Assembly: GCA_022828085.1 (NCBI GenBank) | Contig: JAJEIY010000046.1 | Coordinates: 556 to 64,555, forward strand | Reading direction: 5' to 3' | From: Acidobacteriota bacterium | Lineage (GTDB): Bacteria; Acidobacteriota; Vicinamibacteria; Marinacidobacterales; Marinacidobacteraceae | Length of the DNA stretch: 64,000 bases | Shown: positions 1 to 64,000 of the stretch, piece after piece | How positions within the stretch are numbered: the stretch's first letter is position 1 | Layout of the letters: every line of letters starts with the position of its first letter | Notes under the pieces: model-generated | The model's input: only the letters and a program-made list of their open reading frames with translations | What the model was told of the DNA's origin: nothing | The model's database searches: none | Position numbers and translations under genes: made by a program

Positions 1-1422
1 CACGTTCGAGGTCTGCGAGAGCCAGAAGAGGATGAGGTGGGCCGTCAGCAGCGGGACTCCGAGCCCGGTGAGCGCGGGCGCGGCGACCACCGCCACCACG
101 ATGTAGGCGGCGGTCACCGGAAGGCCCATTCCGAGCACCAGCGCGACCAGCGCGGACAACCCCAGGGCAGGGAGGAGGGCCCCCTGCGAAGCGCTGAGGA
201 GGAGTTCCGCGAACTGGAGCCCCACGCCCGTCTGTCCGATCACCCCGACGACGATCCCCGCCGCCGCGCAGGCGAGCGACACCGGCACCGCGGTCACGGC
301 GCCCTGCGCCAACCCGTGGAGCAGTTGCCGGAGCCCCACCCGCGTGCGGCGCCGGAGGGCGCCGGTCACGACGACGGCGAAGCACCCCGCGGCGCCCACC
401 AGCGGGGGCGAGTAGTTCATGAGGAGCAGCGCCACGACGACCGCGACGGCGGCCAGGAAGTGCGCCCCCTCGGCGAGCGTGGCGAGGATGCGCGGCCGCG
501 AGGGCATGGCCTCGATCCCGCGCCGGACCGCGAGCCCGTGGACGAAGAAGAGTGTTCCCGCGAAGAACAGGACCGCGGGGAGGAGCGAAACGAGGACGAT
601 CCGCGGATAGGGGGTGTTCGTGAGTTCCGCCATCAGGAACGCGCCCGCTCCCATGATCGGCGGCATCAACTGGCCTCCCGTGGAGGCGGCGGCTTCGATG
701 CCGCCGGCTTCCTCGCGCGAGAAGCCGAGCCGCTTCATCATCGGGATGGTGAGCGCCCCGGTCGTCACGGTGTTGGCGATCGCGGAGCCGGAAACCGAAC
801 CGAGCGCCGCCGAGGCCACCACCGCCGCCTTCGCCGGACCGCCCCGCGCCCGGCCGGCGGCGGCGAAGGCCAGGTTGATGAAGAACCGGCCGCCTCCCGT
901 GCACTCGAGCAGGGCTCCGAAGAGCACGAAGACGAACACCGTGCTGCTCGCCACGCCGATCGGGAGACCGAAGAGTCCCGCCCCGGTGAAGACCTCGAAA
1001 CGGACGATCCGCTCGAGTTCGAACCCGCGGTGCGCCAGGATGCCGGGGAGCGAGGCGCCGAAGGCGTTGTAGGCGAGGAACACGACGACCACCGAGGTCA
1101 TCACCGCGCCCACCCGCCGGCGGGTGGCTTCGAGCAGCAGTGCGATCAGGGCGGCGCCGGCGGCCAGGTCGGCGGCGTCCAGGCCGTAGAGGATGTGGTC
1201 GATCCCCTGCCGGTCGAAACGGATGACCATGACCCCGGCGGCCACCGAGAGCCCGGCCAGCAGAAGATCGGCGGCGCGCGCCCGGCGGGGACGGGCGACG
1301 GCGCTGGCCAGAAAACCGAGGGCGAGGATCCAGGTCAGGTGGATCGGCCGCATCCAGGTGGCCCCGAGGGTGCCGAAGACGGCCTGCCAGAGCTGAAAGA
1401 GGGAGAGGGCGGCTCCGGTCAA
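1..1422 (-). CDS. TRAP transporter fused large permease (TAXI-associated, DctM-like); C-terminal end runs off window, start approximate (TTG near 1422)
   Basis: Reverse-strand translation of 1-1420 is an uninterrupted multi-TM protein (..LGMGLPVTAAYIVVAVVAAPALTGLGVPLLTAHLILFWLSQT..) typical of TRAP large permeases. It lies directly downstream of the TAXI receptor gene. It is absent from the ORF track because it is truncated by the window edge. Confidence 0.6.
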   Translation of the reverse strand, partial: MTGAALSLFQLWQAVFGTLGATWMRPIHLTWILALGFLASAVARPRRARAADLLLAGLSVAAGVMVIRFDRQGIDHILYGLDAADLAAGAALIALLLEATRRRVGAVMTSVVVVFLAYNAFGASLPGILAHRGFELERIVRFEVFTGAGLFGLPIGVASSTVFVFVLFGALLECTGGGRFFINLAFAAAGRARGGPAKAAVVASAALGSVSGSAIANTVTTGALTIPMMKRLGFSREEAGGIEAAASTGGQLMPPIMGAGAFLMAELTNTPYPRIVLVSLLPAVLFFAGTLFFVHGLAVRRGIEAMPSRPRILATLAEGAHFLAAVAVVVALLLMNYSPPLVGAAGCFAVVVTGALRRRTRVGLRQLLHGLAQGAVTAVPVSLACAAAGIVVGVIGQTGVGLQFAELLLSASQGALLPALGLSALVALVLGMGLPVTAAYIVVAVVAAPALTGLGVPLLTAHLILFWLSQTSNV

Positions 1423-1496
1423 GAGCACCGGAAGCGCCAGCGCGGGCCGGGGTTCTTCCGGGAGCGCAACGGTCCCGGCGGAACCTCCGGGGCTCT

Positions 1497-2480
1497 TCAG
1501 GGGAGACTCCCCGGCGTTCCGCCACCCGGCGCCCGCGCTTCCTCGTAGAAGGCTCGCGCTCCCGGATGGAGCGGGAGGCTCCCGACGTCCCCGAGACTCT
1601 CGACCTGGATGAAGTCCGCGTTCCGGGTCACCGAACGGAACTCGTCGCGGCCCGCGAGGAGCGATGCGGTCAGCCGTTTCGCGAGATCCGCGGGCAGATC
1701 GCGATGCACGAAGAGGATGTTCCAGAGCGAGGGGGCCAGCGTCGGAACGTCCACGCCCCGGTAGACCCCGGGCGGGACCTCGATTCCCTGGTACGCGGCG
1801 TTGGCGCTCTCGACGGCGGCGATCTCCTCCGGGGTGAACGGCACCAGCACCAGGTCGCGGGTGAGCCCCAGTTCCACCACCGACGAGACCCCCAGGCCCG
1901 CCGCCAGGAACACCGCGTCCACGGTCCCGTCCTTGAGGCCGTTGATGCTCTGGTTGTAGTTCATCTGGCGCACCCGGAACTCGTCTTCGGCGATCCCCAC
2001 CGCGCGCAGCACGTTGCGGGCGGTCACCTCGTTCCCGGATCCGGGCGGCCCGAGCGACACCCGCTTCCCCCGCAGGTCGGGCACCGAATGGACGTCCCGG
2101 CCCTCGACGCTCAACAGGTGGACGATGTTCGGATAGATGCGGCCCAGGACCGCCAGCGGGAGCGGTTCCGGGAAGCGTCCCGTTCCCCGGAACGCGTCGG
2201 CGACCGCGTCGGACTGGCCGAAGCCGATGTCGCTTTCGCCGTTGGCTACCTGAATCAGGTTCGTCACCGAGCCGGCGCTGACCTCCGCCTTGACCACGAG
2301 GCCGGGGAGGTCGCGCGTCCAGCGGCTGGCCAGGGCGCCCCCGAGCGGGTAGTAGACGCCGGCGGTGGTCCCGGTCGCGAGCGCCAGGGGACGCGAACGC
2401 TCCCCGTCACAGCCCGCGAGGAGGACCACTCCCGCCGCGAAGGCGACGAGCGCCAGCGAACGGCGCCAGCTGGGGAACAC
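1497..2480 (-). CDS. TRAP transporter solute receptor, TAXI family
   Basis: 327-aa ORF with N-terminal lipoprotein-like signal (LLAGCDG) and a TAXI-like TGTTAGVYYPLGGALA motif, followed by the permease gene. Confidence 0.8.
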   Translation of the reverse strand: MFPSWRRSLALVAFAAGVVLLAGCDGERSRPLALATGTTAGVYYPLGGALASRWTRDLPGLVVKAEVSAGSVTNLIQVANGESDIGFGQSDAVADAFRGTGRFPEPLPLAVLGRIYPNIVHLLSVEGRDVHSVPDLRGKRVSLGPPGSGNEVTARNVLRAVGIAEDEFRVRQMNYNQSINGLKDGTVDAVFLAAGLGVSSVVELGLTRDLVLVPFTPEEIAAVESANAAYQGIEVPPGVYRGVDVPTLAPSLWNILFVHRDLPADLAKRLTASLLAGRDEFRSVTRNADFIQVESLGDVGSLPLHPGARAFYEEARAPGGGTPGSLP

Positions 2481-2530
2481 GGTGAACGAAGTCTATGGTC
2501 GGGATGCGGAGTCCGGACGCGGGCCTGCGC

Positions 2531-5170
2531 TCAGGACTCCCCGGAGGCCTCGCCCGGCTCGTCCTCGCCAACGCTCGCCGCCGGATCCAGCTGGCGCCGG
2601 AGCCGGTAGAGGAGATCGAGCGCCTCGCGGGGGGTGAGACTGTCCGGATCGCAGCTTCGAAGGGCTTCGGCCACCTGACTGTCGGCAGGTTCGAGCAGGG
2701 AGTACGGCCCGCCCGGTTCGGGCGCGGGCAGCCGCGCCCCCCGTCCGTCGAGCCCCCCGGTGAGGCCCTCGAGAACCTCGTGCGCCCGCTGGACCACCGA
2801 GCGCGGAACCCCGGCGAGGCGCGCCACCTGGATGCCGTAGCTGCGGTTCGTTCCGCCGGGCGCCACCCGGTGCAGGAAAACGATCTCGCTGCGATGTTCC
2901 CGCGCCTCGACGTGGAAGTTGACGACCCCGTCCTCGGCGCTCGCCAGTGCGGTCAGCTCGTGGTAGTGGGTCGCAAAGAGCGTCTTCATCCGCAGCCCGG
3001 CGTCGCGGGCGATGTGCTCGACGATGGCCCAGGCCAGCGAGAGGCCGTCGTAGGTCGCGGTGCCGCGGCCCACTTCGTCGAGCAGCACGAGGCTGCGGCT
3101 CGTGGCGTGGTGGAGGATGTGGGCCGTTTCCTCCATTTCCATGAGGAACGTGGACCGGCCGCGCGAGAGATCGTCGGATGCCCCGACGCGGGCGAACACC
3201 CGGTCCACCACGGGAAGGCGGGCAGAGTCCGCGGGAACGAACGAGCCCATCTGCGCCATCACCGCGTGGAGCGCCGTCTGACGCAGGAAGGTGGACTTCC
3301 CTCCCATGTTGGGCCCGGTCAGGATCATCAGGAACCGGTCCTCCCCGAGGTCGAGGTCGTTGGGGACGAACTCTTCGGCGGACAAGGCTTCGACGACCGG
3401 GTGTCTGCCGCCGCGCACCTCGATCTCGAACCCCTCGTGCACCTCGGGCTTCACGTAGCGATGGGTGACGGCGGTCTGCGCGAGACCCGCGGCGACATCG
3501 GCTTCCGCGAGGGCGCCCGCCGTGTCCAGGATTTCGCGGGCGGCGTCCCCGACCTCGTCCTCGAGGGCGCGGAAGAGCGATGCTTCGAGTTCGGCGATCT
3601 TCTCGTCGGCCTGCGCCACCCGCACTTCGAACTCCTTCAACTCCTCCGTGACGTAGCGTTCCGCGCCCACCAGCGTCTGCCGGCGCACGTAGTCGGCCGG
3701 GACCCGGCCGGCCTGCGCCTTGGGGACTTCGATCGTGTAGCCGAAGACCTGGTTGTGCCTGATTCGGAGGGAGGTGATCCCGGTACGCTGCTTCTCGCTG
3801 GTCTCCATGTTGCGGATGCACTCGCGGCCGTGGAACCGGAGCTGCCGCAGTTCGTCGAGTTCCGGAGAAAACCGCTCCCGGATCACGCCGCCGTCGCGCG
3901 CGAGGACCGGGGCTTCCGGTGAAACCGTCTCCTGGATCCGTTCGAGCAGAGCGGGCAGCTCGCGGATCCGGGCGCCGATATCGCGGACCGTCGGCGCCTC
4001 GGCGGCCTGGAGCGAGGTCCGCATCGCGCCAGCGGTCCGGAGCCCGTCGGCGATCCGGAGGTACTCCCGAGGGCCGGCGATCCGGAGCGCCACGCGGGAG
4101 GCGAGCCGCTCGAGGTCGGGGGCGCCCGCGAGTCCTCCGGCGACGTCCTGCCGCAGACTCCGGTCACGGGTAAACGCCTCCACCGCGAGGTGGCGTTCGC
4201 GGATGCGGTCCGGGTCGAGCAGCGGGTGGGCGAGGCGCCGCCGCAGCAGGCGCGCGCCCATCGCGGTGGCGGTACGATCGAGAGTCTCGACGAGGGTGGC
4301 GCCGGGCGGAGCCCCCGACTCGGCCGACAGCGGCCGGAAGAGTTCCAGGTTCCGCTGGGTCAGGTGGTCGATCTGCATGCGCCCGGAGGTGTCGAGACGC
4401 TTGAGGCTGCCGATGTGGTGAAGCTGACCGCGCTGCGTCTCGGCCAGATAGCTGATCGCGGCCCCCGCCGCGCAGACGGCCGCCGGCATCTCCTCGATAC
4501 CGAACGATTCGAGCGAGAGCGTCCCGAAGTGGCGTCGCAGCGTGTTGCGGGCGTGCTCGAACTCGAACCAGAGGTCGGACCGGGCGGTGAGCAGGGGAAG
4601 GTCTCCCAGAACCGGAAGGAGGTCCCGGGGCGGGTCGCTCTCCGCGACCAGCAGTTCGCGGGGGCGAAAGCCCGCCATCGCTTCGGCGCACTCGCGCTGG
4701 CGGTCGCCTCCGGAGAACTCCGTGGCGGTGAACTCCCCGGTGGAAAGATCGACCCAGGCCGCCCCCAGGCGGGGGCTGCCGCGGGATCCGGACTCGGCCA
4801 CCACCATCAGGTAGGCAGCTTCCGATCCCGCCAGATACGCCGGGTCGAGATAGGTCGAAGGGGTGGCGACGCGCACGATCTCCCGCCGGACGGGGCCCTT
4901 GGAGAGGCCGGGTGGTTCCACCTGTTCGCAGACGGCCACCCGGACGCCGGCCCGGACGAGGCGGGTGATGTATCCCTCGGCGGCGTGGTACGGAACCCCC
5001 GCCATGGGGATCGCCTTCCCCTCGGCGTCGTTCTGCCGGGACGTGACCGCGATCCCGAGGAGTTCGCCCGCCTGCCGGGCGTCCTCGAAGAACACCTCGT
5101 AGAAGTCGCCCATCCGGAAGAACAGCATCGCGTCTCCGGCTTCCCGCTTGAGGTCGCGGTACTGCCGCAT
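2531..5170 (-). CDS. mutS: DNA mismatch repair protein MutS
   Basis: N-terminus MRQYRDLKREAGDAMLFFRMGDFYEVFFEDA (mismatch-binding domain) and a Walker A GPNMGGKSTFLRQ. The tool ORF extends to 5686, but the conserved MutS start is the internal ATG at 5170. Confidence 0.85.
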   Translation of the reverse strand: MRQYRDLKREAGDAMLFFRMGDFYEVFFEDARQAGELLGIAVTSRQNDAEGKAIPMAGVPYHAAEGYITRLVRAGVRVAVCEQVEPPGLSKGPVRREIVRVATPSTYLDPAYLAGSEAAYLMVVAESGSRGSPRLGAAWVDLSTGEFTATEFSGGDRQRECAEAMAGFRPRELLVAESDPPRDLLPVLGDLPLLTARSDLWFEFEHARNTLRRHFGTLSLESFGIEEMPAAVCAAGAAISYLAETQRGQLHHIGSLKRLDTSGRMQIDHLTQRNLELFRPLSAESGAPPGATLVETLDRTATAMGARLLRRRLAHPLLDPDRIRERHLAVEAFTRDRSLRQDVAGGLAGAPDLERLASRVALRIAGPREYLRIADGLRTAGAMRTSLQAAEAPTVRDIGARIRELPALLERIQETVSPEAPVLARDGGVIRERFSPELDELRQLRFHGRECIRNMETSEKQRTGITSLRIRHNQVFGYTIEVPKAQAGRVPADYVRRQTLVGAERYVTEELKEFEVRVAQADEKIAELEASLFRALEDEVGDAAREILDTAGALAEADVAAGLAQTAVTHRYVKPEVHEGFEIEVRGGRHPVVEALSAEEFVPNDLDLGEDRFLMILTGPNMGGKSTFLRQTALHAVMAQMGSFVPADSARLPVVDRVFARVGASDDLSRGRSTFLMEMEETAHILHHATSRSLVLLDEVGRGTATYDGLSLAWAIVEHIARDAGLRMKTLFATHYHELTALASAEDGVVNFHVEAREHRSEIVFLHRVAPGGTNRSYGIQVARLAGVPRSVVQRAHEVLEGLTGGLDGRGARLPAPEPGGPYSLLEPADSQVAEALRSCDPDSLTPREALDLLYRLRRQLDPAASVGEDEPGEASGES

Positions 5171-5417
5171 CACGGGCGAGACGCCACGCGTCTTCGGCTT
5201 CGGGCGCCGCGCCGGGGCACCGGGATCGGCCGGCGGCGGCTGAACTTCCGGGAAGAGCCGCGGGGCCGTGGTCACGCCGCGATTGTGCCTTGGAGTCGGC
5301 CCTTCCGGAAAGGGGCAAGGAGCAGGGCGCCGGTTTCGCGCTCCCGGGCGATGCCGGCCGGAGGCGGGCGCTCCGCATAGGATTTCGGGCGCATTGCGAC
5401 AGTCGGACCCCGAGCCC

Positions 5418-6131
5418 GTGGCGGCCGCACCGATCTCCGGACCGGTGCTGGCCATCGATACGACGGGCACGCTGGGGAGCGTCGCCCTGGGTTTCGCCGG
5501 CCCGGAGGGCGCCCTGACCGGGGACGTCGTCGAGGGTTTCGAACCCTCGAACCTCCACTCACGGAATCTCCTGCCCGCGATCCGGCGCGTCATGGCGCAG
5601 GCAGGGCTCGAGACCTCGGACCTCGCCCTGCTGGTCGCGACCCGGGGGCCGGGTTCGTTTACCGGGCTCCGGATCGGTCTCGCCACCGCACAGGGGTTCG
5701 CGCTGGCGGCCGGAGTCCGGGCCGCCGGCGTTTCGAGCCTCGATGCGGCGGCCCTCGCGGATGCGGCCGCGAGCGGTTCCGGGCTGCGCCGCCTGGTTGT
5801 CGTGGACGCGCTCCGAGGTGAACTCTTCGCCGCCCTCTACGACGGAGCCGGTCCGGAGGCGCTCGTCCAGGGACCTTGCCGCCTGCTCCCGCAGGACGCT
5901 GCGGGGTGGGCCGGTCAGCACGGCGCCGCCCGGATCTGCGGACCCGCGGTGTTGCGTTATCGCGACGCGATCGGCCGGGGGCGCCCGGAGATCGAGATCG
6001 TGGAAGCCCGGCGGGCGCTGGCGCCCGCGGCTCTCCGTCTGGGAGTACAGGCGGCGCGGCGGCGGAAAACCACGCTGGAGCCGCTCTATCTGCGGGAGCC
6101 GGATATCCACGGTCGTTCCGTTACGCTATAG
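5418..6131 (+). CDS. tsaB: tRNA threonylcarbamoyladenosine biosynthesis protein TsaB (YeaZ)
   Basis: LAIDTTGTLGSVAL and SFTGLRIGLATAQGFA motifs. Likely GTG start at 5418, so the 5268 ATG gives an implausible extension. Confidence 0.7.
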   Translation: MAAAPISGPVLAIDTTGTLGSVALGFAGPEGALTGDVVEGFEPSNLHSRNLLPAIRRVMAQAGLETSDLALLVATRGPGSFTGLRIGLATAQGFALAAGVRAAGVSSLDAAALADAAASGSGLRRLVVVDALRGELFAALYDGAGPEALVQGPCRLLPQDAAGWAGQHGAARICGPAVLRYRDAIGRGRPEIEIVEARRALAPAALRLGVQAARRRKTTLEPLYLREPDIHGRSVTL

Positions 6132-6353
6132 ATAGAAACAACCTGTGGACAGAGTCACGCGGCCCTCATCGTTGCGTTTCGGTGGGAACGCAGTCCGGCC
6201 GGATTGGCCAGCCGGGGCTCGTTCCCCGAGTCCCACCCGCGCCGGGGAAACCGGCGTTCGCGGTGCTCGCGTCGCTTTCTCCACGGGCGACTGGGCGACG
6301 TTTGTCCGAAGCGGTTCCGGACCCACCGTCCGGATGGCTTTCTGGAGGCCTTC

Positions 6354-6599
6354 ATGAAACACGAAGATCAGATCGAGACGGAACCCCGCGCGTCGGGCGC
6401 CCCGGAACCGGCAGCCCCGGCTGCGGCGGCGCCCGATCTTGAGGAATTGGTCCGGCGGCACCGGGAACTCGACGAAAAGCTCGAGGAACTCACCAAGCAC
6501 GGCCATCTCTCACCCCTCCAGCAGCACGAAGCCGCGGTCATGAAGAAGCGCAAACTGGCCCTCAAGGACCGGATCGCCGCGCTCGCGGCCTCGTCGTGA
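6354..6599 (+). CDS. DUF465 (YdcH-like) small protein
   Basis: MKHEDQIETE...RHRELDEKLEELTKHGHLSPLQQHEAAVMKKRKLALKDRIAAL resembles YdcH/DUF465. A GGAGG RBS lies 4 nt upstream of the ATG at 6354. Confidence 0.6.
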   Translation: MKHEDQIETEPRASGAPEPAAPAAAAPDLEELVRRHRELDEKLEELTKHGHLSPLQQHEAAVMKKRKLALKDRIAALAASS

Positions 6600-6661
6600 C
6601 GGTCTGGAACGACCGGCTCGCCTGACCTGACGCACGACGCGGTCATCCGCCGCGCAGCCGA

Positions 6662-7303
6662 ATGAGACTGCCGATCGCCCCGGAAGGCCGGGTGTTCGTG
6701 GCGGTCCCGCTCGTCCTGGGGATTCTCGGGCTGGCCGCGGCCGGCGCCGGCGGTGAGGTCTTCGCCTGGATCGCCTGGCTGCTGCTCGCCGGCGCCGGGT
6801 TCTGCGCGTTCTTCTTCCGGGATCCGGAGAGGCGGTCGCCGGGCGATGCGGCGGCGCTCCTGGCTCCCGCCGACGGCCGGGTCACCGAGGCCGGACCGGC
6901 CGATGAAGGGGAGCCGGGCACCCAGCGGGTGAGCATTTTCCTCTCGATCTTCGACGTGCACATCAACCGGGCGCCGGCCGGGGGGGAAGTCCGGGCGGTG
7001 CGCTATCGTCAGGGAGCGTTCCGGGCGGCGTTCCGGAAAGACGCCGCCGAGCGGAACGAGCAGAGCGAGTTGGAGATGTCGACCGAGCGGGGCACGATCC
7101 GGATACGCCAGATCGCCGGAGCCGTCGCCCGGCGCATCGTCTGCCGGGTTCGAGCCGGGGACCGGCTCGCTTCGGGCGAGCGTTTCGGACTCATCCGTTT
7201 CGGGTCGAGGACCGATCTGCTCCTGCCGGCGGGCGTCACCCTTTCCGTACGTCGCGGAGATCGGGTGCGCGGCGGGCTGACCGTCATCGGGACCTGGGAA
7301 TGA
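6662..7303 (+). CDS. psd: phosphatidylserine decarboxylase proenzyme (short form)
   Basis: SIFLSIFDVHINRAPAGGEV, IRIRQIAGAVARRIV and GERFGLIRFGSRTDLLLP motifs. Overlaps pssA by 4 nt. Confidence 0.8.
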   Translation: MRLPIAPEGRVFVAVPLVLGILGLAAAGAGGEVFAWIAWLLLAGAGFCAFFFRDPERRSPGDAAALLAPADGRVTEAGPADEGEPGTQRVSIFLSIFDVHINRAPAGGEVRAVRYRQGAFRAAFRKDAAERNEQSELEMSTERGTIRIRQIAGAVARRIVCRVRAGDRLASGERFGLIRFGSRTDLLLPAGVTLSVRRGDRVRGGLTVIGTWE

Positions 7304-8115
7304 AACGCCAGCGACTCCGGACGCGCCGGGGAGTGTTCCTGCTTCCGGCCGTGTTCACCGTCGGCAACATCTTCCTGGGCTTCTTCTCCATCGTGCAGAG
7401 CTTCCGCGGGGAGTTCGGCAGTGCCGGACTCATCATCGGGTTCGCCATCCTCGCGGATGTGGTGGACGGCCGGGTGGCCCGGTTCGCCGGGGCCACCAGC
7501 GAGTTCGGCCGTGAGCTGGATTCGCTGGCGGACGTGGTTTCCTTCGGGGTTGCGCCCGCGGTGCTGGCGTACGCGTGGGTCCTGCATCGCTGGCCGCAGA
7601 CCGGATGGCTGGTGGCCGCACTGTTCACGATCTGCGCTGCCGTACGGCTCGCCCGGTTCAACGTGGGGCGGCTGAGCGCCGATCCCCGCTACTACACGGG
7701 GATGTCCTCGCCGGCCGCGGCGGCAGTGATCGGCGCGGTGGCCTACTGGCACCCGGCGCCGCCCGCGAGCTCACTGGCGGCGGCGGCCTGTCTCTTCGGG
7801 ACGCTCGGGCTCGCTCTGCTGATGAACAGTCCGGTGCGCTATCCGAGCTTCAAGAACCAGACCGGACGGAAACCCCAGTCCCACCGGATGCTCGTCGTGC
7901 TGGCGGTGTTCATCGTGGCCACGATTGCGGAACCGGTGGCGATGTTCCTCGTCCTCGCCTTCGGCTACGCGGCCTCGCCGCTGATCCGCGGGTTTCGCGG
8001 GTTGGGCGGGCGGTTCGTCCGTTCGTCCGCCGGCGGTTCCCGTGAACCCGACCAGGTCCTCGTGGGGCGCGCCGACTCCCGCGGGAGCGGCGATCGTCCG
8101 CCGGACCCTCGCTAG
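7300..8115 (+). CDS. pssA: CDP-diacylglycerol--serine O-phosphatidyltransferase
   Basis: CDP-alcohol phosphatidyltransferase motifs (DVVDGRVARF...GRELDSLADVVSFGVAP) in a multi-TM protein, coupled to psd. Confidence 0.8.
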   Translation: MKRQRLRTRRGVFLLPAVFTVGNIFLGFFSIVQSFRGEFGSAGLIIGFAILADVVDGRVARFAGATSEFGRELDSLADVVSFGVAPAVLAYAWVLHRWPQTGWLVAALFTICAAVRLARFNVGRLSADPRYYTGMSSPAAAAVIGAVAYWHPAPPASSLAAAACLFGTLGLALLMNSPVRYPSFKNQTGRKPQSHRMLVVLAVFIVATIAEPVAMFLVLAFGYAASPLIRGFRGLGGRFVRSSAGGSREPDQVLVGRADSRGSGDRPPDPR

Positions 8116-8157
8116 CCGGCCGGAAGGGCTCCGGACGTCCGCGGGCGCCGGCGCCGC

Positions 8158-8652
8158 TCACCGCGTCCACGCGGTGAACTCGCGAATCTGCCAGCGCGGG
8201 TGCGCACCGGGGGCCGGCCCGGCGGCGACCCGTTCAAGACCGATCCGAAAGGCTTCCACCACGTAGCGGTCGGTACCGGTGGCCATGCTGGTCCACTCGG
8301 GAACGAACAGAACGTAGCCGCCGTCCGCGGAGCGGCGAATGGAGGGCGGCCGCTCCTGGTAACCGATCGGCGTGCGGCTCCGGAAGAACCGTTCCAGCCC
8401 GCGCCGCAGCTCATCCCCGGAAGCACTGCGGCGGGTTTCCCCGCTGAGCGCCACGAGCGCCCAACCCGACGGATAGAGACCCTCTAGATGGCCGGCGTCG
8501 GCCTCGTCGAAGGCAAGCCGGAACCGCCCGAGAATCTCCTCGAGATCGTCCGGAGGGGGCTCAACCGGAGCACACATCGTGCACGCGACGATCGTTGCGG
8601 CGAGCAGCGGGACGATCCGGAGCGCGCGCGGCGATCCGTAGACGCCACTCAT
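8158..8652 (-). CDS. hypothetical secreted/lipoprotein (possible NTF2-like fold)
   Basis: Internal start MSGVYGSPRALRIVPLLAATIVACTMC gives a signal peptide. Overlaps the stop of the upstream histidine kinase by 4 nt (ATGA). The tool ORF start at 8892 lies inside the kinase gene. Confidence 0.45.
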   Translation of the reverse strand: MSGVYGSPRALRIVPLLAATIVACTMCAPVEPPPDDLEEILGRFRLAFDEADAGHLEGLYPSGWALVALSGETRRSASGDELRRGLERFFRSRTPIGYQERPPSIRRSADGGYVLFVPEWTSMATGTDRYVVEAFRIGLERVAAGPAPGAHPRWQIREFTAWTR

Positions 8653-11600
8653 GACACTTCCTTCTCGCGCGGTCCGTCCACCGGAAGCTCCACGACCAGC
8701 AGCAGGCCGGTCCGGCGGTCGGCGCGGGCGCGGGCGATGACTTTCCCGCCGTGCGCCTCGGTGAAGCGCCGGGCGTTCGCGAGCCCGAGCCCGGACCCCC
8801 GGGTCCTGGTGGAGAATGCCGCGTCGAAGATCCGCTCGCGGAGGCCTTTCGGGACGCCGGGGCCGTTGTCCTCCACTTCGATCCGGATCCATCGGCCGTG
8901 GCGAACGGGGAGCACCCGCACCGAGACCTCCGCCTCCTCCGGTGGAATCTCCGGGAAGTCGAGGGTCGCCTCGAGCGCGTTCTGCAGGAGGTTCTCGACG
9001 ATCCGCGCCACGATCTCGGGATCGACCCGCGCCACCGGGGTCGGTGCGCCCTGGAAGCGGACCCGGGGCCGTGCATGGGGTCGCCGATGCGGGCCGACGG
9101 TGTCCTCGACCAGCTTCGTCACGTCGGTTTCCTGGAGCCGAAGCGGGGCTCCGAGGGCGGAAAACTCCGACGAAATGCGCCGCAGGCGCTCGACCTGATC
9201 GAGGATTTCCGAGACCCCTTCGTCCACCGCCGCCTGCGGATCCCGGCCGCGGGGCTCCCGGAGCACCCGTCGGATGTAGTCCGCCGCGAGTCCGATCGGA
9301 GCGAGGGCGTTCTTGATGTCGTGGGCGACGCGTCTCGCCAGGTCGGCCGCGGCTTCCTCGCGCATCTGCCGGCGGACGTCGGGAATCCGCCGCACCAGCC
9401 GTTCCACGCTGGCCGCGAGCAGGCGTAGCTCGGTCAGCGTGCCGTGCACGGGAACCCGGGCCTGAAGATCGCCGTCGGCGATCCGGCCGGTCGCGCGCGC
9501 CAGGCCCCGGACCGGTGCAGCCAGGCGGCGCGCGACCAGCGCGGGCAGCACGATGGCGAAGATCAGCGCCAGCGACCCGCTACCCAGAATGAGAGTCCGC
9601 TGGATGGCCCGGACGCTCTCGAGGCGGGCGGCCTCGTCCGCCGGCAACGGAACCGCGAGAAGCAGGGGACCGTGCAGCCGGGCGGGGGTGTCCAGGTGGA
9701 TCCAGACGATCCGATACCGGAGCGAGCCGGCGTCCTGGATGCTCAGGAAGGGATCGGGGGAGGTGGAGGGCAGGATCGCCGCGGGTGGGGGGCGCGGCGG
9801 GAGGAGCCCCGTCTGCGCCAGTTCGGGACGGCTGACCGCGACCAGCTCCCCGCCGTTGTAGAGCGCGGCATCCGTATCGAGCTGGTCCGCCGCCTGGGCG
9901 AGCCGCAGGGCGAGTTCGTCCCGCGGAATCAGCGGATCGAGGGCCGCGAGTTCCTGCGCCACGCGCCGCACGGAGAACGATCGGGAGATGGCCGCCCGGT
10001 CGCTGGCGGACTCGAGCAGGACGCCCAGACGCTGCTGCGCGAAGATCGCGACGCCCAGAATGGCGATGAGGACGGCGGCGGCCAGCGCTTCCGTCAACTG
10101 CATCTGGAAACTCCGTCTCCGAAGACGGCCCTCCCGATGCGGGAAGAGGAGGCGGGCGCGCGCGGCGACGGCCACCAGCAAGGCGATCAGGGCGGCCAGG
10201 AAACCCCAGCCGAGCAGTGCGCCGGCGTGGTCGGCGAGTCCCGTCCGCCGCCAGGAGATCACGAACGGCTCGCCATGCACCAGGACGCCCACCTCCACCG
10301 GCCCTTCGTCACGTTCCACGGGAAGGGAGGCCCGGTGGCTGAGCCGGAGGCCTCTACCGCGAAACACGGCGGGGGCGGCGTCTCCGCGGAGCAGAAAGTG
10401 ATCTCCGATCCCCGCCGCCCGGGGCAGGAAGGGAATCTCCGACGTGCGGTCGGCAACCCGCAGGGTCACGCCTGCCCCGGAGGGGAATTGGCGTTCGGTT
10501 TCGAGAACCGCCTCGATGCCGGACGCCGCCGCGCACTCGGGAATGGGACTCCAGCGAGGGGGTGAGGGAGCGGAGGACGGTGGATCGGGCCGGCGCGGCA
10601 GACCCACGCCGAACCGGGAGCGCCCACCACCCGGTCCCCGGACCTCCAGGGCGCTCGCAACCGTCAAACGGGGGAGCCCGGTCGAAAGCCACAGCCGGTA
10701 GGCGCTGTCCGGACGAAGGCGCGCCAGGGAAGCGGCTTCACTGTCGAGCGTGCGCGTCGCCTCCTCCAGCGCGTGGCACACGGCGAAGCGATGCCGGAGC
10801 GCCTGGACCGGCGCCGCATCCAGTGCATAGCGCTGGCGGACGCTGTCCTCGTGCCATGCCATCGCCGGGTAGAGAAGGACCGGAGGCACCGCGAAGAGCA
10901 GGAAGGCCACGAGGAAAGAGAAACCCGGTTCATGGGCGAGCAGCGGTTGCCGGAGGTGCCGCAGGGACAGCCGTCCGCGGCGCCAGAAGGCCACTACCGC
11001 GCCGGCCAGCAGGGGAAGCCCGGCGAACAGGAGGGAACCTCCGGGCAGAAACGCGGCCGAAACGGCAACGACCGCGGCGGCGGCCACCAGCACCGGCACT
11101 TCCGGCCGGAGGAGGCTCTGGAGGACGAGGAGGAGTCCCGCGAGTACGAGAAGAAGGGCCGCCCAACCGAGGACTTCCGGCCAGCGGGTGTGGAGATCCC
11201 AGGTTGGGGTCAGCGGCGCGCCGCCCGAAAACCCGGCACTCTGGACGAGCGCGGCGGCCACGACCGCCGCCCCGCCGGCGCCGAGGCCGCGCAGCAGGGC
11301 GTGGATCGCTCCGGGCGTCCTGCTGCCGGAGCCGGGCCGGAGACGGATGGCGGCGATGCGCGCCGAAACCAGCACGGCCGCCGCGGTCACGACCGCCATG
11401 AGCGGTGAGTCGCCCAGCACCGGCAGGAGGGGCGTGTCCGCGAGGAAAGCCGGAAGCGCGGCGCCGGGACCCGACGGGAGGGTTCCGAGCAGCGCGGACA
11501 GAGCGAATCGCAGCGTCCAGATCGCCACCAGCGTGCCGAGGTCGCCGAAGCGCCGGAGATAGGGGAGAGCGACGAGGATTCCGAGCAGGAGAGTCAGGGT

Positions 11601-12593
11601 TGCGTAAAGAGCCGCTTCGGCTTCCCGTTCCGCGCGGCGTGCGGCGGCCGGGGCCACGGCGGTGCTGGCGGCGCCGAGCAACTGACCGTCGTATGCCCGG
11701 AGGGCGAAGTAGTAGCGCTGCGCATCGCCGGCGCCGTCCACGAAACGATCGCCGCGGCGCTCGAAGAGCTGCGCCAGAGCCTCCAGGTCCGCCGCGCCGT
11801 CCAGAAACTGCGTCTCGAGCCCCCGTCCGGCGGCGAGCTCGAGCGCCGAGCGCGGCGCGGCGCCCGAGGAGGGAGGTGATGCCTCCCGGACGGGAACCTC
11901 GACGGTGACCACCCCGAGCAGGTTCCGGGTACATTCGGCGGCGGCCAGGTAGTCGCGCCGGCCGCCCTCGCTGTACACGAAGAGCGGAAACGCCGGGTCG
12001 GGGCAGTGCTCTTCCCGGACCCCGTCGGGAAACACCCCGGAGAGGGCCTCTTCGAAGTCCGGATTGCCTCCCGACCACGCCAGCGGGCGCAACTGCCGGT
12101 CGTAGAGGGTCGCGCCGCCTTCGCCGATACCGGTGCCGGGAAGCGGCCACTCGGACAGGGCGCGGAAGGCGCGGGACTCCGTGCCGCCCGCATCCGAGCC
12201 TTCGAGCGCGGCGGCCACCGGCGCCGTCCGCGCGACCAGGTAGGCGGCATCCCCGACCTCCCGGGTCAGGTCGGCGAGAAAAGTGTCCACCCGATCCGCC
12301 GCCCGGGAAGCCGACTCCGGCCCCGCGGTGATCGTCCGGCCGAGCGGGATGCGGCAGGAGAGCGCCACCAGAGCCGCTGCGGCCAGAATCAGGGCGATCT
12401 GCCGGCTGCCGGAAGGCAGCAGGTCACGCCGGAACAGGACGAGGAGGAGCAGCAGCGCGGTGGCCGCCGTCAGCGCGGCGTGGACGGCGGCCGGGAAGAT
12501 GGCGAACCGGTTCGCGGCGTCGGCAAGTCCGGCCGCGAAGACGGCGAACGCGCCCCCGACCATGAGGAGGGGTGGCAGACGATCGCTCTTCAT
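8649..12593 (-). CDS. sensor histidine kinase with ~14 TM helices, several extracytoplasmic domains, HAMP, HisKA and HATPase_c
   Basis: C-terminus carries a HisKA H-box (VAHDIKNALAPI) and an ATPase (NGPGVPKGLRERIFDAAFSTRTRGSGLGLA). True start is MKSDRLPPLLMVGGAFAVFAAGLA (ATG at 12593). The 180-aa low-complexity extension in the tool ORF is antisense to the next gene. Confidence 0.75.
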   Translation of the reverse strand: MKSDRLPPLLMVGGAFAVFAAGLADAANRFAIFPAAVHAALTAATALLLLLVLFRRDLLPSGSRQIALILAAAALVALSCRIPLGRTITAGPESASRAADRVDTFLADLTREVGDAAYLVARTAPVAAALEGSDAGGTESRAFRALSEWPLPGTGIGEGGATLYDRQLRPLAWSGGNPDFEEALSGVFPDGVREEHCPDPAFPLFVYSEGGRRDYLAAAECTRNLLGVVTVEVPVREASPPSSGAAPRSALELAAGRGLETQFLDGAADLEALAQLFERRGDRFVDGAGDAQRYYFALRAYDGQLLGAASTAVAPAAARRAEREAEAALYATLTLLLGILVALPYLRRFGDLGTLVAIWTLRFALSALLGTLPSGPGAALPAFLADTPLLPVLGDSPLMAVVTAAAVLVSARIAAIRLRPGSGSRTPGAIHALLRGLGAGGAAVVAAALVQSAGFSGGAPLTPTWDLHTRWPEVLGWAALLLVLAGLLLVLQSLLRPEVPVLVAAAAVVAVSAAFLPGGSLLFAGLPLLAGAVVAFWRRGRLSLRHLRQPLLAHEPGFSFLVAFLLFAVPPVLLYPAMAWHEDSVRQRYALDAAPVQALRHRFAVCHALEEATRTLDSEAASLARLRPDSAYRLWLSTGLPRLTVASALEVRGPGGGRSRFGVGLPRRPDPPSSAPSPPRWSPIPECAAASGIEAVLETERQFPSGAGVTLRVADRTSEIPFLPRAAGIGDHFLLRGDAAPAVFRGRGLRLSHRASLPVERDEGPVEVGVLVHGEPFVISWRRTGLADHAGALLGWGFLAALIALLVAVAARARLLFPHREGRLRRRSFQMQLTEALAAAVLIAILGVAIFAQQRLGVLLESASDRAAISRSFSVRRVAQELAALDPLIPRDELALRLAQAADQLDTDAALYNGGELVAVSRPELAQTGLLPPRPPPAAILPSTSPDPFLSIQDAGSLRYRIVWIHLDTPARLHGPLLLAVPLPADEAARLESVRAIQRTLILGSGSLALIFAIVLPALVARRLAAPVRGLARATGRIADGDLQARVPVHGTLTELRLLAASVERLVRRIPDVRRQMREEAAADLARRVAHDIKNALAPIGLAADYIRRVLREPRGRDPQAAVDEGVSEILDQVERLRRISSEFSALGAPLRLQETDVTKLVEDTVGPHRRPHARPRVRFQGAPTPVARVDPEIVARIVENLLQNALEATLDFPEIPPEEAEVSVRVLPVRHGRWIRIEVEDNGPGVPKGLRERIFDAAFSTRTRGSGLGLANARRFTEAHGGKVIARARADRRTGLLLVVELPVDGPREKEVS

Positions 12594-12656
12594 GCCTCGG
12601 ATAGCCGGCTGTCGGCAGCCCGTGGATCGCCGCTCGCGGGGTTCACGGGGGTTTCG

Positions 12657-12670
12657 CCACAGGCTGCTAG
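12657..12670 (+). promoter_or_regulatory. conserved motif CCACAGGCTGCTAG, 11 nt upstream of the GTG start of the PQQ-propeller gene
   Basis: One of three identical 13-14-mers in the window (see 25987 and 45269). Confidence 0.5.
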
Positions 12671-12681
12671 GGTAAAGGTTC

Positions 12682-14199
12682 GTGCGGCCCTCAAGCGGGA
12701 AAACCGGGTTGGCGCGGCCCCTCGTCTGCACCGCGGCGTGTCTCGCGGCGTTGTCGCTTCCGGGCGCGGGCGCGGCGCTGACGCGAGAACCGCCTCCGGG
12801 GGTCCGCTCGGCCTCCACGGATCCTCGGCAACCCCCCGAGCAACCGCCACCACGGCCTCCTGAGGAACCGCCGGGCGAAGAAGACGCGCCGCAACCGCCG
12901 GACACGCCGGCAGGAGAGGTCTCCGCCGGGAATCCGGCCACGGACGAGGCCTCCGCCGGGGAGACCGGCGGTGAGGCGGGGGAAGGTGAACCCGGCGAGA
13001 CGGAGGGCGGGGAACCCGAGGACGAGGGAGAGGGGCCGGCGCGCCGGGCGCCGGAGGTCGTTACCGCGCCGGTGGGAATCCTTCCCGGCCGCCTGGTGGC
13101 CACCCCCGCTCCCGTTCCCGGAGGGTCGGTCATCGGGATGGTCCTGGCAGGCGACGGATTCCTCCTCCAGACGGCCGGCGGTGACGTCGTCGCCTACGAG
13201 CCGGACGGCGAACGGACCCGGTGGGGCGTGCCGGGGGCCGGCGCGGCTTTCGTCGCGGAGGACGCGGGTACCGTGATCCTGCTGGGCGAGAACGGCGACG
13301 TGGTGCTGCGGCAGCTCGCCGACGGGGCCCGGACGGGAGGATTCTCCACCGGCTTCGCGCCCGATCGGGGGGTCCTGGCCGGGACGGTGCGCCGTCCGGC
13401 GCCTGCCGCGCTGGCGGCCGGCGTCCTCTACTGGGTCTCGTCCGGAACGCTCCGGGGATACCGGATTCCGGGGGGGAGCCCGGTGCTCCAGACGACGCTC
13501 CCGGACGGAGAAGCGGCCAGCCTCGTCGCGGTGCCGGCTCCCGCGGATTCCGCCGCGGACGTTCCGCCGCTTCTCCTGGTCTCGCTCGGCAGCGGTGGCG
13601 TGGCCGCGGTGGCGGCGTCCCGGGGAACGACTTCCGGCACGGTCCGCTGGCAGGCGGCGGGAGCCGGTCCGGTGACCGGTCCGGTCCTGCCGTTTCCGGC
13701 GGAACGGCTGGCGTTCTTCGGAGACGAGGGCGGCGACCTCACCGCGGTCGATCTGGAATCCGGCCGGGAGCGTTGGCGGTGGGAGCTCGCGGAGGGATTC
13801 CACCACCAGCCGCTCCTGAGCCGGGGGCGGCTCTACGCGGCCACCAAGGCGAACAGCCTCTATTGCTTCGACGCCAAACGGGGGGGCGAGCGCTGGCGCG
13901 CGGCGCTTCCGGGCCGGCCGGCCGCGGCCCCGCTGCGCATCGCCGGCGCGATCCTGGTCGTCACCCGGGACGGACTGCTCGTGGAAGTGAACGCGGAGAC
14001 CGGCGCGCGGATCGGGCGGGCTCGCGATCTCGATGCCGAGGTTTCTGGAGTGGTGCGCCGGTTGGGCGACGGCGCCCGGGAGGAGGGATGGCGGGACCGC
14101 CGACTGTTCCTGGGGCTCCGCGACGGACGGCTGGCCGTCTTCGGCCCCCGGATCGGTGGCGAGGACCCGCGTCCGGAGCCGTCCGGCGAGGGCGGTTGA
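12682..14199 (+). CDS. PQQ-like beta-propeller repeat protein (BamB-like), secreted, with an acidic Pro/Glu-rich linker
   Basis: Signal peptide, then a PE-rich low-complexity region, then repeated WGVPGAG.., LYWVSSGTLRGY, WRWEL..., LYAATKANSLYCFDAKRGGERW motifs. GTG start. Confidence 0.7.
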   Translation: MRPSSGKTGLARPLVCTAACLAALSLPGAGAALTREPPPGVRSASTDPRQPPEQPPPRPPEEPPGEEDAPQPPDTPAGEVSAGNPATDEASAGETGGEAGEGEPGETEGGEPEDEGEGPARRAPEVVTAPVGILPGRLVATPAPVPGGSVIGMVLAGDGFLLQTAGGDVVAYEPDGERTRWGVPGAGAAFVAEDAGTVILLGENGDVVLRQLADGARTGGFSTGFAPDRGVLAGTVRRPAPAALAAGVLYWVSSGTLRGYRIPGGSPVLQTTLPDGEAASLVAVPAPADSAADVPPLLLVSLGSGGVAAVAASRGTTSGTVRWQAAGAGPVTGPVLPFPAERLAFFGDEGGDLTAVDLESGRERWRWELAEGFHHQPLLSRGRLYAATKANSLYCFDAKRGGERWRAALPGRPAAAPLRIAGAILVVTRDGLLVEVNAETGARIGRARDLDAEVSGVVRRLGDGAREEGWRDRRLFLGLRDGRLAVFGPRIGGEDPRPEPSGEGG

Positions 14200-14391
14200 C
14201 CTCTCGTCCGGGAGCCGGGGGCAGAGCGGCGGTGACCGCTCGCGCACCGTGGCGCCGCACCGGATTCGGCGCCGGAAGGCAGGTCCACGAGCGCGTCGCC
14301 GCGCTTACAATTCGGCTCGGATGGCGCGACCCGTTCTGCGACCCGGAGAAGGGTTGACAACCGCCCGCCCGGACCGGGGCGGCTGTCCCTG

Positions 14392-15933
14392 ATGGGCTCC
14401 GCGGAGTCTCTCCTCGTCCTTGATTTCGGCTCGCAGTACACGCAGCTGATCGCCCGGCGGCTCCGCGAGCTGGGGGTGTACTGCGAGATCCTGCCCTGCA
14501 CGACGCCCGACGGGGAGATCTGGGGACGCGATCCCATCGGCGTGGTTCTCTCCGGAGGGCCCGAAAGCGTCTATGGGGACGGCGCCCCGGCGGCTCCGGA
14601 CGGCGTGCTCGCGCCGCCGGTTCCGGTGCTCGGAGTCTGCTACGGAATGCAGCTCCTGGCGCGCGAGAGCGGTGGGGACGTGCGCCCGGCGCCGCGCCGC
14701 TCGTACGGTCCGGCGGACCTCGAACACAACGGGAACGGACGGCTCTTTTCCGGGGTGCCGGAGCGGTTTCGCGCCTGGGCGAGCCACGGAGATCTCGTCC
14801 ACGCCCTCCCCGAGGGATTCCGCCGCACCGCCCGGACCGGGCAGGCGCGGATCGCCGCGTTCGAGAACCCCGGCCGGCGGCTCTACGGGGTGCAGTTCCA
14901 TCCGGAGGTCGTGCACACCGAGCACGGCGCCGACATCCTGAGGAACTTCGCTTTCGAGGTCTGCGGAGCCCGGGGCGGCTGGACACCCCGCTCGCACGCG
15001 GAACGGACGATCGCCGCCATCCGGGCCCAGGTGGGCGAGGGGCAGGTGGTCTGCGGAGCCTCGGGCGGGGTGGACTCGACGGTCACCGCCATGCTGGTCC
15101 ACCGGGCGATCGGAGACCGCCTGCACTGCATCTTCGTGGACAACGGGGTGCTTCGGAAAGACGAGGCCCGCCGGGTCCGAGCCTCTTTCGAGGAGGGTCT
15201 GGGGATCCCGCTCCAGGTCGTGGACGCGACGGAGCGTTTTCTCACCCGGCTGAAGGGGGTGCGCAGTCCCGAACGGAAACGGAAGATCATCGGACGCGAG
15301 TTCATACGGGTCTTCGAGGAAGCGTCCCGGGACATCCCGGACGTGCGCTTCCTGGCGCAGGGAACGCTCTATCCCGACGTCATCGAGAGCGTCTCGGTGA
15401 AGGGGCCTTCGGCCGTGATCAAGAGCCACCACAACGTGGGCGGCTTGCCGAAGCGCATGCGGCTGAAGCTCATCGAACCGCTTCGCGAACTCTTCAAGGA
15501 CGAGGTCCGGGTCCTGGGACGGCAGCTGGGGGCGCCGGAAGGACTCGTGAACCGACATCCCTTCCCGGGTCCCGGACTGGCCGTCCGGATGCTGGGCGCC
15601 GTCGAGGAATCCGGCCTCGACGTCCTGCGCGAGGCGGACGCGATCCTCGAGGAGGAAATCCGGTCCGCCGGCTGTTACGACGACATCTGGCAGGCGTTCG
15701 TGGTGCTCCTGCCGCTGCGCACGGTGGGCGTCATGGGAGACGCCCGGACGTATGAGCGGGTGGCGGTCATCCGGGCGGTGGAGAGCCGCGACGGGATGAC
15801 CGCGGACTGGGCCTCCTTGCCCCACGAACTGCTGGCGCGGGTGTCGAACCGGATTACCGGGGAAGTGCGGGGGGTGAACCGGGTGGTTCTCGACATCACC
15901 TCCAAGCCCCCCGGCACGATCGAGTGGGAGTGA
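14392..15933 (+). CDS. guaA: GMP synthase (glutamine-hydrolyzing)
   Basis: GATase1 (LVLDFGSQYTQLIARRLRELGVYCEI, GVCYGMQL) plus ATP-PPase SGGVDSTV and a C-terminal dimerisation domain. Confidence 0.9.
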   Translation: MGSAESLLVLDFGSQYTQLIARRLRELGVYCEILPCTTPDGEIWGRDPIGVVLSGGPESVYGDGAPAAPDGVLAPPVPVLGVCYGMQLLARESGGDVRPAPRRSYGPADLEHNGNGRLFSGVPERFRAWASHGDLVHALPEGFRRTARTGQARIAAFENPGRRLYGVQFHPEVVHTEHGADILRNFAFEVCGARGGWTPRSHAERTIAAIRAQVGEGQVVCGASGGVDSTVTAMLVHRAIGDRLHCIFVDNGVLRKDEARRVRASFEEGLGIPLQVVDATERFLTRLKGVRSPERKRKIIGREFIRVFEEASRDIPDVRFLAQGTLYPDVIESVSVKGPSAVIKSHHNVGGLPKRMRLKLIEPLRELFKDEVRVLGRQLGAPEGLVNRHPFPGPGLAVRMLGAVEESGLDVLREADAILEEEIRSAGCYDDIWQAFVVLLPLRTVGVMGDARTYERVAVIRAVESRDGMTADWASLPHELLARVSNRITGEVRGVNRVVLDITSKPPGTIEWE

Positions 15934-15940
15934 GGCTCCC

Positions 15941-18900
15941 GTGAGCGGCGCCGCTTCCGGGGCCGGGGGAACCCGTCCCTTCGTGCATCTCCACACCCAC
16001 ACCGAGTACTCGCTGCTCGACGGCATGAGCCGGCTCTCCGACGTCGTCGGGCGGGCCGCGCGCGAGGGGATGCCGGCGGTGGCGATCACGGACCACGGAA
16101 ACCTCATCGGCGCCCTCAAGTTCCACGAGGCGGCCCGGGAGGTTGGCGTGAAGCCCATCCTGGGGTGCGAGGCGTACGTCGCGCCCGGAAGCCGGCGCGA
16201 GCAGAACCCCGACTCGGAAAACCAGCATCTGGTCCTGCTCGCGAAGAACCGCACCGGTTTCCGCAACCTCATGCGGCTCAGTTCGATCGCCTACACCGAG
16301 GGGTTCTACTTCAAACCCCGGATGGACCTGGAGCTCCTGGCGGAACATCACGACGGGCTCATCGCCCTTTCGGCATGTCCCAAGGGGATCGTGCCCCGCG
16401 AGGTGATCACCGGGGGCGATCCCGTCGAGTGGGCCGGCCGCTACCAGGAGGTCTTCGGCAAGGACAACTACTACCTCGAGATCATGGACCACACCCCGCC
16501 GGGCGGGGCCACTCCGGAAGGCGCCCGGCTTTCCGATCTGGAGCAGCGGATCGGCGCCGGAGTGGTCGAGGTCGCCCGGAAGACCGGGATTCCGCTCGTG
16601 GGAACGAACGACTCGCACTATGCCTCGGCCGAGGATGCGGACGCTCACGACCTGCGCTTGTGCATCAGCACCAACCGGCCGGTCCGCGATCCCCGACGGC
16701 TGAAGTTCCATTCCGACCAGTTCTTCTTCAAGACGTCCGAAGAGATGAGAGCCGTCTTCGACGACTGCCCCGACGCCTACCGGAACACGCTCGAGATCGC
16801 GGAGCAGGTCGACGATTTCGAACTGCTCGACAGACGCAACCTGCTCCCGGATTTCGAAGTGCCGGCGGGGACGACGCTGGACGCGCATTTCGAGGAAAGC
16901 GCCCGTGGCGGTCTGGCCCGGCGCCTGGAATCACCTGAAGTGCACGGCGATCGGCCACCGCGCCAGGACTACGAAGACCGCCTCGCCATGGAGCTGGACG
17001 TGATCCGGCGAACCGGCTATTCCGCCTACTTTCTCATCGTCCAGGACTTCGTGCGTTTCGCCCAGGACTGCCACATCCCGGTGGGCCCGGGCCGGGGTTC
17101 GGCGGCCGGCAGCCTCGTCGCCTACGCCCTCGGGATCACCGACATCGACCCGCTCGCCCACGGGCTGCTGTTCGAGCGGTTCCTCAATTCGGAACGGATC
17201 AGTCCGCCCGACATCGACGTGGATTTCTGCGAGGTCCGGCGCGAGGAAGTACTCGACTACGTGACGGAAAACTACGGCAACGACCGGGTGGCCCAGATCA
17301 TGACGCTCGGGACCATGCAGGCCAGGCTGGTGGTCCGCGACGTGGGCCGGATGCTGGAGCTGCCGCCGCCACAGGTGGATCGTCTCGCGAAGCTGATCCC
17401 TGACGGCATGAGCCTCCCGCAGGCGCTCGAGAGCGTCCCGGAGCTTCGGGAAGCGCGCCGGAACCCGGAGTTCGACCGCCTCTTCGAACTCGCCGGCAGG
17501 CTGGAGGGATTGCCGCGCAGCATCGGAACCCACGCGGCCGGGGTGGTCATCGCCCCGGGGCCGCTCGAGGAGATCCTGCCGCTCTACCGCGACGTGGAGA
17601 CAAGGCGGCCGGGTTCCGGCAGAGCCTCGAAGGGGTCCGGCCAGGCGGTGACCGTTCGGCGCCGCACCCAGTGGGACATGAACGACTGCGAGGCCGCGGG
17701 GCTCTTCAAGATGGATTTCCTCGGGCTCCGGAACCTCACCCAGATCGAGGACTGCGCCCGCCGGGTGCAGGAAGACCCGAACACCTCCCGCACCGCCGGG
17801 GAGGTGGAGGCGCTCGCCCTCATCCGCGCCGGGCACTTCGAGAAGGTGCCGCCGGACCCCGAGACCTTCCGGCTGTTCGCACGGGCGGATACCGACGGGA
17901 TCTTCCAGTTCGAGAGTCCCGGGATGCGCGATCTGCTGGCCCGGTACGAACCCGAGAACCTGGACGATCTGGCGGCGATGAACGCGCTCTACCGGCCCGG
18001 CCCGCTCGAGAGCGGGATGGCGGACGACTTCGTGGCGGCGAAGAAGAAGGGCCGGCTTTCCGAGAAGCTGGATCCGCGGGTGCGCGAGCTCGTCCCGGAG
18101 ACGCGCGGGCTGATCGTCTATCAGGAGCAGGTCATGCTCGTGGCGCAGCAGCTCGCCGGTTTCTCGCTGAACCGGGCGGACGTGCTGCGGAAGGCCATGG
18201 GGAAGAAGGATCCCGAGAGGATGGCCAGGGAGGAGGGGGGCTTTGTCGAGGGCGCCGTGGCGGGAGGCCTTTCCCGTCAGGTTGCGCAGGAGACGTTCCA
18301 GCAGATCGCGAAGTTCGCGGGGTACGGATTCAACCGCTCCCACGCGGTCGGCTATGCGCTCGTCGCCTACGTCGCCGGTTGGCTCAAAACCCACTTCCCG
18401 CTGCACTTCCTCGCGTCGCTGCTGACCGCACAACATCGTGCGGGCGACAAGGACGAGCGGATCGCGCGGATTCGGCACGGCGCCGAGGCCGCCGGGATCC
18501 CGGTGCTGCCCCCGGACGTCCAGCGCAGCGGGGCGGAGGCCGTGGTGGAGGGGAGGGGCGTCCGCTACGGGCTCGAGGCGGTCAAGCAGGTCGGCAGCCG
18601 GGCGGCGCGGGAAATCGAACGGGCGCGGCGCGAGAGCGGCCGGTTCGAGTCGCTTCGCCATTTCCTTGAGGCGGTGGAGCCGAAGTCGCTCAACCGCGGC
18701 GTCGTGGAGGCGCTCTGCTGTGCCGGAGCGCTGGACTTTCTCGACGTGCCCCGCTCACAGATCCTCCCGGCGATCCCGGGGGCTCTCGAAGCCGCGCACC
18801 GGGTCCGCGGCCGGAAGGAGGCCGGCGTCCAATCGCTCTTCGGGGGCGGGTCCGAACCTCCCGTGGACGTCTTTCCGGAGGCGCCCTCGTGGAGCGATGC

Positions 18901-19567
18901 GGAGCGGCTGCGGCGCGAACGCGAGGCGCTCGGCTTTTACTGGGAAGGACATCCGGCAACGGAGTACCGGGCGGCGCTGGAGCCGATCATCACGGGCCCG
19001 GTGAAGGCGGCGCTGGGCGCCAAGCCGAAGGCGGCGGCGACCGTCGTCGGCCTCGCGCGCGAATTGCGGAAGCGGACGACGAGGGGCGGCCGGCCGATGG
19101 GCCAGTTCACCCTCGAGGACGAGACCGGAGCGATCGGGGTGGTGGTCTTTCCCGACCTGTGGGAGACGTGTCCCTCTCTCGACGGCGAGCCGGTGGTGGT
19201 GGTTCAGGGAAACCTCCGGGGAGACGCAGCGGGGACCCCGGGCGGCGGCGGCCGCCGAGGCCAGCGGGGCGAACTGGCCGCTTCCGAGATCCGGCTCGCC
19301 GACGAAGCGCCCTACCAGCTCGCCCACCGCGTCGAGCTGCTGGTGACCGAACCGGAGCGACTGGGACACCGGTTGCAGGAACTGTTCGTCCGGCATCCCG
19401 GTACGCGGCCGTTGCTGCTTCGGGTACGGAATCGCGGAATCGAGGTCCTGCTCGAGACCGCGACGGAGGTCCATCCGAGCCGCGCCTTTGCCCGCGCCGC
19501 CTGGGAACTCCTGGGACCGGACACCGTGCGCCTCGACGGAGAGCTGCCTCCCTCGTTCGCGCAATAA
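15941..19567 (+). CDS. dnaE: DNA polymerase III subunit alpha
   Basis: PHP domain FVHLHTHTEYSLLDG, a polymerase core and an OB domain; 1208 aa. Confidence 0.9.
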   Translation: MSGAASGAGGTRPFVHLHTHTEYSLLDGMSRLSDVVGRAAREGMPAVAITDHGNLIGALKFHEAAREVGVKPILGCEAYVAPGSRREQNPDSENQHLVLLAKNRTGFRNLMRLSSIAYTEGFYFKPRMDLELLAEHHDGLIALSACPKGIVPREVITGGDPVEWAGRYQEVFGKDNYYLEIMDHTPPGGATPEGARLSDLEQRIGAGVVEVARKTGIPLVGTNDSHYASAEDADAHDLRLCISTNRPVRDPRRLKFHSDQFFFKTSEEMRAVFDDCPDAYRNTLEIAEQVDDFELLDRRNLLPDFEVPAGTTLDAHFEESARGGLARRLESPEVHGDRPPRQDYEDRLAMELDVIRRTGYSAYFLIVQDFVRFAQDCHIPVGPGRGSAAGSLVAYALGITDIDPLAHGLLFERFLNSERISPPDIDVDFCEVRREEVLDYVTENYGNDRVAQIMTLGTMQARLVVRDVGRMLELPPPQVDRLAKLIPDGMSLPQALESVPELREARRNPEFDRLFELAGRLEGLPRSIGTHAAGVVIAPGPLEEILPLYRDVETRRPGSGRASKGSGQAVTVRRRTQWDMNDCEAAGLFKMDFLGLRNLTQIEDCARRVQEDPNTSRTAGEVEALALIRAGHFEKVPPDPETFRLFARADTDGIFQFESPGMRDLLARYEPENLDDLAAMNALYRPGPLESGMADDFVAAKKKGRLSEKLDPRVRELVPETRGLIVYQEQVMLVAQQLAGFSLNRADVLRKAMGKKDPERMAREEGGFVEGAVAGGLSRQVAQETFQQIAKFAGYGFNRSHAVGYALVAYVAGWLKTHFPLHFLASLLTAQHRAGDKDERIARIRHGAEAAGIPVLPPDVQRSGAEAVVEGRGVRYGLEAVKQVGSRAAREIERARRESGRFESLRHFLEAVEPKSLNRGVVEALCCAGALDFLDVPRSQILPAIPGALEAAHRVRGRKEAGVQSLFGGGSEPPVDVFPEAPSWSDAERLRREREALGFYWEGHPATEYRAALEPIITGPVKAALGAKPKAAATVVGLARELRKRTTRGGRPMGQFTLEDETGAIGVVVFPDLWETCPSLDGEPVVVVQGNLRGDAAGTPGGGGRRGQRGELAASEIRLADEAPYQLAHRVELLVTEPERLGHRLQELFVRHPGTRPLLLRVRNRGIEVLLETATEVHPSRAFARAAWELLGPDTVRLDGELPPSFAQ

Positions 19568-19652
19568 TCGGCGCAGCTTCGGACCCTTACGTCCCGATTC
19601 CCGGTCTTCTGGTACGGGATTTGCCTGACGGCGTCTCGCTACACTTCACATC

Positions 19653-20708
19653 GTGCAGCGCGAGTTCCTCGACTTCGAGGCTGACATTCAGACGATTGTC
19701 CAGCGGATCGAAGCGCTTACCGGATACCCCGACAGCCACCGGGCGGAGATCGCCGGGCTGGAACGCGAACTCCTGCGCCGCCGCCAGCGCATCTATGCCG
19801 GCCTGACCCCGTGGCAGCGGGTTCTGGTGGCGCGCCACCCCGAGCGTCCCTATTCGCTGGACTACGTGGACCGCATCTTCACCGGCTTCACCGAGATCCA
19901 CGGGGACCGCCGCTACGCGGACGATCCGGCCGTCGTCGGCGGGCCGGCGTGGCTCGCGGGAAAGCCGGTCATGCTGATCGGACAGCAGAAGGGCCGGGAC
20001 ACCGCCGAGCGCATTCACCGGAACTACGGCATGCCCCGGCCGGAGGGCTACCGCAAGGCCCTCCGCCTCATGAAGATGGCGGAGAAGTTCGGCAGACCGG
20101 TCATCGCGCTCGTCGACACTCCGGGAGCGTTCCCCGGTATCGAAGCCGAGGAGCGCGGCCAGGCCGAGGCCATCGCCCGCAATCTTCGGGAGATGGCCCG
20201 GCTCGACGTCCCCGTGGTGGTTGCCATCATCGGCGAGGGAGGCAGTGGCGGGGCGCTCGGTATCGCCGTGGGCGATCGGATTCTGATGATGGAGAACGCC
20301 ATCTACTCGGTGATTTCTCCCGAAGGGTGCGCCGCGATCCTCTGGAAGGACCCGGAGCGCGCCTATGCGGCGACCGAAGAAGCGGCGGCGCGGATGCGCG
20401 TCACCGCCCCGGAACATCTCCGGAACGGCCTGATCGACGAGATCGTTCCGGAACCGCCGGGAGGGGCCCACGCGGACCACGATGCCGCGGCGGGGCTCCT
20501 CGGGGAGCGGTTGCGCCTCGCCCTCCGCGATGTCGCGGAACGTCCTCCGGCGGACCGCCGGGAGGCGCGGTATCGGAAGTTCCGGAGCATGGGGAACTTC
20601 GGACTGGAGGAGGCCCCGTCCCGGACAACCCGCGATCCGTCCGCTCCGCAGGACAAGGGGGCTGCGGGGAGCGGGGCCGCGGGCTACCGGCCGGCGGGCA
20701 CGGGCTGA
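19653..20708 (+). CDS. accA: acetyl-CoA carboxylase carboxyltransferase subunit alpha
   Basis: GRPVIALVDTPGAFPGIEAEERGQAEAIARNL in the classic dnaE-accA arrangement; GTG start. Confidence 0.85.
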   Translation: MQREFLDFEADIQTIVQRIEALTGYPDSHRAEIAGLERELLRRRQRIYAGLTPWQRVLVARHPERPYSLDYVDRIFTGFTEIHGDRRYADDPAVVGGPAWLAGKPVMLIGQQKGRDTAERIHRNYGMPRPEGYRKALRLMKMAEKFGRPVIALVDTPGAFPGIEAEERGQAEAIARNLREMARLDVPVVVAIIGEGGSGGALGIAVGDRILMMENAIYSVISPEGCAAILWKDPERAYAATEEAAARMRVTAPEHLRNGLIDEIVPEPPGGAHADHDAAAGLLGERLRLALRDVAERPPADRREARYRKFRSMGNFGLEEAPSRTTRDPSAPQDKGAAGSGAAGYRPAGTG

Positions 20709-20712
20709 TTCG

Positions 20713-22849
20713 CGTGTTGACTCGCGCCCGTTCCCGCGGGCACCGTCGAGGCGCCCCGGTCTTCTCGAAATGGATCGGCCCGGCGATCGCCCTGCTGCTG
20801 TTCGCGGGCTTTACCGTCTTCCTGGTCCAGCGGCTTCAGGAGGGTTTCGAGAGACGGGCGGGGGAATGGTTCGGATCGGCCGACGAGGTCCCCGTCGAGC
20901 CGGAGGAGGTGGTCTCGACCGAGGTCGAGTTCACGCGCTTCGATGAACACGGCCGCCTGGTCCTCGAGGGCCGGGCGGAGCAGGCTCTCGGCCGGAGCGA
21001 CGGACAGCAGCGCTTTCTCGAGGTCGAGGTTCGCCTGATCGAGGTCCTTGGCGACGGAGATGCAGTGGTGGCCGCCGACGAACTCCTGCTCGATCCCCAG
21101 ACCGAGGCGGTGGAGTTCATCGGCAATGCCCTGGTGAGCGTCGAGGGTCTTGAGCTCTCGGGACCTCACCTGCACTTCCGGACCGCGCCGGACCGTCTCT
21201 GGTCACGCGATCCGGTGCAGTTCCGGAGCGACGATTTCGTCGGAATCGCCGCCGGGATGCAGTTCGAGGTCGCTGCCGGCGACGTGTCCCTGCAGGGTGT
21301 GGTGGCGGCGCCGGCAGCCGAGGACGGTTTCGCGGTCGTCGCGGAGCGGGTGCGCTTCGACGGCGACACGGCCGACACGTCGCTCTTCGGGGACGTCGAA
21401 ATCACCTCGGATGCGCTCAGCCTCTCTTCGAGGGAATCGGTGGTCGCCCGTCGCGATCGGGAGCGAGGCCGGATGCGTTCCATCGAAGCCGGGTTCGGAA
21501 CGGAGCTCACCTTTCTGGATCCGTCCGGCGCGGCGGGCGACCTCGCACTGGAGGAGGCGACTGCGGACCGACTCGTACTGCGCGGAGACAGACTCGAGAT
21601 CCGTCTGGAGAACGGAAGGATTCCGCGCCGCGTCTGGGTGCCGGAGAACCCTTCGCTGCACCGGGGTGCGGGAATCGAGCTGCGCGGCGAGGAGGGCACG
21701 TTCGAGCTCGACTCCGCCGGGACACCCGAGCGGCTGAGGATGACCGGCGATGTGAGGTCGCGTCTTCCGGGCGGTCCGGGAGCGAGGTATCTCATTTCGG
21801 TCAGGTCCTCGGACCTCGAGGTCGACTTCGATCCGGAGGGGGAGATCGTGGGGGCCGCGTTCCGCGGGGGGGTCGATGCCCGCCACGGCCGGGCGGCCGC
21901 CACCGCGGAGAGCGCCCGTTGGGACGGCGTGGACACGCTCGTGCTCGAAGGCAATCCGCGGCTGGTGGATTCGTCGCTGCTGGAACTGGAGAGCGGCGAT
22001 CTGCGGCTGGTGATCGCGGAGCCAAGCCGCGTCGAGGCGGCGGATGCGGTAACCGCCCGGTTCCTTCCGGCCCGTCTGGATTGGCTCCCGGGCCGGTTCG
22101 AGGGAGTGGTGCTCACCGGAGATTCCGCGGTGATGGAGACGGGCAGCGGAGAAGGCGTCTTCACGGGAGGGGTGCGGCTGCTGTTCGGCAAGAACCGCCT
22201 GCAGTCGGACAGGGTCAGCGTGGATGCGGAAGCCAGAACGCTCGAGGCATCGGGTGAGGTCGTCACGTCGCTCGAACTCGAAACGCCCTCTCCGGGTGCC
22301 GGAGAGGCGGAACAGCCGGTTCGCGATGCCGATCTCCCGGCGGGAGAGAGCACGCCGGCGGTCCGGACGGCGGTGGCGGGCGGGGCCGCTTCCGCGGACG
22401 GCGAGCCGTCCGGGGCGTCGCCGTTCGTTTTCAGTGCCCGGGCCGAGCGGTTCCGCTACGAAGCGGAGAGCTCGCGACTGTCCTATGGAGGGGCGCCCCA
22501 GCTGGAACGCGTGGGACCTTCGGGAGAGGTCAGCCGGCTCGTCGCCGGGGGGATCGAGGCTGACCTGACGGCGGAGGGCTCGCTCGGAGCCCTGCGCGGG
22601 GTCCGGGGAGCCCGGTTCGAGCGGGGTGGCAATCTGGTGCGTGGAACCCGGATCCGCTACGAGCCCGGCGGCGATTTCCTGCTGGCCTGGGGTTCGCCGG
22701 CTGTCGTAACGGTGGATGGAAGGACCTCGGAGGGCGGTCTCCTGGAACTTGGTCTGGGAGACAATCGAACGGAGATTCACCCGACCCGGGTGAGGCGGGC
22801 GGTCACCCGCGCCCTCATCACCAGGAGGGAAGGGCCTTCCCGCTGGTGA
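20713..22849 (+). CDS. LptC/LptA (OstA)-like periplasmic LPS-transport protein, N-terminal TM anchor plus repeated OstA-like beta-jellyroll segments
   Basis: N-terminal TM ([19 protein letters not shown]) like LptC. Repeated [16 protein letters not shown] and VLTGDSAV segments lie immediately upstream of lptB-rpoN. Start taken after the accA stop (GTG 20713); the tool start at 19811 overlaps accA. Confidence 0.5.
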
Positions 22850-22856
22850 ACGGGTC

Positions 22857-23696
22857 GTGACCGAATCTGCACCCGGGCTGCCCGCCGCGCAGGATGCGGC
22901 TGACGGATCGCCACGGGTTGCGGCGCGCGGCGGCGAACTGCCGGCGGCGGGTCCGGAAGCCGGCGCGGCGCACGTTCTCGCCTGTCACGATCTGGTCAAG
23001 ACCTACGGCATGCGCCGGGTCGTGGATGAGGTGACCGTCCGTGTGGAAAGCGGCGAGGTGGTGGGACTCCTCGGACCGAACGGAGCCGGCAAGACCACCA
23101 CGTTTCGCATGATCGTCGGATTGATCCAGCCGGATCGCGGCACCGTCTCGCTGGATGAGCGCAACCTCACCGGACTCGCCATGCACCGCCGGGCACGGTC
23201 GGGGATCGGTTACCTCCCGCAGGAGCCATCCATCTTCCGGGGTCTCACGGTCGAAGAAAACGTGCTGGCGATCCTCGAAGCGGTGCCCCGGATGGGACGG
23301 CGGGAGCGGCGCGAGCGGGCCGGGGCGCTGCTCGCGGAGTTCGGCCTGACGGAGCGCCGGCGCAACCTGGGACATTCCCTCTCCGGCGGCGAGCGCCGGC
23401 GGGCGGAGATCGCCCGGGCGCTCGCGCCGGATCCCCGGTTCCTGTTGCTGGACGAACCCTTCGCTGCCATCGATCCGATCGCGGTCTCCGAGTTGCAGAG
23501 GATCGTCGGCAGCCTGCGCGACCGGGGACTCGGCGTGCTCGTCACCGACCACAGCGTTCGCGAGACCCTCCGGGTCACCGACCGCGCGTACATCATCGAG
23601 GAAGGCCGGATCCTGTTCGAGGGTACGCCCGGGGAGCTCGTGCGCAGCCCGGAGGTGCGCCGGGCCTATCTCGGCGAGGACTTCGATTGGCAGTGA
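22857..23696 (+). CDS. lptB: LPS export ABC transporter ATP-binding protein LptB (start uncertain)
   Basis: Walker [12 protein letters not shown], signature LSGGERRR and Walker B FLLLDEP, immediately upstream of rpoN. N-terminal ~40 aa may be an over-extension. Confidence 0.8.
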
Positions 23697-25177
23697 GCAC
23701 CAGGTCCGGAACCCGCACGGAGTTGCGGGTCGGCGCCCGCCAGCAGCAGCGGCTCACGTTGACGCCGCAGGTGAGGCAGACCATCGAGATGCTCGTGCTG
23801 CCGCTCACCGAACTCCGGGTTCGGGTGCAGCAGGAACTGCTCCAGAACCCGGCGCTCGAGGAGGTCGCCGAAGAGGAGGAAGAGGAGTCCGAGTCCGAAG
23901 AAGTGGACGCGGAGCAGGCGGAGGGCGAAGCGGACGACAGCGCGCCGGACGGCGACCCCGACCCGATGGCGGAGATCGAGGCCGAGGACTTCTTCCAGGA
24001 GAACCAGGAGAACACCGCGGGACTCGCCCTGGGCGAGGAACCGCCCGCGCTCGAGCGGACGCTGGCTGCCGGCCGCACGCTCGCCCAGCACCTGATCGAG
24101 CAGCTCGGTCCGTCCGTCGAAACCGAAGTCGAGCGGAGCATCGGCCTGGAGATCATCGGCAACCTCGACGAGCGCGGATACCTCGATGCCTCCGTTGCCG
24201 AGATCGCCGCCGCGGTGGGGGTGCCGGAAGATCAGGTCGAGGCGATGCGAAGGCGGATCCTGCATTTTGATCCGACCGGCGTTGCCGCCCTGGATCTGGC
24301 GGAGTGCCTGCTGGCGCAGCTCGAGGCGGCCGGCCAGTCCGGTGGCCCGCTCGGCAGGATCGTGCGTGAACACCTGGACCTCGTCATCCGGGAACGGTTT
24401 CGCGAACTCGGCCGCGTCATGGGCGCCGAGGTTACCGTCGTGATGCGTTGGGTCCGCCGGATCGGGGAGCTGGACTTTCGTCCCGGCAGCCAGTTCGCTC
24501 CGGGTCCGGAGCAGGTCGTGGTGCCGGATGCGCGGGTCTACCTGTTCAACGGCGAGTGGCGGGTCGAAATGAGCGACGGGATTCCGAAGCTCCGCACCAG
24601 TCCCGCCTACCGGCTGGTGCTGAAGAGTCCCGACCGGCACACGCCGCAGGAGCAGGCCTTTGCGCGCGAGGCCTGGGTCCGCGCGAAGGGATTCCAGCGA
24701 TCGGTGCAGCAGCGCCAGGAGACGGTTCGCCTGGTCGCCGAGGACATCGTGCGCAAGCAGACCGAGTTCCTCAATCGGGGAATCGCCCACATCCGGCCGC
24801 TCGTCCTGAACGACGTTGCGCAGGACATCGGGCGCGCGGAGTCCACGGTTTCGCGAGTGGTGAGCAACAAGTTCCTGGAGACCCCCCGCGGAGTCATCCC
24901 CTTCCGGCGTTTCTTCCACAGTGCCCTTTCACTGCGCGACGGGCGCCAGGTGTCATCGGAAGCGGTCCGGGACCGAGTCCGGCGGATCGTCGAACGCGAG
25001 GATCCCGAGCATCCACTGGCTGATGACCAGATCGTGCAACTCCTCGATCGCGAGGGGGTCATGATTGCGCGGCGCACGGTGGCCAAGTACCGCAAGTCCC
25101 TGAGGATCCCGTCTTCCAACGAGCGGCGCGCCCGCTATCGGAACCGCGCCCCCGAACGGGGACCCGCGAGGAGTTGA
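23687..25177 (+). CDS. rpoN: RNA polymerase sigma-54 factor
   Basis: N-terminal [35 protein letters not shown], a C-terminal HTH and an RpoN box ARRTVAKYR. Confidence 0.85.
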
Positions 25178-25210
25178 CCGGCAGCGGCGGCTTCCGGATA
25201 CTGCCCGGCG

Positions 25211-25702
25211 ATGATCGGAATCGTGGTGGTTACCCACGGACAACTGGCGAGAGAACTCGTGGCTGCCGCGGAAATGATCACCGGGGAGGACATCCCCAAC
25301 GCCACCAGCGTTTCCATCGGCTGGCACGACGCACCGGACGATGCCCAGCGCGCCATCGTGACGGCGGTGGAACGCGTGTCCGGAACGGAGGGGGCGGTCA
25401 TCCTCACGGACATGTTCGGGGGAACGCCGTCCAATCTGGCGCTCAGCCTCCTCAACGAGAACCAGGTCGAAGTCGTGACGGGAGTGAACCTCCCCATGCT
25501 CATCCGCCTGGTCTCGATCCGGGAGGAAGAGCAGGTTGGCCCGGCGGAAGCGGCGCGGGCAGCGCTCTTCCAGGGCAAGGAGAACATCTATCTCGCATCC
25601 GAGCTGCTGGGAGGCGGGGTCGGCGTTGCGCCAGCGGGCGACGAGTCCGAGGAGGCGGCCGGAACCGTTGCGGAGGACCCGGCCGGGCCGGACCCGGGCT
25701 AA
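25211..25702 (+). CDS. PTS EIIA component, mannose/fructose family
   Basis: MIGIVVVTHGQLARELVAAAEMI and ILTDMFGGTPSN are typical of EIIA-Man. Sits in the rpoN-linked position usually held by ptsN. Confidence 0.75.
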   Translation: MIGIVVVTHGQLARELVAAAEMITGEDIPNATSVSIGWHDAPDDAQRAIVTAVERVSGTEGAVILTDMFGGTPSNLALSLLNENQVEVVTGVNLPMLIRLVSIREEEQVGPAEAARAALFQGKENIYLASELLGGGVGVAPAGDESEEAAGTVAEDPAGPDPG

Positions 25703-26000
25703 GCAGCCTGTGATGAAACTCGCGCGGCATTCCCGAGCTACGAACTATGCGGGCCGGCTCTCGCCGTCCCGCATGGTCCGTGCTCAAGGGGTCTACGCGG
25801 GGCTCGACTCTCGCCCCGCTCCGGAAGCAACACCCGCTGCATCCCCGCTGAACCGCTCGCCTTTGGCTCGCTCATCGTTGCGCTTCGGTCGGAATACATT
25901 CGGTATTCCTCCCTCGCGCGCCTTGTCAGCGAGGCGCAGCGGGCACCAGTTCTCCCGGTGGGGGGCCGGTGCTCACGCCAGTTCCACCACAGGCTGCTAA
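25702..26000. repeat. ~299-bp intergenic element bounded by 11-bp inverted repeats (AGCAGCCTGTG ... CACAGGCTGCT); locally lower GC; holds a 33-nt block conserved with 6166-6198
   Basis: Inverted termini read from the sequence. The internal block CTCATCGTTGCGCTTCGGTCGGAATACATTCGG (25871-25903) matches 28/34 with CTCATCGTTGCGTTTCGGTGGGAACGCAGTCCGG at 6166-6199. A CCTGTGG half-site also lies at 6142-6148. Confidence 0.5.
25987..26000 (+). promoter_or_regulatory. conserved motif CCACAGGCTGCTAA, 29 nt upstream of the ptsH GTG; right end of an element flanked by inverted repeats
   Basis: Identical over 13 nt with the copies at 12657 and 45269. Its reverse complement AGCAGCCTGTG occurs at 25702-25712. 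Confidence 0.5.
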
Positions 26001-26029
26001 CTCCGGACACACGTCGGCAGGGAGGGAGC

Positions 26030-26338
26030 GTGCCGGAACGGGTCGTCCTCGTCACGAACCAGTTGGGGATGCACGCCCGGGCGGCGGCGCGCTTCGTGAA
26101 GACGGCGGCGCGTTACGAAGCCGTGGTGACCGTGACTCGCGGCGAGACCACGATCGACGGCAAGAGCATTCTGGGACTCCTGTTTCTCGCCGCTGCCAAG
26201 GGCAGCCGGCTTCGGATCCACACCTCGGGGCGGGAGGCGGCGCCGGCGCTCGAAGCCCTCACCAGGCTGGTCCAGCAGGGAATCGGAGATCCGCCGGAGT
26301 CGGGGGCCGACGGCGTCCACGCGGGTGAGCCGCCATGA
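26030..26338 (+). CDS. ptsH: phosphocarrier protein HPr
   Basis: VPERVVLVTNQLGMHARAAARFV (active His in GMHAR). GTG start with a GGAGGGAG RBS. 4-nt overlap with ptsI. Confidence 0.7.
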   Translation: MPERVVLVTNQLGMHARAAARFVKTAARYEAVVTVTRGETTIDGKSILGLLFLAAAKGSRLRIHTSGREAAPALEALTRLVQQGIGDPPESGADGVHAGEPP

Positions 26339-28107
26339 TGGTGCCTACGCCCCGTAGTGATTCCGGGCGGTCCCGTCCCGGAGAGACCGTCCTGCGCGGG
26401 GAACCGGCGGCGCCGGGCATCTGCGTGGCGCCCACGATCGTTTTCGAACGGCGCGCCGTCCCGGTGTTCCGGGTGGAAGTCAGGAGGCGGGAGATCGGGC
26501 GTGAGATCCGCCGCTTCACCGAAGCCCGGGACCGGGCGGCGGAGCAACTCCGCGAGATCCGGGAGTCCACCCGGCGCGCGCTGGGCCAGGACCGGGCGTA
26601 TCTGTTCGAGGCGCAGCGGCTCATGCTCGCCGATCCGCTCCTGGTCGATCGTGTGCAGGAAGTGATCCGGTCCGAGCGCGTCAACGCGGAGTGGGCGGTG
26701 CGGACGGTTCTCAGGGAACTCGAGGCTGTTTTCGACGGGCTCGCGGACGAGTACCTGCGGCAACGGAAGGGCGACATCGCGGACGTCGGTGGCCGACTGC
26801 TCCAGAACCTGGGTGGCGCCGCCCGACCCTCCCTCGAGCGGTGGGAACGCCGGCATGTGGTGGCCGCGGACGACCTGCGCCCGTCGGACACCGCCGAACT
26901 CGACTGGACCAAGATCCAGGGAGTGATCATGGAGGCGGGCGGGCCGACGTACCACACCGCCATCCTGGCCCGGACGCACGACGTGCCCTGCGTGACCGGG
27001 ATTCCCGCTCTGCTCGACCACATTCACACCGACCTGCCGGTTGTGGTGGACGGTTCCGAGGGAATCGTGGTGGTGAATCCGGCGCGGAAGACCGTGGCGG
27101 AGTACCGCCGGAAGCGCGAGCGCGAACGGGAACGCCGCCGCCGCCTGCTGGCCGCCACGTCGTCGCAGGCCTCCACCGCGAACGGCGAGCGGGTCGTGCT
27201 GATGGCCAACATGGACGAACCGGGCGAGATCGATCTCGTCCGTCGCCATGGCGCCGAGGGGGTCGGCCTTTTCCGTACCGAACGAATTGCCGTCCAGGAG
27301 ATCCCCTCCGAGGAGGAACAGTTCCGGATCTACCGGGATCTGGCCCAGGCCCTGGAACCGCACCCGCTGGTGATTCGGGCGTTCGATCTCACCGCGACGG
27401 ATATCGGCCGCGCGCCGGAGCTGAACCCCGCGCTCGGGTTGCGCGGCGCCCGGCTGCTGGTCATGGCGTCAGGGATCTTCGAGACCCAGATCCGGGCGGT
27501 GCTCCGCGCCGCGGTGCACGGCAGGGTCCAGCTGATGTTTCCGATGGTGGGCGGGCTCGAGGAGTTCCGGGCGGCGCGGACCCATGTCCGGGCGGCGGTC
27601 CGGGCGCTTCGCTACCGGGACGTGCCGTTTCGGGAAGTGCCGGTCGGCGCCATGCTGGAGGTGCCCTCGGCGGCGGCGACCGCCGATCTGCTGGGGCAGG
27701 AGGCGGAGTTCCTCAGCATCGGAACGAACGATCTGATGCAGTACCTCTTCGGAGTGGACCGGGCGAACGAGCGGGTCGCGCACTTCAGCGATCCGCTCCA
27801 TCCCGCGCTCCTGCGCACCCTCCGGTTCGTGGCCCGCGTCTGCCGCCGTACCGGCCTCCCGCTGGCGGTATGCGGCGAGGTGGCGGCAGAACCGCTCATG
27901 ATTCCACTGCTGCTGGGCTTTGGGGTGCGAACGTTCTCGATGAGTCCGAACGCCATACCCGAGATGAAACGCCTGATTGCCGTTCAGGACACCCGCCGGG
28001 CCGAGGAAATCGCCCAGCAGAGCGTTCGGCTGACGACGTCACGGCGGGTCCGCGCCCGGGTCCTGCGGTTCGTGCGGGAGCGGGGTTCCGCAGCGGAGTC
28101 GGGGTAG
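26335..28107 (+). CDS. ptsI: phosphoenolpyruvate-protein phosphotransferase (Enzyme I)
   Basis: PEP-utilizer domain (GGPTYHTAILARTHDVPCVTG) and a C-terminal PEP-binding TIM barrel; 590 aa. Confidence 0.85.
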   Translation: MMVPTPRSDSGRSRPGETVLRGEPAAPGICVAPTIVFERRAVPVFRVEVRRREIGREIRRFTEARDRAAEQLREIRESTRRALGQDRAYLFEAQRLMLADPLLVDRVQEVIRSERVNAEWAVRTVLRELEAVFDGLADEYLRQRKGDIADVGGRLLQNLGGAARPSLERWERRHVVAADDLRPSDTAELDWTKIQGVIMEAGGPTYHTAILARTHDVPCVTGIPALLDHIHTDLPVVVDGSEGIVVVNPARKTVAEYRRKRERERERRRRLLAATSSQASTANGERVVLMANMDEPGEIDLVRRHGAEGVGLFRTERIAVQEIPSEEEQFRIYRDLAQALEPHPLVIRAFDLTATDIGRAPELNPALGLRGARLLVMASGIFETQIRAVLRAAVHGRVQLMFPMVGGLEEFRAARTHVRAAVRALRYRDVPFREVPVGAMLEVPSAAATADLLGQEAEFLSIGTNDLMQYLFGVDRANERVAHFSDPLHPALLRTLRFVARVCRRTGLPLAVCGEVAAEPLMIPLLLGFGVRTFSMSPNAIPEMKRLIAVQDTRRAEEIAQQSVRLTTSRRVRARVLRFVRERGSAAESG

Positions 28108-28183
28108 CCGACCAGCGTTCCCAGCCGTTTCGATCGTCTGCACCCGGTAGATGGCGCTGCGAAAACACGCAGGAAAAACAGAT

Positions 28184-28208
28184 GGAAGCGAACCTTTGGT
28201 TCGCTTCC
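28184..28208. terminator. perfect 11-bp stem/3-nt loop hairpin (GGAAGCGAACC-TTT-GGTTCGCTTCC) in the convergent ptsI/dnaE2 intergenic region
   Basis: Palindrome read directly from the sequence; lies between convergent gene ends. No strong U-tract. Confidence 0.4.
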
Positions 28209-28226
28209 GGCGATTTCGGGGGAAAG

Positions 28227-28265
28227 TGTGAAAGGGGGTTACCCCGGGGGTTACCCCCTTTCACA
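28227..28265. terminator. GC-rich imperfect hairpin built on a doubled GGGGGTTACCCC unit, flanked by TGTGAAA / TTTCACA arms
   Basis: tgtgaaa-gggggttacccc-gggggttacccc-ctttcaca: the outer arms are complementary and the inner unit is directly repeated. Candidate bidirectional terminator. Confidence 0.35.
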
Positions 28266-28433
28266 AGAAGAAAACGACAAATCGGAACTCGCCGAAGCGC
28301 GCGCCAGCGCGCGAGGGAGTTTCGATTTGCGGCGCGGAGCGCCGGGCGGTTCCCGGATGGGCCCCCACTTTCCATGAGCGATGGGATCCACCTTGGGCCC
28401 CGATCGTGGCCCATCCTGGGACCGCTCGACGGC

Positions 28434-31637
<3,204 letters not shown>

Positions 31638-31640
31638 AAG

Positions 31641-33290
31641 CTACTCGACACGGCCTTCGAGGAACCACGAGCGACGTTCCCGATCGAAGAAAACCCAGCA
31701 GACGTCGCCGCGTTTCAGGCGGACAAAGAAGTAGTCGCGAGAGACCGGCCGTCCCGAAAGCAGACGCCACCAGCCTCCGGAGACGCGAAAGGGACCGGTA
31801 TAACTCTGAACGGGACCGTGGCCTGGTCCCCGGAGCAGCCAGCCATCGGGTTCGCCCGAACCCCGATGGGGAAGGATGAGCGGCTGGTCGTAGATGCGGC
31901 GAATCAGGCGGGGAGTCCGGGTCTCGAAAAAATCCTGCGGGGGGCTCTTGCCCGGAAGATTCCGGAGGGTGGCCTCTTCCGGAGAAATCGGCCGGCACCG
32001 GTAGCGTCCCCGCGGAAGGTGCGCATCCCGGATTTCCAGCCGGACCAGGGAGTCTTCACCGAATTCGGCCTGAATCCGGGCCAGCGCTTCCGAAGCCCTT
32101 TTCGGACCGGTGGAAAGCGCTTCCCCGGGGCGCTGGTACAGACCGGGTTGTTCCGCGACGTAGCTGCCGCCGAGAGCCCGGAGAACGAGGCCGAGAATCC
32201 TTCTCCCCGGTTCCTCTTCCGGGCTTCGGGAGGGCCTCCGAAGCACTCGCCGCCCGGCGGTGGTTCGGTTCTCCGGCGAGATGGTCCCGAACCGCAGGCG
32301 GAGCAGGGAAAGGAGTTCCACGCCGTCTTCGGTGGGAAGGGCGGGGCGGATCGAACCGGAAACTGGCGGAGCGTCTTCGCATTCCACTTCGTAGGCGAGT
32401 TCGACGACCGCGAGGCCCTGTTTCCCGAGGTCGGCGAGGATCTGGTCGAGCAGGCGCTTCGCGTGGAAGATGAGCCGCTCGATGTCGGTTTCGGGCGGTT
32501 CGAAGGCGATCCGGTGTTCTGCCGGCGTCTCCTGGCGGAAGGTTTCGGAAACCGGCGTGGAACTCGCTCCGGAGCCAAGGCGGTGGAGTTCCAGGACCTC
32601 CTTCCCGAAGCGGTTCGCCAGTCCCCTTCCGGACCGTCCTTCCCCGGCCAGGCGCAGCAGATCCCGAAGCGATGAGATACCGAGCTTTTCCAGGCCGGCG
32701 AGGGTCTTCTCCGGCAGTCCGAAGCGGACGAGCGGGGCCCGGAGAGCAGCGGTTCTTTCCTCGGCGGGACTTTCGAAGATCTGGAGTCCGAAATTGGCCC
32801 GCGCCGCCGCAAAGGAGTTGAACCGGGTAAAGCCCACCGCGATCGAGACGCGGAACCCGTCGCTCCGGAGATCTTTCGAGAGTGCGTCGATCCAGTCCGA
32901 AAGCGGACCGAACAGCCCGGTCAGGCCGGATGCCCGAAGCCAGAAGGTTCCGGCAGCGCCGCACCCGGACAGTTGGGGAGCGAGGGATGAAGCCGATTCG
33001 ACCTGGGGACTCCAGCGGTGGAGCCGCTCAGCCAGCCGGCGGACTTCCCGCTCTGCTTCCGAAGCGCGGACATGGTCGATCCGGAGCGCGGGGCAGCAGG
33101 CGACTGCGGCGGCCTGCCGCATTCCCGGGCGCACCCCGAGAGTGACCGCCCGGCGGTTCGCCCAGGAAATCCGTGCCCGCACCTTGTCCTCGGTGACCAC
33201 CGCCACCGGTTCCTGCCGCCATTCGGGATGTCGCCGCAGCAGGATCTGGAGCGGTAGCGCCGGAACGTCAACACATGCCAGCCGGCTCAC
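31641..33290 (-). CDS. imuB: Y-family polymerase-like protein ImuB
   Basis: MSRLACVDVPALPLQILL... UmuC-like N-terminus, sited between imuA and dnaE2. Confidence 0.75.
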   Translation of the reverse strand: MSRLACVDVPALPLQILLRRHPEWRQEPVAVVTEDKVRARISWANRRAVTLGVRPGMRQAAAVACCPALRIDHVRASEAEREVRRLAERLHRWSPQVESASSLAPQLSGCGAAGTFWLRASGLTGLFGPLSDWIDALSKDLRSDGFRVSIAVGFTRFNSFAAARANFGLQIFESPAEERTAALRAPLVRFGLPEKTLAGLEKLGISSLRDLLRLAGEGRSGRGLANRFGKEVLELHRLGSGASSTPVSETFRQETPAEHRIAFEPPETDIERLIFHAKRLLDQILADLGKQGLAVVELAYEVECEDAPPVSGSIRPALPTEDGVELLSLLRLRFGTISPENRTTAGRRVLRRPSRSPEEEPGRRILGLVLRALGGSYVAEQPGLYQRPGEALSTGPKRASEALARIQAEFGEDSLVRLEIRDAHLPRGRYRCRPISPEEATLRNLPGKSPPQDFFETRTPRLIRRIYDQPLILPHRGSGEPDGWLLRGPGHGPVQSYTGPFRVSGGWWRLLSGRPVSRDYFFVRLKRGDVCWVFFDRERRSWFLEGRVE

Positions 33291-34206
33291 GGCATTTCCT
33301 TTCGAACCGGACTCCGGGGAGCAGGCGGTCCCGGCCCCGGAGCGGCGGCAGCCCCGGAGAGGAGGGAATTCCGTTCCCCTTGTCCTTGAGAACGGTGACG
33401 ACGATGCCGTTTCCCCTGCGGCTCGCGTCGAAGCGCTTGCTGACCCGAGGGTCGAGTGATGGGGCGGCCGGCGGTTTGTCGGTCAGCAGGGCGACCGCGG
33501 TTCGATATTTGTGCGCGAGTCCGGCAAGCCGCGACAGATGAGGGAGCCCTGGAGGAGTGCTGAAACGGGACATGGGAGTCCTCCCGGATGCCGCGGCGGA
33601 GTCCGGCCCCGATTCCCGAACCGATTGAGGACCGGAACGCTCCGGCGGGAGCGAATCGGCGAGGTCCACGACCACCAGTCCGAAAGCTCCCGAATGGACA
33701 ACCCGGGTGGCGGCGCGAATCTGCGCTCCCGATGTTTCCAGCCGCAGCAGGACCAACCGGTCCAGTGCAATCCCCGATTCCACCGCATCCGGGGGAAAGA
33801 AGAGACTGCGGGTCGTCGCTATCCAGGCGATCAGGGCGGGGTTTGGGGCGGAGTCGGGGTGCGCCCCCGGACCCGGCCCGGGATTCGGAGCGGAATGCCG
33901 GCGGTAGCGGAGTTTTTCGTGCCGGAACTGATGATGCTGGGCCTCGGCAACCAGCGCCAGCGCCGAAGACAGGACGCCGGAATCAGCCGTCCCGGAAATT
34001 TCCACGAGGCTGCCGGCAAGCCGGGCAAGCCCCCACTTCGCGATTTCCTGGTCAGGAGACGGTTCCTGGATCCGGGATGGGTGGATTCGGCGGAGTCCGG
34101 GGTGTCTGGAAAGGACATCGGAGCGGCCACCGGACGGAACCGGGGATCGAACGGGAGCGAGGGTTTGCTGCATCACGGTTTTTCTCTCGGCGGACATCGG
34201 GTTCAA
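33268..34206 (-). CDS. imuA: translesion-synthesis-associated protein ImuA (RecA/SulA-like)
   Basis: SGAFGLVVVDL RecA-fold segment; sited between lexA and imuB; start uncertain. Confidence 0.55.
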   Translation of the reverse strand: MNPMSAERKTVMQQTLAPVRSPVPSGGRSDVLSRHPGLRRIHPSRIQEPSPDQEIAKWGLARLAGSLVEISGTADSGVLSSALALVAEAQHHQFRHEKLRYRRHSAPNPGPGPGAHPDSAPNPALIAWIATTRSLFFPPDAVESGIALDRLVLLRLETSGAQIRAATRVVHSGAFGLVVVDLADSLPPERSGPQSVRESGPDSAAASGRTPMSRFSTPPGLPHLSRLAGLAHKYRTAVALLTDKPPAAPSLDPRVSKRFDASRRGNGIVVTVLKDKGNGIPSSPGLPPLRGRDRLLPGVRFERKCREPAGMC

Positions 34207-34227
34207 CAGGCAGATCTCATGGGGGAT

Positions 34228-34863
34228 TCAGCGGAGTTGACGTCGCAATTCCACGACCCTCCCGAGGATCCGGCAGGATCCGGGAGATGGACGGAGCGTG
34301 TCGAAATCGGGGTTTTCCGGACGTAGCTCCATCCCGTCCTGTCCCAGGTGAAGCCGCTTCACCGTGGCTTCTTCTTCAAGGAGCGCCACCACGATCTGAC
34401 CGGAAACGGGCGTTCCCCGCCGTTCGACGATGACGGTGTCTCCGGGCAGGATGCCGGCGCCGGACATGCTCTCCCCTCGAACCCGGAGGGCGAAATAGTC
34501 CGAGAGATCCCGGGAATCGGGGATTTCTACCGGGAGATTCCCCTCCGGGTTCTCGATGGCCTCTTCGAAACCGCCGGCGGCGACTTCACCCAGGAGGGGG
34601 ACTGGCTGAAGGCGGCCCGTGGGCCAGTCCGGCGCCGGGGAAGAGAACCGTTTGGGCAGGCGGTAGCCACGGGCCCGGCCCGGCTCCTTGACCAGGCGTC
34701 CCTCTTCGACAAGAGCGGTGAGATGGGCCCGGACGGTCTCGACGGCCCGGAAACCGAAGTGCCGCTGCACTTCGCGAAGGGAAGGGGAGTCTCCCCGCAG
34801 AAGACAGTCGCGCACGAAGCGGAAAACTCGATTCCGGGTCTGTCCCGGAGGGGTTTTGGGCAT
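34228..34863 (-). CDS. lexA: LexA repressor
   Basis: wHTH N-domain, Ala-Gly cleavage site (VAAGGF) and S24 peptidase Ser/Lys (GESMSGAGILPGD...VKRL). Confidence 0.85.
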   Translation of the reverse strand: MPKTPPGQTRNRVFRFVRDCLLRGDSPSLREVQRHFGFRAVETVRAHLTALVEEGRLVKEPGRARGYRLPKRFSSPAPDWPTGRLQPVPLLGEVAAGGFEEAIENPEGNLPVEIPDSRDLSDYFALRVRGESMSGAGILPGDTVIVERRGTPVSGQIVVALLEEEATVKRLHLGQDGMELRPENPDFDTLRPSPGSCRILGRVVELRRQLR

Positions 34864-34876
34864 GCGCACAGCATAA

Positions 34877-34900
34877 CAGACATTTGTCTGGTATGCCAGA
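34877..34900. promoter_or_regulatory. two overlapping perfect palindromes, CAGACA-TT-TGTCTG and TCTGG-TATG-CCAGA, 14-37 nt upstream of the lexA start: candidate SOS (LexA) operator
   Basis: Read directly from the sequence. Position matches an autoregulated lexA-imuA-imuB-dnaE2 operon. Confidence 0.4.
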
Positions 34901-34994
34901 GCAAGGAGACAACCAGGGATTGGCGGGTGGGGAGGTGCTTCGCCTCCCTACGGTCGGCGATGCCGGCCGGAGGCCGGCGCTCCGACGCCTGTCG

Positions 34995-35798
34995 TCAGAA
35001 CGGCACGTCGTCGACGTCGTCGCTCGTATTCACTCCGCTGGATCCCCAGGCGTCCGGCTGCTTCCGCTCCCCGCGCGACCCGGAGTCCGTTCCGGATCTC
35101 TGGCCGGAAGCCCGGCCCGCGGACCCGTAGCCGCCGCGTCCCGAGCTGCCGCTGCCCAGGACCGAGTGGGCCCGGGTCTCGGTGACCCGCCGTTCCCGCC
35201 CGCTGCGATCGTTGTACTTGCGGGTCTGCAGCATGCCCTCGGCGAGGATTCGCTGTCCTTTCTCGAGCTGGCCCTCGAGCCGCTGTGCGGGTTCTCCGAA
35301 CACCGCGACCTGGTGCCACTCGGTCTCCTCGTTCGTCTCCCCGTTCCGCCGGGTCCAGCTCTCGCTGGTGGCGATCCGCAAATTCATCACCATGAAGTTG
35401 TCGAACTTCCGGAGTTCCGGGGTCTGGCCGAGGTTGCCCAGCACGATGGAGCGGTTGACGCCCGGTTCGGCGCTCTCGGAGGCGCGCACGATGTCGGCCC
35501 GGACATCCGTGGCATACACGTCCTCACCTTCCTGGTTCCGGTACTTGCGGGTCCGCAGCTGCCCCTCGACGTACACCGGGCTGTCGGGCGCGAGGCCTTC
35601 GGCGACTTCCGCGTTCCGCTCCCCGCGAACCGCGACCCGGTGCCAGGCGGGCCGTTCCCGCATCGCGCCGGTCTCGTCGTTTTCGATGGTCACCGTCTTC
35701 ACGTTCAGGGTGACCAGTTTCCGTCCGTCGTCGAAGACACGCGTTCGCGGGGCATCGGAAACCACCCCGCGCAGCACGATCTTGTTCACATCTCGCAT
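34995..35798 (-). CDS. ssb: single-stranded DNA-binding protein with two tandem OB folds per polypeptide
   Basis: Two SSB-like OB domains (MRDVNKIVLRGVV... and NRSIVLGNLGQTPELRKF...EWHQVAVFG), a Gly-rich linker and an acidic tail DDVDDVPF. Confidence 0.8.
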   Translation of the reverse strand: MRDVNKIVLRGVVSDAPRTRVFDDGRKLVTLNVKTVTIENDETGAMRERPAWHRVAVRGERNAEVAEGLAPDSPVYVEGQLRTRKYRNQEGEDVYATDVRADIVRASESAEPGVNRSIVLGNLGQTPELRKFDNFMVMNLRIATSESWTRRNGETNEETEWHQVAVFGEPAQRLEGQLEKGQRILAEGMLQTRKYNDRSGRERRVTETRAHSVLGSGSSGRGGYGSAGRASGQRSGTDSGSRGERKQPDAWGSSGVNTSDDVDDVPF

Positions 35799-35836
35799 CT
35801 CATCCACTCCTTCCGGCCGCATCGAGCGACCGGTTC

Positions 35837-36769
35837 TCACACGCCGGGATCCCTCGGGGGCAGGGCGTCCAGCTCTCTTTGCGCCAGACGCGCCGCCGTG
35901 GTGCCGGCAAAAACATCCAATATGTCTTCAAAGATCTCCCGTGCGTCGGACTCATGGCCCATCCGCCCGAGAATGAGGCCTCGCTTGTACCAGGCCTCGC
36001 CAATTTTGCTGCTCTCCGGGAAGTCATCGATGACTTTCACAAAGTGCTCGAGAGCGTCGTCCAGCCGGTCCTGGGCCAGCCGGCATTCCCCCATGAAATA
36101 GCGGGCGTTGTCCGCGAGTTCGCCGCCCAGGTCGACGACCCGCTCGAAACCCGTGAACGCAAGGTCATAGCGCCCCTGGAGATAGTCGGAGTCGGCCTGC
36201 AGATAGATTTCGGAAACGCTTGGTTCGTCCAGAACCGTCGCCTCTTGTTCGCCGCCTTCCTCGCCGGAGCCCTCGTCCCGGGTTGATTCGTCCCCGACCG
36301 CGGCTTCCGGCGCCTCGGCCTCTTCACCGTCCGGAGGCGCCGTGTCGTCACCCTCCCCGGAACCGCCGTCCAGGAGCGCGGCGCGGCGCTGCGCCTCCCG
36401 CACCGACTCGACTTCCACCATGAGGGCCGACAGGCGTTCATTCGTGTCCCGGAAGGCCTCGCTCAGCGTCGCGACGCTCCGTTCCATGCGTTCGAGCGAA
36501 TTCATCGTTTCGGCGCGGCTCTGGCGATCGGCGGTGATCGCTTCCTCCCGCTCGGCGAGGAGGGCTTCCACGGCCTGGGAGAGGGCGGTCTGCGCTTCGA
36601 CGAGTGTCGCGAGCTGCACCTGGATCTGCCGGATCTCGGACACGATGCGGTTCTGATCCCGTTGGGCGCCGGCCGGTGCCGCGCCAAGGAGCGTGGTCGC
36701 GGACAGGGAACCGAGGAGGATCGCGGCGATGAACGCCGCTCTGGGGGACGCGGTTCGGAAGGACTTCAC
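35837..36769 (-). CDS. cpoB: Tol-Pal system protein YbgF/CpoB (coiled coil plus TPR)
   Basis: Signal peptide, a coiled-coil region and C-terminal TPR-like repeats (AWYKRGLILGRMG); immediately downstream of pal. Confidence 0.7.
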   Translation of the reverse strand: MKSFRTASPRAAFIAAILLGSLSATTLLGAAPAGAQRDQNRIVSEIRQIQVQLATLVEAQTALSQAVEALLAEREEAITADRQSRAETMNSLERMERSVATLSEAFRDTNERLSALMVEVESVREAQRRAALLDGGSGEGDDTAPPDGEEAEAPEAAVGDESTRDEGSGEEGGEQEATVLDEPSVSEIYLQADSDYLQGRYDLAFTGFERVVDLGGELADNARYFMGECRLAQDRLDDALEHFVKVIDDFPESSKIGEAWYKRGLILGRMGHESDAREIFEDILDVFAGTTAARLAQRELDALPPRDPGV

Positions 36770-37395
36770 TTGGCGACGATCTCCAGATGGGCGCGGCGGT
36801 TTCGCCGCCAGGCGGCCTCGTTATGGCCCGGATCGAGAGGGAATTCCTTGCCGTAACTGATGATCCGCATCCGCCCGGAACCGACGCCGAGGTCCCGCAG
36901 GTAGTCGCGGACGGCCCGCGCGCGTTCTTCCCCGAGCGCCAGGTTGTACTCCACGGTGCCGCGTTCGTCGCAGTGGCCTTCGACGAGGATGCTGACCGAG
37001 GGGTAGCGGGACAACCACGCGGCGTTCTCCTCGAGGGTGGCCCGCATTGCGGCGCTCAGTTGGGCGCTGTCGTACTCGAACTGCACGTCCTTGAGGTGCC
37101 CTTCGGTGTTCAACTCCTCGAGGCTCTTCGCTCCGATGTCCAGCAGGTCGGTTTCGCTTCCCACCTCGGGCGGGATGGCCAGGATTTCGTCCTCGGTCAA
37201 CCCGCTGGAATTCGAGGGCTCCGGGTCGGATGCGGGTTCGCTGGCGGCCTCCGAAGCTTCCGGCGCCATCGGGCCGGCTGTCGGGTCACTCCCGGTTGCC
37301 GGAGTGCGGTTGACGGAAGAGCACGCGAAGCCCGCCAGCAGGAGGACGGCCGGGAGCGCGAGGCGGGTCGAAAGGAGTCTCGAATCTAGTTTCAT
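36766..37395 (-). CDS. pal: peptidoglycan-associated lipoprotein Pal (OmpA family)
   Basis: Lipobox LLLAGFACSS and an OmpA C-terminal domain (VEGHCDERGTVEYNLALGEERA). Confidence 0.8.
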   Translation of the reverse strand: MKLDSRLLSTRLALPAVLLLAGFACSSVNRTPATGSDPTAGPMAPEASEAASEPASDPEPSNSSGLTEDEILAIPPEVGSETDLLDIGAKSLEELNTEGHLKDVQFEYDSAQLSAAMRATLEENAAWLSRYPSVSILVEGHCDERGTVEYNLALGEERARAVRDYLRDLGVGSGRMRIISYGKEFPLDPGHNEAAWRRNRRAHLEIVAK

Positions 37396-37405
37396 GGGGG
37401 CGATT

Positions 37406-38920
37406 TCAGCGCGGGTTCCCGGGAGGATTGCCCCAGCGCGGGGTGGTGTTGCTCCCTTCGCGGGTGAGCTGCTTCAGATTGGAGCCGTCCCGATGCATCG
37501 TGAACACCTGGTCGTCGCCGGCCCGGTTGGATGCGAACGCGATGTGCAGGCCGTTGGGAGCCCAGGAGGGACTCTCGTTGCTGCCGCGGCCGGTGGTGAG
37601 CTGGCGGGTCTGCCGGGTCTCGAAATCATGGACGACGATGTCGAAGGGACGGCGTTCGATCCGGGAGGCGTAGGCGATCTCGCTGTGCTGGCGTGACGGG
37701 GACCAGGCGGGGGAATCGTTCCACGATCCCTCGAAGGAGACCCGCCGCAGATTCAGGCCGTCCCGGTCCATGGTGTAGATCTGCGGAGCGCCGGTCCGAT
37801 CCGAGGTGAAGGCGATCGTGCGTCCGTTCGGGGACCAGGCGGGGGCGACGTCGATGGCGCGGTTGTCCGTGAGCCGCCGCAGTTCGGCGCCGTCCACCGC
37901 GGCCAGATAGATCTCCGACTGGCCGTCCCGATTCGAAGTGAAGGCGATCCACCTTCCATCCGGGGACCAGGCGGGGGTGAAGGACTGGAAGTCCCCGACG
38001 AGTTTCTCGCCCCGGCCCTGATAAAGGAAGGCGAGGTAGAGGGCGGGAGCGCCTTCGCGGTAGGAGATATAGCTGAGCGCCCGCCCGTCCGGCGACCAGC
38101 TCGGGGTGATGTTCAGGGAGCCGTTGGCGGTCACCGGGCGTTGCCCGTAACCGTCGTAGTCCATCAGGTAGATCTCCTTGCTGCGCGGTCCCGAGCGGCT
38201 GGTGGAGAAGGCGATCCGGGTGCGGGCGACTCCCTGGTAGTTCCCGGCGTGTTGCAGGATGTCGTCCGCGATCCGGTGGGCGAGCGTCCGCGCGGCGCCG
38301 CGGGCCGCCGTGTAGCGGCGGCCGAAGACGTTCTCCTGGGCCCGCACGGCGTGCATCCGCACCTCGGCAACCAGCATCTCGCCCTCGATCCGGAGAGTTC
38401 CGCTGACCAGGATGTCGGCGCCGATCGACTCCCACTGGTAGTAGTCGAGAACGCCGTCCGGCGATCCGGCTTCCGCGATCCGGTAGAAGCGCTTCGGAAG
38501 CATCCGGTAGACGCCGGCGTACTCGATGTCGCTCCACAGGACGGCGCTGGCCACCGAAGCCGATTCGGCCGCTTCTTCGGCCGGCGTGAATCCCGCGTCG
38601 TCAAGCGGCTCCGGCGAGGCGGTGTCCGTTTCCCCGGCCCGGATCCCGCTCTCGGCGGCTTCGGGCGGCGCCAACCGGAAGTCCGGGATGGCCATCCTCA
38701 CCGGAGCTCCCGGACGGGTGATGTCGAGGTACCAGTCGCCGGCGTCCTGGCGGGCGTTTTCGGCCGCGGACGCCCCGAGACTCGTGACTTCCACCGCTCG
38801 AGAGGCGCTTCCGGCGAACCCGGCAATCCCGGTCACCGGGACGAAACCCGCGGCGACGCCGGTGGCGAGCGCGGCGCCGAGGAGTCCGAGGGCGAGACGA
38901 GGCAGGCGAGGAGGCTTCAT
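37406..38920 (-). CDS. tolB: Tol-Pal system beta-propeller protein TolB
   Basis: Repeated PAWSPDGR.IAF.S.RDG..(E/Q)IY blades; 504 aa. Confidence 0.85.
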   Translation of the reverse strand: MKPPRLPRLALGLLGAALATGVAAGFVPVTGIAGFAGSASRAVEVTSLGASAAENARQDAGDWYLDITRPGAPVRMAIPDFRLAPPEAAESGIRAGETDTASPEPLDDAGFTPAEEAAESASVASAVLWSDIEYAGVYRMLPKRFYRIAEAGSPDGVLDYYQWESIGADILVSGTLRIEGEMLVAEVRMHAVRAQENVFGRRYTAARGAARTLAHRIADDILQHAGNYQGVARTRIAFSTSRSGPRSKEIYLMDYDGYGQRPVTANGSLNITPSWSPDGRALSYISYREGAPALYLAFLYQGRGEKLVGDFQSFTPAWSPDGRWIAFTSNRDGQSEIYLAAVDGAELRRLTDNRAIDVAPAWSPNGRTIAFTSDRTGAPQIYTMDRDGLNLRRVSFEGSWNDSPAWSPSRQHSEIAYASRIERRPFDIVVHDFETRQTRQLTTGRGSNESPSWAPNGLHIAFASNRAGDDQVFTMHRDGSNLKQLTREGSNTTPRWGNPPGNPR

Positions 38921-39870
38921 GGAACCTCGGGCGCCGGTCCGTCCGGGCTTCCGGCCGCTTCCTGCTCGTAGGTGAAGAGCAGATGGACGCCGACGCGGTC
39001 TCTCGGATAACTGTCGGGAAGCCGGGGGAGGGGTTCGGCCAGCACGACCGCCCGGAGCGCCGCCCGGTCGAGGAGCGACTGGCCGCTCGAGGTTTCCACC
39101 TCCGCGTCGCTGATGGCCCCGTCGCGGAAGATCGTGAAACGGATGACGACGGTGGCCCGGCCCCGAACCGGAATCTGCTGCCAGTTGGCCTGAATCCGGG
39201 CGATCATCTGGCGCTGGTAGAAGGCGTACTCGAAGTCCTGGTCGAAGCGCGTGCCTCCCGGCGTTCCTCCGAGGCCGATCCCGGTGTTGCCGGACGCCTG
39301 CCGGTCGGCCGCGCCCGTGTTGGAGGGCCTCCGGGTGGGCCGGGAGCTGGTATCGACGGGACGGCGGGTCTCGAGCCGCGCGGAATCAGCCCACGCGGCA
39401 TCGCGGCCCCGCAGACCGGATTCGGGCCGCTCGGGGCGCGCCGCCCGGCGTCGGGCCCGGGCGTCGGGCACGGGCATGCGGTCGCGGTTCTCCACCGTCG
39501 GGCGCGCCACTTCCGGACGCGACGCCGGAGGTTCCGGGACGGGTTCGGGTTCCGGCGCCGGAGGCTCGGGAGCGGGCGGCTCCGGTTCGGGTTCCGGGAC
39601 CGGCTCCGGGGCAGGGGGCGGCGCCGTGGCGCGCCCCAGACTGGGGGTTGGACTCGGGCCCGACATCCCGAGTTCGATGAAGGCCGCGGAAGGAGGCGCC
39701 AGATCGCGGCCCGATTCCAGCTCGAGGCCCACGGCGGCGCCCCCGAGCAGCACGACGTGAGCGATCGCGGACCAGATCAGGTGGCGCCGGAACGGTTCGT
39801 CCGCCCGGCCCGGTCGCGAGGCTGCCGCCGGTCCTCGCCGGGTGGGCGAAGTCCGGGGTGGATCCGGCAC
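38917..39870 (-). CDS. tolA: TolA / TonB-family energy transducer (TM anchor, PE-rich linker, TonB-like C-terminal domain)
   Basis: TM HLIWSAIAHVVLLGG, an (EP)n linker and a C-terminal TonB-like fold, sited between tolR and tolB. Confidence 0.6.
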   Translation of the reverse strand: MPDPPRTSPTRRGPAAASRPGRADEPFRRHLIWSAIAHVVLLGGAAVGLELESGRDLAPPSAAFIELGMSGPSPTPSLGRATAPPPAPEPVPEPEPEPPAPEPPAPEPEPVPEPPASRPEVARPTVENRDRMPVPDARARRRAARPERPESGLRGRDAAWADSARLETRRPVDTSSRPTRRPSNTGAADRQASGNTGIGLGGTPGGTRFDQDFEYAFYQRQMIARIQANWQQIPVRGRATVVIRFTIFRDGAISDAEVETSSGQSLLDRAALRAVVLAEPLPRLPDSYPRDRVGVHLLFTYEQEAAGSPDGPAPEVP

Positions 39871-39876
39871 GAACAG

Positions 39877-40368
39877 CTACCTTTGCCGTTGTTCGCCGGG
39901 GTAGGCGTACACGAGACCCACACGGTCGAAACCCGCACGTTTCATCGTGTCTATTACCTCGATGACCTGTCCGTATTCTAGCGAGACATCCCCCTGCAGA
40001 TAGCCTTCGCGAGCCCCTTCCAGATCGACGATTTCGCGAAGCCGCTCCTCGAGCAGCAACGGGTTTACCGCCCGCTCGCCGACAAAGGTGCGGCCCTCGG
40101 CGTCCACGGTGACGATGACGCGCTCGGTGGCCTCGGCGGACCGCATCCGGGCGGTCGGCAGGTTCACCTCGAGGGAGCGGACGAGAAGTGGAGCGGTCAC
40201 CATGAAGATGATCAGCAATACCAGTACCACGTCCACGAAAGGGGTGACGTTGATCTCGGAAAGCGCGCTTCCCGCTCCCGCTCGCCGGCGGGCGCCGAGC
40301 TCGGCGAGGGCGGAACCGGAACCCGTTCTCGAACCTCCAGCGGCGCCGCCGGCGGTTCCCATCCCCAT
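39877..40368 (-). CDS. tolR: TolR/ExbD biopolymer transport protein
   Basis: EINVTPFVDVVLVLLIIFMV motif; start uncertain. Confidence 0.75.
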   Translation of the reverse strand: MGMGTAGGAAGGSRTGSGSALAELGARRRAGAGSALSEINVTPFVDVVLVLLIIFMVTAPLLVRSLEVNLPTARMRSAEATERVIVTVDAEGRTFVGERAVNPLLLEERLREIVDLEGAREGYLQGDVSLEYGQVIEVIDTMKRAGFDRVGLVYAYPGEQRQR

Positions 40369-40372
40369 GCCG

Positions 40373-41254
40373 TCAGCGGGCCAGGTGCCGTTCCAGCATG
40401 GCCACGTACTCCATGGAAAAATCGTCCATCGTGGTGGTGATCCGGCGGATCTGCGCCAGGAACGCGTTGTAGGCGATGACGGCCGGGATCGCCGCCCCGA
40501 GTCCGGCGGCGGTCGCGATCAGGGCTTCCGATACGCCGGGGGCGACCACGCTGATGTTCGCCGACTGGGTGAGCGCGATGTCCCGGAAGGAGTTCATGAT
40601 GCCCCAGACGGTCCCGAACAGTCCAATGAACGGGGTGGCGCCGCCGGTCGTCGCCAGAAACATCATCCGATGCTCCAGCGCCGCCGTCTCGGTGGACGAA
40701 GCCCGGAGCAGCGATCGCGCCACGGCTTCCATGTTCGAGACCCGCAGGCGGACCGGTTCCTCGTCTTCCTGGTCCTGCCGGGACTGATAGCGGACCTCCT
40801 GGTAGCCGGCGTGGAACAGCCTCGCCAGCGGGCTGTCGGGATGTTTCCGGGCCCAGGCGACGACGTCCGCGAACCGCTTGGCGGACCGGAAGTGGTTCAG
40901 GAAGGCGGCCGAGCTCCGCTCCAGCCGGCCGAGCCGCCGTGACTTGTGCAGGATGATGGCCCAGGAGACGAGGCTGAAGAAGAGCAACGTGGCGAGCACG
41001 AACCAGGCGACCGGCCCCGCCTCCACCACGAGCGCCAGGAAACCGCCCTCATCGAGGAATCCGGTGGAGGAATCGAGTTCGACGGCGGTCACCGCTTCGT
41101 CGATGGTCTCGGCAGCCTGGGGTTCGGGCGGCACCTGCCCCGCCAACACGGCGCTGGGCAACAGCAGCGAGACTCCGGCCCGGAAGAGAGCGTGAAGCAA
41201 AGCCGTGAACCGGGCGAACACGTAGGAGCGGCGGGAAACCCGAATACCCAACAT
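40373..41254 (-). CDS. tolQ: TolQ/ExbB proton-channel protein
   Basis: MotA/TolQ/ExbB C-terminal motif (LATTGGATPFIGLFGTVWGIMNSF). Internal ATG at 41254; the tool ORF start at 41764 is an over-extension. Confidence 0.8.
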   Translation of the reverse strand: MLGIRVSRRSYVFARFTALLHALFRAGVSLLLPSAVLAGQVPPEPQAAETIDEAVTAVELDSSTGFLDEGGFLALVVEAGPVAWFVLATLLFFSLVSWAIILHKSRRLGRLERSSAAFLNHFRSAKRFADVVAWARKHPDSPLARLFHAGYQEVRYQSRQDQEDEEPVRLRVSNMEAVARSLLRASSTETAALEHRMMFLATTGGATPFIGLFGTVWGIMNSFRDIALTQSANISVVAPGVSEALIATAAGLGAAIPAVIAYNAFLAQIRRITTTMDDFSMEYVAMLERHLAR

Positions 41255-41414
41255 ATAGTAGCCTAACCCATGCTTGACCACTACCCATTGGGGTTCTTGC
41301 TGTTTTCGGCGGTGATCCGCCGCGGGGAGAGTTCCGGGGCAGGCCCGGGGACCGCGGCCCGCGCCGTCCTGTACTAACGCAGAATTCGGCTTTCCGTTCC
41401 AACTGCCGGCCGCG

Positions 41415-43202
41415 ATGCTCCACTGGCTCCGGGCGCAAAACGTCGCCCTCCTCAGAGATGTCTCTCTCGAGTTCGAAGCGGGCCTGAACGTGGTCACCGG
41501 CGAGACCGGGGTGGGAAAGAGCGTTCTGCTGGAGGCGCTCGGGCTGATTCTCGGCGGGCGCGGACGCTCGCAGCTCGTGGGCCCCCTGGGGGATCGGGCG
41601 GTCGTCGAGGCGGGTTTCACGTCGCCCGGCGGCGAAACGCCGGACGGGGAGCGATTCGTGGCCCTCGCCGGGGAAGCGGGATTCCCCGCCGAAGACGGCG
41701 ATCTCGTGATCCGCCGGGAGCTGCGGCTGGCGCCGGGACGGCGCTCGATCTCCAATCGGATCACCGTGAACGGGACTGCGGTGCCGGTTGCCGTGCTTCG
41801 CGCGCTGGGGGTGATCCTCGCCGAGATCTACAGCCAGGGGGAGTACCTGGCTCTCCTGGAGCCCGGGGCCGCCCGGGAAACGGTGGACGGGGCGGGCGGT
41901 CACGCGCCCTTGCGTCGCGAGGTGGCGGTCGCTTTCCGCGCCCTGCGCACTCGAGAAGCGGAACGCGACGCTCTTCAGGAACGGTTGACCGCCGCGGCGG
42001 CGCGGCGCGCCGAAATGGAACGGGCCCTCGAAGAGATCGAACGGGCAGCGCCGCAGCCGGGCGAGATCGGGGGCCTGCTCGAAGAGCGCCGGACGCTTGG
42101 CCACGCGGAACAACTCGCCGGCCGCCTCGAGAGCGCATACCAGGCGCTCTACGGGTCGGACTCCGCGGCCGGCGCGCAGTTGGCGGTCGCGCTTCGCGCC
42201 CTTGACGAGGCGGGCGCCATAGATCCCCGGACCGCCGGCCTGCTCGATGGACGTCCGGATCTGCTCGTCGAGTTGGAGGATCTGGCGGCCGCGGTGCGGG
42301 ACCGGCGCGACAGCGTCCGGGCGGCGCCGGAGCGGCTCGCGGAAATCGAGGACCGTCTCGTCGTGCTGCGCGGCCTCGAACGCCGCTACGCAGGAGGAGC
42401 GGGCGGCGCGGACGCCCTGCTCGAGCGGGCCACGGAGATTCGCGACGAGCTCGCCGAACTCACGGATCAGGCCGAGGAACGCCGCCGCGGGGTGGCGGCG
42501 GCCGCGGCGGCCGCCGCCCGCTATCGGGAGCGGGCGGCCTCGCTCCGCGCCGCGCGCAAGGCGGCCGCGGAAGCGCTCGCCAGGGGAGTGCAGGGGGAAC
42601 TCGTCGGCCTCGGCATTCCTCGCGCCCGCTTTTCCATCGCGATGGAACCGCTCGCGGAAGGATCCGGACCCGGGGAGGCCGCAGGCACCAGGCACTTCAC
42701 GGAACACGGCCTCGACCGCGTGGAGTTCCTGTTCAGCGCCAGTGCCGAGATGGCGCCGGCGCCGATCGGAGAGGTCGCCTCGGGAGGAGAGTCATCGCGG
42801 TTCTTCCTCGCGCTGAAGGCAGCCGGGGCGGGGACGGGGGGCGCGGCAACCCTGGTCTTCGACGAGGCGGACACGGGGACCTCCGGCCGTATTGCGGATG
42901 CCGTCGGGCGGCGTCTCAGGCGCCTGGCCGCTTCGCGCCAGGTCGTTTCCGTCACGCATCTGCCTCAGGTCGCCGCGCTCGGGCGGACCCACCTCGTGGT
43001 CGAGAAACTAGAATCCGGCGATGCGGTTCGGGTCTCGACCCTTGACGAGGACACCCGGATCGAGGAAATCGCCCGTATGCTCGCCGGCCCCGAGGTCACC
43101 GACAGCGCTCGAAAACACGCGTCCCAGTTGCTCGCCGGTGCGGATGCCGGCGCCCCCGGCGGCGAAACCGGAGGGTTCGCGCCGGAGCCGGCGGGGCGCT
43201 GA
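41415..43202 (+). CDS. recN: DNA repair protein RecN
   Basis: Walker A VVTGETGVGKSVLLEALGL, a coiled-coil middle and a C-terminal SMC-like ATPase half (ASGGESSRFFLALK, LVFDEADTG). Confidence 0.85.
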   Translation: MLHWLRAQNVALLRDVSLEFEAGLNVVTGETGVGKSVLLEALGLILGGRGRSQLVGPLGDRAVVEAGFTSPGGETPDGERFVALAGEAGFPAEDGDLVIRRELRLAPGRRSISNRITVNGTAVPVAVLRALGVILAEIYSQGEYLALLEPGAARETVDGAGGHAPLRREVAVAFRALRTREAERDALQERLTAAAARRAEMERALEEIERAAPQPGEIGGLLEERRTLGHAEQLAGRLESAYQALYGSDSAAGAQLAVALRALDEAGAIDPRTAGLLDGRPDLLVELEDLAAAVRDRRDSVRAAPERLAEIEDRLVVLRGLERRYAGGAGGADALLERATEIRDELAELTDQAEERRRGVAAAAAAAARYRERAASLRAARKAAAEALARGVQGELVGLGIPRARFSIAMEPLAEGSGPGEAAGTRHFTEHGLDRVEFLFSASAEMAPAPIGEVASGGESSRFFLALKAAGAGTGGAATLVFDEADTGTSGRIADAVGRRLRRLAASRQVVSVTHLPQVAALGRTHLVVEKLESGDAVRVSTLDEDTRIEEIARMLAGPEVTDSARKHASQLLAGADAGAPGGETGGFAPEPAGR

Positions 43203-44732
43203 ATGACGCTCCGCGCATCAGGCCCGCCCCCGCCGTTGCAGACCGGCCCGGTCGCCGGGTATCCCGCCGGCTCCGCAGTCCCCGGGCGTTCCCTCCGGTT
43301 TCGGATCGAAACCTGGGGTTGCCAGATGAACGTCCACGACTCGGAGAAGATGGCGGCGGCGCTGGGGTCGCTCGGTTGCCGGCCGGCGGAGACGGAGTCC
43401 GCGGAAGTCGTGGTGCTGAACACCTGTTCCGTTCGCGAGAAAGCGCAGGAAAAGGTCTTCGCCCGGGTGGAACAGCTCGTCGGCCGGGGCGGCGAACGCC
43501 CACGGCTGATCGGGGTGGCGGGATGCGTGGCGCAGCAGGAAGGGGAGGCCATCTTCGGCCGGGCGCCGGCGGTGGATTTCGTCCTCGGCACCCAGAGCCT
43601 GGTGTGCCTCCCCGACATCGTGCGCCGGCTCCTCGATGGAGAGACCCGCATCGTCGAGACCGGGCGCCATCCGGACAACCTCGACATCCCCCCGGAGCAG
43701 ATCGATCGGATTCCCGGGGTCAAGGCGTACATCACGATCATGGAGGGGTGCGACAACTTCTGCTCGTTCTGCGTGGTGCCGTTCACCCGCGGGCGCGAGA
43801 GGTGCCGGAGCGTGTCTTCCATCGTGCGGGAAGCGGAGTCGCTCACGGCCTCGGGTTTCCGGGAGATCCAGCTTCTGGGCCAGAACGTGAACTCCTACCG
43901 GGACCCCGATGACGGAAGGGACTTCGCCGAACTGACCGACGCGGTGGGAGCCGTGCCGGGCATTCGCCGGATCCGCTTTACGAGCCCTCATCCCAAGGAC
44001 TTCAGCGACGCGCTCATGGACCGTTTCGCGGCCGGGGGACCCCTGATGCCGCACATGCACCTCCCCGCGCAATCCGGTTCGACGACCGTGCTGGAACGCA
44101 TGCGTCGCGGATACAGCCGGGGAGAATTCCTGGATCTCGTGGGACGCGCGCGGGACAAGGCTCCCGAACTCGCCCTTTCCACGGACCTGATCGTCGGCTT
44201 CTGCGGCGAGACGCGGCGCGAGTTCGAGGACACCCTGACGCTTCTCGACGAGGTGCGGTTTTCGTCGGTCTATTCGTTCAAGTACTCCGAGCGCCCGCAC
44301 ACGCTCGCCTCGAAGCGGTTGCCGGACGACGTTCCGGACCCGGAGAAGACGCAGCGTCTCGTCGAACTCCAGGCCCGGCAGCGGGCGATCCAGCTCGCCC
44401 TGCACCGCGACCTGGTCGGGCGCGAGGTGGAGGTGCTCATCGAAGGGCCCAGCCGCAAGGGCGGTCAGCTTGCGGGACGGGGGCCCGACAACCGCATCGT
44501 CAATTTCGACGGCCCGGTCGAGGCTGCCGGCAGCTTCGGCGAGGTGAGGATCACGGGGTTCGGCCCGAACAGCCTGCTGGGGGAGCCGGTGAGTTCATTG
44601 ACGCCGCGCCGGCTCCCCGGCAGCGCGCCTGGCCTCACCTCCGACCGGGATGGATGGGGCGGTGAAATCCCCCTTCCCGTCGTCCCGGCGGCCACGGGAA
44701 ACGGCGCCTGCGAGGCCATGCCCGCCGGATGA
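43203..44732 (+). CDS. miaB: tRNA-2-methylthio-N6-dimethylallyladenosine synthase MiaB (N-terminal ~30 aa possibly over-extended)
   Basis: ETWGCQMNVHDSE (MTTase N-domain), radical-SAM CDNFCSFCVVP and a TRAM domain. Confidence 0.85.
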   Translation: MTLRASGPPPPLQTGPVAGYPAGSAVPGRSLRFRIETWGCQMNVHDSEKMAAALGSLGCRPAETESAEVVVLNTCSVREKAQEKVFARVEQLVGRGGERPRLIGVAGCVAQQEGEAIFGRAPAVDFVLGTQSLVCLPDIVRRLLDGETRIVETGRHPDNLDIPPEQIDRIPGVKAYITIMEGCDNFCSFCVVPFTRGRERCRSVSSIVREAESLTASGFREIQLLGQNVNSYRDPDDGRDFAELTDAVGAVPGIRRIRFTSPHPKDFSDALMDRFAAGGPLMPHMHLPAQSGSTTVLERMRRGYSRGEFLDLVGRARDKAPELALSTDLIVGFCGETRREFEDTLTLLDEVRFSSVYSFKYSERPHTLASKRLPDDVPDPEKTQRLVELQARQRAIQLALHRDLVGREVEVLIEGPSRKGGQLAGRGPDNRIVNFDGPVEAAGSFGEVRITGFGPNSLLGEPVSSLTPRRLPGSAPGLTSDRDGWGGEIPLPVVPAATGNGACEAMPAG

Positions 44733-44754
44733 GCGCGGCAACGAGGAGCTGACC

Positions 44755-45255
44755 GTGGAGATCGAGGTAAGCATCAAGGCGATCCTGATGGTGCCGCGGA
44801 CCAGCGCGGCGGTCGTGATGCTCAAGGAGGAGTCCGGGGATCGGGAAGTCCCCATCTGGGTCGGCCCCATGGAGGTCCGCGCGATCGGCCTGCAGATCGA
44901 GAACTACGAGCCGCCCCGGCCGTTCACGCACGACCTGATCCGGGAACTGCTCCGGGAACTGGATGCCCGGGTCACCAAGGTGGTGATCCACGATGTGCAG
45001 GACAACACCTTCTACGCGCACGTCCATCTCCAGCGCAAGCGCCAGCGGTTGGCGGTGGACGCCCGGCCAAGCGACGCGATCGCCCTCGCGCTGAGGACGA
45101 GGGCGCCCATCTTCGTCCATTCCCGCGTCATCGAACGCGGCGCGCGGCGCGCGGAGGAACTCATGGCGGAGGACGTCGAACCTCCGGAGGACAGCGAGGC
45201 GCTCGGCGACTGGCTGGAAGCTCTGGACGAGGACGACCTCGGTGATACGCACTAG
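44755..45255 (+). CDS. bifunctional nuclease family protein (BFN/DUF151)
   Basis: AVVMLKEESGDREVPIWVGPMEVRAIGLQI...RPFTHDL and an acidic C-terminus. Probable GTG start at 44755; the tool start at 44650 lies inside miaB. Confidence 0.6.
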   Translation: MEIEVSIKAILMVPRTSAAVVMLKEESGDREVPIWVGPMEVRAIGLQIENYEPPRPFTHDLIRELLRELDARVTKVVIHDVQDNTFYAHVHLQRKRQRLAVDARPSDAIALALRTRAPIFVHSRVIERGARRAEELMAEDVEPPEDSEALGDWLEALDEDDLGDTH

Positions 45256-45268
45256 AGCGTGACCTTGT

Positions 45269-45282
45269 CCACAGGCTGCTAG
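45269..45282 (+). promoter_or_regulatory. conserved motif CCACAGGCTGCTAG, 10 nt upstream of the parA ATG
   Basis: Third copy of the motif; same orientation and spacing as the copy at 12657. Confidence 0.5.
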
Positions 45283-45292
45283 ACGTCGCCCG

Positions 45293-46069
45293 ATGCCAGC
45301 CACCATCACCGTCGCGAACCAGAAGGGCGGGGTCGCCAAGACCACGACCGCCGTCAACCTGGCGGCGGCGTTCGCCGGCGCCGGACACCGGACGCTGCTT
45401 GTGGATGTCGACCCCCAGGCGAACGCCTCGGTGAGTGTCATCGATCCGGATCCATCCCGCCCCTCGATGTTGGAGGCGCTCACCGGCGAGGTCCGCTTCG
45501 CGAAAATCATCAGCCCCACGTCGGTGGAAGGCCTTTCGGTAGCCGAGGCGCGCATTTCGCTCGCGAAGCTGGAACGCCAGCTCATGGGCGACATCGACGC
45601 CCACTACCGCCTTCGGGATCGTCTCCAGTACGTTCGGGAGGAGTTCGACTACATCGTGATCGACACTCCTCCGACGCTGGGGCTCATCACGGTGAACGCG
45701 ATGGTGGCGAGCGACTTCCTGCTGCTGCCGCTGCCGCCGACGTACTACGCGCTCGAGGGCGCCGACGACCTCCTCGACACCCTGGAGCAGGTCCGCCGCC
45801 GTCCCAATCCCGATCTCTCGCTCCTCGGAGTGGTGATCACCATGGCGGATCAGCGCACCCGGATCGCGCGGGACGCGATACGCAAGATCCGTGGGCATTT
45901 CGGAAACGCGGTCTTTCGGACGCTGATCAGCCGGAACGTTCGACTCGAAGAGAGTCCCGCCTACAAGGAGTCCATCTTCGCGTTCGCCCCCAACTCCCGG
46001 GGAGCCGAGGACTACGGACTCCTGGCTCAGGAGGTGCTTGCCCGTGTCCAAGCGAACCGGTCTTCCTGA
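45293..46069 (+). CDS. parA: ParA-family partition ATPase
   Basis: Deviant Walker A ANQKGGVAKTTTAVNLAAA, followed by an overlapping parB. Confidence 0.8.
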   Translation: MPATITVANQKGGVAKTTTAVNLAAAFAGAGHRTLLVDVDPQANASVSVIDPDPSRPSMLEALTGEVRFAKIISPTSVEGLSVAEARISLAKLERQLMGDIDAHYRLRDRLQYVREEFDYIVIDTPPTLGLITVNAMVASDFLLLPLPPTYYALEGADDLLDTLEQVRRRPNPDLSLLGVVITMADQRTRIARDAIRKIRGHFGNAVFRTLISRNVRLEESPAYKESIFAFAPNSRGAEDYGLLAQEVLARVQANRSS

Positions 46070-46913
46070 AAAGGTCGCCTTGAAGCCCCGCGACAGCCAC
46101 TACGTGGCGGGGCTGACGCCCGACGAGCCGGGGCTGCGCCACCGGATGATCCCCACGGCCCAGATCCATCCGAATCCCGACCAGCCGCGCCAGCGCATCG
46201 GGGCTCTGGAGCCGCTCGCGACCTCGATCCGCGACCAGGGCATCCTGCAGCCGATCCTGGTCCGCCGCCTGGGTCCCAAGGACTTCCAGATCATCGCTGG
46301 CGAGCGGCGCTACCGCGCCGCGGTACTTGCCGGGCTGCGCGAGGTGCCGTGCGTTGAGCGCGAGGCCGGGGCAGGCGACGCGCTCGAACTCGCGCTGGTG
46401 GAGAACCTCCTGCGGGACGACCTCACCGCCTTCGAAGAGGCCGCCGCGTACGAGGGACTCATCCGGGAGCATGGGCACACCCACGACTCGCTTGCGCGCC
46501 GGGTCGGCAAGGGACGCACTTCCATCACCGAGACCCTCGCCCTCCTGAACATCCCCGAGGAGATCCGGGAGCTCTGTCAGGCCTCCGGGATCGTCTCGCG
46601 CCGCCAGTTGCTGCGGGTGGCCCGCGAGCCGAACGCGGAGGCGATGCTGGCCTGCGTCCAACGGCTCGCCCAGGGGATCGAGGATCCCGCACCCAAACGC
46701 TCGAAGGGCAGGGGCGAGCGGCCGCGGCCCTTCGTGTTCCGCTATGCCCCCCGAGGCGGTCCGTTCCGGCTCCAGTTGACCTTTCGCCGCAGCGAAGTGG
46801 AAGAGGCGGAAGTGCTGGAAGCGCTCAGGACGCTTCTCCGGCAGCTCGAAGAGCAAAGCGCTGATGTCGGCGCGCCGACATCCGACGCAAGCGACAGCGA
46901 ATCAACGGGTTAG
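46038..46913 (+). CDS. parB: ParB/Spo0J-family partition protein
   Basis: ParB box IIAGERRYRAAVLAGL and an HTH. Confidence 0.75.
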   Translation: MPVSKRTGLPEKVALKPRDSHYVAGLTPDEPGLRHRMIPTAQIHPNPDQPRQRIGALEPLATSIRDQGILQPILVRRLGPKDFQIIAGERRYRAAVLAGLREVPCVEREAGAGDALELALVENLLRDDLTAFEEAAAYEGLIREHGHTHDSLARRVGKGRTSITETLALLNIPEEIRELCQASGIVSRRQLLRVAREPNAEAMLACVQRLAQGIEDPAPKRSKGRGERPRPFVFRYAPRGGPFRLQLTFRRSEVEEAEVLEALRTLLRQLEEQSADVGAPTSDASDSESTG

Positions 46914-47004
46914 GGAGGACACCGGCGGGGTTCGAGACGCCGGCGATCCCCGGAGACCTCCGGCGCTCGCGAATGCCGGGCGATTTCCGGGACGCCAGAC
47001 TAGA

Positions 47005-47583
47005 ATGCCGCGCATGTCTCGATTCTCAGCTTCCACGCTCCTGGTAGCCGGTCTGGCCACCGGTCTCGGCGCCACCGGGTCTGCGCAGGACACCGACACG
47101 CCCACCGTGAACGTTGGTGACCCGGCGCCCGATTTCGAGCTCAAGGACGCCCACGGCGCTTCCTACCGTCTTTCCGAACTGCTGGAGCGCGGCCCGGTCG
47201 TCCTGGAGTTCTTCCGCAGCGGGGGTTGGTGACCATTCTGCATTGCGCAACTCGGCGAGTTGCAAGGATCCCTGGCTGAGTTCGAGGCGGCGAACACGAC
47301 CGTGCTCGGCATTTCCAAGTACGGGACAGGGGACACCCTGATGTGGCTTTCGAAGAACGACTGGTCCTTCCCGATTCTGGTGGATGGAGGCCCGGTCATT
47401 CGTGAGTACGGCATCCCGAACCCGGATCACGACGGGACGGACCGGGAGGGCATTCCCCACCCCGCGACCATCATCGTGGACACGGACGGTGTCGTCCGTT
47501 TCGTCAACGTCTGGGTGAACTACCGCGACCGCACGCCGCCCAACGAGATCCTCGCCGAGATCTCCCGTCTCGGGGGGTCCTGA
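47005..47583 (+). CDS. secreted thioredoxin-fold redoxin (AhpC/TSA / Prx-like thiol:disulfide oxidoreductase) with an in-frame TGA (47230-47232) at the first redox-motif position: candidate selenoprotein (W-U-P-F-C)
   Basis: Tool ORFs 46864..47232 and 47260..47583 share one frame and are separated only by TGA. Joined they read ..GPVVLEFFRSGGW[U]PFCIAQLGEL..VLGIS.., a canonical redoxin active site. The signal peptide starts at the ATG at 47005. Confidence 0.55.
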
Positions 47584-47614
47584 TGACCGCCCATCACCAA
47601 AGGAGTTTCGCCCC

Positions 47615-48151
47615 ATGAAACGCCGTCTCATTCTGTCCGCCCTGCTGTTGGCCGTGTCCGGCGGCCTCGCCGCCGGCCAGGCGCCGATGATTCCCGACTG
47701 GGAGAACGCGGCGAAGTTTGAACTGGTGGCTTCGCAGTCACCGGTCCGGCCCGGCGATCAACTCGAAGTGGCGGTGGTCGCGGAGCTTGACGAGGGTTAC
47801 CACCTCTACGGGCCCGAAGAGGCCTTTCCGACCGCCACCGTGGTGGAACTCGTCGAGGGAGGGGCGTTCAAGAGCGGCGAGCCTGCCTATCCGCCCCCGA
47901 TCCGGCGCGATCTCTCGGGACTCGGGGAATACGACCTCTACGAGGGGACGGTCGCCATCCGGATCCCGGTAACTTCCGTTCTCGAGCGGGGCCGGTCCGC
48001 CGATGCCGAGGTGCTGGTCCGCTACCAGCTCTGTACGGACAACGCCTGCAGTGCCCCCACCAGCACCACCCTGGAGCTGTCCCTGCCGACCGCGCGGGCC
48101 GGAGCTCCGGTGAAGGAACTGCATTCCGAGATCTTCAGACAATCGCGATGA
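47615..48151 (+). CDS. DsbD N-terminal (DsbC/DsbD alpha) domain protein, secreted
   Basis: Signal peptide plus immunoglobulin-like DsbD-N features (YHLYGPEE..., QLCTDNAC). Confidence 0.55.
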   Translation: MKRRLILSALLLAVSGGLAAGQAPMIPDWENAAKFELVASQSPVRPGDQLEVAVVAELDEGYHLYGPEEAFPTATVVELVEGGAFKSGEPAYPPPIRRDLSGLGEYDLYEGTVAIRIPVTSVLERGRSADAEVLVRYQLCTDNACSAPTSTTLELSLPTARAGAPVKELHSEIFRQSR

Positions 48152-48648
48152 GCCCCAACCCGAAGAAGAAGGTCGTCCACACCTGCCACGCCCGGGTCTT
48201 CAAGCAGGCCGGCCCGGTCCGGCAGGCGTTCCTGGAAGACTTCGAGGAGCCCGTCCGTTTCGGCGTCCACAGCGGGATCGCCGCGTTCTATGGAGTGACC
48301 CCGGCGGAGGAACTGCCGGCGACCCTCGACTATGTGGTGGCCGCCACCGGCGGTTGAATGGTGGGGACGTTCGGGCGGGCGCTCGAAGTACGCGGCATTC
48401 CGAGCCAGCCGGATCGGCTTTCGGCCGACATCGAGGGCGACATCGTGGATGAGGACGGGGTCATGGCGCTGCGTGCCGTGCGGATTCGGTACCGGATAGC
48501 GTTGCCGGCCGGGAAACGCGCGGAAGCCGAACGCGCGCTCCGCTTCCACGAACGCGGCTGCCCGCTCGCCAACACCCTGAAGGGCAGCGTGGACATCACC
48601 TATACGGCTGACTTCGAGGAAACGCGCGACGAGCGCCCGGCTGAATGA
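48148..48648 (+). CDS. OsmC/Ohr-family peroxiredoxin-like protein with an in-frame TGA (48355-48357) at the peroxidatic Cys position: candidate selenoprotein
   Basis: ORFs 48148..48357 and 48358..48648 are contiguous and in frame: ..YVVAATGG[U]MVGTFGRAL... aligns to the OsmC AA..SCF..TF peroxidatic-Cys motif. The resolving-Cys motif HERGCPLANTLKG is intact. Confidence 0.55.
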
Positions 48649-49163
48649 GCGACCCGGGTTCGGCGATCCGCGGTCTCATGCGCCGCGCGCCGCAACTGGT
48701 GACCGTGGTGACCGCCAGCGGCCCGGAAGGCCCGAGAGGCATCACCGTCAGTTCCTTCATCCCGGTGAGCCTCGACCCGCCGCTGGTGCTGGTCTCGATC
48801 ATGAACTCGGCGCGGGCGCATGCCGCGATTGCCGCGGGCGCTTTCCGGGTGCACCTGCTCGCCTCCGATCAAGCTGCGGTTTCCGGGCACTTCGCGAAGC
48901 CCGGACTGGACTCGCGGACCCAGTTTGCGGCCCCGTTTTCCGACGCGGTGAGGGCGGATGGCGCCGCTGATCCACCGCGATTGGCCGGCTGCATCGGCTG
49001 GCTCGAATGCGCCACCGTCGGCAACTACGCGGAGGGCGATCACACCCTGTTCATCGGGCGAGTGACCGAGGGCAGGGTAGAGCGCGCGGAGGCAGCTCCC
49101 CTCCTCTACTACGACCGGGGGTATCGCGAGGTGGGAGCCGCCCGGAGTGACTCGTCGGGGTAA
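48645..49163 (+). CDS. flavin reductase family protein (NADH:flavin oxidoreductase, HpaC-like)
   Basis: VTVVTASGPEGPRGITVSSFIPVSLDPPLVLVSI is typical of flavin-reductase-like domains; 4-nt overlap with the OsmC gene. Confidence 0.65.
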   Translation: MSDPGSAIRGLMRRAPQLVTVVTASGPEGPRGITVSSFIPVSLDPPLVLVSIMNSARAHAAIAAGAFRVHLLASDQAAVSGHFAKPGLDSRTQFAAPFSDAVRADGAADPPRLAGCIGWLECATVGNYAEGDHTLFIGRVTEGRVERAEAAPLLYYDRGYREVGAARSDSSG

Positions 49164-49167
49164 GTCG

Positions 49168-50049
49168 ATGCGCACCGGGGGGACCGTGGTCCTGCTCCTG
49201 CTGGGCCTCGGGACGCTCGCAGGTTGCGGTGGCGGCGAGGAAGCTCCCGCGCCCGTCGAAGAACCGGAGCCGGTCGAGGAGGCCCCTCCCGCCCCGGCGC
49301 CGGAACCGGCCCGCCCCGCCCCGCCGCCGGCTCCGCCGCCGCCGACCACGGGCGCTCTCCAGGTGGAGGGAACCGAAGGGGCCAGCGTGTCGCTCGGCGG
49401 CCGGGTGCTCGGGACCGTGCCGGGCGCCTGGGAGGAGCTGGAGGCGGGGGAGTATCCGATTCGAGTCGAGAAGGAGGGTTTCCATCCCCTGGAGGTCAAC
49501 ATCACCATCCGGGGAGGCCGGACGCGATCGCTGGCCGCGGATCTCATCGAAATGCTGGGATCCATCACCGTGGAAAGCGACGTGGCTGGGGCGAACGTCT
49601 TCCTGAACAGGAACTTCAAGGGAAACACGCCGGTGACCATCGTGGATCTGCAACCCGGCGAGTACAACCTGACGGTGTCGGTGGAGGGACACGACGTGGT
49701 CTCCCGGAAGGTCGCTGTGGGCCGGCGAGTCGTTCCGGTCCGGGTGGAGTTCGGCGACCTGGAGGCCACGCTGGACGTGCGGGTCGCTGTCGTCCACAAG
49801 CACCGCTTCGGATCGTGTGAGGGGACGCTCGTCGCCACGACGGAAGGGTTCGACTACCGGACGGATCACAAGGACGCCTTCCAACTGTCGTTCGGAGAGA
49901 CGGAACGTTTCGAGATCGACTATCTCGAGAACAATCTGCGACTCAAGGTGCGCGGGGGGCGTACCTACAACTTCGAGTCGCCTTCCGAGGATCTGGACTC
50001 GCTGTTCGTGTTTCACCGGGACGTCACCGCGTTTCGGGAGCAGCGGTAG
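49168..50049 (+). CDS. PEGA-domain lipoprotein
   Basis: Lipobox LLGLGTLAGCGG, a Pro/Ala-rich linker and three PEGA-like repeats (GEYPIRVEKEG, GEYNLTVSVEGHD). Confidence 0.6.
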   Translation: MRTGGTVVLLLLGLGTLAGCGGGEEAPAPVEEPEPVEEAPPAPAPEPARPAPPPAPPPPTTGALQVEGTEGASVSLGGRVLGTVPGAWEELEAGEYPIRVEKEGFHPLEVNITIRGGRTRSLAADLIEMLGSITVESDVAGANVFLNRNFKGNTPVTIVDLQPGEYNLTVSVEGHDVVSRKVAVGRRVVPVRVEFGDLEATLDVRVAVVHKHRFGSCEGTLVATTEGFDYRTDHKDAFQLSFGETERFEIDYLENNLRLKVRGGRTYNFESPSEDLDSLFVFHRDVTAFREQR

Positions 50050-50221
50050 GCGGCGCCGGTTTCTTGGTTCAGATCGGCTCTCGGACTGGTTCTTTACATA
50101 ATCATCCTTATCGGAAGCTCGCTCCGCACCTGCCGACGCCCGCGCGCGAAAGGACGCCCGGGCGCGGAATAGACGCGCACAGCGCTGGGCGGAGTCCCGC
50201 AGCACCCTGGTCATCACGGCA

Positions 50222-51553
50222 GTGATCCAGGACGAGGCGCGGCTCTCCCGCTGGGCCCAACTCGAATTCCCCGACGGAACGCCGGCGGAAGAGGCGCGTG
50301 CGCTCGTAGCCCTGATCCGGCGCGACGGCTGGCGCGTCCACAGGGGGGACGGCACCCGCCTGGTCATATCCGAGGTCCCCGCCAGCGACGATCCTCCCGC
50401 CGCACTGATGAAGGCGCTAAACGCCCCCGTGAATCCGGCGGGCCTCTCGGCCCTCGCGGAGGTGGTCGAGCAGGTTCGCGCCTGGGATTCGGGCTGGCAG
50501 GCGCGTTTCCCCGCCCGCCTGGAACGCTGGAACTTCAGCAAGGAGCAGCCTCCAGAATCGAGGTTGCTCGCCTTCCCCGGCCCCCAGGAGCCCGCCCCGG
50601 ACGAATTCCGGCCGGGCTACTTGCCGTTCAACGACGCGCCGACGCATCCGGAGGCGCCACCACTGCCTCCCGCACTTGCGGCGTTCGACTTCCTCGGTGG
50701 ACAGTCCATGCGCAGCGGACGCGGCGTGACCCACGAGGCCCGGCTCGTCGTTCACGTGCTCGGCAACCTGAGCCCGGCCGCACGCAAGAGCGGCGTCCTG
50801 ACTCCGCAGTACTTCTCCGCGGCCGAGATGGCGGCGGAATTGTGGGAGGAGATCCCCCGAGGGGGCCGGGCGATCCGGATGCTGCGCCGGGCGCTGGACC
50901 GCATGACGCGCCTCGAGGCCGGCCCCATCACACTTCCCGATGGATCCCTTGCCGCCCTGCGGCCCCTGATGATCGGCGCCATGCCTTACGGGCTCGACGG
51001 CTCGGTAGAGATCTTCGTCCGGCTCCCGCCAGACCCCGACGGGCGGGGCTTCCGGTACGACCGGCTGCGAGCCCGGCACTGGGCGCGGCGGGCGGCGCCG
51101 CACTGGCGGCTCTATTTCGCCGCCTGCTTCCTGCGCGACCGTTTCGCCATCGATGGACGGGGAATCGAGCTGACGATTCCCGAAGTGCAGCGCGGCCGCG
51201 GAGGGGTCATTCTCGACGCCGCCGGCAACCCCGTGTTCAGCAAAGGGCAGCCGGTCCTGGAGTGGCATCACCCGAAAGCGATCGCCACGGGGACGCGGCT
51301 CCCCAACCCCGCCGCTAGCCGCCTTCAGATCTATTCCCTCGCCGACCTTACCCGGGTTGCGTGCGGCCCTCCTCCGGACCATTTGAGCAAGGAGGGGCGC
51401 TACAAGCGCCGTGTGCGAACCGAGCAGGCGCTCACGGATCTCCAGGACGCGGGCGACCTGGAATTCGAACTCGCGGACGACCCGTGTGGCCGACGCCGCT
51501 TCCGGATCGCGGCCGTGGATCCTCGGCGCAGGCACCGCCGACTCATCGAGTAG
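50222..51553 (+). CDS. hypothetical protein; candidate iteron-binding replication initiator (assigned by position only)
   Basis: 443-aa ORF with coding-like GC3 and no family recognised by eye; ends 30 nt before six tandem iterons. Confidence 0.4.
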   Translation: MIQDEARLSRWAQLEFPDGTPAEEARALVALIRRDGWRVHRGDGTRLVISEVPASDDPPAALMKALNAPVNPAGLSALAEVVEQVRAWDSGWQARFPARLERWNFSKEQPPESRLLAFPGPQEPAPDEFRPGYLPFNDAPTHPEAPPLPPALAAFDFLGGQSMRSGRGVTHEARLVVHVLGNLSPAARKSGVLTPQYFSAAEMAAELWEEIPRGGRAIRMLRRALDRMTRLEAGPITLPDGSLAALRPLMIGAMPYGLDGSVEIFVRLPPDPDGRGFRYDRLRARHWARRAAPHWRLYFAACFLRDRFAIDGRGIELTIPEVQRGRGGVILDAAGNPVFSKGQPVLEWHHPKAIATGTRLPNPAASRLQIYSLADLTRVACGPPPDHLSKEGRYKRRVRTEQALTDLQDAGDLEFELADDPCGRRRFRIAAVDPRRRHRRLIE

Positions 51554-51585
51554 CCGAGTAGCCAACCCATCCCCGCAAGGGTTGT

Positions 51586-51709
51586 GTGTGTTTCCAGGGC
51601 GACCGGTGTGTTTCCAGGGCGACCGGTGTGTTTCCAGGGTCACCTGGTGTGTTTCCAGGGTCACCTGGTGTGTTTCCAGGGTCACCTGGTGTGTTTCCAG
51701 GGTCACCGG
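51586..51709. repeat. six tandem iterons: 2 x GTGTGTTTCCAGGGCGACCG (20 bp) + 4 x GTGTGTTTCCAGGGTCACC(T)G (21 bp)
   Basis: Direct tandem repeats read from the sequence (unit starts 51586, 51606, 51626, 51647, 51668, 51689). Confidence 0.85.
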
Positions 51710-51748
51710 CGTCTCGAAAACGCATGGCACTCTTGGCCTCGCGGATTT

Positions 51749-51808
51749 ACCCCAATTCTTCCCCAATTCCTTCCCAATTCCTCCCATATGGGGGAAGGGA
51801 ATTGGGGA
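51749..51808. repeat. three CCCAATTC direct repeats merging into an imperfect palindrome centred on CATATG (cccaattcctccCATATGggggaagggaattggg): origin/operator-like block
   Basis: Read from the sequence; locally AT-richer; adjacent to the iterons. Confidence 0.6.
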
Positions 51809-52081
51809 AGTGGACGTGCGACGAATTTCCACGCCACCAACACACGGAGCGACGGAGCCGACTTAGCGCGACTTCGTCGCGCGCCTCCGGTCGGGCTCCG
51901 CTTCGCGGCCCCTCCCTCTCCCGCCGCTCGCGCGGCGGGTCAACTACGAACGCGAAAACCGTTGCTGGACCGGCCCTGGGATGCCAGGAACATCACCAGA
52001 GCAGACCGGCGAATTCGCGCCGACGGCCCGGAGTGTGATAGATAACCGGCTCCGAACCCGAACCGGCTCCAAACCCGTGGC

Positions 52082-52109
52082 CACACACACACACACACAC
52101 ACACACACA
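52082..52109. repeat. (CA)14 dinucleotide microsatellite
   Basis: 28 nt of perfect CA repeats, 130 nt upstream of the primase-like gene. Confidence 0.9.
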
Positions 52110-52239
52110 GCAAGACCCGGACCAGGCCACGGCGTATATCCGGGCGCTTTATCCCGCTCCATCTGAACATCTCGCGCTAGTCGCGATCGACCGGGTCAAG
52201 GACCGCCACCCGGAACAGCGAATCCGACAGGCGCGAGCC

Positions 52240-52974
52240 GTGACCGCGCCGAAGTTCCAGGCGTGGCTTCGGGCTCTGAACGCCCAGGGCTACGACATCT
52301 TCGTGTCGATGAATCCCATCAACCCGGAGCGGCGACGCCGCGAGAAGCAGGACGTGGCGAAGGTGCGCCGGCTCCAGCTCGACCTGGACCGCAACGGCCC
52401 CGAGTCCCTGCATCGCGTGCTCGCCGACGTGCATGCGGGTTCCCTGCCCCGCCCCGCGGCTGTGGTCCGGAGCTCACGCCACAACTACCAGGTCATCTGG
52501 CACGCGGATCCGGACGTCTGGACCGCTCCGGAGGCCGAGGACACCATGCGCCGCCTGGCGGCCCGCTACGGGGGCGACTCCTCGGTCGCCGACGTCGCCC
52601 GCGTCATGCGTGTGCCGGGCTTCCGCAACAAGAAACCGGAGCGCGACGACGCGCCCGTGCAGTGGACCGACCACGCTGGCCGGCCGACGCGCCCGGATGC
52701 GTTCGCGCATCTCCCGAAGGTGGAGCATTCCCTGCAGCGCTCCCCCGGCACGGGACGTCAGATCGAGGGCCGCGACACCAGCCAGTCCGCCCGGGACTGG
52801 GCCTATGCCAAGGACCAGCTCCGCAAGGGCGTCCCCCAGGAGAAGGTCATCGCCGCGCTTGAGAAGCGCCGCGCCGGCGAGAAGCACGACCCCCGCTACT
52901 ACGCCGAGCGGACCACCCGCAAGGCATTCCTCGACATCCAGCGTCCGCGCGCGCGGGCGCTGCCATCCCGCTGA
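52240..52974 (+). CDS. RepB'-type DNA primase-like protein (plasmid primase family)
   Basis: Motifs LQLDLD (DxD), SSRHNYQVIWH and GGD..VADVARVMRVPGFRNKK resemble RSF1010 RepB'-like primase hallmarks. Confidence 0.5.
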   Translation: MTAPKFQAWLRALNAQGYDIFVSMNPINPERRRREKQDVAKVRRLQLDLDRNGPESLHRVLADVHAGSLPRPAAVVRSSRHNYQVIWHADPDVWTAPEAEDTMRRLAARYGGDSSVADVARVMRVPGFRNKKPERDDAPVQWTDHAGRPTRPDAFAHLPKVEHSLQRSPGTGRQIEGRDTSQSARDWAYAKDQLRKGVPQEKVIAALEKRRAGEKHDPRYYAERTTRKAFLDIQRPRARALPSR

Positions 52975-52995
52975 AACGCGAAAGGAGCAGCACAC

Positions 52996-53214
52996 ATGGG
53001 AATCAGAGAAATCGAGATCGAGGGCAAACCCGCCCTCAGCGTCGACACCGAGGAGGAGTTCGCTCAGGTCTTCGACCGCGGGCTGCCCATCGAGGCCCCG
53101 CGAGAGGTCGTCGACGCCTTCGGCATCCCCGGCGCCGACGAGAACGGCGACCCCCTCGACACCGACGAGCCTTCGGCTGAGTTTGACGACCTGGCTCTGG
53201 AGGACCAGCCCTAA
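52996..53214 (+). CDS. small highly acidic protein (72 aa; candidate DNA-mimic / anti-restriction protein)
   Basis: Strong RBS AAAGGAG 9 nt upstream. About 35% Asp+Glu (..DTEEEFAQVFD..DENGDPLDTDEPSAEFDDLALEDQP). Confidence 0.5.
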   Translation: MGIREIEIEGKPALSVDTEEEFAQVFDRGLPIEAPREVVDAFGIPGADENGDPLDTDEPSAEFDDLALEDQP

Positions 53215-53248
53215 CCGCGCGGAACCCCGCGCCGCATGAGTAACCAAC

Positions 53249-54334
53249 ATGGCCGAAGCCAAAGCCAACACTCGCGGCCGGGACCGCATCACCGAGTACC
53301 ACCAGCAGTTTGCCGCCGCGATCATCAAGCAGATCGAGGCCGGCACCGCCCCCTGGCAGCGCCCCTGGAAACCCGGCGAGCAGCTCCTTCCCCGTAACCC
53401 CTTCACGGGCAACCGATACACCGGCGGCAACGCCCTCGGCCTCGCGCTCGAGGGCGCGCAACGCGGCTTCGCCGACCATCGCTGGGCCACCTACCGCCAG
53501 ATCAAGGAAGCCGGCGGCCACGTCCGCAAGGGCGAACGCGGCGCACAGATCCTCTACTTCCAGAACCGGAAGCTGCTTGCCAAGAAGGACGACCAGGGCC
53601 GTCAAATGGTCGACTCCGACGGCCGCACCGTCTACGAACGCCCCGACAAACCGCGGCTCCTCGTCCGCGTCTACACCGTCTTCAACGCCGAGCAAGCCGA
53701 AGGACTCGACCTGCCCCCGCGCGACGCGACCGCGCCCGAGTGGCAACGCCACCAGGCGGCCGAAGCCGTGATCGAAACCTCCAACGTCCCGATCAAACAC
53801 GCACCCGGCAATCGCGCCTACTACAGCTCAAGAGCCGACCAGATCGTCCTCCCCGAGCGCCGCCAGTTCCCGTCCGCCGAGCACTACTACGCGACGGCTC
53901 TCCACGAGCTTTCACACGCGTCCGGACACAAGAGCCGGATGGACCGCGAGACCTTCCACAACGCCGTCAAATACCCCACGGGCGGCTTCGGCAGCGCGCC
54001 CTACGCCCGCGAAGAGCTCCGGGCGGAAATCGCCGCCATGATGACCGGCGAGCGCATCGGCATTGGCCACCACCCGCAGGACGGCCACTGCGGCAACAGC
54101 GCGGCGTACGTCGAGAGCTGGATCAAAGCCCTCAAAGACGACCCACGCGAGATCTACCGCGCGGCCGCCGAGGCCACCCGCATCTCCGACTTCCTCGTGA
54201 AGCCGGCCCGCGAGCGGATCCAGGAGATCGGCCGGGACGAGCCGTCCTCACCGGACGCCGCCGAGATGCGCGTTCCCGCGCTCACGCATCCGTCTCCCGC
54301 GCGGCAGCAGCCGGCCATGACGCCCCGACGATGA
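53249..54334 (+). CDS. ardC: ArdC-like antirestriction protein (N-terminal ssDNA-binding DUF1738 domain plus C-terminal zincin-like metalloprotease domain with an intact HExxH)
   Basis: ArdC-N motifs AGTAPWQRPW and RYTGGNALGLAL; C-domain YYATALHELSHASGH. Confidence 0.7.
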   Translation: MAEAKANTRGRDRITEYHQQFAAAIIKQIEAGTAPWQRPWKPGEQLLPRNPFTGNRYTGGNALGLALEGAQRGFADHRWATYRQIKEAGGHVRKGERGAQILYFQNRKLLAKKDDQGRQMVDSDGRTVYERPDKPRLLVRVYTVFNAEQAEGLDLPPRDATAPEWQRHQAAEAVIETSNVPIKHAPGNRAYYSSRADQIVLPERRQFPSAEHYYATALHELSHASGHKSRMDRETFHNAVKYPTGGFGSAPYAREELRAEIAAMMTGERIGIGHHPQDGHCGNSAAYVESWIKALKDDPREIYRAAAEATRISDFLVKPARERIQEIGRDEPSSPDAAEMRVPALTHPSPARQQPAMTPRR

Positions 54335-54395
54335 GCCTCCCATCTCATGCCCAGCCTCCGCGCGATCCCGAAACCCCCCACCAGGAGTAAGAATC

Positions 54396-55532
54396 ATGGC
54401 TGAAGCCACTCCTGCGTGGCGAAGGTTCCTGAGGAACCTGCGCTGGGGCAACCCTGGGAAAAACCGGGCCTGGGACGAGGGGGGAGTCAAGGTCGCCGGG
54501 CCCCCGGCAAGACCACCGACCAAAAAAAACGCCGCCCGCCCGCACCGCCTGGCCGGTAGAAGCCGAGAGTCCCACCTCCACGGCCCGCTGGGCGATTACT
54601 ACCGGATGTTTGCCGAGACCGCCATCCGGCAGATGGAGGAAGGCACCGCGCTCTGGCACTGCCCGTCAGAGGACGGGGAGCGGGTTCTGCCCCGGAACGC
54701 CGTCACTCACCGCGCCTACACCGCCGGCAACGCCATCTACCTGGCCGTCCGCGGCCAGGACCGCGGCTTCCGCGACAACCGCTGGATGACCCTGCAGCAG
54801 ATCAAGGAGGCCGGCGCCCTGCCGCCGGACGGACCCGGCGAACGGATCCTCGTCCGCCACGACCGCAAGGGCCAGAAGCCCGTCTGCCGCACCTCCACCG
54901 TCTACAACGTCGAGCAGGTCCGCGGCCTCAACCTCGAGCGGCGCATGCCGCGTCCGGCGGACTGGCTCGCGGAACGCGGCGCCGACGCTGTCATCGCCGC
55001 TTCCGCCGTCGAGATCAAGCACACCGACGAGCCCTATAGCTGGCCCTACTACCGCGGGAACCGCAACCAGATCGTCCTGCCCAACTGGAAGAAAACCGCG
55101 AGCAGCAACCACTACTACAGCACCGCGCTTCGGAACATAGCCTGCGCATCCACACACGAAGATCGAACGGACCGCTGGCCACCTCCCCGCGAGCTGCTGC
55201 GCGCGGACATCGCCACCATCACGGTCTGCGACCGGTTGGGGCTCGGCTACCAGCCGCTTGCCGAGAATCCGCAGGATATTCGCGACCCGACCGGGGCTCC
55301 CGACTACACGGAGGCCTGGATCAAGGCCCTCAAGGAGGACCCGCGCGAGATGCACCGCGCGGCATCCGAGGGCCACCGCATCGCGGAGCACCTCATCCAG
55401 CCGGCCCGCGCGCAGTTACGGAACATCGTCCGCAAGGCACACGCCGCGCTCGATGCGGAGATGCTCGAAGGCACATCCCCCGCCCGTCCGTCTCCCGTGC
55501 GCCCGCAGCCGGCCATGACGCCCGGACGATGA
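54396..55532 (+). CDS. ArdC-like paralog 2 (HExxH replaced by RNIAC; N-terminus divergent, possible frameshift near an A8 run at 54524-54531)
   Basis: Core FAETAIRQMEEGTALW...YTAGNAIYLAV is homologous to copy 1. The C-domain reads YYSTALRNIACASTHEDR and the C-terminus ..PQPAMTPGR parallels copy 1. Confidence 0.6.
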   Translation: MAEATPAWRRFLRNLRWGNPGKNRAWDEGGVKVAGPPARPPTKKNAARPHRLAGRSRESHLHGPLGDYYRMFAETAIRQMEEGTALWHCPSEDGERVLPRNAVTHRAYTAGNAIYLAVRGQDRGFRDNRWMTLQQIKEAGALPPDGPGERILVRHDRKGQKPVCRTSTVYNVEQVRGLNLERRMPRPADWLAERGADAVIAASAVEIKHTDEPYSWPYYRGNRNQIVLPNWKKTASSNHYYSTALRNIACASTHEDRTDRWPPPRELLRADIATITVCDRLGLGYQPLAENPQDIRDPTGAPDYTEAWIKALKEDPREMHRAASEGHRIAEHLIQPARAQLRNIVRKAHAALDAEMLEGTSPARPSPVRPQPAMTPGR

Positions 55533-55593
55533 GCCTCTCATCCCGTGCGCGGACCCCGCGCGATCCCGAAACCCCCAACCGGGAGTAACCAAC

Positions 55594-56586
55594 ATGGCCG
55601 AAGCCAAAACCTCTCCCTCGAAGCCCGCGATCGACTCGCCCAGCCGCTACTACGGGAAGTTCGCCGAGACCGCCATCCGGCAGATGGAGGAAGGCACCGC
55701 GCCTTGGCAGCGCGCCGCGAAGGCCGGCGAGCGGGTCCTGCCCCGAAACGCCATCACCCACCGCGCCTACACCGGCGGCAACGCCGTCTACCTGCCCGTC
55801 CGCGGCCAGGACCGCGGCTTCACCGACAACCGCTGGATCACCATGCAGCAGATCAAGGAGGCCGGCGCCCAGCCGCCGAAGGGGCCCGGCGAACGCATCC
55901 TCGTCCGCCAGGAACGCGACGGGCAGAAGCCCGTCTGGCGCACCTCCATCGTCTACAACGTCGAGCAGGTCCGCGGCCTCAAGCTCGACCGGCGCCCGCC
56001 GCGGCCGGAATGGCAGGCGCACCGCGGCGCCGACGCCGTCATCGCCGCCTCCGCCGTCGAGATCAAGCACACCGCCGGCGAACACAACTACTACAACAAG
56101 GAGCACGACCAGGTCGTCCTCCCCGAGCGGAAGCAGTTCCGGAGTCCGGAGCACTACTACAGCACCGCGCTGCGGAACATGGCCCACGCCTCCGGACACG
56201 AGAGCCGGATGGACCGCGAGACCTTCAAGCAGACCCACAGCGAGGGTCTGGACGGCGCGGCGCACGGCCGCGAGAAGCTCCGTGTCGAGATCGCCACCAT
56301 GACGGCGGGCGACCGGCTCGGCGTCGGCTACCAGCCGCAGCACGATCCCAGCTACAAGGAGCTCTGGATCAAGGCCCTCAAGGAGGACCCGCGCGAGATG
56401 CACCGCGCAGCCTCCGAGGGCCACCGCATCGCGCGGAACCTCATCAAGCCCGCCCGCGAACAGCTGCGGGGCATCGCCCGCGAAGCGCGCGCCGCGCGCG
56501 ATGCGGAGACGCCCGAACGCGCTCCCCAGGCCCCTCCGAAAGCCATGCCCCAGCGCCAGGTGCCGGCGATGTCCCCCGCGCGCTGA
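55594..56586 (+). CDS. ArdC-like paralog 3 (HExxH replaced by RNMAH)
   Basis: MAEAK.. start and a -35 to -1 upstream region conserved with copies 1 and 2; YYSTALRNMAHASGHESRMDRETF. Confidence 0.65.
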   Translation: MAEAKTSPSKPAIDSPSRYYGKFAETAIRQMEEGTAPWQRAAKAGERVLPRNAITHRAYTGGNAVYLPVRGQDRGFTDNRWITMQQIKEAGAQPPKGPGERILVRQERDGQKPVWRTSIVYNVEQVRGLKLDRRPPRPEWQAHRGADAVIAASAVEIKHTAGEHNYYNKEHDQVVLPERKQFRSPEHYYSTALRNMAHASGHESRMDRETFKQTHSEGLDGAAHGREKLRVEIATMTAGDRLGVGYQPQHDPSYKELWIKALKEDPREMHRAASEGHRIARNLIKPAREQLRGIAREARAARDAETPERAPQAPPKAMPQRQVPAMSPAR

Positions 56587-56595
56587 CCCCCGCCC

Positions 56596-57498
56596 ATGAG
56601 TCGCCGTCCGGAGCCCCGCCATCCCACCAGGCCGGCCGCCCCCCGCGGCCGCGAGCCTTGGCGCACCGGACACCGCCGGGAACACGGTTCCCGGGACGGC
56701 GCTCCCCGCGGCCGGGACCGGCGCGAAGGCGCGCTCGTGGACATCAGCGCCCATCGAGTCGCCGCCTACCAGGACATCGCGGCCGTCCACTTCGACGGCC
56801 ACCCCTACGCCGCGCGCGCCGGCATCAACCGCCTCAAGCGCGAGGGCCTCGTGACCGAGCATCAGGCGGACGGGCCGAACGGCGGCTCCTTCACTGTCCT
56901 GGCGGCGACCAGGAAGGGAGCCGCGGAGGCGCAGGCCGCCGCGGAGAGCCGCGGCGGCGCCGACGGACAGCACTTCTGGAGCGGGATCGGACGCCGCGAG
57001 GACCTCGCCCACGACGTCGCCGTCTACCGCGCCGTGCTTGCCGCCCGGGAAGAGCTCGCCGCCAAGGGAGTCGAGGCGCTCCGGGTCCGGCTCGACGCGG
57101 AGCTGCGCCGCATCGTGGTCCGGCGGAGCGAGCGGGCCCGGGCCCGGGCGGGGCGGAAGGCGGCCGACGCCGAACGGCGGCGCGCGGCCGCCGAGCTCGG
57201 ACTTCCCCACTCCCCGGAGGGGGCGGTGTCGTTCCCGGACGCGCAGCTCGAATACACCCTCGAGGAGGATGCCGGGGGACAGACGTTCGGCCGGGTGAAC
57301 ATCGAGGTCACCACCGAGCACTACCGCGAAGGCGCGATCGCGGCGAAGGCCGCGGCGGGCTTCGCGCTCCACGGCTCGAACGGCAAGGCCGGCCGCCTCA
57401 TCGCGAGAACCATCGCGAAAGCCTTTCGGGAGGCGGCAAGACCACAGCGCAGCGGCGGGGGGAGGGACCCGACACCGCGGGAGCTGATGGAGATCTGA
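56596..57498 (+). CDS. hypothetical protein (Arg/Ala-rich; start uncertain)
   Basis: ORF with coding-like bias between the ArdC triplet and the T4SS genes; no family recognised. Confidence 0.35.
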   Translation: MSRRPEPRHPTRPAAPRGREPWRTGHRREHGSRDGAPRGRDRREGALVDISAHRVAAYQDIAAVHFDGHPYAARAGINRLKREGLVTEHQADGPNGGSFTVLAATRKGAAEAQAAAESRGGADGQHFWSGIGRREDLAHDVAVYRAVLAAREELAAKGVEALRVRLDAELRRIVVRRSERARARAGRKAADAERRRAAAELGLPHSPEGAVSFPDAQLEYTLEEDAGGQTFGRVNIEVTTEHYREGAIAAKAAAGFALHGSNGKAGRLIARTIAKAFREAARPQRSGGGRDPTPRELMEI

Positions 57499-57499
57499 G

Positions 57500-57817
57500 A
57501 TGCATCCCTGGAAAGTGAGCGTCGGCGTCACCGTCGCGGTCACGGCGCTGGCCGTCTTCTTCGGGGCCTCCCACTTCGACTACCTCGCACCCTACCGCCG
57601 GGTCATCGTCACCGAGTACTGGTGGCCGATCACCCTCTACGCGGGCGCGGCCTTCCTCACCGTCGTCATTGCCGTCGCCGGGATCCTGCGGAGCCTGGGG
57701 CTCTACGACATCGGCCGGAAGGTCGACCTCGCGGAGCGCTCGGTTCGCCGCGGCGACGGCGATCCCGACCTTGCCCGCCGCCTTGCCGAACAGGAGCAGG
57801 GCGACTTCACCGACTAA
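57500..57817 (+). CDS. small two-TM membrane protein, hypothetical
   Basis: Two hydrophobic helices (VGVTVAVTALAVFF.., ITLYAGAAFLTVVIAVAGIL); immediately upstream of trbC. Confidence 0.4.
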   Translation: MHPWKVSVGVTVAVTALAVFFGASHFDYLAPYRRVIVTEYWWPITLYAGAAFLTVVIAVAGILRSLGLYDIGRKVDLAERSVRRGDGDPDLARRLAEQEQGDFTD

Positions 57818-57838
57818 CCCAACCCAGGAGGCTCTTCC

Positions 57839-58135
57839 ATGAAGCGCACCACATCCCATATCCGTGCGGCCATCATCCTGGCTGCCGCCGCTGTGCTCGT
57901 GCCGAGCGCCGCGTTCGCCACGATGGCAGGCACCAGCCCCTGGCTGAACGCCGTCTCGGTCCTCGAGACCGCCTTCACCGGCCCGATCGCCCGCGGCCTG
58001 TCCCTGATCGCCATCGTCATCGGCGGGCTGATGTTCGCCTTCGGCGAGGGCGGCTCCAAGAAGGCCCTGGCCGGGATCATCTTCGGCCTCGGCATGGCGA
58101 TGGGCGCCGTGAACTTCCTCGGCTGGCTCTTCTGA
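57839..58135 (+). CDS. trbC: TrbC/VirB2-family conjugative pilin
   Basis: Signal peptide plus two hydrophobic segments and a Gly-rich C-terminus (IAIVIGGLMFAFGEGG...IIFGLGMAMGAVNFLGWLF); RBS GGAGG. Confidence 0.7.
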   Translation: MKRTTSHIRAAIILAAAAVLVPSAAFATMAGTSPWLNAVSVLETAFTGPIARGLSLIAIVIGGLMFAFGEGGSKKALAGIIFGLGMAMGAVNFLGWLF

Positions 58136-58203
58136 CCCGTCCATACGGTATTGATCGTATGACGCCATACGGTATTGACCGTGCATACGGTCGGGCTTGA
58201 ATC

Positions 58204-58494
58204 GTGACCGGCAAGCGCGCCTGGCACGGCCACCCCGCCCTGAGCCGGCCGCTCACCATCATGGGGGTCGAGAGACGGTGGTTCCTGCTGTCTCTCACCC
58301 TCGGCCTGGCGATGTGGAACGCCATCAACTCGCTCGTCACGGGCGGCCTGATCTTCGGCACCCTCTACGCCGCCGGCTGGCTCGCCTGGCGCCAGGACCC
58401 GAACATGCTGTCCATCGTCGCGGCGAGCGCCACGAGCCGCGTCCGCTACGACGCCGGCAAGCCGAGCCTGTGGCACGTCGACCTCCTCGAATGA
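58204..58494 (+). CDS. VirB3/TrbD-family T4SS protein
   Basis: ~96 aa, two TM segments, overlapping the virB4 start (ATGA) in the typical virB3-virB4 arrangement. Confidence 0.6.
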   Translation: MTGKRAWHGHPALSRPLTIMGVERRWFLLSLTLGLAMWNAINSLVTGGLIFGTLYAAGWLAWRQDPNMLSIVAASATSRVRYDAGKPSLWHVDLLE

Positions 58495-60926
58495 ACCTCC
58501 AGGCCGAGCAGCAGGACTTTGCCGCGGCGGGCGCGCTCGCCGACGAGCTGCCCTACTGGGGCTGGCTGAAGGAACATCCCTTCTGCCTCACCCGCGCCGG
58601 CGAGTTCCTGGCGGCCGCCGAACTGGAGCCGGCCGTCCTGGACGGCCGCACTCCCGAGCAGCTGGACCAGGTGCTGAACCGCTGGCAGCGCCTGCTCTCC
58701 TCCCTCGACACCAGCACCCGGCTCTACTTCTACCTGCTCCGTCGCCCCGGCGTCCTGGGCGAGGTCACCGGCCTCGACGGCGTCGCCGCCCTCTCCCAGC
58801 GGAACCGGCGCGACTTCCTCCTGTCCCGGATCCACGACCTCCGGACGTTCGTCGTCTGGAGCCACAACCCCGGCCTCGAGCGGGCGGGTCGCTCCGGCCC
58901 CCGGGGCAACCACTGGCTGGTCGAGTACGCGCGCAACTGGCTCCGGGCGCGCCGTAACCCCCACGAGTCCGTCTTTCTCCTCGCCGAGGTGCGCCAGGCC
59001 GCCACCCGCTTCCGCCAGCTCGTCGAGGCCTCCGCCGCCCTCGCCAACGAGGTCACCCCGATCCGCCTCCTGCCGGCGGACGAGGCGACTCCCTTCCTGA
59101 GCGAACTCGTCAACCGTCCCGGCCTCGAGTGGCACGGCGACGCCGCGGCCAGCGCCCTCAACTGGCGGCTGCCGCTCTCCGAACTCGAAGCCGAGCGCCA
59201 ACACCTCCGGCTCGACGGCGAGCCCGTCATCCTCTACTCCCTCCTCTCGCCGCCGGCCACCGCCCGCGCCAACCTCCTCTACGAACTCGCCCGCATGGAG
59301 GCGCGGTTCACCCTGTCTCTCGAGTGGCGTCCCTACGCCCTCGAGGCCGCCCGGCGCAAGATCCGGAGCGCGCAGCGCCACTACTTCTCGAAGCGCTACT
59401 CCATGGCGGCGCACGTGCAGGACACCGAGGGCACGGCTTCGGCCATGGTCGATGCCGCCGCCGACGCCGAGGCCGACCGCCTCGGCGGCGCCCTCGTCGA
59501 GCTCGAGGCCGACGGCGTCGGCTACGGCGACGTATCGCTAACGATCGCGCTGCACGGTCCGCTCGCGGAAACGGAGCGCCAGGACGCTGAACTGCGCCGG
59601 ATCTTCTCCGGCTGCGACGCCAAGCTCATCCGCGAGGGCTACGGCCAGCTCGCCAGCTGGTTCGCGCGCATGCCGGCCATGCCGCGCAAGCGGCAGATCC
59701 GTTCCGTCTTCGCGAGCGCGGGCGTCGCCTCCTGCCTGGCGCCACTCTTCGGGCCCCCGCGCGGCCACCGGGTCAGCAAGCACCTCTCCCGGCCGGCTTT
59801 GGCCACGTTCGAGACTCCCTGGAAGACCTCGTATCACTACGACCTCTTCGCGGGGGCCGATGTCGGGCACACGCTCATCCTCGGCGCCACCGGCGCGGGC
59901 AAGAGCTTCACGCTCAACTTCCTGCTCGTCCAGGCCCTCCAGTACCAGCCGCGGGTCCTCATCCTGGACCTCGGCGGCTCCTACCGGTGGCTCACCCAGT
60001 TCCTGGGCGGCGGCTACCTCCAACTCGCCCCCGAGCGCGCCGACGGCGCGCTCGCCCTCAAGCCCTTCTCCCTGCCCTCCGGCGAGCGGACCTTCCAGTT
60101 CCTCACCGGCTGGATCACCCGCCTTCTCCGCATCGGCGGCTACGAACTCACCGGACGGGATCCGTCCGAGATCCGGAGCCGCGTCGAGGACCTCTACGCC
60201 TTCTCCGAGGCCCAGCGCTCCCTGTCCGCGTTCGTCTCCTCCCTGCCGAAGGGGATGTGGCCGGCCATGAGCCGCTGGCACGGCAACGGCGCCTGGGCCG
60301 CTTACTTCGACAACCCGGGCGCCGACGAACTGCAGCTCCAGGACTGGCAGGTCATCGACCTCGCCGGCGCCGCAGAGCACGAGGACCTCTGCGAGGCCGC
60401 GCTGTTCTACCTCCTCGAGCGCATGCGCCTCGCCCTCGAGAACCCGGACGAGGCGGCCCGCGTCAAGCTGATGGTCGTCGACGAGGCCTGGCGGTACCTC
60501 CGGGACCCCGCCATCCTCGCCTACCTCGCGGAGGCGGCGAAGACCTGGCGGAAGCGCAACGCCGCCCTCGTCCTCGCCACCCAGTCCGCGATCGACGTCA
60601 CCGCCAGCCCGGCGGCGAAGGGGCTCCTCGAGTCCCTCCCGACGAAGCTCTTCCTGGCCAACCCCGACCTCCCCGACCAGGTCGGCGAGATCTTCCGCCT
60701 CAACGAGACGGAGATGGCCACCATCCGCCAGCTCGTCCCCAAGCAGGAGCTCTACCTGCGCCGGTCCCAGTCCGCCGGCGTCCTCCGCCTCCACGTCGAC
60801 CCCGAGAGCTACTGGCTCTACACGTCCTCTCCCATCGACTCCGAGCGGCGCGCCGAGGCGGTCGCGGCGCACGGCCTCACCGGCGGCCTCGCCGCCCTCG
60901 CCAGACAAACGGAGCTCTCCACATGA
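58491..60926 (+). CDS. VirB4/TrbE T4SS ATPase
   Basis: Walker A GATGAGKSF, Walker B LMVVDEAW and CagE/TrbE-like domains. Internal ATG at 58491; the tool ORF start at 58197 is over-extended. Confidence 0.85.
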   Translation: MNLQAEQQDFAAAGALADELPYWGWLKEHPFCLTRAGEFLAAAELEPAVLDGRTPEQLDQVLNRWQRLLSSLDTSTRLYFYLLRRPGVLGEVTGLDGVAALSQRNRRDFLLSRIHDLRTFVVWSHNPGLERAGRSGPRGNHWLVEYARNWLRARRNPHESVFLLAEVRQAATRFRQLVEASAALANEVTPIRLLPADEATPFLSELVNRPGLEWHGDAAASALNWRLPLSELEAERQHLRLDGEPVILYSLLSPPATARANLLYELARMEARFTLSLEWRPYALEAARRKIRSAQRHYFSKRYSMAAHVQDTEGTASAMVDAAADAEADRLGGALVELEADGVGYGDVSLTIALHGPLAETERQDAELRRIFSGCDAKLIREGYGQLASWFARMPAMPRKRQIRSVFASAGVASCLAPLFGPPRGHRVSKHLSRPALATFETPWKTSYHYDLFAGADVGHTLILGATGAGKSFTLNFLLVQALQYQPRVLILDLGGSYRWLTQFLGGGYLQLAPERADGALALKPFSLPSGERTFQFLTGWITRLLRIGGYELTGRDPSEIRSRVEDLYAFSEAQRSLSAFVSSLPKGMWPAMSRWHGNGAWAAYFDNPGADELQLQDWQVIDLAGAAEHEDLCEAALFYLLERMRLALENPDEAARVKLMVVDEAWRYLRDPAILAYLAEAAKTWRKRNAALVLATQSAIDVTASPAAKGLLESLPTKLFLANPDLPDQVGEIFRLNETEMATIRQLVPKQELYLRRSQSAGVLRLHVDPESYWLYTSSPIDSERRAEAVAAHGLTGGLAALARQTELST

Positions 60927-61813
60927 TCCCCGGCTTCCCCGCGATCCCGCCCCGTCTCCTCCTCTTCCTGCTCGTGTTCCTCCTCTGCCAGGGGCTCGCA
61001 CCGCTCGCGGCGCCCCAGGACGGGCACATCCTCCGGCTCGACGACACCCCCGAGGACACCGTCTGGCGGCTCCAGACCCGCACCCGCCACACCACCGTCA
61101 TCACCCTCCCGCCGCACGAGACCATCCTGGACTTCGTCGTCGGCGACGCCGAGTACTGGCACCTCTCCGGCAGCGCCAACGTCGCCTTCCTCAAGCCGAT
61201 CGCGGACGATGCCGCGACCAACATCGCGCTGGTCTGCGAGTCCGGACGGATCTACACCTTCCTCGTCGCCGAGTCCGCAGAAGAGGAGCCCCACCTCGTC
61301 GTCCGCTTCCCGGCCGCCGGGCCGGACGACGGCACCACCGACGTCCCCGCGCCGACGGCCCGCGGCGCCCACGAGCCGGCATTCGTCGCCCGCTCCCGGG
61401 TCCAGTCCTACCAAGCCATGGCCACCCAGGCGCGCGCCGAGGTGCAGGCCGCCCGGGCCGACGCCGAAGAGCAGATCGACGCGGCCCGCCAGGCCGCCGC
61501 GGACGAGATCGACGCCTACCGCGCGGCGTATCCGCTCCGGATCGAGTTCCCCTACACGCTCGACAAGAAAGCCCGCGAGTGGCCCTTCCTGGTCGAGGCC
61601 ATGTGGCACGACGGCCAGTTCACCTACCTCCGGAGCCGCGCCCAGGAGTCCCCCGCGCTCTACGAGCGCAAGGACGGCGAGCCCTCCCTCGTCCCCTACG
61701 ACCTCACCGAGACCGGCCTCTACGTCGTGCGCCGCATCATCGGCGAAGGCTGGCTTCAACTCGGCAGGGAACGCGCCCGCTGGCGCTTCACGCCCCCGGA
61801 CCCCCTGCCGTGA
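60923..61813 (+). CDS. secreted VirB9/TrbG-like N-domain protein with an alpha-helical C-terminal half
   Basis: Signal peptide, then FVVGDAEYWHLSGSANVAFLKPIADDAATNIALVCESGRIYTFLV, which resembles the VirB9 N-domain signature (GD..W....N.F.KP.....TNL.V.T..R.Y.F.L). Overlaps the virB4 stop (ATGA). Confidence 0.45.
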   Translation: MIPGFPAIPPRLLLFLLVFLLCQGLAPLAAPQDGHILRLDDTPEDTVWRLQTRTRHTTVITLPPHETILDFVVGDAEYWHLSGSANVAFLKPIADDAATNIALVCESGRIYTFLVAESAEEEPHLVVRFPAAGPDDGTTDVPAPTARGAHEPAFVARSRVQSYQAMATQARAEVQAARADAEEQIDAARQAAADEIDAYRAAYPLRIEFPYTLDKKAREWPFLVEAMWHDGQFTYLRSRAQESPALYERKDGEPSLVPYDLTETGLYVVRRIIGEGWLQLGRERARWRFTPPDPLP

Positions 61814-62109
61814 ACATCGCTCACCGCTCCCCGCGCCGCTCGGGAACCCCCCTCGCGGAGACGGCCGGTCCTCCAGACCGTCCGGAGAGCGCCAGCCTTT
61901 CGCCCGGATGCCGGCGGCCACGGTGCGCAAACGCGCCTGAGACGCCTCCTGAGCGCACGGCCGGCCGGACGGCCCGCGTGCCGCGTACACCCCGGAAACG
62001 GCGAGAGACGCCCGTTTTCGGGCCTTCCCGGGCCATTTCCGACCGAAGCCGTGCGTCCGGAAGCCTCCGGAGCCCGCCTTTCGCGCCCGCGCCTGTCTGA
62101 CATCCCCCC

Positions 62110-63534
62110 ATGACCATTTGGAAACGCATCGCCGCCAGCCCCGCCGGCGCACCCCGCCGGCTCTCCCCGCTCGCCCTCGGCGCGATCCTCCTGGCAGAGG
62201 GCTACGCCTCGCTGGGGGCCGAGATCCTGGCGCTGCGGCGCATCGCCCCCTGGGCCGGGACCTCGGTGGACGTCACCACCGTGCTCCTCGCCGCCTACCT
62301 GGCCGCCCTCGCCGGCGGCTACCGCCGCGGCGGGCGCCTCGCCCGTGACGGCGACCCCCGCCCGCGGCTCGCGTTCCGCCTGACGCTCGCCGCGGCCCTC
62401 GCCGCCTTCTGGCTGTCCGAGCCCGGCATCCTGCTGGCCTTCGGCCTGCCGCTCCCCCCGCTGGTCCAGGCGGCCTTCTACGCGGTCGTGGGCATCGCTC
62501 CCGTCGGCTGGCTCCTCGCGGAGTGCGTTCTGCTGGCCCACGCCTGCGCGCCCACCGGCGAACGCTCGGCGACCGCCGGCCGCGTCTTCGCCCTCTCCAC
62601 CGTCGGGAACGTCGCGGGGGCGCTCGCCACGACGTTCCTGCTGTTGCGCTTTCTCGGTACCGCCGCCGCCGCACTCGTCCTCTGCGCAGGCCTGCTGGGC
62701 GCGGCCCTGCTGGCCTTCCGGCGCAGCGTCCCGCTGGCCGCCTGCGCGGCCGTTGCCGTCTTCCTCGCCGTCGACCTCTGGACCGAGGCGTCCGTCTACG
62801 TCGAGCGCAACGCCTACGCCGACTATCGCATTGCGGAGCGCGACGGCGGGCGGGTCCTCGAACTCAACCAGCAATGGGCCTCCCGCCATGACGCCGCCGG
62901 CAAGGGTTGGCCCTATGTCGAGCTCCTCGAGGCGACCCTGTGCGAGGCCGGCGAGACGCGTGTGCTGGTGCTCGGCGCCGGCGGGATGACCATCGGCCAG
63001 GGCGCCCCCTGCGCGCTCGAGCCGGTCTTCCTCGACCTCGACCCGGACCTGGAGCGCATCGCCTCCGACTTCCTGGACGTCCCCGAAGGCGCCGCGGGGA
63101 CCTTCCATGCCCGCGACGCGCGCGCCTTCCTCCGGGACGACCCCGGAGGCTGGGACGCGATCGTCGCCGATGCCTTCACCAACTGGCGCTCCGTTCCCCG
63201 CCACCTTCTCACCGTCGAGTTCTACGGCCTGGCCCGCTCCCGCCTCCGTCCCGGCGGCTCGCTCTACGTCAACCACGTCGCCCACGGCGATCCGGCCGGC
63301 GAGCGGCTGTTCCTCACCCGCGTCGAACGCACCCTCCGCAGCGTGTTCGCCGGCTGCGCCATGCGCGAGACCGGTCTGCCGCCCGGCACCGGCTGGCACG
63401 CCGCCGCCACCATCCCCCGCGGCCTCCTCTTCCGCTGCCTCCGGTCGGATCTCGACGGGGACCGCGCCGTCTACTCCGACGCTTTGCCGCGGGCTGACCT
63501 CGACCGCGGCCTCCGGCTGGGAGCCCCCGACTGA
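62110..63534 (+). CDS. polytopic membrane protein fused to a spermidine-synthase-like (class I SAM-MTase fold) domain
   Basis: ~7 N-terminal TM helices, then VLVLGAGGMTIGQG..DLDPD..F..WDAIVADAF..YGLARSRLRPGGSLYVNHV, typical of the SpeE-like fold. Confidence 0.6.
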   Translation: MTIWKRIAASPAGAPRRLSPLALGAILLAEGYASLGAEILALRRIAPWAGTSVDVTTVLLAAYLAALAGGYRRGGRLARDGDPRPRLAFRLTLAAALAAFWLSEPGILLAFGLPLPPLVQAAFYAVVGIAPVGWLLAECVLLAHACAPTGERSATAGRVFALSTVGNVAGALATTFLLLRFLGTAAAALVLCAGLLGAALLAFRRSVPLAACAAVAVFLAVDLWTEASVYVERNAYADYRIAERDGGRVLELNQQWASRHDAAGKGWPYVELLEATLCEAGETRVLVLGAGGMTIGQGAPCALEPVFLDLDPDLERIASDFLDVPEGAAGTFHARDARAFLRDDPGGWDAIVADAFTNWRSVPRHLLTVEFYGLARSRLRPGGSLYVNHVAHGDPAGERLFLTRVERTLRSVFAGCAMRETGLPPGTGWHAAATIPRGLLFRCLRSDLDGDRAVYSDALPRADLDRGLRLGAPD

Positions 63535-63540
63535 TGCCCG

Positions 63541-64000
63541 ACTGGAAGCAGATCGCCAGCAAGCCCGCCGGGGCGCTACCCGCCAACCTCGTCACCAAGG
63601 TCGGCGTCCTCCTCATCACCGTCCTCCTGCTCGCCCTCATCCTCAGCGCCTCGCTCTCCTCCGACGACCCCGAGGACGTCACCGGCGCCGCCCCCGGCGA
63701 AGCCGACGAGCCGGTCGTCGCTCCCGGCATGGCACGCGGCCTCCGGTCCCAGATCGAGCAACAGGAGCGCCAACAGGAATACCAGCAGCTGATCGAGGAA
63801 CGCGACGCGGAACGACAGCGGATCCGCGACGCGCTCGGCATCACCGGGGGCCGCCCGTCAACCGGGTCCGACGCGGCGCCTGCCGAGCTTCCCGCGGTCG
63901 ACCCCGATACCGGGGAGGAGCTCACCCCCGAGGAATACGAACTGCGGCAGGCCATCCGGCTCGAAGAGCTCGAACGCCAGCTCCGCTCGCTCCGGACCCA
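63541..64000 (+). CDS. TrbI/VirB10-like protein, N-terminal part (TM anchor plus Pro/Glu-rich and coiled region); truncated by window end
   Basis: TM VGVLLITVLLLALIL, then an acidic/Pro-rich linker and a coiled coil, in the position expected for trbI. Confidence 0.4.

Follow-up and report, generated by a model that had tools for sequence, protein, structure and literature searches.

A long-form copy, very probably of a TA-duplicating miniature transposable element, between the EIIA and ptsH genes of a member of the Vicinamibacteria

Introduction

What is the noncoding stretch of about 300 nt that separates the EIIA gene from ptsH in this acidobacterial genome, and does it matter to the phosphotransferase genes on either side of it? 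The locus lies within a 64,000-nt stretch of DNA, hereafter the window, in which lptB and rpoN stand upstream of EIIA and ptsI downstream of ptsH, all on the plus strand. An initial annotation, made from the letters of the sequence, had seen in this spacer a lower-GC element bounded by inverted repeats and sharing a 33-nt block with the spacer between tsaB and a DUF465 gene. It had suggested a MITE-like or REP-like repeat family or, alternatively, a family of structured RNAs, and had proposed that the element supplies the motif nearest the ptsH start. In the fold, profile and repeat analyses reported here, the EIIA-ptsH element is called copy A and the tsaB-DUF465 element copy B.

Results

Anatomy of copy A and its relatives within the window

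The perfect 11-bp inverted repeats that delimit the element are real. AGCAGCCTGTG occupies 25702-25712, overlapping the EIIA stop codon, and its reverse complement CACAGGCTGCT occupies 25988-25998, one base to the left of the position at which it had initially been placed (25989-25999). Perfect 11-mer inverted repeats within 350 nt amount to 54 k-mer pairs in the window and to ~30 in Markov simulations; taken alone, the repeat of copy A is no better than chance, so that its meaning comes from the repeat family to which it belongs. Within that family, the 11-bp repeats are the tips of terminal inverted repeats of ~25-30 bp, and the 33-nt block forms the core, the best-conserved part, of an element of ~186 nt. 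The description of the spacer as noncoding stands, and the open reading frames overlapping copy A have no Pfam match, whereas its lower GC content is only marginal (0.664, compared with 0.697 for the window and 0.671 for the EIIA gene itself).

Copy A can be divided along its whole length into parts recognizable in other members of the family (Table 1). The family profile matches it in two pieces, 25701-25757 and 25834-25999, the larger of them with E=3.6e-36 (5.7e-35 in the profile search that also covered the fetched loci), and copy A is 84-87% identical to the family consensus. Its left terminal repeat, identical to the consensus at 27 of 31 positions, pairs with 25965-25997 and begins with one A more than the canonical (G/A)CAGCC start. 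The optional X module, which includes a hairpin with compensatory changes and has 11 exact 17-mer matches among the fetched loci, also occurs in two other long copies (L031 and L015) and in the orthologous copy of the closest relative recovered (L123). The left inner arm pairs with the right inner arm, with covarying pairs in helix 2 and helix 5, and the core between them contains the hairpin GGAATAC/GTATTCC as well as a GCGY...RCGC stem.

Table 1. Features of the EIIA-ptsH locus and of the other family copies, in positions of the window.
Feature	Position	Strand	Evidence
EIIA (PTS, mannose/fructose type) gene	25211..25702	+	Pfam EIIA-man, E=8e-26
Left duplicated TA target	25700..25701	.	TA-flanked family termini; duplication inferred for the copy A site
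Left terminal inverted repeat AGCAGCCTGTGATGAAACTCGCGCGGCATTC	25702..25732	+	nhmmer model positions 2-56, E=1e-4
Optional X module, ~97 nt, two hairpins closed by TTCCCGAGC / GCTCCGGAA	25733..25829	+	Long-form copies only
Left inner arm, subfamily type CCCGCTG...CGCTGAACCGCTCGCC	25830..25870	+	Alignment with L118/L097/L066-type copies
Conserved core, including the 33-nt block 25871-25903	25871..25931	+	At least 173 exact matches of its first 19 nt elsewhere
Right inner arm ...GAGGCGCAGCGGGCA	25932..25945	+	Complementary to 25830-25845
One h hairpin module (18-20 nt) CCAGTTCTCCCGGTGGGGG	25946..25964	+	Exact match, sole one in the window
Right terminal inverted repeat ...GGTGCTCACGCCAGTTCCACCACAGGCTGC	25965..25997	+	nhmmer match reaching model position 186
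Right duplicated TA target	25998..25999	.	Sequence and family pattern
ptsH (HPr) gene	26030..26338	+	Pfam PTS-HPr, E=7e-24
Copy B, degenerate short derivative	6138..6291	+	Alignment to copy A; nhmmer
Mini remnant, two termini only, GCAGCCCGTGG...CCACAGGCTGC then TA	12614..12670	+	nhmmer match 12626-12670, E=0.002
Solo right terminus AGCGTGACCTTGTCCACAGGCTGC	45256..45281	+	nhmmer match 45257-45281, E=0.008

The window holds three further, reduced members of the family. Copy B lies between tsaB (stop codon at 6129-6131) and the DUF465 gene (start at 6354), and consists of a left terminal repeat (6138-6165) fused directly to the core (6166-6199), a diverged interior and a right terminal repeat (~6263-6291). 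The recurrence of the 33-nt block at 6166-6199, with 28 of 34 identical positions by hand count (blastn E=0.001-0.003 within the window), is confirmed, as is the spacing CCTGTG-N10-CGCGGC present in both copies. The similarity is wider than had been claimed, since the alignment of copies A and B matches at both termini as well as in the core. With 84 of 113 positions (~74%) identical to the consensus, a profile E-value of 1.9e-7 (3.1e-6 in the search that also covered the fetched loci) and a second nhmmer match at E=0.026, copy B is degenerate and, as the initial annotation had supposed, a deletion derivative. The two smaller remnants are a pair of termini and a solitary right terminus, the latter flanked by the TAG stop codon of the upstream gene (45253-45255) and by a second TAG.

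A repeat family in marine and sponge-associated Vicinamibacteria

A search with the 19-nt core pattern CTCATCGTTGCGYTTCGGT, restricted to one genome per species, retrieved the pattern in at least 120 stretches of 8 kb, for which our own estimate of chance matches is ~9. Among the matches listed, all come from Acidobacteriota/Vicinamibacteria or from ‘Candidatus Marinacidobacterium’ MAGs, marine and sponge-associated, and several complete chromosomes among them contain dozens of core matches each. Exact cores number at least 174, one of them on the window’s own contig and at least 173 elsewhere in related genomes; the contrary possibility, that the element has no further copies, fails because there are many. 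A profile HMM derived from 14 of the canonical copies and run on the ~1 Mb of fetched loci gave 322 matches at E<=1e-3. The scan of viral contigs for the core yielded 0 matches, and no reading frame is open across all family copies.

The canonical unit measures ~186 nt, counting the TA at each end, and long forms reach ~300 nt. On its left side, TA is followed by (G/A)CAGCCTGTGG...CGCGGC and the inner arm; the core reads CTCATCGTTGCG(C/T)TTCGGTCG(A/G)AATAC...; and the right side is composed of the second inner arm, ...GCTCACG...CCACAGGCTG(C/T) and the closing TA. The terminal repeats fall into two subfamilies that covary between left and right ends, and they form helix 1, whose 27 pairs join columns 3-31 with 159-186 (97.4% paired, 14 pairs with compensatory change). 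The searchable literature on repeats and MITEs of Vicinamibacteria and Acidobacteria yielded no description of the family. We regard it as a MITE family that is abundant in marine and sponge-associated Vicinamibacteria and, as far as our searches show, had not been described there. The element is of an ordinary kind, in a lineage where that kind is apparently undescribed.

Insertion at TA dinucleotides and the rebuilding of stop codons

The family targets TA dinucleotides, which are duplicated on insertion, and it has been mobile since the divergence of related species. In three clean filled/empty pairs of orthologous sites (L043/L103, L010/L079 and L082/L051), the empty site has a single TA where the filled one reads TA-element-TA, and a fourth pair (L112/L121) fits the same pattern, its empty site having since diverged to TG. 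The flanks of these pairs are ~78-99% identical, the insertions being polymorphic among the genomes concerned. The target-site duplications, together with the high copy number in related genomes and the covarying terminal repeats, bear out the MITE-like character first proposed for the element.

A TA is present at 292 of 475 termini and is part of TAG or TAA in 288 of those 292. In 42 of 45 copies, the first base inside the left TA is complementary to the last base inside the right one (A-U in 21 and G-C in 21). This base thus behaves as inverted repeat and belongs to the repeat, which makes the duplication one of 2 bp; a 4-bp duplication of the YTAR type, as in IS5-like elements, was considered and rejected on account of this pairing. 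Because both ends of the element read TA(G/A), a TAA or TAG codon whose TA receives an insertion is restored as a stop. Gene contexts were derived with a home-made codon-usage caller, whose validation was limited to the genes of the window confirmed by Pfam; 226 of the 228 repeat regions fall outside its genes, and 63 termini match a called stop codon exactly.

Stop rebuilding is what occurred at the end of EIIA. Its TAA stop (25700-25702) is made of the target TA and the first base of the element, and the reconstructed empty site, ...GGC TA ACTCC..., likewise gives a TAA stop. In a genome of ~70% GC, where TA is uncommon, stop codons offer natural targets to an element of this kind.

A modular architecture

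Full-length copies are not of continuous length but cluster at ~186, 204, 222, 240 and 258 nt, that is, at ~186 + n x 18. These steps correspond to 0-4 copies of an 18-20-nt hairpin, the h module (CCAGTTCTCCCGGTGGGGGC), which inserts at several positions of the element and in either orientation. Of its 318 copies in the fetched loci, a few are in unrelated contexts, and the h module may itself be a separate insertional element of very small size, able to enter the MITE and other sites in 18-nt steps. At many sites, moreover, the family forms tandem arrays of left halves (with a period of ~71 nt) or of right halves (~130-200 nt), whose length differs between orthologous sites. Neither half-unit arrays of this sort nor a nested 18-nt module is usual in a simple MITE.

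Age of copy A and the question of ptsH regulation

The closest relative recovered, L123, whose HPr is 86% identical, carries an element at the same site between the EIIA stop and ptsH, where the stop codon is TAG and is followed by CAGCCTGTGG... This orthologous element matches copy A in the type of its terminal repeats, in the X module and in the downstream flank. Its core has been deleted, with h modules in its place, and at its right end TA has become TG by mutation. That the same site is filled in this relative, with the core gone, argues that copy A was inserted long ago, has been passed on vertically and is decaying, and that it does not regulate ptsH. A more distant relative (52% identity) has just ~30 nt between EIIA and ptsH. 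Among the relatives recovered we found no empty EIIA-ptsH site, L123 being filled as well and the more distant ones too diverged to align.

The proposal that the element provides the motif nearest the ptsH start does not survive closer inspection. Both the ribosome-binding site (GGGAGGGAG) and the GTG start codon of ptsH, 31 nt beyond the end of the element, lie in the flank, and a scan of positions 25500-26200 for sigma-70 promoters and intrinsic terminators found none. Three other candidate functions were rejected. A sigma-54 promoter (GG-N10-GC) near the core was discarded by eye, the spacings being 13 and 11 nt. A small open reading frame running through the core on the minus strand (…KRNDE…) was set aside on the grounds that copies A and B differ past the core and that the family has no common open frame, and a conserved cis-regulatory ptsH leader was dismissed given that L123 retains the termini and the X module without the core.

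Strand-specific folding and orientation

The whole element is an imperfect palindrome whose reverse strand (the minus strand of the window) forms a rod of 63 pairs. Across 45 canonical copies, 98.1% of the cells of this rod are paired, compared with 33-40% when partners are slid, and 28 of the 63 pairs show compensatory change; 0 of 500 shuffles attained these values. The consensus fold energy is -101 kcal/mol for the reverse strand and -45 kcal/mol for the forward strand, with mean MFE values over copies of -114 and -93, respectively. Copy A follows the same asymmetry, with a minus-strand fold of -188.5 kcal/mol (z=-8.3) and a plus-strand z of -3.9. At paired columns, G·U is more frequent than A·C among the rare variants (55 vs 12, p=1e-7; 31 vs 9 as distinct events), and the Y of the core motif GCGYTTCGG covaries with an R located 33 nt downstream (UA in 33 copies, CG in 11). 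Since pairing on the reverse strand is maintained through compensatory and G·U-compatible changes, a single-stranded form of this strand, RNA or DNA, appears to be constrained.

The orientation of the copies is also biased. In co-directional gene contexts, the forward strand, which folds less strongly, is in sense 95 times and in antisense 43 times (p=1e-5), copies A and B both being in the majority orientation. Element orientation forms long blocks along the chromosome, so that replication, and not transcription, could underlie the bias; the GC skew in 8-kb bins was too noisy to place origin and terminus. Double-stranded cut-and-paste does not explain the strand-asymmetric, RNA-like covariation or the orientation bias.

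It is conceivable, though we think it unlikely, that the family goes beyond a selfish MITE, with a reverse strand selected to form the 63-pair rod as RNA or single-stranded DNA and with an h module that is separately mobile. Were selection on the strand real, the copies might punctuate operons or replication in a way that depends on their orientation, or give rise to antisense RNAs.

Discussion

Our comparative analyses indicate that positions 25702-25997 very probably represent a long-form copy of a non-autonomous DNA transposon, a MITE, abundant in marine and sponge-associated Vicinamibacteria. The family combines the features of bacterial MITEs: a small and noncoding unit, terminal inverted repeats, target duplication and a high, polymorphic copy number. 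Within the known transposases, the superfamily characterised by TA duplication is IS630/Tc1-mariner, and the element would move by cut-and-paste thanks to a DDE transposase of this type supplied in trans. As no partner gene was found, TA duplication is all that points to this class. Within the ~1 Mb of loci and the window, no pair of terminal repeats 0.6-4 kb apart encloses an ORF and no orphan ends stand beside a gene; a search for multi-copy proteins among 767 called ORFs brought up housekeeping orthologs and no transposase. Copy A would have entered the TAA stop of EIIA before the organism of the window and the relative bearing the L123 locus split, and would have decayed later, as suggested by its 84-87% identity to the consensus and by the extra base at its left end. 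It is probably co-transcribed with rpoN-EIIA-ptsH-ptsI in the weaker-folding orientation, tolerated by the operon rather than required by it.

Alternatively, the element might primarily be a functional structured RNA, either acting in cis within the rpoN-EIIA/ptsH-ptsI operon or produced as a small RNA from the minus strand, its repetition being secondary. The marked minus-strand fold of copy A, the compensatory changes in the rod, the excess of G·U over A·C and the non-random orientation all speak in its favour, and Correia and ERIC MITEs are known to affect mRNA stability according to their orientation (PMC2229807). Yet the copies are mobile, duplicate TA and sit beside unrelated genes, no promoter-like or terminator-like sites were found, the L123 copy occupies the same site without the conserved core, and the strong-folding strand is antisense to the operon here and antisense in two thirds of the co-directional contexts. 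Comparison with Rfam points the same way: at the gathering threshold the whole window gave 0 matches, and in E-value mode the best matches of both spacers (E=0.74 and 0.83) were to unrelated eukaryotic or other families. ARAGORN detected no tRNA or tmRNA. A structured RNA as the main identity of the element is hence very improbable; the structured-RNA idea holds only as a secondary property of the transposon.

The constraint on the hairpins of one strand only, the mosaic architecture with tandem arrays, the REP-like size of the h module (18-20 nt) and its presence outside the element, and the long orientation blocks, which could reflect the direction of replication, would also suit a REP/BIME-like mosaic moving as single-stranded DNA by means of a Y1 transposase (RAYT or IS200-IS605-like) that recognises hairpins on one strand. 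We consider this very improbable in view of the 2-bp TA duplication seen in filled and empty sites, as REP and IS200/IS605 elements are not known to make a target duplication. The terminal inverted repeats of 25-30 bp that covary between ends, a unit of 186 nt rather than 20-40 nt and the lack of any multi-copy transposase gene in the loci speak against it as well. A PATE derived from IS200/IS605 was rejected too: PATEs have no terminal inverted repeats or target duplication, carry subterminal hairpins and insert 3' of a fixed tetra- or pentanucleotide, whereas the present family has both a TA duplication and long repeats at its ends. The termini of the family read TA(G/A)CAGCC and bear neither the GTAG nor the CGTC tag that serves to define REPs (PMC3733652). 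The REP-like reading thus fails on size, on the missing tag and on the target duplication. As for a chance similarity in a GC-rich spacer, about 30 such 11-mer inverted repeats are expected per window and the core match alone reaches only E~1e-3; the profile match of copy A (E=3.6e-36) and the hundreds of copies of the same architecture elsewhere have already refuted it, and its probability is practically nil.

As a MITE, the element has close analogues in distant bacteria. Correia/NEMIS elements of Neisseria measure 100-155 bp, have terminal inverted repeats of ~24 bp, duplicate TA, are mostly intergenic and are co-transcribed as stem-loops (PMC2229807). The acidobacterial family is like them in its small size, terminal inverted repeats, TA duplication and intergenic position. 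It differs from them in sequence, to which it has no similarity, in forming a whole-length rod with h and X modules and half-unit arrays, and in having no demonstrated IHF site or promoter function. ERIC/IRU elements of enterobacteria are imperfect whole-length palindromes of ~127 bp with terminal repeats of 7 bp, intergenic and TA-duplicating, which are co-transcribed and have orientation-dependent effects on mRNA stability (PMC2229807). They share with the present family the whole-length palindrome, the intergenic position, the TA duplication and a similar kind of evidence for conservation of a single-strand structure; in contrast to their short repeats and low copy number in most hosts, the acidobacterial elements have repeats of 25-30 bp, hundreds of copies and a modular build. 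RUP of Streptococcus pneumoniae, a MITE of ~107 bp that inserts at TA, has terminal repeats matching an IS630-family element (PMC2229807). It is the model for the mechanism proposed here, and the acidobacterial family shows the TA-specific insertion with a 2-bp duplication expected of a RUP-like MITE. The partner insertion sequence of RUP (IS630-Spn1) is known; none was found for the acidobacterial family in the loci or the window.

The modularity of the family recalls BOX of S. pneumoniae and the BIMEs of E. coli. Both are modular or mosaic repeats in which the internal modules vary in number and may stand in tandem, and BIMEs are built of REPs and linked to RAYT transposases; neither BOX nor BIME is known for a TA duplication with long terminal repeats. 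Among eukaryotes, Stowaway-type MITEs, derived from Tc1/mariner elements, duplicate TA, form hairpins and are shorter than 500 bp. The terminal repeats of the acidobacterial family begin with (A)CAG after the TA, as many Tc1/mariner ends do, a likeness that we take as a lead only. Stowaway elements belong to a different domain of life, with no demonstrated relationship.

These observations have practical consequences for the genomics of these uncultured bacteria. The EIIA-ptsH stretch, and the hundreds like it in MAGs of Vicinamibacteria, should be annotated as a repeat and not as a regulatory region or an RNA gene, and repeats of this kind break short-read assemblies. The family also offers a clear example of a TA-targeting element in a genome of ~70% GC, in which few TA sites other than stop codons are on offer and ends reading TA(G/A) restore the stop. 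The strand-specific constraint, the quantised 18-nt module and the half-unit arrays merit the attention of specialists, the picture of an ordinary element remaining unchanged. Finally, strain typing or work on insertion polymorphism within the lineage could use the family as a marker.

Modular variation and orientation of the MITE family

The hairpin module of 18-20 nt that occurs within the MITE family (h module, CCAGTTCTCCCGGTGGGGGC) is present in 318 copies in the ~1 Mb of related loci, and behaves like an independent insertion. Inside the elements it can face either way and occupies several different positions, with element lengths of ~186 + n x 18, and it also turns up occasionally in unrelated intergenic contexts. 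The loci further contain half-elements arranged in tandem arrays, with left-half units of ~71 nt and right-half units of ~130-200 nt, and the length of these arrays at orthologous sites varies by hundreds of bases between genomes. One ‘empty’ site (L056:6457-6466), the counterpart of the filled site L041:863-1048, has the sequence TAGCAGCCCGTGAAGAC, which looks not like a cleanly empty site but like a residual left MITE terminus, and may be the footprint of an excision or deletion.

Along the chromosomes (CAXXLQ010000004.1, OZ252286.1, and OZ244986.1; loci L003-L122), sampled in 8-kb stretches that did not locate the origin and terminus, MITE orientation forms long blocks that follow the local gene direction, which suggests a replichore-linked bias.

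Remnants and other repeats in the window

Coordinates of MITE-derived and other repeated features in the window and in related loci (L-numbers)
Feature	Position	Sequence
MITE remnant, termini only	window 12614-12670	GCAGCCCGTGG...CCACAGGCTGC then TA
MITE solo right terminus	window 45253-45283	AGCGTGACCTTGTCCACAGGCTGC between two TAGs (TAG...TAG)
h module, examples	L017:5664, L039:1181, L047:4441, L071:7891, L108:3625; window 25946-25964
Half-element arrays, examples	L106:6664-7109, L094:6495-6656, L005:5431-6020
Tandem array, ~six copies of a 21-nt unit	window 51584-51707	GGTGTGTTTCCAGGGTCACCT
Three paralogous units in tandem, ~1.05-1.3 kb each	window 53200-56600

The termini-only remnant lies upstream of a minus-strand gene starting at 12593. 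The solo right terminus, which may have arisen by internal deletion or been left behind on excision, sits directly 3' of the upstream gene's stop, and a ParA-like gene lies 10 nt beyond it.

Two repeats of other kinds occur in the window. The paralogous units, which share 65-88% identity and each open with a similar GAGTAACCAACATGGCCGAAGCC start region, are a gene triplicated in tandem. The array of 21-nt units, which could be an array of protein-binding sites, is located within a 687-nt spacer between genes that end at 51553 and start at 52240.

Follow-up and report, generated by a model that had tools for sequence, protein, structure and literature searches.

The left end of a probable integrative and conjugative element in an uncultured Acidobacteria bacterium, with a replication initiator gene that may be split by integration

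The DNA analysed here (the window, 64,000 nucleotides in all) changes in content at 50.1 kb, where chromosomal housekeeping genes give way to a plasmid-like conjugative module. The left flank carries mutS, guaA, dnaE, accA, rpoN, ptsI, imuB-dnaE2, ssb, tolB/pal, miaB, and parAB, and is chromosomal; the initial annotation of this sequence had named parAB and dnaE, both of which we find among these further genes. The change falls approximately 3 kb downstream of the chromosomal parAB genes and immediately 3' of a PEGA-domain lipoprotein gene, and the junction itself is poor in G+C (TTCTTTACATAATCATCCTTATCGG at 50090-50114 has 32% G+C, vs ~69% for the window), in agreement with the low-GC stretch first noticed at 50090-50110. 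The proposed switch after the PEGA gene to a Rep, iterons, a primase, an acidic protein, three ArdC genes, and a type IV secretion system (T4SS) likewise holds, each lying at or near the position originally assigned to it. The features around the junction are as follows:

49147-50049, + strand: PEGA-domain lipoprotein gene (Pfam PEGA, E 3.6e-26), the final chromosomal gene of the left flank
50050-50101, no strand: chromosomal spacer and B arm of attL (from alignment and att comparison)
50102-50119, no strand: attL core TCATCCTTATCGGAAGCT, an 18-bp direct repeat common to attR and attB (from att comparison)
50102-51553, + strand: rep body, its frame open from the attL core
51584-51707, no strand: six iterons GTGTGTTTCCAGGGYSACCKG at a spacing of 20-21 bp, candidate Rep-binding sites within oriV
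51750-51810, no strand: 11-bp repeats CCCCAATTCCT and an 18-nt inverted repeat, less G+C-rich, adjoining the iterons
52044-52109, + strand: a 17-bp tandem duplication and a (CA)14 microsatellite, both within 5' coding sequence of the primase gene
52240-52974, + strand: RepB-type DNA primase (PF16793 RepB_primase, E 6.6e-23), ORF open from 52042
52996-53214, + strand: acidic 72-aa protein (pI 4.05; 22 D+E vs 4 K+R)
53249-54334, + strand: ArdC1 (ArdcN 1.4e-31, MPTase-PolyVal 4.3e-38), with an ssDNA-binding N-domain and a metalloprotease domain
54396-55532, + strand: ArdC2 paralog (ArdcN and MPTase-PolyVal; HExxH lost)
55594-56586, + strand: ArdC3 paralog (ArdcN and MPTase-PolyVal; HExxH lost)

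Rep has no Pfam or NCBIfam match, Rep_3 included, at the sequence level, and none of the 465 proteins of its family carries a Pfam domain. An AF2 model built from a 60-sequence alignment (pLDDT 78.6) has RepE54-iteron complexes and the Rep-DUE complex 8ac8 as its top PDB folds and a COG5527 plasmid initiator as its top viral-protein match; these fold similarities are modest, with Foldseek E of 0.01-0.1 and a target-normalised TM of about 0.4-0.5, and on this model Rep is plausibly an iteron initiator resembling the RepE type. The iterons lie directly downstream of rep (TRF 5.9 copies, 97% matches, score 202), and their core GTGTTTCCAG is kept in the related loci L013, L015, L016, and L044, with flanks that vary along with Rep divergence. 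The repeats at 51750-51810, conserved in L013, L015, and L016, form a candidate unwinding region; no DnaA boxes were found near them or near the iterons. At the 5' end of the primase gene, relatives have 7, 12, and 9 CA units, and only in the window copy has the conserved GTG start fallen out of frame, so that this copy may be impaired. The acidic protein has no family match, and the metalloprotease domain of ArdC1 retains an intact HELSH motif.

The remainder of the window is given over to transfer functions:

56596-57498, + strand: candidate relaxase, Replic_Relax / MOBC-like (PF13814, borderline)
57500-57817, + strand: 105-aa membrane protein (TM105), conserved beside the relaxase candidate
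57839-58135, + strand: VirB2/TrbC pilin (PF04956, E 7e-15)
58204-58494, + strand: VirB3 (PF05101, E 2e-9)
58491-60926, + strand: VirB4-type ATPase (P-loop_TraG and AAA_10 matches)
60923-61813, + strand: VirB9/CagX (PF03524, E 8e-25)
62110-63534, + strand: fused MFS/spermidine-synthase-like membrane protein (NF037959, E 1.8e-29), carried as cargo within the T4SS operon
63534-64000, + strand: VirB10/TrbI, 5' part (L002 ortholog 443 aa, PF03743, E 7e-36)

A relaxase had been expected only beyond the window, but a candidate lies at 56596-57498: its PF13814 score is borderline (25.2 bits vs a cut-off of 25.3), and only 5 of its 14 homologs match that family, which corresponds to MobC in CONJscan (PMC5357655), but it is linked to the T4SS and coupling protein (T4CP) in every related element. 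The cargo gene occupies another position in L005 and is missing from L017-type elements. As the initial annotation had it, the window lacks an integrase: no integrase domain was found in the ORFs tested in 50050-64000, all on the + strand.

The right half of the element is described from elements 94-98% identical to it and from one short contig that the same sequencing run produced. L001 is identical to the window over 61784-64000 and extends past its end, and L048, from the same run as L001, carries VirB11, ParA, and the integrase in that order. Past the window, in relatives only, lie VirB10/6/8, the coupling protein, VirB11, ParA, AbiE modules, and, near the right end of the element, a XerC/D-like tyrosine recombinase of 321 aa; the coupling protein, VirB6/8/11, and integrase predicted for the region past 64 kb are thus present in near-identical relatives and the same-run contig. 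An 18-bp repeat of 50102-50119 closes the element in these relatives as attR approximately 37 kb downstream, which places the right boundary outside the window, as had been supposed, and supplies the direct repeat matching the junction that the initial annotation proposed to look for. That annotation had denied any att site within the window; the attL core in fact sits inside the low-GC junction that it flagged.

The att sites themselves can be compared in detail. The attL core is identical over all 18 bp to attR at L050/L051 14716-14733, and agrees at 16/18 bp with the attR sites of L054/L055 and the attB site of L053; the core-like motif CTTATCSGAWG occurs once in the 64-kb window. To its left, 50050-50087 varies among relatives and 50088-50101 (GGTTCTTTACATAA) is conserved, terminating in a flank-derived TAA that closes the rep frame; of the 20 nt adjoining the core, 13 agree with attB of L053 and only 4 with attR of L050. 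It is to attB that the left arm of attL and the right arm of attR (26-30 of 40) both correspond, and the arms of attL and attR do not match one another. The PEGA gene stands 5' of the element in L013-L016 as well, and 5' of an empty attB in L052 and L053. In the element-free locus L052, parAB and then FlavRed-PEGA are followed, after 615 bp, by CMD-E1_dh-Peptidase_S13 and onward to Amidase, an arrangement in which the window's left flank is joined to the right flank of L050/L054; in L053, also element-free, an intact attB palindrome follows PEGA directly. The attB site is palindromic and lies immediately 3' of the PEGA-lipoprotein gene.

These observations bear on what kind of replicon the window represents, for which an integrated plasmid or ICE and a large chromid had both been proposed. 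On the latter reading, a chromid or megaplasmid would have its own replication and transfer module filling the window end; parAB lies 3 kb from the rep-iteron-primase module and the window lacks an integrase, but the flank holds mutS, guaA, dnaE, accA, rpoN, ptsI, ssb, and miaB, the module is bounded by att repeats and an integrase, and there is no similarity to any of 72,556 plasmids. Relatives with the same flank and no element rule this reading out for practical purposes, and only the integrated-element part of the proposal stands. It is still less credible that the PEGA-rep junction is an assembly chimera of chromosome and free plasmid. The source is a metagenomic assembly, and relatives' contigs often break inside the element; those breaks, however, fall in the tandem ArdC repeats, the junction recurs in at least four other independent assemblies (L013, L014, L015, L016) at 78-94% nucleotide identity, and the reciprocal attR junction is present in four loci.

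Because relatives whose Rep is only 77% identical share the same PEGA-Rep junction, the locus might at first seem to be conserved chromosomal synteny, an outcome that would have spoken against a mobile element. Identity to relatives, however, shifts abruptly at both element ends. Left of 50.05 kb, the window is ~90-93% identical to both L013 and L015, and to the right it is 96-99% identical to L013 and 65-88% to L015; at the other end, the attR-adjoining arm of the element is 100% identical between L050 and L054, vs ~89% for their chromosomal right flanks. Together with the occupied/empty polymorphism of the site, this break shows repeated or recent site-specific insertion rather than ancestral synteny.

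The same data weigh on the improbable reading of the element as the remnant of an ICE, in decay or domesticated, that is now passed on only vertically along with the chromosome. Its shared insertion site in those divergent relatives, the out-of-frame primase start, the missing HExxH in 2/3 ArdC copies, and a frameshift between copies of unk234 are what such a remnant might display, and a search for the attP pattern in viral contigs gave no match, so no circular form was found there. Against this, at both ends the identity of the element varies independently of that of the flank, attB is occupied or empty among close relatives, the T4SS, T4CP, and integrase ORFs are all intact (GC3 0.85-0.92), and elements 94-98% identical occur in MAGs that each serve as the representative of a separate species. 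We conclude that the last 14 kb of the window are very probably the left end of a chromosomally inserted, self-transmissible ICE of ~37 kb, whose host is an uncultured Acidobacteria bacterium. If so, past 64 kb an integrase and a second TCATCCTTATCGGAAG should precede the chromosomal CMD, E1_dh, and Peptidase_S13 genes.

The position of the attL core relative to rep suggests a further feature of this ICE. The first canonical rep start in the window is GTG 50222 (50222-51553, 443 aa), and the conserved basic N-terminal motif of Rep, common to P0002, P0006, P0007, and P0158, is encoded upstream of it at 50120-50221, a stretch without ATG, GTG, or TTG. When an attR-side arm (from L050 or L054), the core, and the window sequence 3' of the core are joined in silico, they form one 585-aa ORF with an ATG start; in L044 the upstream segment is contiguous with rep, and the annotated Rep P0002 reaches 56 aa into that segment. 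From these alignments it appears somewhat better than an even bet that attP lies inside the rep reading frame and that integration cuts rep in two.

The competing view keeps the ICE but leaves rep unsplit, with a 443-aa Rep starting at GTG 50222, a separate small Zn-ribbon gene beside attR, and a frame continuity that is coincidental; we give it appreciable weight, if clearly below even. Gene callers choose this GTG in P0001, P0003, and P0004, and read-through from the PEGA gene could drive the 443-aa protein. The attR-side ORF has atypical codon-position G+C, a search of the attR-side arm found no consensus promoter, and an open frame of ~100 codons has, by our estimate, roughly a 1-in-8 chance in 70% G+C DNA; moreover, the Zn-ribbon is present in only 2/118 family members (absent from 116/118), and in L044 its ORF and rep are in different frames, rep having its own ATG. 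That ATG and the first ~56 codons of L044 rep nevertheless fall within sequence homologous to the attR-side arm. The basic motif forms the extreme N-terminus in distant homologs, yet its codons precede GTG 50222; it is conserved in frame, a 3-nt indel included, in the window, L013, and L015. Moreover, the same 585-aa ORF results, without interruption, from either of the two attR-side arms tested.

Taken as a whole, the explanation of the element as an ICE merits good confidence; that its rep is split by insertion and whole only in the excised circle is somewhat more likely than not. In the life cycle that we propose, the recombinase would join attL and attR into a circle. With attP within the rep frame, this would fuse the 5' segment beside attR to the rep body beside attL. 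The 5' segment would contribute the ATG, a Zn-ribbon-like stretch, and the first part of the basic N-terminus, so that full-length Rep (585 aa) would be made in the circle only and replication would be coupled to excision. This protein would bind the six iterons and start theta replication with the RepB-type primase, and ParA would partition the circle; the MOBC-like relaxase candidate, T4CP, and T4SS would transfer the element, with ArdC protecting the incoming strand. Re-integration would split rep again, silencing an oriV now located in the chromosome.

Among ICEs that combine a VirB/Trb-type (MPF-T-like) T4SS with a tyrosine recombinase and plasmid-like maintenance genes are the Tn4371-like ICEs. 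The window element shares with them chromosomal insertion between short direct repeats, a tyrosine recombinase at one end, a T4SS with coupling protein, a ParA-type partition gene (ParA/ParB are noted in Tn4371-like ICEs, PMC4489591), and replication-type genes, a likeness that is not sequence-based; it differs in its MOBC-like or unknown relaxase candidate, its Rep of an uncharacterised family, and the proposed placement of attP inside rep. Closer are related Acidobacteriota ICEs (L017, L019, L022-L025, with distant versions in Bryobacterales chromosomes L006-L011), which are likewise integrated beside chromosomal genes and share orthologous VirB4/9/10/6/8, unk407, T4CP, VirB11, ArdC, the relaxase candidate, and TM105 (VirB11 about 70% identical, VirB4 52-68% to the orthologs of these T4SS clusters). 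These carry a DUF5906 primase-helicase and a 407-511 aa tyrosine integrase directly after TM105 and, unlike the window element, are without the rep-iteron-RepB module; the order of their ArdC-relaxase-TM105 block is a circular permutation of that in the window and implies that the circle opened at a different point.

SGI1 resembles the window element in being integrative and in having iteron-type direct repeats and an inverted repeat 3' of its rep gene, and it replicates only after excision, as is proposed here (PMC7826253). Its authors hypothesise that RepA, when active alongside its cognate oriV within the chromosome, would be harmful or lethal to the host (PMC7826253), which would provide a rationale for a split-rep switch. 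SGI1 is mobilisable rather than self-transmissible, and its repA is intact when integrated and activated transcriptionally by the helper plasmid's AcaCD, whereas the control proposed here would work by keeping the 5' end of rep physically apart from the rest of the gene. In archaeal viruses and plasmids with SSV-type 'suicidal' integrases, integration fragments a gene that excision restores, a phenomenon described as confined to archaea (PMC8371274). There too the recombination site lies within the element's own gene, as we propose here, but the integrase itself is split, whereas in the window element it would be the replication initiator of a bacterial ICE, with the integrase intact.

Circularisation also alters expression at element ends in Tn916, where transcription crosses the circular joint, and in PAPI-1, where soj is stimulated on excision according to the summary in PMC4489591 (citing Qiu et al. 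2006). Both couple a promoter to intact genes; the window element would instead reassemble a coding sequence. With RepE (mini-F) and other dual winged-helix iteron initiators (PDB 1rep, 8ac8), the best structural matches of the Rep model, it shares tandem iterons adjoining the gene; the window Rep is about twice as long (443-585 aa vs about 250), its fold scores are modest, and, unlike those initiators, it has no sequence match to Rep_3 or any Pfam family. Relative to all of these systems, the new point, as we infer it from sequence comparison, would be the excision-linked reassembly of a split rep.

The window, about 69% G+C over its 64 kb, falls into two parts: ordinary chromosomal genes (called, as throughout the window, by third-position G+C) occupy positions 1-50049, and from 50.1 kb onward there is a plasmid-like block, all of it encoded on the plus strand, with the gene content that the initial annotation had listed.

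Features of the window
Within 1-50049: mutS, a large histidine kinase gene, guaA, dnaE, accA, rpoN and ptsI
Within 1-50049: ssb, pal/tolB-like genes, an AAA_23/SMC-like gene, miaB, a bifunctional nuclease gene, parA and parB
Last flank genes: AhpC, DsbD_N, OsmC, flavin reductase, then the PEGA lipoprotein gene (49147-50049)
Open from 50102, first canonical start GTG 50222, end 51553, plus strand: orphan "Rep" ORF (rep)
51584-51707: six iterons of 20-21 bp (97% matches, TRF score 202)
51750-51810: 11-bp repeats and an 18-nt inverted repeat
Plus strand: RepB-type primase, then a 72-aa acidic protein (pI 4.05)
53249-56586, plus strand: three ArdC paralogs in tandem
56596-57498, plus strand: Replic_Relax-like 300-aa protein, then a small membrane protein (plus strand)
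Plus strand: VirB2, VirB3, VirB4 and VirB9
62110-63534, plus strand, between virB9 and virB10: fused MFS/spermidine-synthase gene (NF037959)
Up to the window end, plus strand: VirB10, first 155 codons

The chromosomal part carries an error-prone polymerase cassette, consisting of an imuB-like gene (IMS domain) and dnaE2 at 28434-33482 on the minus strand, besides a second, full-length dnaE at 15878-19567. Cumulative GC skew increases as far as 50 kb and decreases thereafter, with genes on the plus strand on both sides; the coding strand of the element is rich in C, and between 52 and 57 kb in A. No tRNA gene was found in the window, nor was a tRNA found as insertion target. Neither a megablast search with 50050-64000 nor a tblastn search with Rep matched any of 72,556 plasmids (PLSDB), and in Pfam and NCBIfam searches of Rep and the other orphan ORFs, only the MFS/spermidine-synthase fusion was matched.

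The arrangement in which parAB and the PEGA gene lead into rep is common to four relative loci, L013 (Rep 98% identical) and L014-L016 (Rep 77%). Conserved synteny of this kind had been named in advance as evidence against an insertion, and the PEGA-rep junction is indeed conserved, but sequence identity is discordant across it and empty sites exist, both of which favor insertion. Left of approximately 50.05 kb, sliding identity of the window is ~90-93% to L013 and L015 alike; right of it, identity is 96-99% to L013 and 65-88% to L015, and the element and its flank thus differ in history. The junction itself consists of the PEGA stop codon, a variable spacer, and then 30 bp that are invariant in four genomes. 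The break in identity and an 18-bp core, TCATCCTTATCGGAAGCT, at 50102-50119 bear out the junction that the initial annotation had drawn at 50090-50110; its statement that the window holds no att site has to be revised, as this core is the attL. Its companion statement, that the window lacks an integrase, agrees with our finding of no such domain in any ORF tested in 50050-64000.

The opposite end, attR, was read in relatives rather than in the window's own contig. The core recurs without a change at 14716-14733 of L050/L051, and 16/18 bp of it are kept in L054/L055. To the left of the core, attL matches the empty site (attB) of locus L053 at 13/20 positions and attR at 4/20; to its right, attR matches attB at 26-30/40 and attL at 13-14/40. 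The element end adjoining attR is the same in L050 and L054 (20/20), whereas the chromosomal right flank is only ~89% identical; this discordance, seen at both ends, lends indirect support to the predicted excision and transfer. Two relatives lack the element. In L052 (PEGA 70% identical), the left flank and PEGA are followed by 615 bp and then by CMD-E1_dh-Peptidase_S13...amidase, and in L053 (PEGA 86% identical) PEGA is directly followed by TTCTTAACATAA-TCATCCTTATCGGAAG-TCGCGAATGCGACTTTCGATAAGGAT, an intact palindromic attB. From these sites, the junction of the excised circle (attP) is predicted to read CATGGACCGGAC-TCATCCTTATCGGAAGCT-CGCTCCGCACC and the restored attB TTCTTTACATAA-TCATCCTTATCGGAAG-YYGCG...CTTTCGATAAGGAT; no attP junction pattern was found in viral contigs. 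A weak likeness, noted by eye, of the left junction to the 3' end of a TonB_C gene was rejected as chance, and a fuzzy search of the loci collected before attR was found gave no second copy of the left-junction sequence.

The chromosomal side of attB bears a repeat array with core-like CTTATCSGAWG motifs in both orientations, 4 in L050 (14790-14850) and 14 in L054 (14080-14510). The 64-kb window has a single such motif, that of attL. Inspection by eye also showed variant core-like motifs, TTATCCGAAG and CATCCGATAAC, at the empty site of L052 (10940-11300). The repeats may be REP-like palindromes that the integrase targets, or else scars that earlier insertions left behind.

Past the window end, the element was followed on other contigs. 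A Logan contig (L001) is 100% identical to window 61784-64000 and runs 455 bp further, and the VirB10 extended with it was the query that found three Acidobacteria MAG contigs, L002-L004, with element identities to the window of 98%, 95% and 94%, respectively (over 8.7-10.4 kb). Here the order is VirB10, a 302-aa protein, VirB6/TrbL, VirB8, three orphan proteins, a 788-aa coupling protein, VirB11, and a 182/234-aa protein. Beyond VirB11, the map was drawn from L045, L050 and L054 (further loci on the same contigs) and from L048, which comes from L001's sequencing run: a cargo gene, AIM24, a ParA/VirC1-type ATPase with a 116-aa partner, AbiEii modules, a 321-aa tyrosine recombinase (10001-10966 in both L050 and L054; 7081-8046 in L048) with Phage_int_SAM_1 and Phage_integrase domains, another AbiEii, three orphan proteins, and a short ORF. 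After the short ORF the genes again look chromosomal (Polyketide_cyc2, CMD, E1_dh, Peptidase_S13, amidase). Summed inter-locus offsets place attR at window-equivalent ~87.3 kb, giving an element of ~37.2 kb, a size pieced together from the window and the contig of L002. An earlier candidate for the right end, at L002 ~20650, where L002 and L003 diverge, would have made a 24-kb element lacking an integrase; it was rejected as a cargo swap, the same ParA...Int...attR continuation being found in both contigs beyond the divergence. The position just after virB11 is a cargo hot spot, with a GIY-YIG/TonB_C fusion (L045 10719-12077) in L002's element and in L048, swapped for an unrelated 141-aa gene (L054 1974-2399) in L003's element. 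A recombinase (P0029) with 87% identity to that of the element was found on a 9-kb contig from a Gammaproteobacteria bin, reflecting either spread of the integrase module across phyla or a binning error.

The initial annotation had weighed an integrated plasmid or integrative and conjugative element (ICE) against a large chromid. A chromid or other secondary replicon is excluded, as the module is bounded by att sites and absent from L052 and L053. An assembly chimera is excluded too. The direct repeats, the empty attB, and the recombinase and type IV secretion system (T4SS) in relatives uphold the integrated reading, and we consider the element, judged from its sequence, very probably an ICE.

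Its T4SS set is complete, comprising VirB2, 3, 4, 6, 8, 9, 10 and 11 and a coupling protein (T4CP). VirB2, B3, B4 and B9 lie in the window; VirB10, B6, B8, B11 and the T4CP (TraG-D_C/TrwB) were read in L002, so that on these other contigs the coupling protein, VirB6/8/11 and (in L050, L054 and L048) the integrase lie beyond the point where the window ends, as had been presumed. The relaxase had been placed there as well; we find a candidate inside the window, at 56596-57498. Its score on PF13814 (Replic_Relax), a profile that represents the MobC class of CONJscan (PMC5357655), is 25.2 bits against a cut-off of 25.3, or 0.1 bit below the gathering score, and 5/14 of its homologs match the profile. 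It is always linked to a T4SS/T4CP, from Bryobacterales chromosomes through marine metagenome contigs, and has invariant PD...E and Y-R motifs, the first of them within a conserved PD...E-x-(T/A) (alignment A4). Its assignment as a relaxase, which draws on these sequence features, is uncertain.

Both the ssDNA-binding ArdcN and the C-terminal zincin metalloprotease domain pass the Pfam cut-offs in all three paralogs of the anti-restriction protein ArdC, which are 45-68% identical to one another, with HExxH only in ArdC1. ArdC copy number varies (two in L003; one plus a fragment and an HNH gene in L013), and short-read contigs often end within the array. The MFS/spermidine-synthase fusion is an odd cargo for a T4SS operon; it lies after virB8 in L005 and is missing from L017-type elements. 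Toward its 5' end, the coding sequence of the RepB-type primase contains a (CA)n microsatellite together with a 17-bp tandem duplication (52044-52109). The CA units number 14 in the window against 7 in L013, 12 in L014/L015 and 9 in a remnant in L044 (regions compared: L013 11650-12050, L015 11650-12100). The conserved GTG start of the primase (GTGATAGATAAC) is out of frame in the window and in frame in relatives, which could represent slipped-strand phase variation or decay of the window copy.

The product of rep belongs to a family of its own. Homologs numbered nine by word-indexed search and 465 by exhaustive profile search (244 at E <= 1e-10), mostly 450-600 aa long. Pfam and NCBIfam gave no domain in the window Rep, nor did Pfam in 60 sampled family members, and PDB sequence searches with Rep, the Rep family profile, unk407 (another element protein) and the relaxase candidate returned no significant match. 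Distant homologs (55-59% identical) occur in small islands that run, in this order, from an integrase through DUF7146 and an AAA_25 helicase to the Rep homolog, which is a replication-module context. An AlphaFold model built on a 60-sequence alignment from the exhaustive HMM search reached a pLDDT of 78.6, exceeding 85 at residues 160-443 (a 10-sequence alignment gave an unusable 43). Its best PDB matches are almost all RepE54-iteron complexes, together with the Rep-DUE complex 8ac8, over ~250-277 columns (probability up to 0.94, E ~0.07), with a modest target-normalized TM of ~0.5; the best viral-protein match is COG5527, "initiation of plasmid replication" (E 0.013, probability 1.0). Although modest, these fold scores agree with one another. 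Directly 3' of rep are the iterons, whose core GTGTTTCCAG is kept in relatives, and beside them is the less G+C-rich repeat and inverted-repeat stretch at 51750-51810; no DnaA box with at most 1 mismatch was found near the iterons. We take Rep to be probably an initiator that binds the iterons and represents a new sequence family.

The attL core lies at the very start of the open frame of rep. A basic N-terminal motif (ARxxAxAxxxxAxxWAxxxR...AAV) is common to Rep homologs, located at the extreme N-terminus in distant ones, and the window codes for it at 50120-50221, in frame with rep; the indel seen in relatives preserves the frame. There is no ATG, GTG or TTG between this motif and the TAA at 50099-50101, which is itself part of the chromosomal arm. 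At the other end, in L050 and L054, an ATG-started ORF with a Zn-ribbon-like stretch, reaching attR, codes for MSTPPKDCPDCGDTCW...CPAC...PVKHRQRPPAARARNAAHGPD and continues in frame into the core (SSLSEA). When the attR-side arm is joined in silico to the core and then to the window sequence that follows the core, as in a circle, a single ORF of 585 aa results. A strict consensus scan found no promoter in the attR-side arm. Open reading frames are frequent at this G+C content.

On the TARA contig L044 the upstream segment is contiguous with an intact rep, and the annotated Rep there (P0002, 500 aa) reaches 56 aa into that segment. Differences between L044 and L050 in the Zn-ribbon part are mainly synonymous, and owing to a 13-nt difference in length, the Zn-ribbon ORF of L044 is not in frame with its rep. 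The Zn-ribbon occurs in only 2/118 Rep family members and was rejected as the N-terminus of the family. L044 (1-4638 of a TARA scaffold), whose intact rep is 78% identical and contiguous with the Zn-ribbon ORF, lacks the att core. A remnant of the rep 3' end and ori lies at 301-897, and the 141-aa cargo gene of L003 has a homolog here as well; L044 may be an unintegrated or a rearranged relative.

Read together, these sequences suggest that rep appears to be split by integration and that attP is likely placed inside it. Placement of the rep start codon beyond attP, on the far side, seems robust; fusion of the Zn-ribbon to Rep is less certain. Integration would strip rep of its start, such that a chromosome-embedded oriV could not fire, and excision would restore full-length rep, tying theta replication to the excised state. 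That an ICE carries attP inside its own initiator gene, as part of a new family of at least 465 dual winged-helix Reps in integrative elements, is a combined proposition that we hold to be evenly poised.

A sister family of elements (L017, L019 and L022-L025; VirB11 ~70% identical) has the order VirB4...VirB11-ArdC-relaxase candidate-TM105-DUF5906 primase-helicase-tyrosine integrase-chromosomal genes. Its ArdC-relaxase-TM105 block lies on the opposite side of the T4SS from that in the window, as expected if one circular backbone were opened at another point. Unlike the window element, the sister elements are without the rep-iteron-RepB module. On the JGI contig Ga0209544_1000408 (L019/L025), two related ICE copies stand head to head, separated by ~5.4 kb carrying a tyrosine integrase and a DUF5906 primase-helicase.

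ICEs are well known, and one more occurrence is ordinary. The present ICE is new and of a known general type, distinguished by its new Rep family and by the likely position of attP inside rep. It provides a delimited ICE (attL, attR, attB and an empty site) from an uncultured Acidobacteriota, with relatives in several MAGs and in Bryobacterales chromosomes, and its combination of an iteron-type replicon, partition genes and site-specific integration is further evidence of an ICE-plasmid continuum. The Rep family, with 465 matches and no Pfam domain, is a useful target for annotation.

If rep is in fact split, this would be a structural answer to the supposed harm from an initiator acting on an integrated origin. 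For SGI1, it was hypothesized that RepA, if active while its cognate oriV sits in the chromosome, would be harmful or lethal (PMC7826253), a precedent for the logic proposed here. A split rep would likewise be a bacterial counterpart, in another gene, of the gene-splitting integration by archaeal SSV-type integrases, described as exclusive to archaea (PMC8371274): there, the gene split by integration is that of the integrase, whereas here we propose that it is a bacterial rep.

Follow-up and report, generated by a model that had tools for sequence, protein, structure and literature searches.

A candidate iteron-type replication module with a putative initiator of an unnamed protein family in a conjugative island of an Acidobacteria chromosome

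Anatomy of the locus

The window (the whole stretch of DNA that was analysed, 64,000 nucleotides long) has a G+C content of about 70% and carries no tRNA gene. Its first 50 kb are chromosomal, with genes for MutS, GuaA, DnaE, AccA, RpoN and PtsI, an ImuB/DnaE2 cassette, and further genes for SSB, Tol-Pal, MiaB and ParAB. They are followed by an island, in which the following features were located.

50091..50118, minus strand: dif-like 28-bp site (GCTTCCGATAA, GGATGA, TTATGTAAAGA) at the junction of chromosome and island
50222..51553, plus strand: candidate initiator gene, 443 aa, of an unnamed family (coding signature, selection, predicted fold)
51586..51709, plus strand: six tandem iterons (2 x 20 bp, 4 x 21 bp), the proposed initiator binding sites
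51710..51746, plus strand: 37-bp spacer with the motif CTCGAA...CTCTTGG, partly conserved in alignments with relatives
51747..51812, no strand assigned: three 11-bp CCCCAATTCYT repeats leading into a CATATG-centred palindrome, a proposed unwinding and/or hairpin element
51864..51962, no strand assigned: ultra-conserved non-coding block of 99 bp with hairpins at 51866-51882 and 51920-51939
52044..52109, plus strand: 17-bp duplication (52044-52077) and (CA)14 tract (52082-52109), with lengths that differ among strains
52240..52974, plus strand: gene for a RepB'-type (IncQ-type) DNA primase (PF16793, E 6.6e-23)
52996..61813, plus strand: remainder of the island, with a 72-aa ORF, three ArdC paralogues, a Replic_Relax-like gene and type IV secretion genes

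The six head-to-tail 20/21-bp repeats described in the original prediction were recovered by TRF as an array with a period of 21, 5.9 copies, 97% matches and a score of 202, the sole array in the window with a period of 18-24 and a score of at least 60. The first iteron is separated from the stop codon of the 443-aa ORF by 32 bp. Iterons 1 and 2 (51586-51605 and 51606-51625) have the 20-bp sequence GTGTGTTTCCAGGGCGACCG, which ends in CGACCG, and iterons 3-5 (51626-51646, 51647-51667 and 51668-51688) are identical 21-mers, GTGTGTTTCCAGGGTCACCTG, which end in TCACCTG. Iteron 6 (51689-51709), GTGTGTTTCCAGGGTCACCGG, is also 21 bp long and ends in TCACCGG. The repeats share a 14-nt core, GTGTGTTTCCAGGG, of which the 64-kb window contains exactly six copies, all within the array. 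When up to two mismatches were allowed in this core, 0.23 matches were expected, and none of 100 shuffles attained seven. The spacing of the iterons, 20-21 bp, corresponds to about two helical turns. The prediction had taken the two iteron subtypes as a hint of recent expansion or of handcuffing variants, and the clustering of identical copies does fit a recent tandem expansion. A search for an iteron-like operator in the rep promoter, or for an autoregulatory iteron copy near it, found none, and no DnaA box (TTATCCACA, with up to one mismatch) was present in 50000-52300. DnaA boxes are not universal, and IncQ origins have no such requirement. Two other roles for the repeats were considered and rejected. 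The small CCAGG-N4-CCTGG hairpins within the iterons are part of every repeat unit, which rules out a terminator role, and arm-type integrase sites were ruled out because the repeats are situated 1.5 kb into the island, behind the rep gene in all contexts.

Downstream of the spacer, which is 55% identical to the corresponding sequence of two relatives (L002 and L009), the three CCCAATTC direct repeats that had been predicted to merge into a CATATG palindrome were found. They lie on the plus strand at 51751, 51762 and 51773, with an inverted copy at 51799-51806, and these four copies are all that the window contains. The arms of the inverted repeat (51758-51775 and 51793-51810) are 18 nt long and 89% complementary, with CATATG at the centre (51785-51790). 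As single-stranded DNA, the palindrome region was computed to fold with -19.2 kcal/mol (z = -3.3 vs shuffles). The three 11-mers fall within a local G+C minimum of 0.47 (51740-51779), compared to a background of ~0.68; at 47% G+C the proposed unwinding element is thus A+T-rich relative to its surroundings, not in absolute terms. Sequence-specific binding of Rep to a single strand of the unwinding element has been reported for iteron plasmids (PMC4081077, PMC10602881), which would give the three 11-mers a plausible role.

Two non-coding segments stand out by their conservation. The repeat and palindrome element (51747..51812) is 95% identical to its counterparts in L002 and L009 and the 99-bp block is 95-96% identical, compared to 28-59% for their flanks and a dS of ~0.8 for the putative rep gene. 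In the 99-bp block, the stem CCCGCCGC/GCGGCGGG of a hairpin is invariant, and its loop reads TCGC, TCCC or TGGC. The folding energy of this block is unexceptional (z = -1.6), and the block was found in the conjugative-island group only. Candidate roles for it are a recognition or priming site of the RepB'-type primase, an oriT, or a single-strand promoter of a conjugative leading region. The search against Rfam returned only two sub-threshold chance matches. Of the repeats further downstream, L013 has a tract of about (CA)7 without the 17-bp duplication, and L002 has (CA)12.5.

The same arrangement was found at the same chromosomal place in three other Acidobacteria MAGs (L002, L009 and L013), where the position of the RepB'-type primase gene is also kept. 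Compared to L013, the chromosomal genes are 89-97% identical (dS 0.29-0.47) and the island genes 96-98% (dS 0.07-0.10); compared to L009, the chromosomal genes are 89-98% identical (dS 0.25-0.35) and the initiator gene 78% (dS 0.80). Because the histories of island and chromosome disagree in this way, the island has been horizontally exchanged. The replicon is an island integrated in the chromosome and not a free plasmid. When 48-54 kb was searched by blastn, only the ArdC genes of proteobacterial plasmids were matched, and no phage. The primase is 30% identical over 125 aa to that of an RSF1010-like plasmid (IncQ1). The type IV secretion genes within the window encode TrbC/VirB2, VirB3, VirB4 and a CagX/VirB9-like protein, a set that looks incomplete. 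The Replic_Relax match is borderline (25.2 bits vs a cutoff of 25.3), and no integrase, coupling protein, AAA_25 helicase or Toprim primase gene was found in the island within the window. The island genes are followed by a spermidine-synthase-like gene at 62110.

At its left end, the island is bounded by the block 50090-50119, with chromosome-type similarity to the left and island-type similarity to the right. This block is unique in the window and coincides with a change of the GC skew from positive to negative. Six related loci cover its 24-nt core, and all of them have it without a change. On the minus strand, the block reads GCTTCCGATAA, GGATGA and TTATGT(T/A)AAGA, which is the 11+6+11 layout of dif, with 16 of the 22 arm positions as in E. 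coli dif. Neither a second dif-like site nor a direct repeat that would mark the island's right end turned up in the window, and the island may be incomplete or may continue past the window. Its integration at dif is suggested and not established.

Family-wide conservation of the gene and its repeats

The ORF at 50222-51553 has a clear coding signature, with a G+C content of 0.75/0.53/0.84 at the three codon positions. Its dN/dS of 0.11-0.21 against three orthologues indicates, from the alignments, that the gene is under purifying selection. The claim that this ORF matches no known family was borne out, as the protein had no match in Pfam (E ≤ 1), PHROG or NCBIfam. Neither was any replication-protein Pfam family matched by 50 family members at E ≤ 0.01, and a sequence-profile search of the PDB with the family gave no match. 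A tblastn search of 72,556 sequenced plasmids and 50,697 phages found no homologue, and no family locus was found in viral contigs or JGI metagenomes. The family is not vouched for by any cultured replicon. The nine close relatives of the protein are all metagenomic, and the sole named one is 'hypothetical'. A profile search of 1.84 billion representatives returned 467 clusters at E ≤ 1e-3, of which 241 were at E ≤ 1e-10 (the approximately 467 family clusters being defined at 50% identity). Most cluster proteins are 450-600 aa long and align across the C-terminal ~300 residues. Every member that was looked up is unnamed or 'hypothetical', and the named genome matches are Acidobacteria, Spirochaetales and Gammaproteobacteria MAGs.

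The structure of the protein was predicted by AF2. The model built from 9 sequences was unusable (pLDDT 44), and a model built from 50 sequences (mean pLDDT 75; mostly >88 for residues ~160-443) was used instead. In this model, residues ~160-443 form two helix-strand-helix-helix-hairpin units, that is, two predicted winged-helix domains. In a Foldseek search against the PDB, the iteron complexes of RepE54 (mini-F) and the Rep-DUE single-strand complex ranked first. These were the only PDB matches of ~250 columns (probability up to 0.85, E 0.08-0.5), and those to RepE54 had a probability of 0.82-0.85 and a TM of 0.44-0.52 normalised to the target. Among the predicted viral proteins of BFVD, the top match was a 'COG5527 protein involved in initiation of plasmid replication' (E 0.015, probability 1.00, 273 columns). 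The single winged-helix regulators MarR and PadR were among the partial matches. Overall, the fold matches (E 0.015-0.5, TM 0.39-0.52, rmsd 5-8 A) lie above the usual significance line of 1e-3. The structure prediction proposed as a check on the original prediction gave two winged-helix domains, with best full-length matches to RepE54 and COG5527 at E-values that are not significant. Because the match values fall short of formal significance, the predicted fold is consistent with an iteron initiator and does not prove one.

The DNA past the stop codon was read in every relative with a fetchable contig (11 loci, 26-98% protein identity). Repeats of 20-22 bp were present at the stop codon in all 11, and the C-tract/G-tract palindrome is also kept in eight. 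The arrangements were as follows, with the identity to the window protein given for L015, L017 and L016 across the 118-162 aa that align.

L013 (98%): the same six iterons with one substitution; downstream as in the window
L002 and L009 (77-78%): five iterons with a shared 5' half and varying 3' halves; downstream as in the window
L004 (59%): three 21-mers, GTGTGYGYGGACGTGAACTTC; ACCCCYAATTC repeats, then CCCCCCATATGGGGGG
L006 and L007 (57-64%): three degenerate 21-22-mers; CCCCAR repeats, then the C/G palindrome
L011 and L012 (26-28%): three to four perfect 22-mers from the first base past the stop codon; C-tract/G-tract motif and a second set of 22-mers
L015, L017 and L016 (36%): at least three repeats of ~20-22 bp; (CG)7-8 tract and C-rich repeats that end in a palindrome

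TRF detected an array with a period of 20-22 that begins just before the stop codon of the family gene, or up to 40 bp past it, at 9 of the 11 loci. The two exceptions were L006 and L007, where the arrays are visible by eye. As a control, arrays with a period of 18-24 and a score of at least 60 were sought in the window and in ten loci, 206 kb in all; 21 such arrays were found, and 10 of them fall in the 160-bp slots around the family-gene stop codon. The 11 loci are not independent and represent about five or six lineages. The iterons co-vary with the protein, as their sequences differ by lineage (GTGTGTTTCCAGGG..., GTGTGTGTGGACGTGAACTTC, ACGTGCTACTCGGTTTACATTG and GACCTACCCATCCGCCGGAA), and the C-tract/AT/G-tract element could be aligned in all eight loci compared, down to 26% protein identity. 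Judged from these alignments, such a pattern would be expected if the repeats were bound specifically by a protein that diverges and if the palindrome served the same origin as a structural or host-facing element.

The neighbourhoods of the family gene in the relatives are of replication type. A gene for an AAA_25 (RepA-type) helicase lies directly upstream of it in L004, L006, L011 and L012 and overlaps it in the last three of these. L004 and L006 also encode an integrase and a zinc-finger/Toprim (DUF7146) primase. In none of the four loci L004, L006, L011 and L012 could a gene for conjugation or mobilisation be recognised. The contigs of L011 (29 kb) and L012 (25 kb) repeat themselves exactly at offsets of 15,039 bp and 14,865 bp, respectively, and for this reason they look like dimers, or circular reads, of elements of ~15 kb that would be circular or concatemeric. 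On these elements, the AAA_25 helicase paired with the family gene is the sole recognisable replication gene. At L015, the gene order is ParA, ribbon-helix-helix protein, family gene, iterons, NikA/MobC and relaxase, which, by its gene content, we read as a mobilisable-plasmid backbone in which the family gene takes the slot of the initiator. One gene on the ~15-kb elements carries a Por_Secre_tail (type IX secretion) signal.

Proposed function of the module

We read 50.2-52.0 kb as the rep gene and oriV of a horizontally exchanged conjugative island in an Acidobacteria chromosome, and put the probability of this reading, which draws on sequence comparison and on a predicted fold, at about 0.75. 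The proposal that the ORF encodes a novel Rep initiator gained support from the conserved layout, the replication contexts of the relatives and the predicted fold. The family is new in sequence and belongs to a well-known kind of system, in which an integrated mobile element combines an iteron origin and a winged-helix initiator.

The scheme that we infer takes in DNA binding, melting, the recruitment of helicase and primase, the mode of replication and the present firing of the integrated copy. The 443-aa dual winged-helix initiator would bind, as monomers or dimers, to the six phased iterons past its own stop codon, and this binding would open the adjacent stretch of lowest G+C content, with its three CCCAATTC 11-mers and the palindrome. 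A replicative helicase would be loaded next. In the relatives this would be the RepA-type AAA_25 protein encoded directly upstream; here the helicase would be that of the host or one encoded elsewhere, since none is encoded nearby. Priming would follow, plausibly by the RepB'-type primase encoded directly downstream. The original prediction had specified an iteron-controlled theta origin. Its iteron-type character is supported, but theta replication and an IncQ-like strand displacement are equally possible, because a RepB'-type primase is encoded downstream and an AAA_25 protein upstream in the relatives. Four features (the RepB'-type primase, the AAA_25 partner, the missing DnaA box and the ssiA-style hairpin) point to an IncQ-like strand-displacement variant. 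The palindrome cannot be specific to RepB', as relatives with a Toprim primase have it too. A more far-reaching proposal, which we regard as doubtful, is that the unannotated initiator family defines a new replicon class spanning several phyla. Its mode would be IncQ-like and DnaA-independent and would depend on three proteins (initiator, AAA_25 helicase and primase), a single conserved C-tract/G-tract palindrome beside the iterons would serve as hairpin signal on both strands, and the conjugative island would be placed at the chromosomal dif site by the Xer recombinases of the host in place of an integrase of its own.

Among the alternatives, one accepts the type of origin and denies its activity: the island would be a decayed remnant fixed beside dif, and its module would no longer fire. 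The island part of the window has no integrase, coupling protein, VirB6/8/10/11 or helicase gene, the spermidine-synthase-like gene follows at 62110, and four genomes have the island at one and the same site, all of which would suit a fossil. However, rep and the primase gene are both intact and evolve under purifying selection (dN/dS 0.11-0.21), the iterons are perfect copies and the non-coding blocks are 95-96% conserved. The history of the island is also discordant with that of the chromosome, which implies recent exchange, and the window may simply end ahead of the remaining island genes. We consider a fossil unlikely. It is improbable that the repeats are instead an operator array, with the 443-aa protein acting as a transcription regulator of the downstream primase/ArdC/type IV secretion operon. 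The repeats do lie upstream of this co-directional operon, and MarR and PadR appear among the partial fold matches, but the full-length matches are initiators and not regulators. Moreover, the array keeps its place at the family gene's 3' end in loci whose downstream genes differ entirely or are absent, the family gene lies directly behind a replicative-type helicase gene, which it overlaps at three of four loci, and six phased repeats next to a melting-prone palindrome are origin-like.

The downstream primase and the three ArdC anti-restriction paralogues resemble a conjugative leading region, the array of L015 is flanked by the family gene on one side and a NikA/MobC-relaxase operon on the other, and the 99-bp block occurs in the conjugative-island group only. 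On these grounds the palindrome and the 99-bp block could be transfer signals (an oriT or a leading-region single-strand promoter), with the repeats bound by accessory proteins of the relaxosome. Against this stands the presence of repeats and palindrome in L004, L006, L011 and L012, the loci with no recognisable transfer gene; because of it, we conclude that both travel with the family gene and not with transfer genes, and the transfer reading of the whole is quite improbable. For the 99-bp block taken alone, a transfer role is a serious contender, though somewhat short of even odds. Plasmid centromeres are typically tandem 20-bp repeats as well, and the array could in principle be a centromere-like partition site bound by the 443-aa protein. 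This is hardly credible, as no partition ATPase is encoded by the island in the window, the partition role at L015 is filled by a separate pair of ParA and a ribbon-helix-helix protein upstream of the family gene, and the 443-aa protein is far larger than known centromere binders and resembles initiators. Operator, relaxosome site and centromere are all opposed by the coupling to a helicase gene and by the array's constant place behind the family gene, whatever genes lie downstream.

The replication modules of mobile elements from uncultured phyla mostly escape current annotation, as exemplified here by Acidobacteria and Spirochaetaceae MAGs and by the circular-looking elements of ~15 kb. The fixed layout of gene, iterons and palindrome would mark plasmids, integrative elements and replicative islands in those groups and would supply pairs of origin and initiator for vectors in hosts that now have none. 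With this family, the winged-helix initiators gain a branch that is novel in sequence. If the link to dif holds, the island would also exemplify replicative conjugative islands that rely on Xer recombination. The module is useful for annotation and engineering, and conceptually unsurprising unless the IncQ-like mode and the integration at dif hold up.

Comparison with known systems

In RSF1010, whose oriV has 3.5 iterons and the hairpins ssiA and ssiB as priming sites on opposite strands, RepC binds oriV, RepA unwinds the DNA and RepB' primes on hairpins (PMC8567376). The module resembles such IncQ systems in its iterons (5.9 x 21 here vs 3.5 x 22 in an RSF1010-like record), in the RepB'-type primase gene (PF16793) beside the origin and in the AAA_25 helicase gene of relatives, which lies directly upstream of the family gene and usually overlaps it, in correspondence with the repA-repC overlap of the RSF1010-like plasmid. 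It also has C-arm/G-arm hairpins near the iterons that are ssiA-like in style, and no DnaA box. The hairpin candidates are the C-arm/G-arm palindrome, on either strand, and the conserved hairpin at 51920-51939; no match of the origin in the window to the RSF1010 ssiA sequence was found. In contrast to the IncQ systems, the family protein is 443-600 aa long (283 aa for RepC), the origin directly abuts the initiator gene, and one palindrome takes the place of two separate ssi sites. The island has no helicase gene within the window, and the palindrome also occurs in relatives with a Toprim primase instead of RepB'. Membership in the IncQ RepC family (PF06504) was ruled out, as there was no Pfam match and hhalign gave 8.3% across 46 C-terminal columns.

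The RepE/Rep_3 initiators (mini-F RepE54, PDB 1rep) were the best full-length structural matches, with weak statistics (E 0.015-0.5). An architecture of two winged-helix domains, like theirs, is predicted for the C-terminal ~280 residues of the 443-aa protein, and phased iterons lie by the gene in both cases. The 443-aa protein differs from them (PF01051, COG5527) in having no detectable sequence similarity and about 150 extra N-terminal residues, which are poorly conserved.

Some islands integrated at dif (IMEX), such as the gonococcal genetic island, encode a type IV secretion system. The present island likewise begins at a dif-like site and GC-skew switch, carries type IV secretion genes and has no integrase in view; it differs in that the window contains one dif-like site only.

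SGI1 is an integrated island that replicates after excision from a proven oriV located immediately downstream of rep (PMC7433901). Its Rep has a RepA_C domain, its oriV contains a DnaA box and it encodes its own integrase, none of which was found here. As an integrated, mobilisable island with an iteron origin directly 3' of rep, SGI1 is the closest tested precedent for the layout described here.

Left junction and flanks of the island

Features of the window at and around the island (coordinates, strand where assigned, description).
50090-50119 (site proper 50091-50118), minus strand: conserved block with a dif-like XerC/XerD site
28434-34206, minus strand: genes for a DnaE2-type second polymerase III alpha and an ImuB-like Y-family protein, with an upstream 312-aa ORF
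53249-56586: uninterrupted run of three ArdC-type paralogues (ArdcN plus zincin-like metallopeptidase)
61814-63534: region past the VirB9-like gene, with a 300-bp gap followed by a fused MFS/spermidine synthase-like gene

The junction between the chromosome and the conjugative island coincides exactly with a conserved block inside the 172-bp gap that precedes the candidate initiator gene (rep). From its sequence, this block reads as a dif-like XerC/XerD site, in which GGATGA lies between GCTTCCGATAA and TTATGTAAAGA. Its 24-nt core is identical across six related loci, and the GC skew changes from positive to negative at the block. The window holds only one such site, as no second dif-like site was found in it. 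The island may have been integrated at the replication terminus through Xer recombination.

On the right-hand side, the gene beyond the 300-bp gap resembles a fused MFS/spermidine synthase (NF037959, E 1.8e-29) and could be either island cargo or chromosome; the GC skew stays negative up to the end of the window. The ArdC-type paralogues share 38-43% identity among themselves, as compared in the related Acidobacteria locus L009. Assembly breaks in related contigs tend to fall at these paralogues. In the chromosomal part, the DnaE2-type and ImuB-like genes and the 312-aa ORF together look like an ImuA-ImuB-DnaE2 mutagenesis cassette.

Non-coding elements between rep and the primase gene

51864-51962: conserved 99-bp non-coding block
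52044-52109: (CA)14 tract with an adjoining 17-bp tandem duplication, 5' of the RepB'-type primase gene

The 99-bp block is 95-96% identical between islands despite a dS of ~0.8 for the rep gene. It contains two hairpins (51866-51882 and 51920-51939), the second constant in its stem and variable in its loop. The block is a candidate primase site, oriT, or single-strand promoter.

The CA tract measures ~(CA)7 in L013, whose island is 98% identical, and (CA)12.5 in the related locus L002, where gene callers read it as extending the primase at its N terminus. The origins of two more distant loci, L015 and L016, have a (CG)7-8 tract at a similar position. Tracts of alternating purines and pyrimidines may be a feature that recurs in these origins, or a switch prone to slippage.

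Distant elements carrying the candidate initiator family

L011 1-17548: contig self-repetition, apparent ~15-kb element
L012 1-17551: contig self-repetition, apparent ~15-kb element
L015 4327-9686: genes for ParA, a ribbon-helix-helix protein and the candidate initiator of the family, iterons, and genes for NikA/MobC and a MobA/VirD2 relaxase

L011 and L012 look like ~15-kb circular elements because the sequence of the 29-kb L011 contig recurs after 15,039 bp, with 100% identity, and that of the 25-kb L012 contig after 14,865 bp. Alongside AAA_25 (a RepA-type helicase gene) and the family gene, both encode an integrase and a protein with a Por_Secre_tail (type IX secretion signal), and several further repeat sets with TTCTGTTTCCATCGRG units lie 3' of their origins. 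The AAA_25 gene of L012 contains a perfect 75-bp x 4.1 repeat (7190-7496). The L015 contig is high-coverage (cov ~903) and was binned in an Acidobacteria MAG; its gene set forms a compact, mobilisable-plasmid-like backbone.

Follow-up and report, generated by a model that had tools for sequence, protein, structure and literature searches.

The window, a stretch of 64,000 nucleotides from an Acidobacteriota contig, carries chromosomal-type genes (ParA/ParB, DsbD_N, flavin reductase and PEGA) up to about 50 kb, where they meet an element whose first gene is orf443 (Table 1). The same site was also found on a 1.55-Mb contig. According to our in silico analysis, the region from 50.2 to 64 kb is probably the left portion of an integrated conjugative element that encodes a VirB-type T4SS and resides in the chromosome of an Acidobacteriota bacterium, an assignment that we weigh jointly with the interpretation developed below. 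Searches with orf443 in Pfam, NCBIfam and PHROG returned no match; the gene is kept at the same position in relatives L001 to L006 (77–95% identity), and AlpA takes its place in L007, L009 and L013. Downstream of it, the number of exact cores of the direct repeats differs among relatives (1, 5, 6 or 9), and the hairpin, which as ssDNA has a z of −2.4 to −2.6, is conserved in L001 to L006.

Table 1. Features of the locus and their positions in the window.
Feature	Position	Strand	Description	Basis or remark
orf443	50222..51553	+	443 aa, first gene of the element	adjoins chromosomal genes
Direct repeats	51584..51712	+	six repeats of 20–21 bp, core TGTTTCCAGGG	iteron-like
Hairpin	51751..51810		three CCCAATTC repeats forming an inverted repeat, 18-nt arms	
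RepB'-type DNA primase	52240..52974	+	244 aa, C-terminus ...RARALPSR	Pfam RepB_primase, E 6.6e-23
Acidic protein	52996..53214	+	72 aa	22 D/E, 4 K/R
ArdC copy 1	53249..54334	+	361 aa, complete metal site (H, E, H, E, E)	Pfam, ligand mapping
Spacer 1	54335..54395	+	61 nt, AGGAG ribosome-binding site	within junction repeat 54289–54408
ArdC copy 2	54396..55532	+	378 aa, metal-site positions R, N, C, E, L	
Spacer 2	55533..55593	+	61 nt	within junction repeat 55487–55606
ArdC copy 3	55594..56586	+	330 aa, metal-site positions R, N, H, E, K	
300-aa conserved protein	56596..57498	+	300 aa	borderline Replic_Relax, Pfam 25.2 bits (cut-off 25.3)
105-aa conserved protein	57500..57817	+	105 aa	downstream of the 300-aa gene
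T4SS operon start	57839..60926	+		Pfam
TrbC/VirB2	57839..58135	+		Pfam
VirB3	58204..58494	+		Pfam
VirB4	58491..60926	+		Pfam

The coordinates and + strand given in the preliminary description for the primase, the 72-aa protein and the three ArdC-like genes were reproduced. The + strand encodes every gene between 52240 and 60926, and the primase–ArdC block lies directly upstream of the T4SS genes, which in relatives go on with CagX, TrbI, TrbL and VirB8 (VirB9, B10, B6 and B8). Gaps between genes from the primase to virB2 measure 1–61 nt, and downstream of the primase start the + strand showed no terminator-like site. The order RepB primase, acidic protein of 63–73 aa, ArdC(HExxH), ArdC(Rx), ~300 aa, 105 aa and VirB2/B3/B4 is the same in 12/12 related loci (L001–L010, L013 and L014), among them a Gammaproteobacteria MAG and a TARA marine scaffold. 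Neither a relaxase nor a recognisable oriT was found in the window or in the 10-kb flanks of the relatives. The window contains no integrase; tyrosine integrases lie upstream of the element in L010 and L014.

When the primase was tested against PF16793 and PF22448, its N-terminal catalytic domain reached 82 bits (cut-off 24.3) and its C-terminal helical domain 16.9 bits, under the cut-off of 26.1. Comparison with RSF1010 RepB' (PDB 3H25) gave E 7.7e-4, an alignment too weak for placing the catalytic residues. The acidic protein, whose gene follows that of the primase and precedes the first ardC in all related elements, has no family match in Pfam, NCBIfam or PHROG. The AF2 model of the 72-aa protein (pLDDT 69) predicts a folded N-terminal beta-beta-alpha-alpha unit followed by a disordered acidic tail, and Foldseek found no match in the PDB at E ≤ 0.001 (best E 0.61). 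It had been proposed as a possible DNA mimic; the strong acidity holds, but nothing beyond charge supports the idea, as these searches revealed no sequence or fold kin among known mimics (ArdA/Ocr-like). Besides ArdC, no anti-defence family was recognised in the block with Pfam, NCBIfam and PHROG.

The three consecutive ArdC-like genes (53249–56586) each combine ArdcN (PF08401) with MPTase-PolyVal (PF18818). They are ArdC homologues, as previously claimed: all exceed the Pfam gathering cut-offs (22.6 and 27.5 bits, respectively), with 109.6 and 130.7 bits for copy 1, 58.8 and 46.9 for copy 2, and 66.2 and 97.2 for copy 3; copy 1 matches the R388 ArdC sequence (PDB 6I89) at E 2.8e-40. The motifs LHELSHASGH, LRNIACASTH and LRNMAHASGH were confirmed in copies 1, 2 and 3. 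Mapping of the metal site on the R388 ArdC ligands (H201/E202/H205/E228/E229) showed that HExxH and the Glu third ligand (H201, E202, H205 and E229) are complete in copy 1 only, so the site is indeed intact in a single copy. The corresponding residues are R, N, C and L in copy 2 and R, N, H and K in copy 3. Because copy 1 alone presents the active-site residues, copies 2 and 3 are filed as putative ArdC-like pseudo-peptidases. Both had been said to lose the catalytic His-Glu, which is correct, but more is gone: in copy 2, L replaces E229 and C replaces H205, and in copy 3 E229 has become K. Their N-terminal domain is retained, as proposed, but its long beta-hairpin is ~25 residues shorter than in copy 1, and the Pfam ArdcN match covers profile positions 2–86 of 123 only. 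Given this shorter hairpin, ssDNA binding by copies 2 and 3 may be altered.

The pair formed by ArdC(HExxH) and ArdC(Rx), that is, copy 1 and copy 3, is ancestral to the element family. The two are adjacent in a strict 1:1 ratio in 12/12 elements, and 100/100 bootstraps support a monophyletic Rx clade; the HExxH copies were not recovered as one clade (20/100), and the branching order of the duplication is thus not fixed by the tree. A three-way MAFFT alignment gives 45% identity between copies 1 and 2 and 52% between copies 1 and 3; copies 2 and 3 share 63–68%, and pairwise dS among the three is 0.32–0.65. The genes had been taken for a recent tandem triplication. This does not fit copies that are 45–68% identical and a pair that predates the divergence of the whole conjugative element family, and even the middle copy, although an add-on, is old (dS ~0.3). 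The common upstream leaders were found in part: cgcgatcccgaaaccccc stands upstream of copies 2 and 3 but not of copy 1, which shares just gagtaaccaacATGGCCGAAGCCAAA, with copy 3; copy 2 has gagtaagaatcATGGCTGAAGCCACT. The related C-termini (..PAMTPRR, ..PAMTPGR and ..PAMSPAR in copies 1, 2 and 3) were confirmed.

Values of dN/dS, whose absolute level is inflated here because high GC and codon bias lower dS, are 0.05–0.17 for the primase, the most constrained gene in the block, ~0.18 for the 300-aa protein, present in all elements, 0.30–0.43 for copy 1, 0.10–0.41 for copy 3 and 0.72–0.86 for the middle copies. Copy 3 is under purifying selection and has >30 intact orthologues with the same R-x substitution in at least two phyla-level bins. 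Arg replaces H201 in every full-length homologue of at least 49% identity (P0001–P0032, P0042 and P0044; P0026 and the fragment P0059 are without the H201 region), and HExxH-bearing homologues are all at ≤47%. The clade has H201R, E202N/H and, mostly, a replaced E229; copy 3 itself has lost three of the four metal or catalysis residues (H201R, E202N and E229K). Its AF2 model (pLDDT 87.6) has ArdC structures 6I89/6SNA as top PDB matches (E 4e-14, TM 0.77–0.81). The two-domain ArdC architecture is preserved in it, with a complete M-domain fold and the C-terminal helices that are conserved in the family, while residues 306–330 are disordered. Judged from sequence and model, copy 3 is a conserved pseudo-metalloprotease and not a pseudogene, and the view that the motif-less copies are maintained genes holds at least for this one. 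The non-catalytic role suggested for them is credible because R388 ArdC with the E229A substitution retains full activity against HsdRMS (PMC7213743).

Copy 2 is an optional extra Rx-type cassette whose gain, loss or exchange distinguishes elements that are otherwise nearly identical: it is missing, replaced or partly deleted in elements at least 93% identical elsewhere. Its allele occurs in the window and L002 only, L003 and L006 carry a different one, and the slot is empty in L001. In the L006 allele, ~70 residues are deleted, including the whole active-site helix. Middle alleles differ by a dS of 0.29–0.31, compared to 0.03–0.06 for the flanking ArdC genes, and the window and L002 alleles by four non-synonymous and no synonymous changes. 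The evolution of copy 2 is close to neutral or driven by diversifying selection. The middle copies have open frames of 359–429 aa, a conserved basic N-terminal extension, an in-frame GC3 of 0.85 and a P-x-R tail, and near-identical junction repeats of ~125 nt flank copy 2 on both sides. This variable third cassette, bordered by recombination-ready repeats, shows how ArdC arrays diversify. The A8 homopolymer reported in copy 2 is present (54522–54529), within the basic extension, and is the sole A/T run of at least 6 or G/C run of at least 7 in 50–58.2 kb. Its proposed function as a frameshift switch finds no support, because L002, the one close relative with this allele (99%-identical orthologue), has AAAAATAA, that is, A5TA2, at this position; the change is a substitution (K to N) and not an indel, and both alleles stay in frame.

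All three ArdC copies and the unrelated primase end in a common, disordered ...P-x-R C-terminus. P[GSAR]R endings were found in 25/381 high-GC3 ORFs, and all 25 are primases or ArdCs. A C-terminal Arg is present in 113/120 primase homologues and 94/147 ArdC representatives, compared to 6/36 other window genes, a background (17%) that is itself lifted by high GC. This tail of primases and ArdCs is newly described here, is family-wide and extends far beyond this element. The shared tail may be a T4SS export signal, a reading whose sole basis is motif sharing, no coupling protein or relaxase of this element having been found. R388 ArdC works when expressed in the recipient, and export is not needed there.

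Taken together, we consider it probable that 52240–56586 is a conserved establishment operon of a conjugative element, in which a RepB'-type primase and a small acidic protein are followed by a canonical ArdC and a pseudo-metalloprotease derived from ArdC. Like R388 ArdC, the ArdC proteins would bind the single-stranded DNA that enters the recipient and counter restriction there, an anti-restriction role extrapolated from a protein of 26–28% identity. The Rx copies could act as non-catalytic binders because anti-restriction by R388 ArdC does not need proteolysis, and copy 1 would keep an additional proteolytic task. The primase would prime complementary-strand synthesis. The P-x-R tail on the primase and every ArdC copy would be a common recognition signal, most likely directing export dependent on the T4SS and coupling protein, in which case the primase and ArdCs would travel with the DNA.

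VirE1 of Agrobacterium is an acidic chaperone of ~65 aa, encoded just upstream of VirE2, an ssDNA-binding T4SS substrate. A joint reading, possible but rather doubtful, goes further: the P-x-R-COOH tail would be a previously unrecognised T4SS substrate signal, and the primase, the active ArdC protease and the protease-dead ArdC binder(s) would be injected with the T-strand. The 63–73-aa protein would then be a VirE1-like chaperone, or a DNA mimic, holding them off donor DNA, and the middle cassette a diversifying decoy matched to recipient defences.

The Rx paralogue could instead be a regulatory pseudoenzyme partner of the active ArdC, forming a heteromer with copy 1 and gating or targeting the protease or competing for its substrate; the constant adjacency and co-transcription of the pair would thereby be explained. 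The 1:1 HExxH/Rx adjacency in 12/12 elements and the retained M-domain fold and C-terminal helices are consistent with such a partnership, as are the Arg and Lys at two metal-ligand positions, which would be expected to fill the empty site and hold the pocket shape. We nevertheless find it unlikely, given that a single ArdC suffices in R388 and that pairing is no general need of the family, with only ~137 extra ArdC-like places in 2856 ArdC-bearing plasmids.

A quite improbable alternative is that the block serves DNA processing and replication establishment, orf443, iterons, hairpin and RepB' primase making up an IncQ-like origin, while the ArdCs coat the strand and help priming (VirE2/SSB-like) and the acidic protein is a VirE1-like chaperone. 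It would account for the iteron-like repeats and conserved hairpin between orf443 and the primase gene, the strong constraint on the primase and the invariable place of the acidic protein before the first ardC, and RP4 TraC1 has ArdC-N fused to a primase. However, no Rep fold or family was detected for orf443, which is missing in L007, L009 and L013, the PDB yielded no match for the acidic protein, and strand coating and anti-restriction can coexist in ArdC. That the motif-less copies, or in a milder form the middle copy only, are decaying duplicates without function is highly improbable: the dN/dS of the middle copies, the L006 deletion, the empty L001 slot and the purely non-synonymous differences from L002 point that way, but copy 3 has its many intact orthologues, low dN/dS and confident fold, and the middle copies still have open frames, the basic extension, high GC3 and the tail.

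Considered as an establishment operon, the locus belongs to an element family that offers a natural separation of function: selection maintains an intact ArdC next to one with a dead metal site, and the two activities are therefore assayable in separate genes. In the only ArdC tested, that of R388, the metalloprotease is not needed for anti-restriction. The P-x-R tail provides a mutable handle for an old question, namely whether ArdC- and TraC-like proteins are exported with DNA and which signal the coupling protein reads. The family also brings uncultured Acidobacteriota and marine bacteria into ArdC biology, groups for which, to our knowledge, nothing is known of conjugation.

Compared with known systems, the closest counterpart is the ArdC of IncW R388/pSa (PDB 6I89, 6SNA), likewise carried by a conjugative element, which has the same ArdC-N ssDNA-binding domain and gluzincin-type metallopeptidase domain; copy 1 has its H201, E202, H205, E228, E229 and Y255, and the copy 3 model superposes on it. 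The locus differs from R388 in its low identity, in two to three tandem copies of which the conserved second has R, N and K for H201, E202 and E229, in a beta3-beta4 hairpin that exceeds the R388 one in copy 1 and falls short of it in copies 2 and 3, in the P-x-R tail, and in its chromosomal integration in an Acidobacteriota host. The primase shares with RSF1010 RepB' (PDB 3H20/3H25) the Pfam family of its N-terminal catalytic domain, but is only distantly related and tied to a T4SS element instead of an IncQ replicon. The small acidic gene, which in a T4SS element directly precedes genes for putative ssDNA-binding proteins, recalls VirE1/VirE2 of Agrobacterium, where substrates likewise have Arg-containing C-terminal signals, but by analogy only, as no sequence or fold similarity was detected. 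With the anti-defence islands of plasmid leading regions (Samuel et al., 2024, PMC11541004, whose main text does not mention ArdC), which it had been said to resemble, the block shares co-oriented small genes, an anti-restriction homologue and a conjugative element; unlike them, it directly abuts the T4SS operon and has ArdC as its only recognised anti-defence gene. As in RP4 TraC1 and ArdC-N polyvalent proteins, ArdC-N and MPTase are linked with primase function and T4SS genes, but the primase is of RepB' and not Toprim type, and primase and ArdC modules are separate genes and not one polypeptide. ArdC-N-containing polyvalent proteins have been proposed to travel with DNA, and active or inactive peptidase domains beside ArdC-N have been mentioned (Iyer, 2017, PMC5512222; Krishnan, 2018, PMC6222260). 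The composition of the block, first noted as one not recognised as described, is not wholly undescribed; unlike in those proteins, inactivation is limited here to a dedicated, conserved paralogue beside the active one.

The three ArdC-like genes lie in a gene-dense block on the + strand (see the table), in which the intergenic gaps from the primase gene to virB2 are only 1–61 nt. The G+C content of the window is about 70%. Chromosomal-type genes (a MiaB-like radical-SAM enzyme, ParA/ParB, DsbD_N, a flavin reductase, and a PEGA protein) are found upstream of 50 kb and the chromosome/element junction recurs on a 1.55-Mb contig, which suggests that the block forms the left portion of a conjugative element integrated there. 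All genome matches (5/5) are Acidobacteria/Acidobacteriota MAGs, and a PLSDB megablast with 50000–58200 gave no match, i.e. no near-identical plasmid DNA. We found no tRNA as integration site within the window and no sigma-70 promoters in our search; + strand terminator-like matches were located inside orf443 or corresponded to the iteron repeats themselves. Downstream extension towards the relaxase or oriT, with the 474-aa protein as query, yielded only a 2.7-kb contig and reached neither, so that the block is at most a candidate leading region. A match (H8) considered as an R388-like context belongs to a polyvalent protein of IncP type (1105 aa) rather than to R388 and was left aside.

Features of the element in window coordinates, with the residues of the ArdC-like copies at the R388 ArdC positions H201/E202/H205/E228/E229
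Feature	Position	Strand	Residues	Remarks
orf443 (443-aa protein), first gene of the element	50222–51553	+		
Non-coding stretch with repeats, 686 nt		+		between orf443 and primase gene
Direct repeats, 20–21 bp, core TGTTTCCAGGG	51584–51712			directly 3' of orf443
Inverted repeat, 18-nt arms	51751–51810			built from three CCCAATTC repeats
(CA)14 microsatellite	52082–52109			non-coding, 5' of primase gene
RepB'-type primase	52240–52974	+		
Acidic protein, 72 aa	52996–53214	+		
ArdC-like copy 1	53249–54334	+	H/E/H/E/E	ArdcN and MPTase-PolyVal above Pfam thresholds
ArdC-like copy 2	54396–55532	+	R/N/C/E/L	ArdcN and MPTase-PolyVal above Pfam thresholds
A8 run	54522–54529			
ArdC-like copy 3	55594–56586	+	R/N/H/E/K	ArdcN and MPTase-PolyVal above Pfam thresholds
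300-aa protein	56596–57498	+		3' of ArdC array
105-aa protein		+		3' of 300-aa protein gene
TrbC/VirB2, VirB3, VirB4 genes		+		3' of 105-aa gene
474-aa protein	62110–63534			in T4SS operon, between CagX/VirB9 and TrbI/VirB10

R388 ArdC binds its metal through H201, H205, and E229, uses E202 as catalytic base, and has H205 oriented by E228 (PMC7213743). These positions were mapped by alignment to the PDB sequences and by a family alignment. Copies 1, 2, and 3 carry HELSH, RNIAC, and RNMAH, respectively, exactly the motifs given in the preliminary description. The loss of His-Glu that it noted in copies 2 and 3 is confirmed but was incompletely described, since the third metal ligand (E229) is gone too. 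The N-terminal domain, said to be kept in both, is present in outline but lacks about 25 residues of the long β3–β4 hairpin of copy 1. Elsewhere in the ArdC family, HExxH was lost independently (YEMSR and REFFK in P0067 and P0077–P0082, from Bilophila wadsworthia and others), and HQLAH, HAKAH, or RELAH replace it in other representatives.

A search with the copy 3 protein returned 84 proteins. An arginine at the H201 position defines what we call the Rx paralogues and is found in every full-length match of at least 49% identity (P0001–P0032, P0042, and P0044), together with N, H, T, or Q at E202 and mostly K, H, Q, L, M, or R at E229; in P0026 and the fragment P0059, the active-site region is missing altogether. 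All matches keeping HExxH are at most 47% identical to copy 3. An exhaustive search without profiles across 1.84 billion cluster representatives gave 11,744 members of the ArdC family (E ≤ 1e-3); the Rx clade accounts for only three 50%-identity clusters there, and at least 140 of the next 147 representatives have the canonical motif.

We fetched 12 related loci (L001–L010, L013, and L014), among them a Gammaproteobacteria-labelled MAG and a TARA ocean scaffold. All 12 show the order RepB primase, 63–73-aa acidic protein, ArdC(HExxH, about 360 aa), and ArdC(Rx, 329–476 aa), then about 300 aa, 105 aa, TrbC, VirB3, VirB4, CagX, TrbI, x, TrbL, and VirB8. In a neighbour-joining tree, all Rx copies form a single clade (100/100 bootstraps), and, within this element family, Rx and HExxH copies group together against other ArdCs (100/100). 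The HExxH/Rx pair is old and conserved, and not the product of the recent tandem triplication proposed initially. Compared with orthologues, dN/dS is 0.05–0.17 for the primase, about 0.18 for the 300-aa gene, 0.10–0.41 for copy 3, and 0.30–0.43 for copy 1. The AlphaFold model of copy 3 (pLDDT 87.6, pTM 0.84) has two ArdC structures as its best PDB matches (E 4e-14, target-normalised TM 0.77–0.81). Given the Rx clade, the synteny, the tree, the dN/dS, and the confidently predicted ArdC fold, copy 3 is a maintained pseudo-metalloprotease, and we reject pseudogene status for it. In L004, about 1.2 kb (8819–10001) separates the HExxH copy from the Rx copy. P0004 is a related 498-aa Rx protein with an extra N-terminal Pfam domain (PF19663), and P0023, P0028, and P0029 have N-terminal extensions of 100–200 aa. 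L006 and L009 lie about 425 kb apart on one 1.55-Mb contig, i.e. a single genome has two elements of the family, one with an RN-type and the other with an RH-type pseudo-ArdC.

We propose that the operon would provide functions that the transferred strand needs early on: the primase would initiate complementary-strand synthesis, the ArdC proteins would bind ssDNA and blunt restriction, and copy 1 would keep an additional proteolytic task. The E229A variant of R388 ArdC is fully active against HsdRMS (PMC7213743), so by analogy a protease-dead paralogue could plausibly bind ssDNA and counter restriction. Alternatively, copy 1 may have the Rx copy as its regulatory partner; HExxH and Rx copies are neighbours in all 12 loci.

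On another rival reading, the block may serve replication and DNA processing, with an IncQ-like origin made up of the iteron-like repeats, the hairpin, and orf443. The direct repeats resemble iterons or sites bound by a Rep or accessory protein and occur at L005 (6694–6790) and L006 (5972–6150) as well; the number of exact cores varies among close relatives (6 in the window, 9 in L006, 5 in L005, and 1 each in L001–L003). The inverted repeat, located where the region is least GC-rich, is kept in L001–L006 and gives z ~ −2.5 when folded as ssDNA; it may represent an origin, ssi, or oriT element. The microsatellite has 10–14 units in relatives. Encoded between the ArdC array and the T4SS genes, the conserved 300-aa protein reaches 25.2 bits against Pfam Replic_Relax (cut-off 25.3) and may be a relaxosome or replication-relaxation-type protein. 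The C-terminal part of the 474-aa protein (16517–17941 in L006) is spermidine-synthase-like (NCBIfam MFS_SpdSyn, E 1.8e-29), and the protein is missing from this position in L007, L009, L013, and L014. Upstream cargo in relatives (L013 1–4127; L014 696–4836; L010 3639–5006) includes defence-type genes (an Eco57I/MmeI-like methylase-nuclease adjoining an SNF2/PLD protein, and AbiEii) and tyrosine integrases, of which one is an HNH fusion.

The slot of copy 2 was compared among elements whose flanking genes are 93%–100% identical to the window. It is empty in L001, holds a 378-aa RNIAC allele in the window and L002, a 429-aa RNMAH allele (65% identical) in L003, and, in L006, a 359-aa version of the L003 allele in which a deletion removes the entire active-site helix. 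The three alleles group in one clade (100/100 in the neighbour-joining tree) and have in common a basic N-terminal extension (MAEA.. W.R.LR..R.GNP) in a high-GC3 frame. Their dN/dS is 0.72–0.86. Among these alleles, dS is 0.29–0.31 versus 0.03–0.06 for the flanking ArdC genes, which indicates that they are old and were exchanged rather than mutated in place. The middle copy is an optional, fast-evolving cassette; on a rival reading, it may simply be decaying. Part of the first ArdC-N helix appears to be repeated within the L003 allele (8650–9939), where '..FRNLADEAIQKMEAHTL..' precedes '..YYRRFADTAIRQMEAGTA..'.

Every ArdC–ArdC junction consists of the final ~45 nt of the preceding gene with its stop codon, a 61-nt spacer with AGGAG, and the MAEA start of the gene that follows. 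Across all these elements, the junctions are near-identical, and the gene bodies of copies 1 and 3 have only about 65%–72% DNA identity; the repeats provide homology for unequal crossing-over. As ssDNA, the spacers showed no consistent fold (z = +0.9 and −3.1), and we therefore claim no conserved structure. L005 has an extra Rx copy of independent origin, placed on a long branch, so the ArdC expansion happened at least twice. The A8 run of copy 2 is present as first described and had been regarded as a possible frameshift switch. L002, the sole other locus with this allele, has AAAAATAA at the site, a Lys-to-Asn substitution that leaves the frame intact in a 99% identical protein; with no indel variation in this one relative, the switch is without support.

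The Arg-terminated tails of the ArdC copies (..PAMTPRR/PGR/PAR), previously taken as evidence of duplication, are indeed present, but the unrelated primase ends likewise (..RARALPSR). Across the elements examined, primases end in ..AVPAR, ..AMPAR, ..TQPSR, or ..ATPPR and ArdCs in ..LSPSR, ..MTPGR, or ..ISPAR. The window together with seven loci has 381 high-GC3 ORFs; a P[GSAR]R end occurs in 25, and all 25 are primases or ArdCs; the other window genes have an Arg end in 6/36 cases and a P-x-R end in 0/36. Arginine is terminal in 113 of 120 primase homologues (48%–98% identical), 88 of them with P-x-R, and in 94 of 147 ArdC cluster representatives, often as ..GPSR, many of these being long polyvalent proteins. 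The tail codons differ between primase and ArdC genes, which indicates conservation at the protein level, and the last 25 residues of the copy 3 model are disordered. We infer that the P-x-R tail may be a common recognition signal. T4SS export would be its most natural role, because the TraC1 and Sog primases are transferred, transfer of ArdC was proposed long ago, and known VirB/D4 substrates use Arg-containing C-termini. R388 ArdC needs no export to act.

The 72-aa protein has 22 acidic and 4 basic residues; Biopython pI estimates, all 4.05, sit at the lower bound of the algorithm and were disregarded. A 63–73-aa protein with a conserved N-terminal part of about 45 residues and an acidic tail occupies the same position in all related elements. 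Its model shows a β-β-α-α unit (residues 1–40 with pLDDT >80) followed by a disordered tail. It had no match in Pfam, NCBIfam, or PHROG, Foldseek gave nothing below E = 0.6, and a word-based homologue search found 8 close relatives only. With no family or fold match, the DNA mimicry suggested in the preliminary description is unsupported beyond charge. A VirE1-like chaperone role would be an analogy no better grounded than the DNA mimic. A more novel and more speculative reading would combine an export signal in the tail with a chaperone role of the acidic protein.

In the literature searched, we found no description of a conserved, obligatorily paired active/dead ArdC dyad, of a swappable third ArdC cassette with dedicated junction repeats, or of a P-x-R tail common to ArdC and primase. 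A PLSDB tblastn with copy 3 matched 2856 plasmids, all below 60% identity, which places the Rx clade outside sequenced plasmids: the 2993 ArdC-like places in these 2856 records include 0 of the Rx clade. ArdC homologues as such are ordinary on conjugative elements and multiple copies uncommon on plasmids, and inactive peptidase domains adjoining ArdC-N have been mentioned in passing (PMC6222260).
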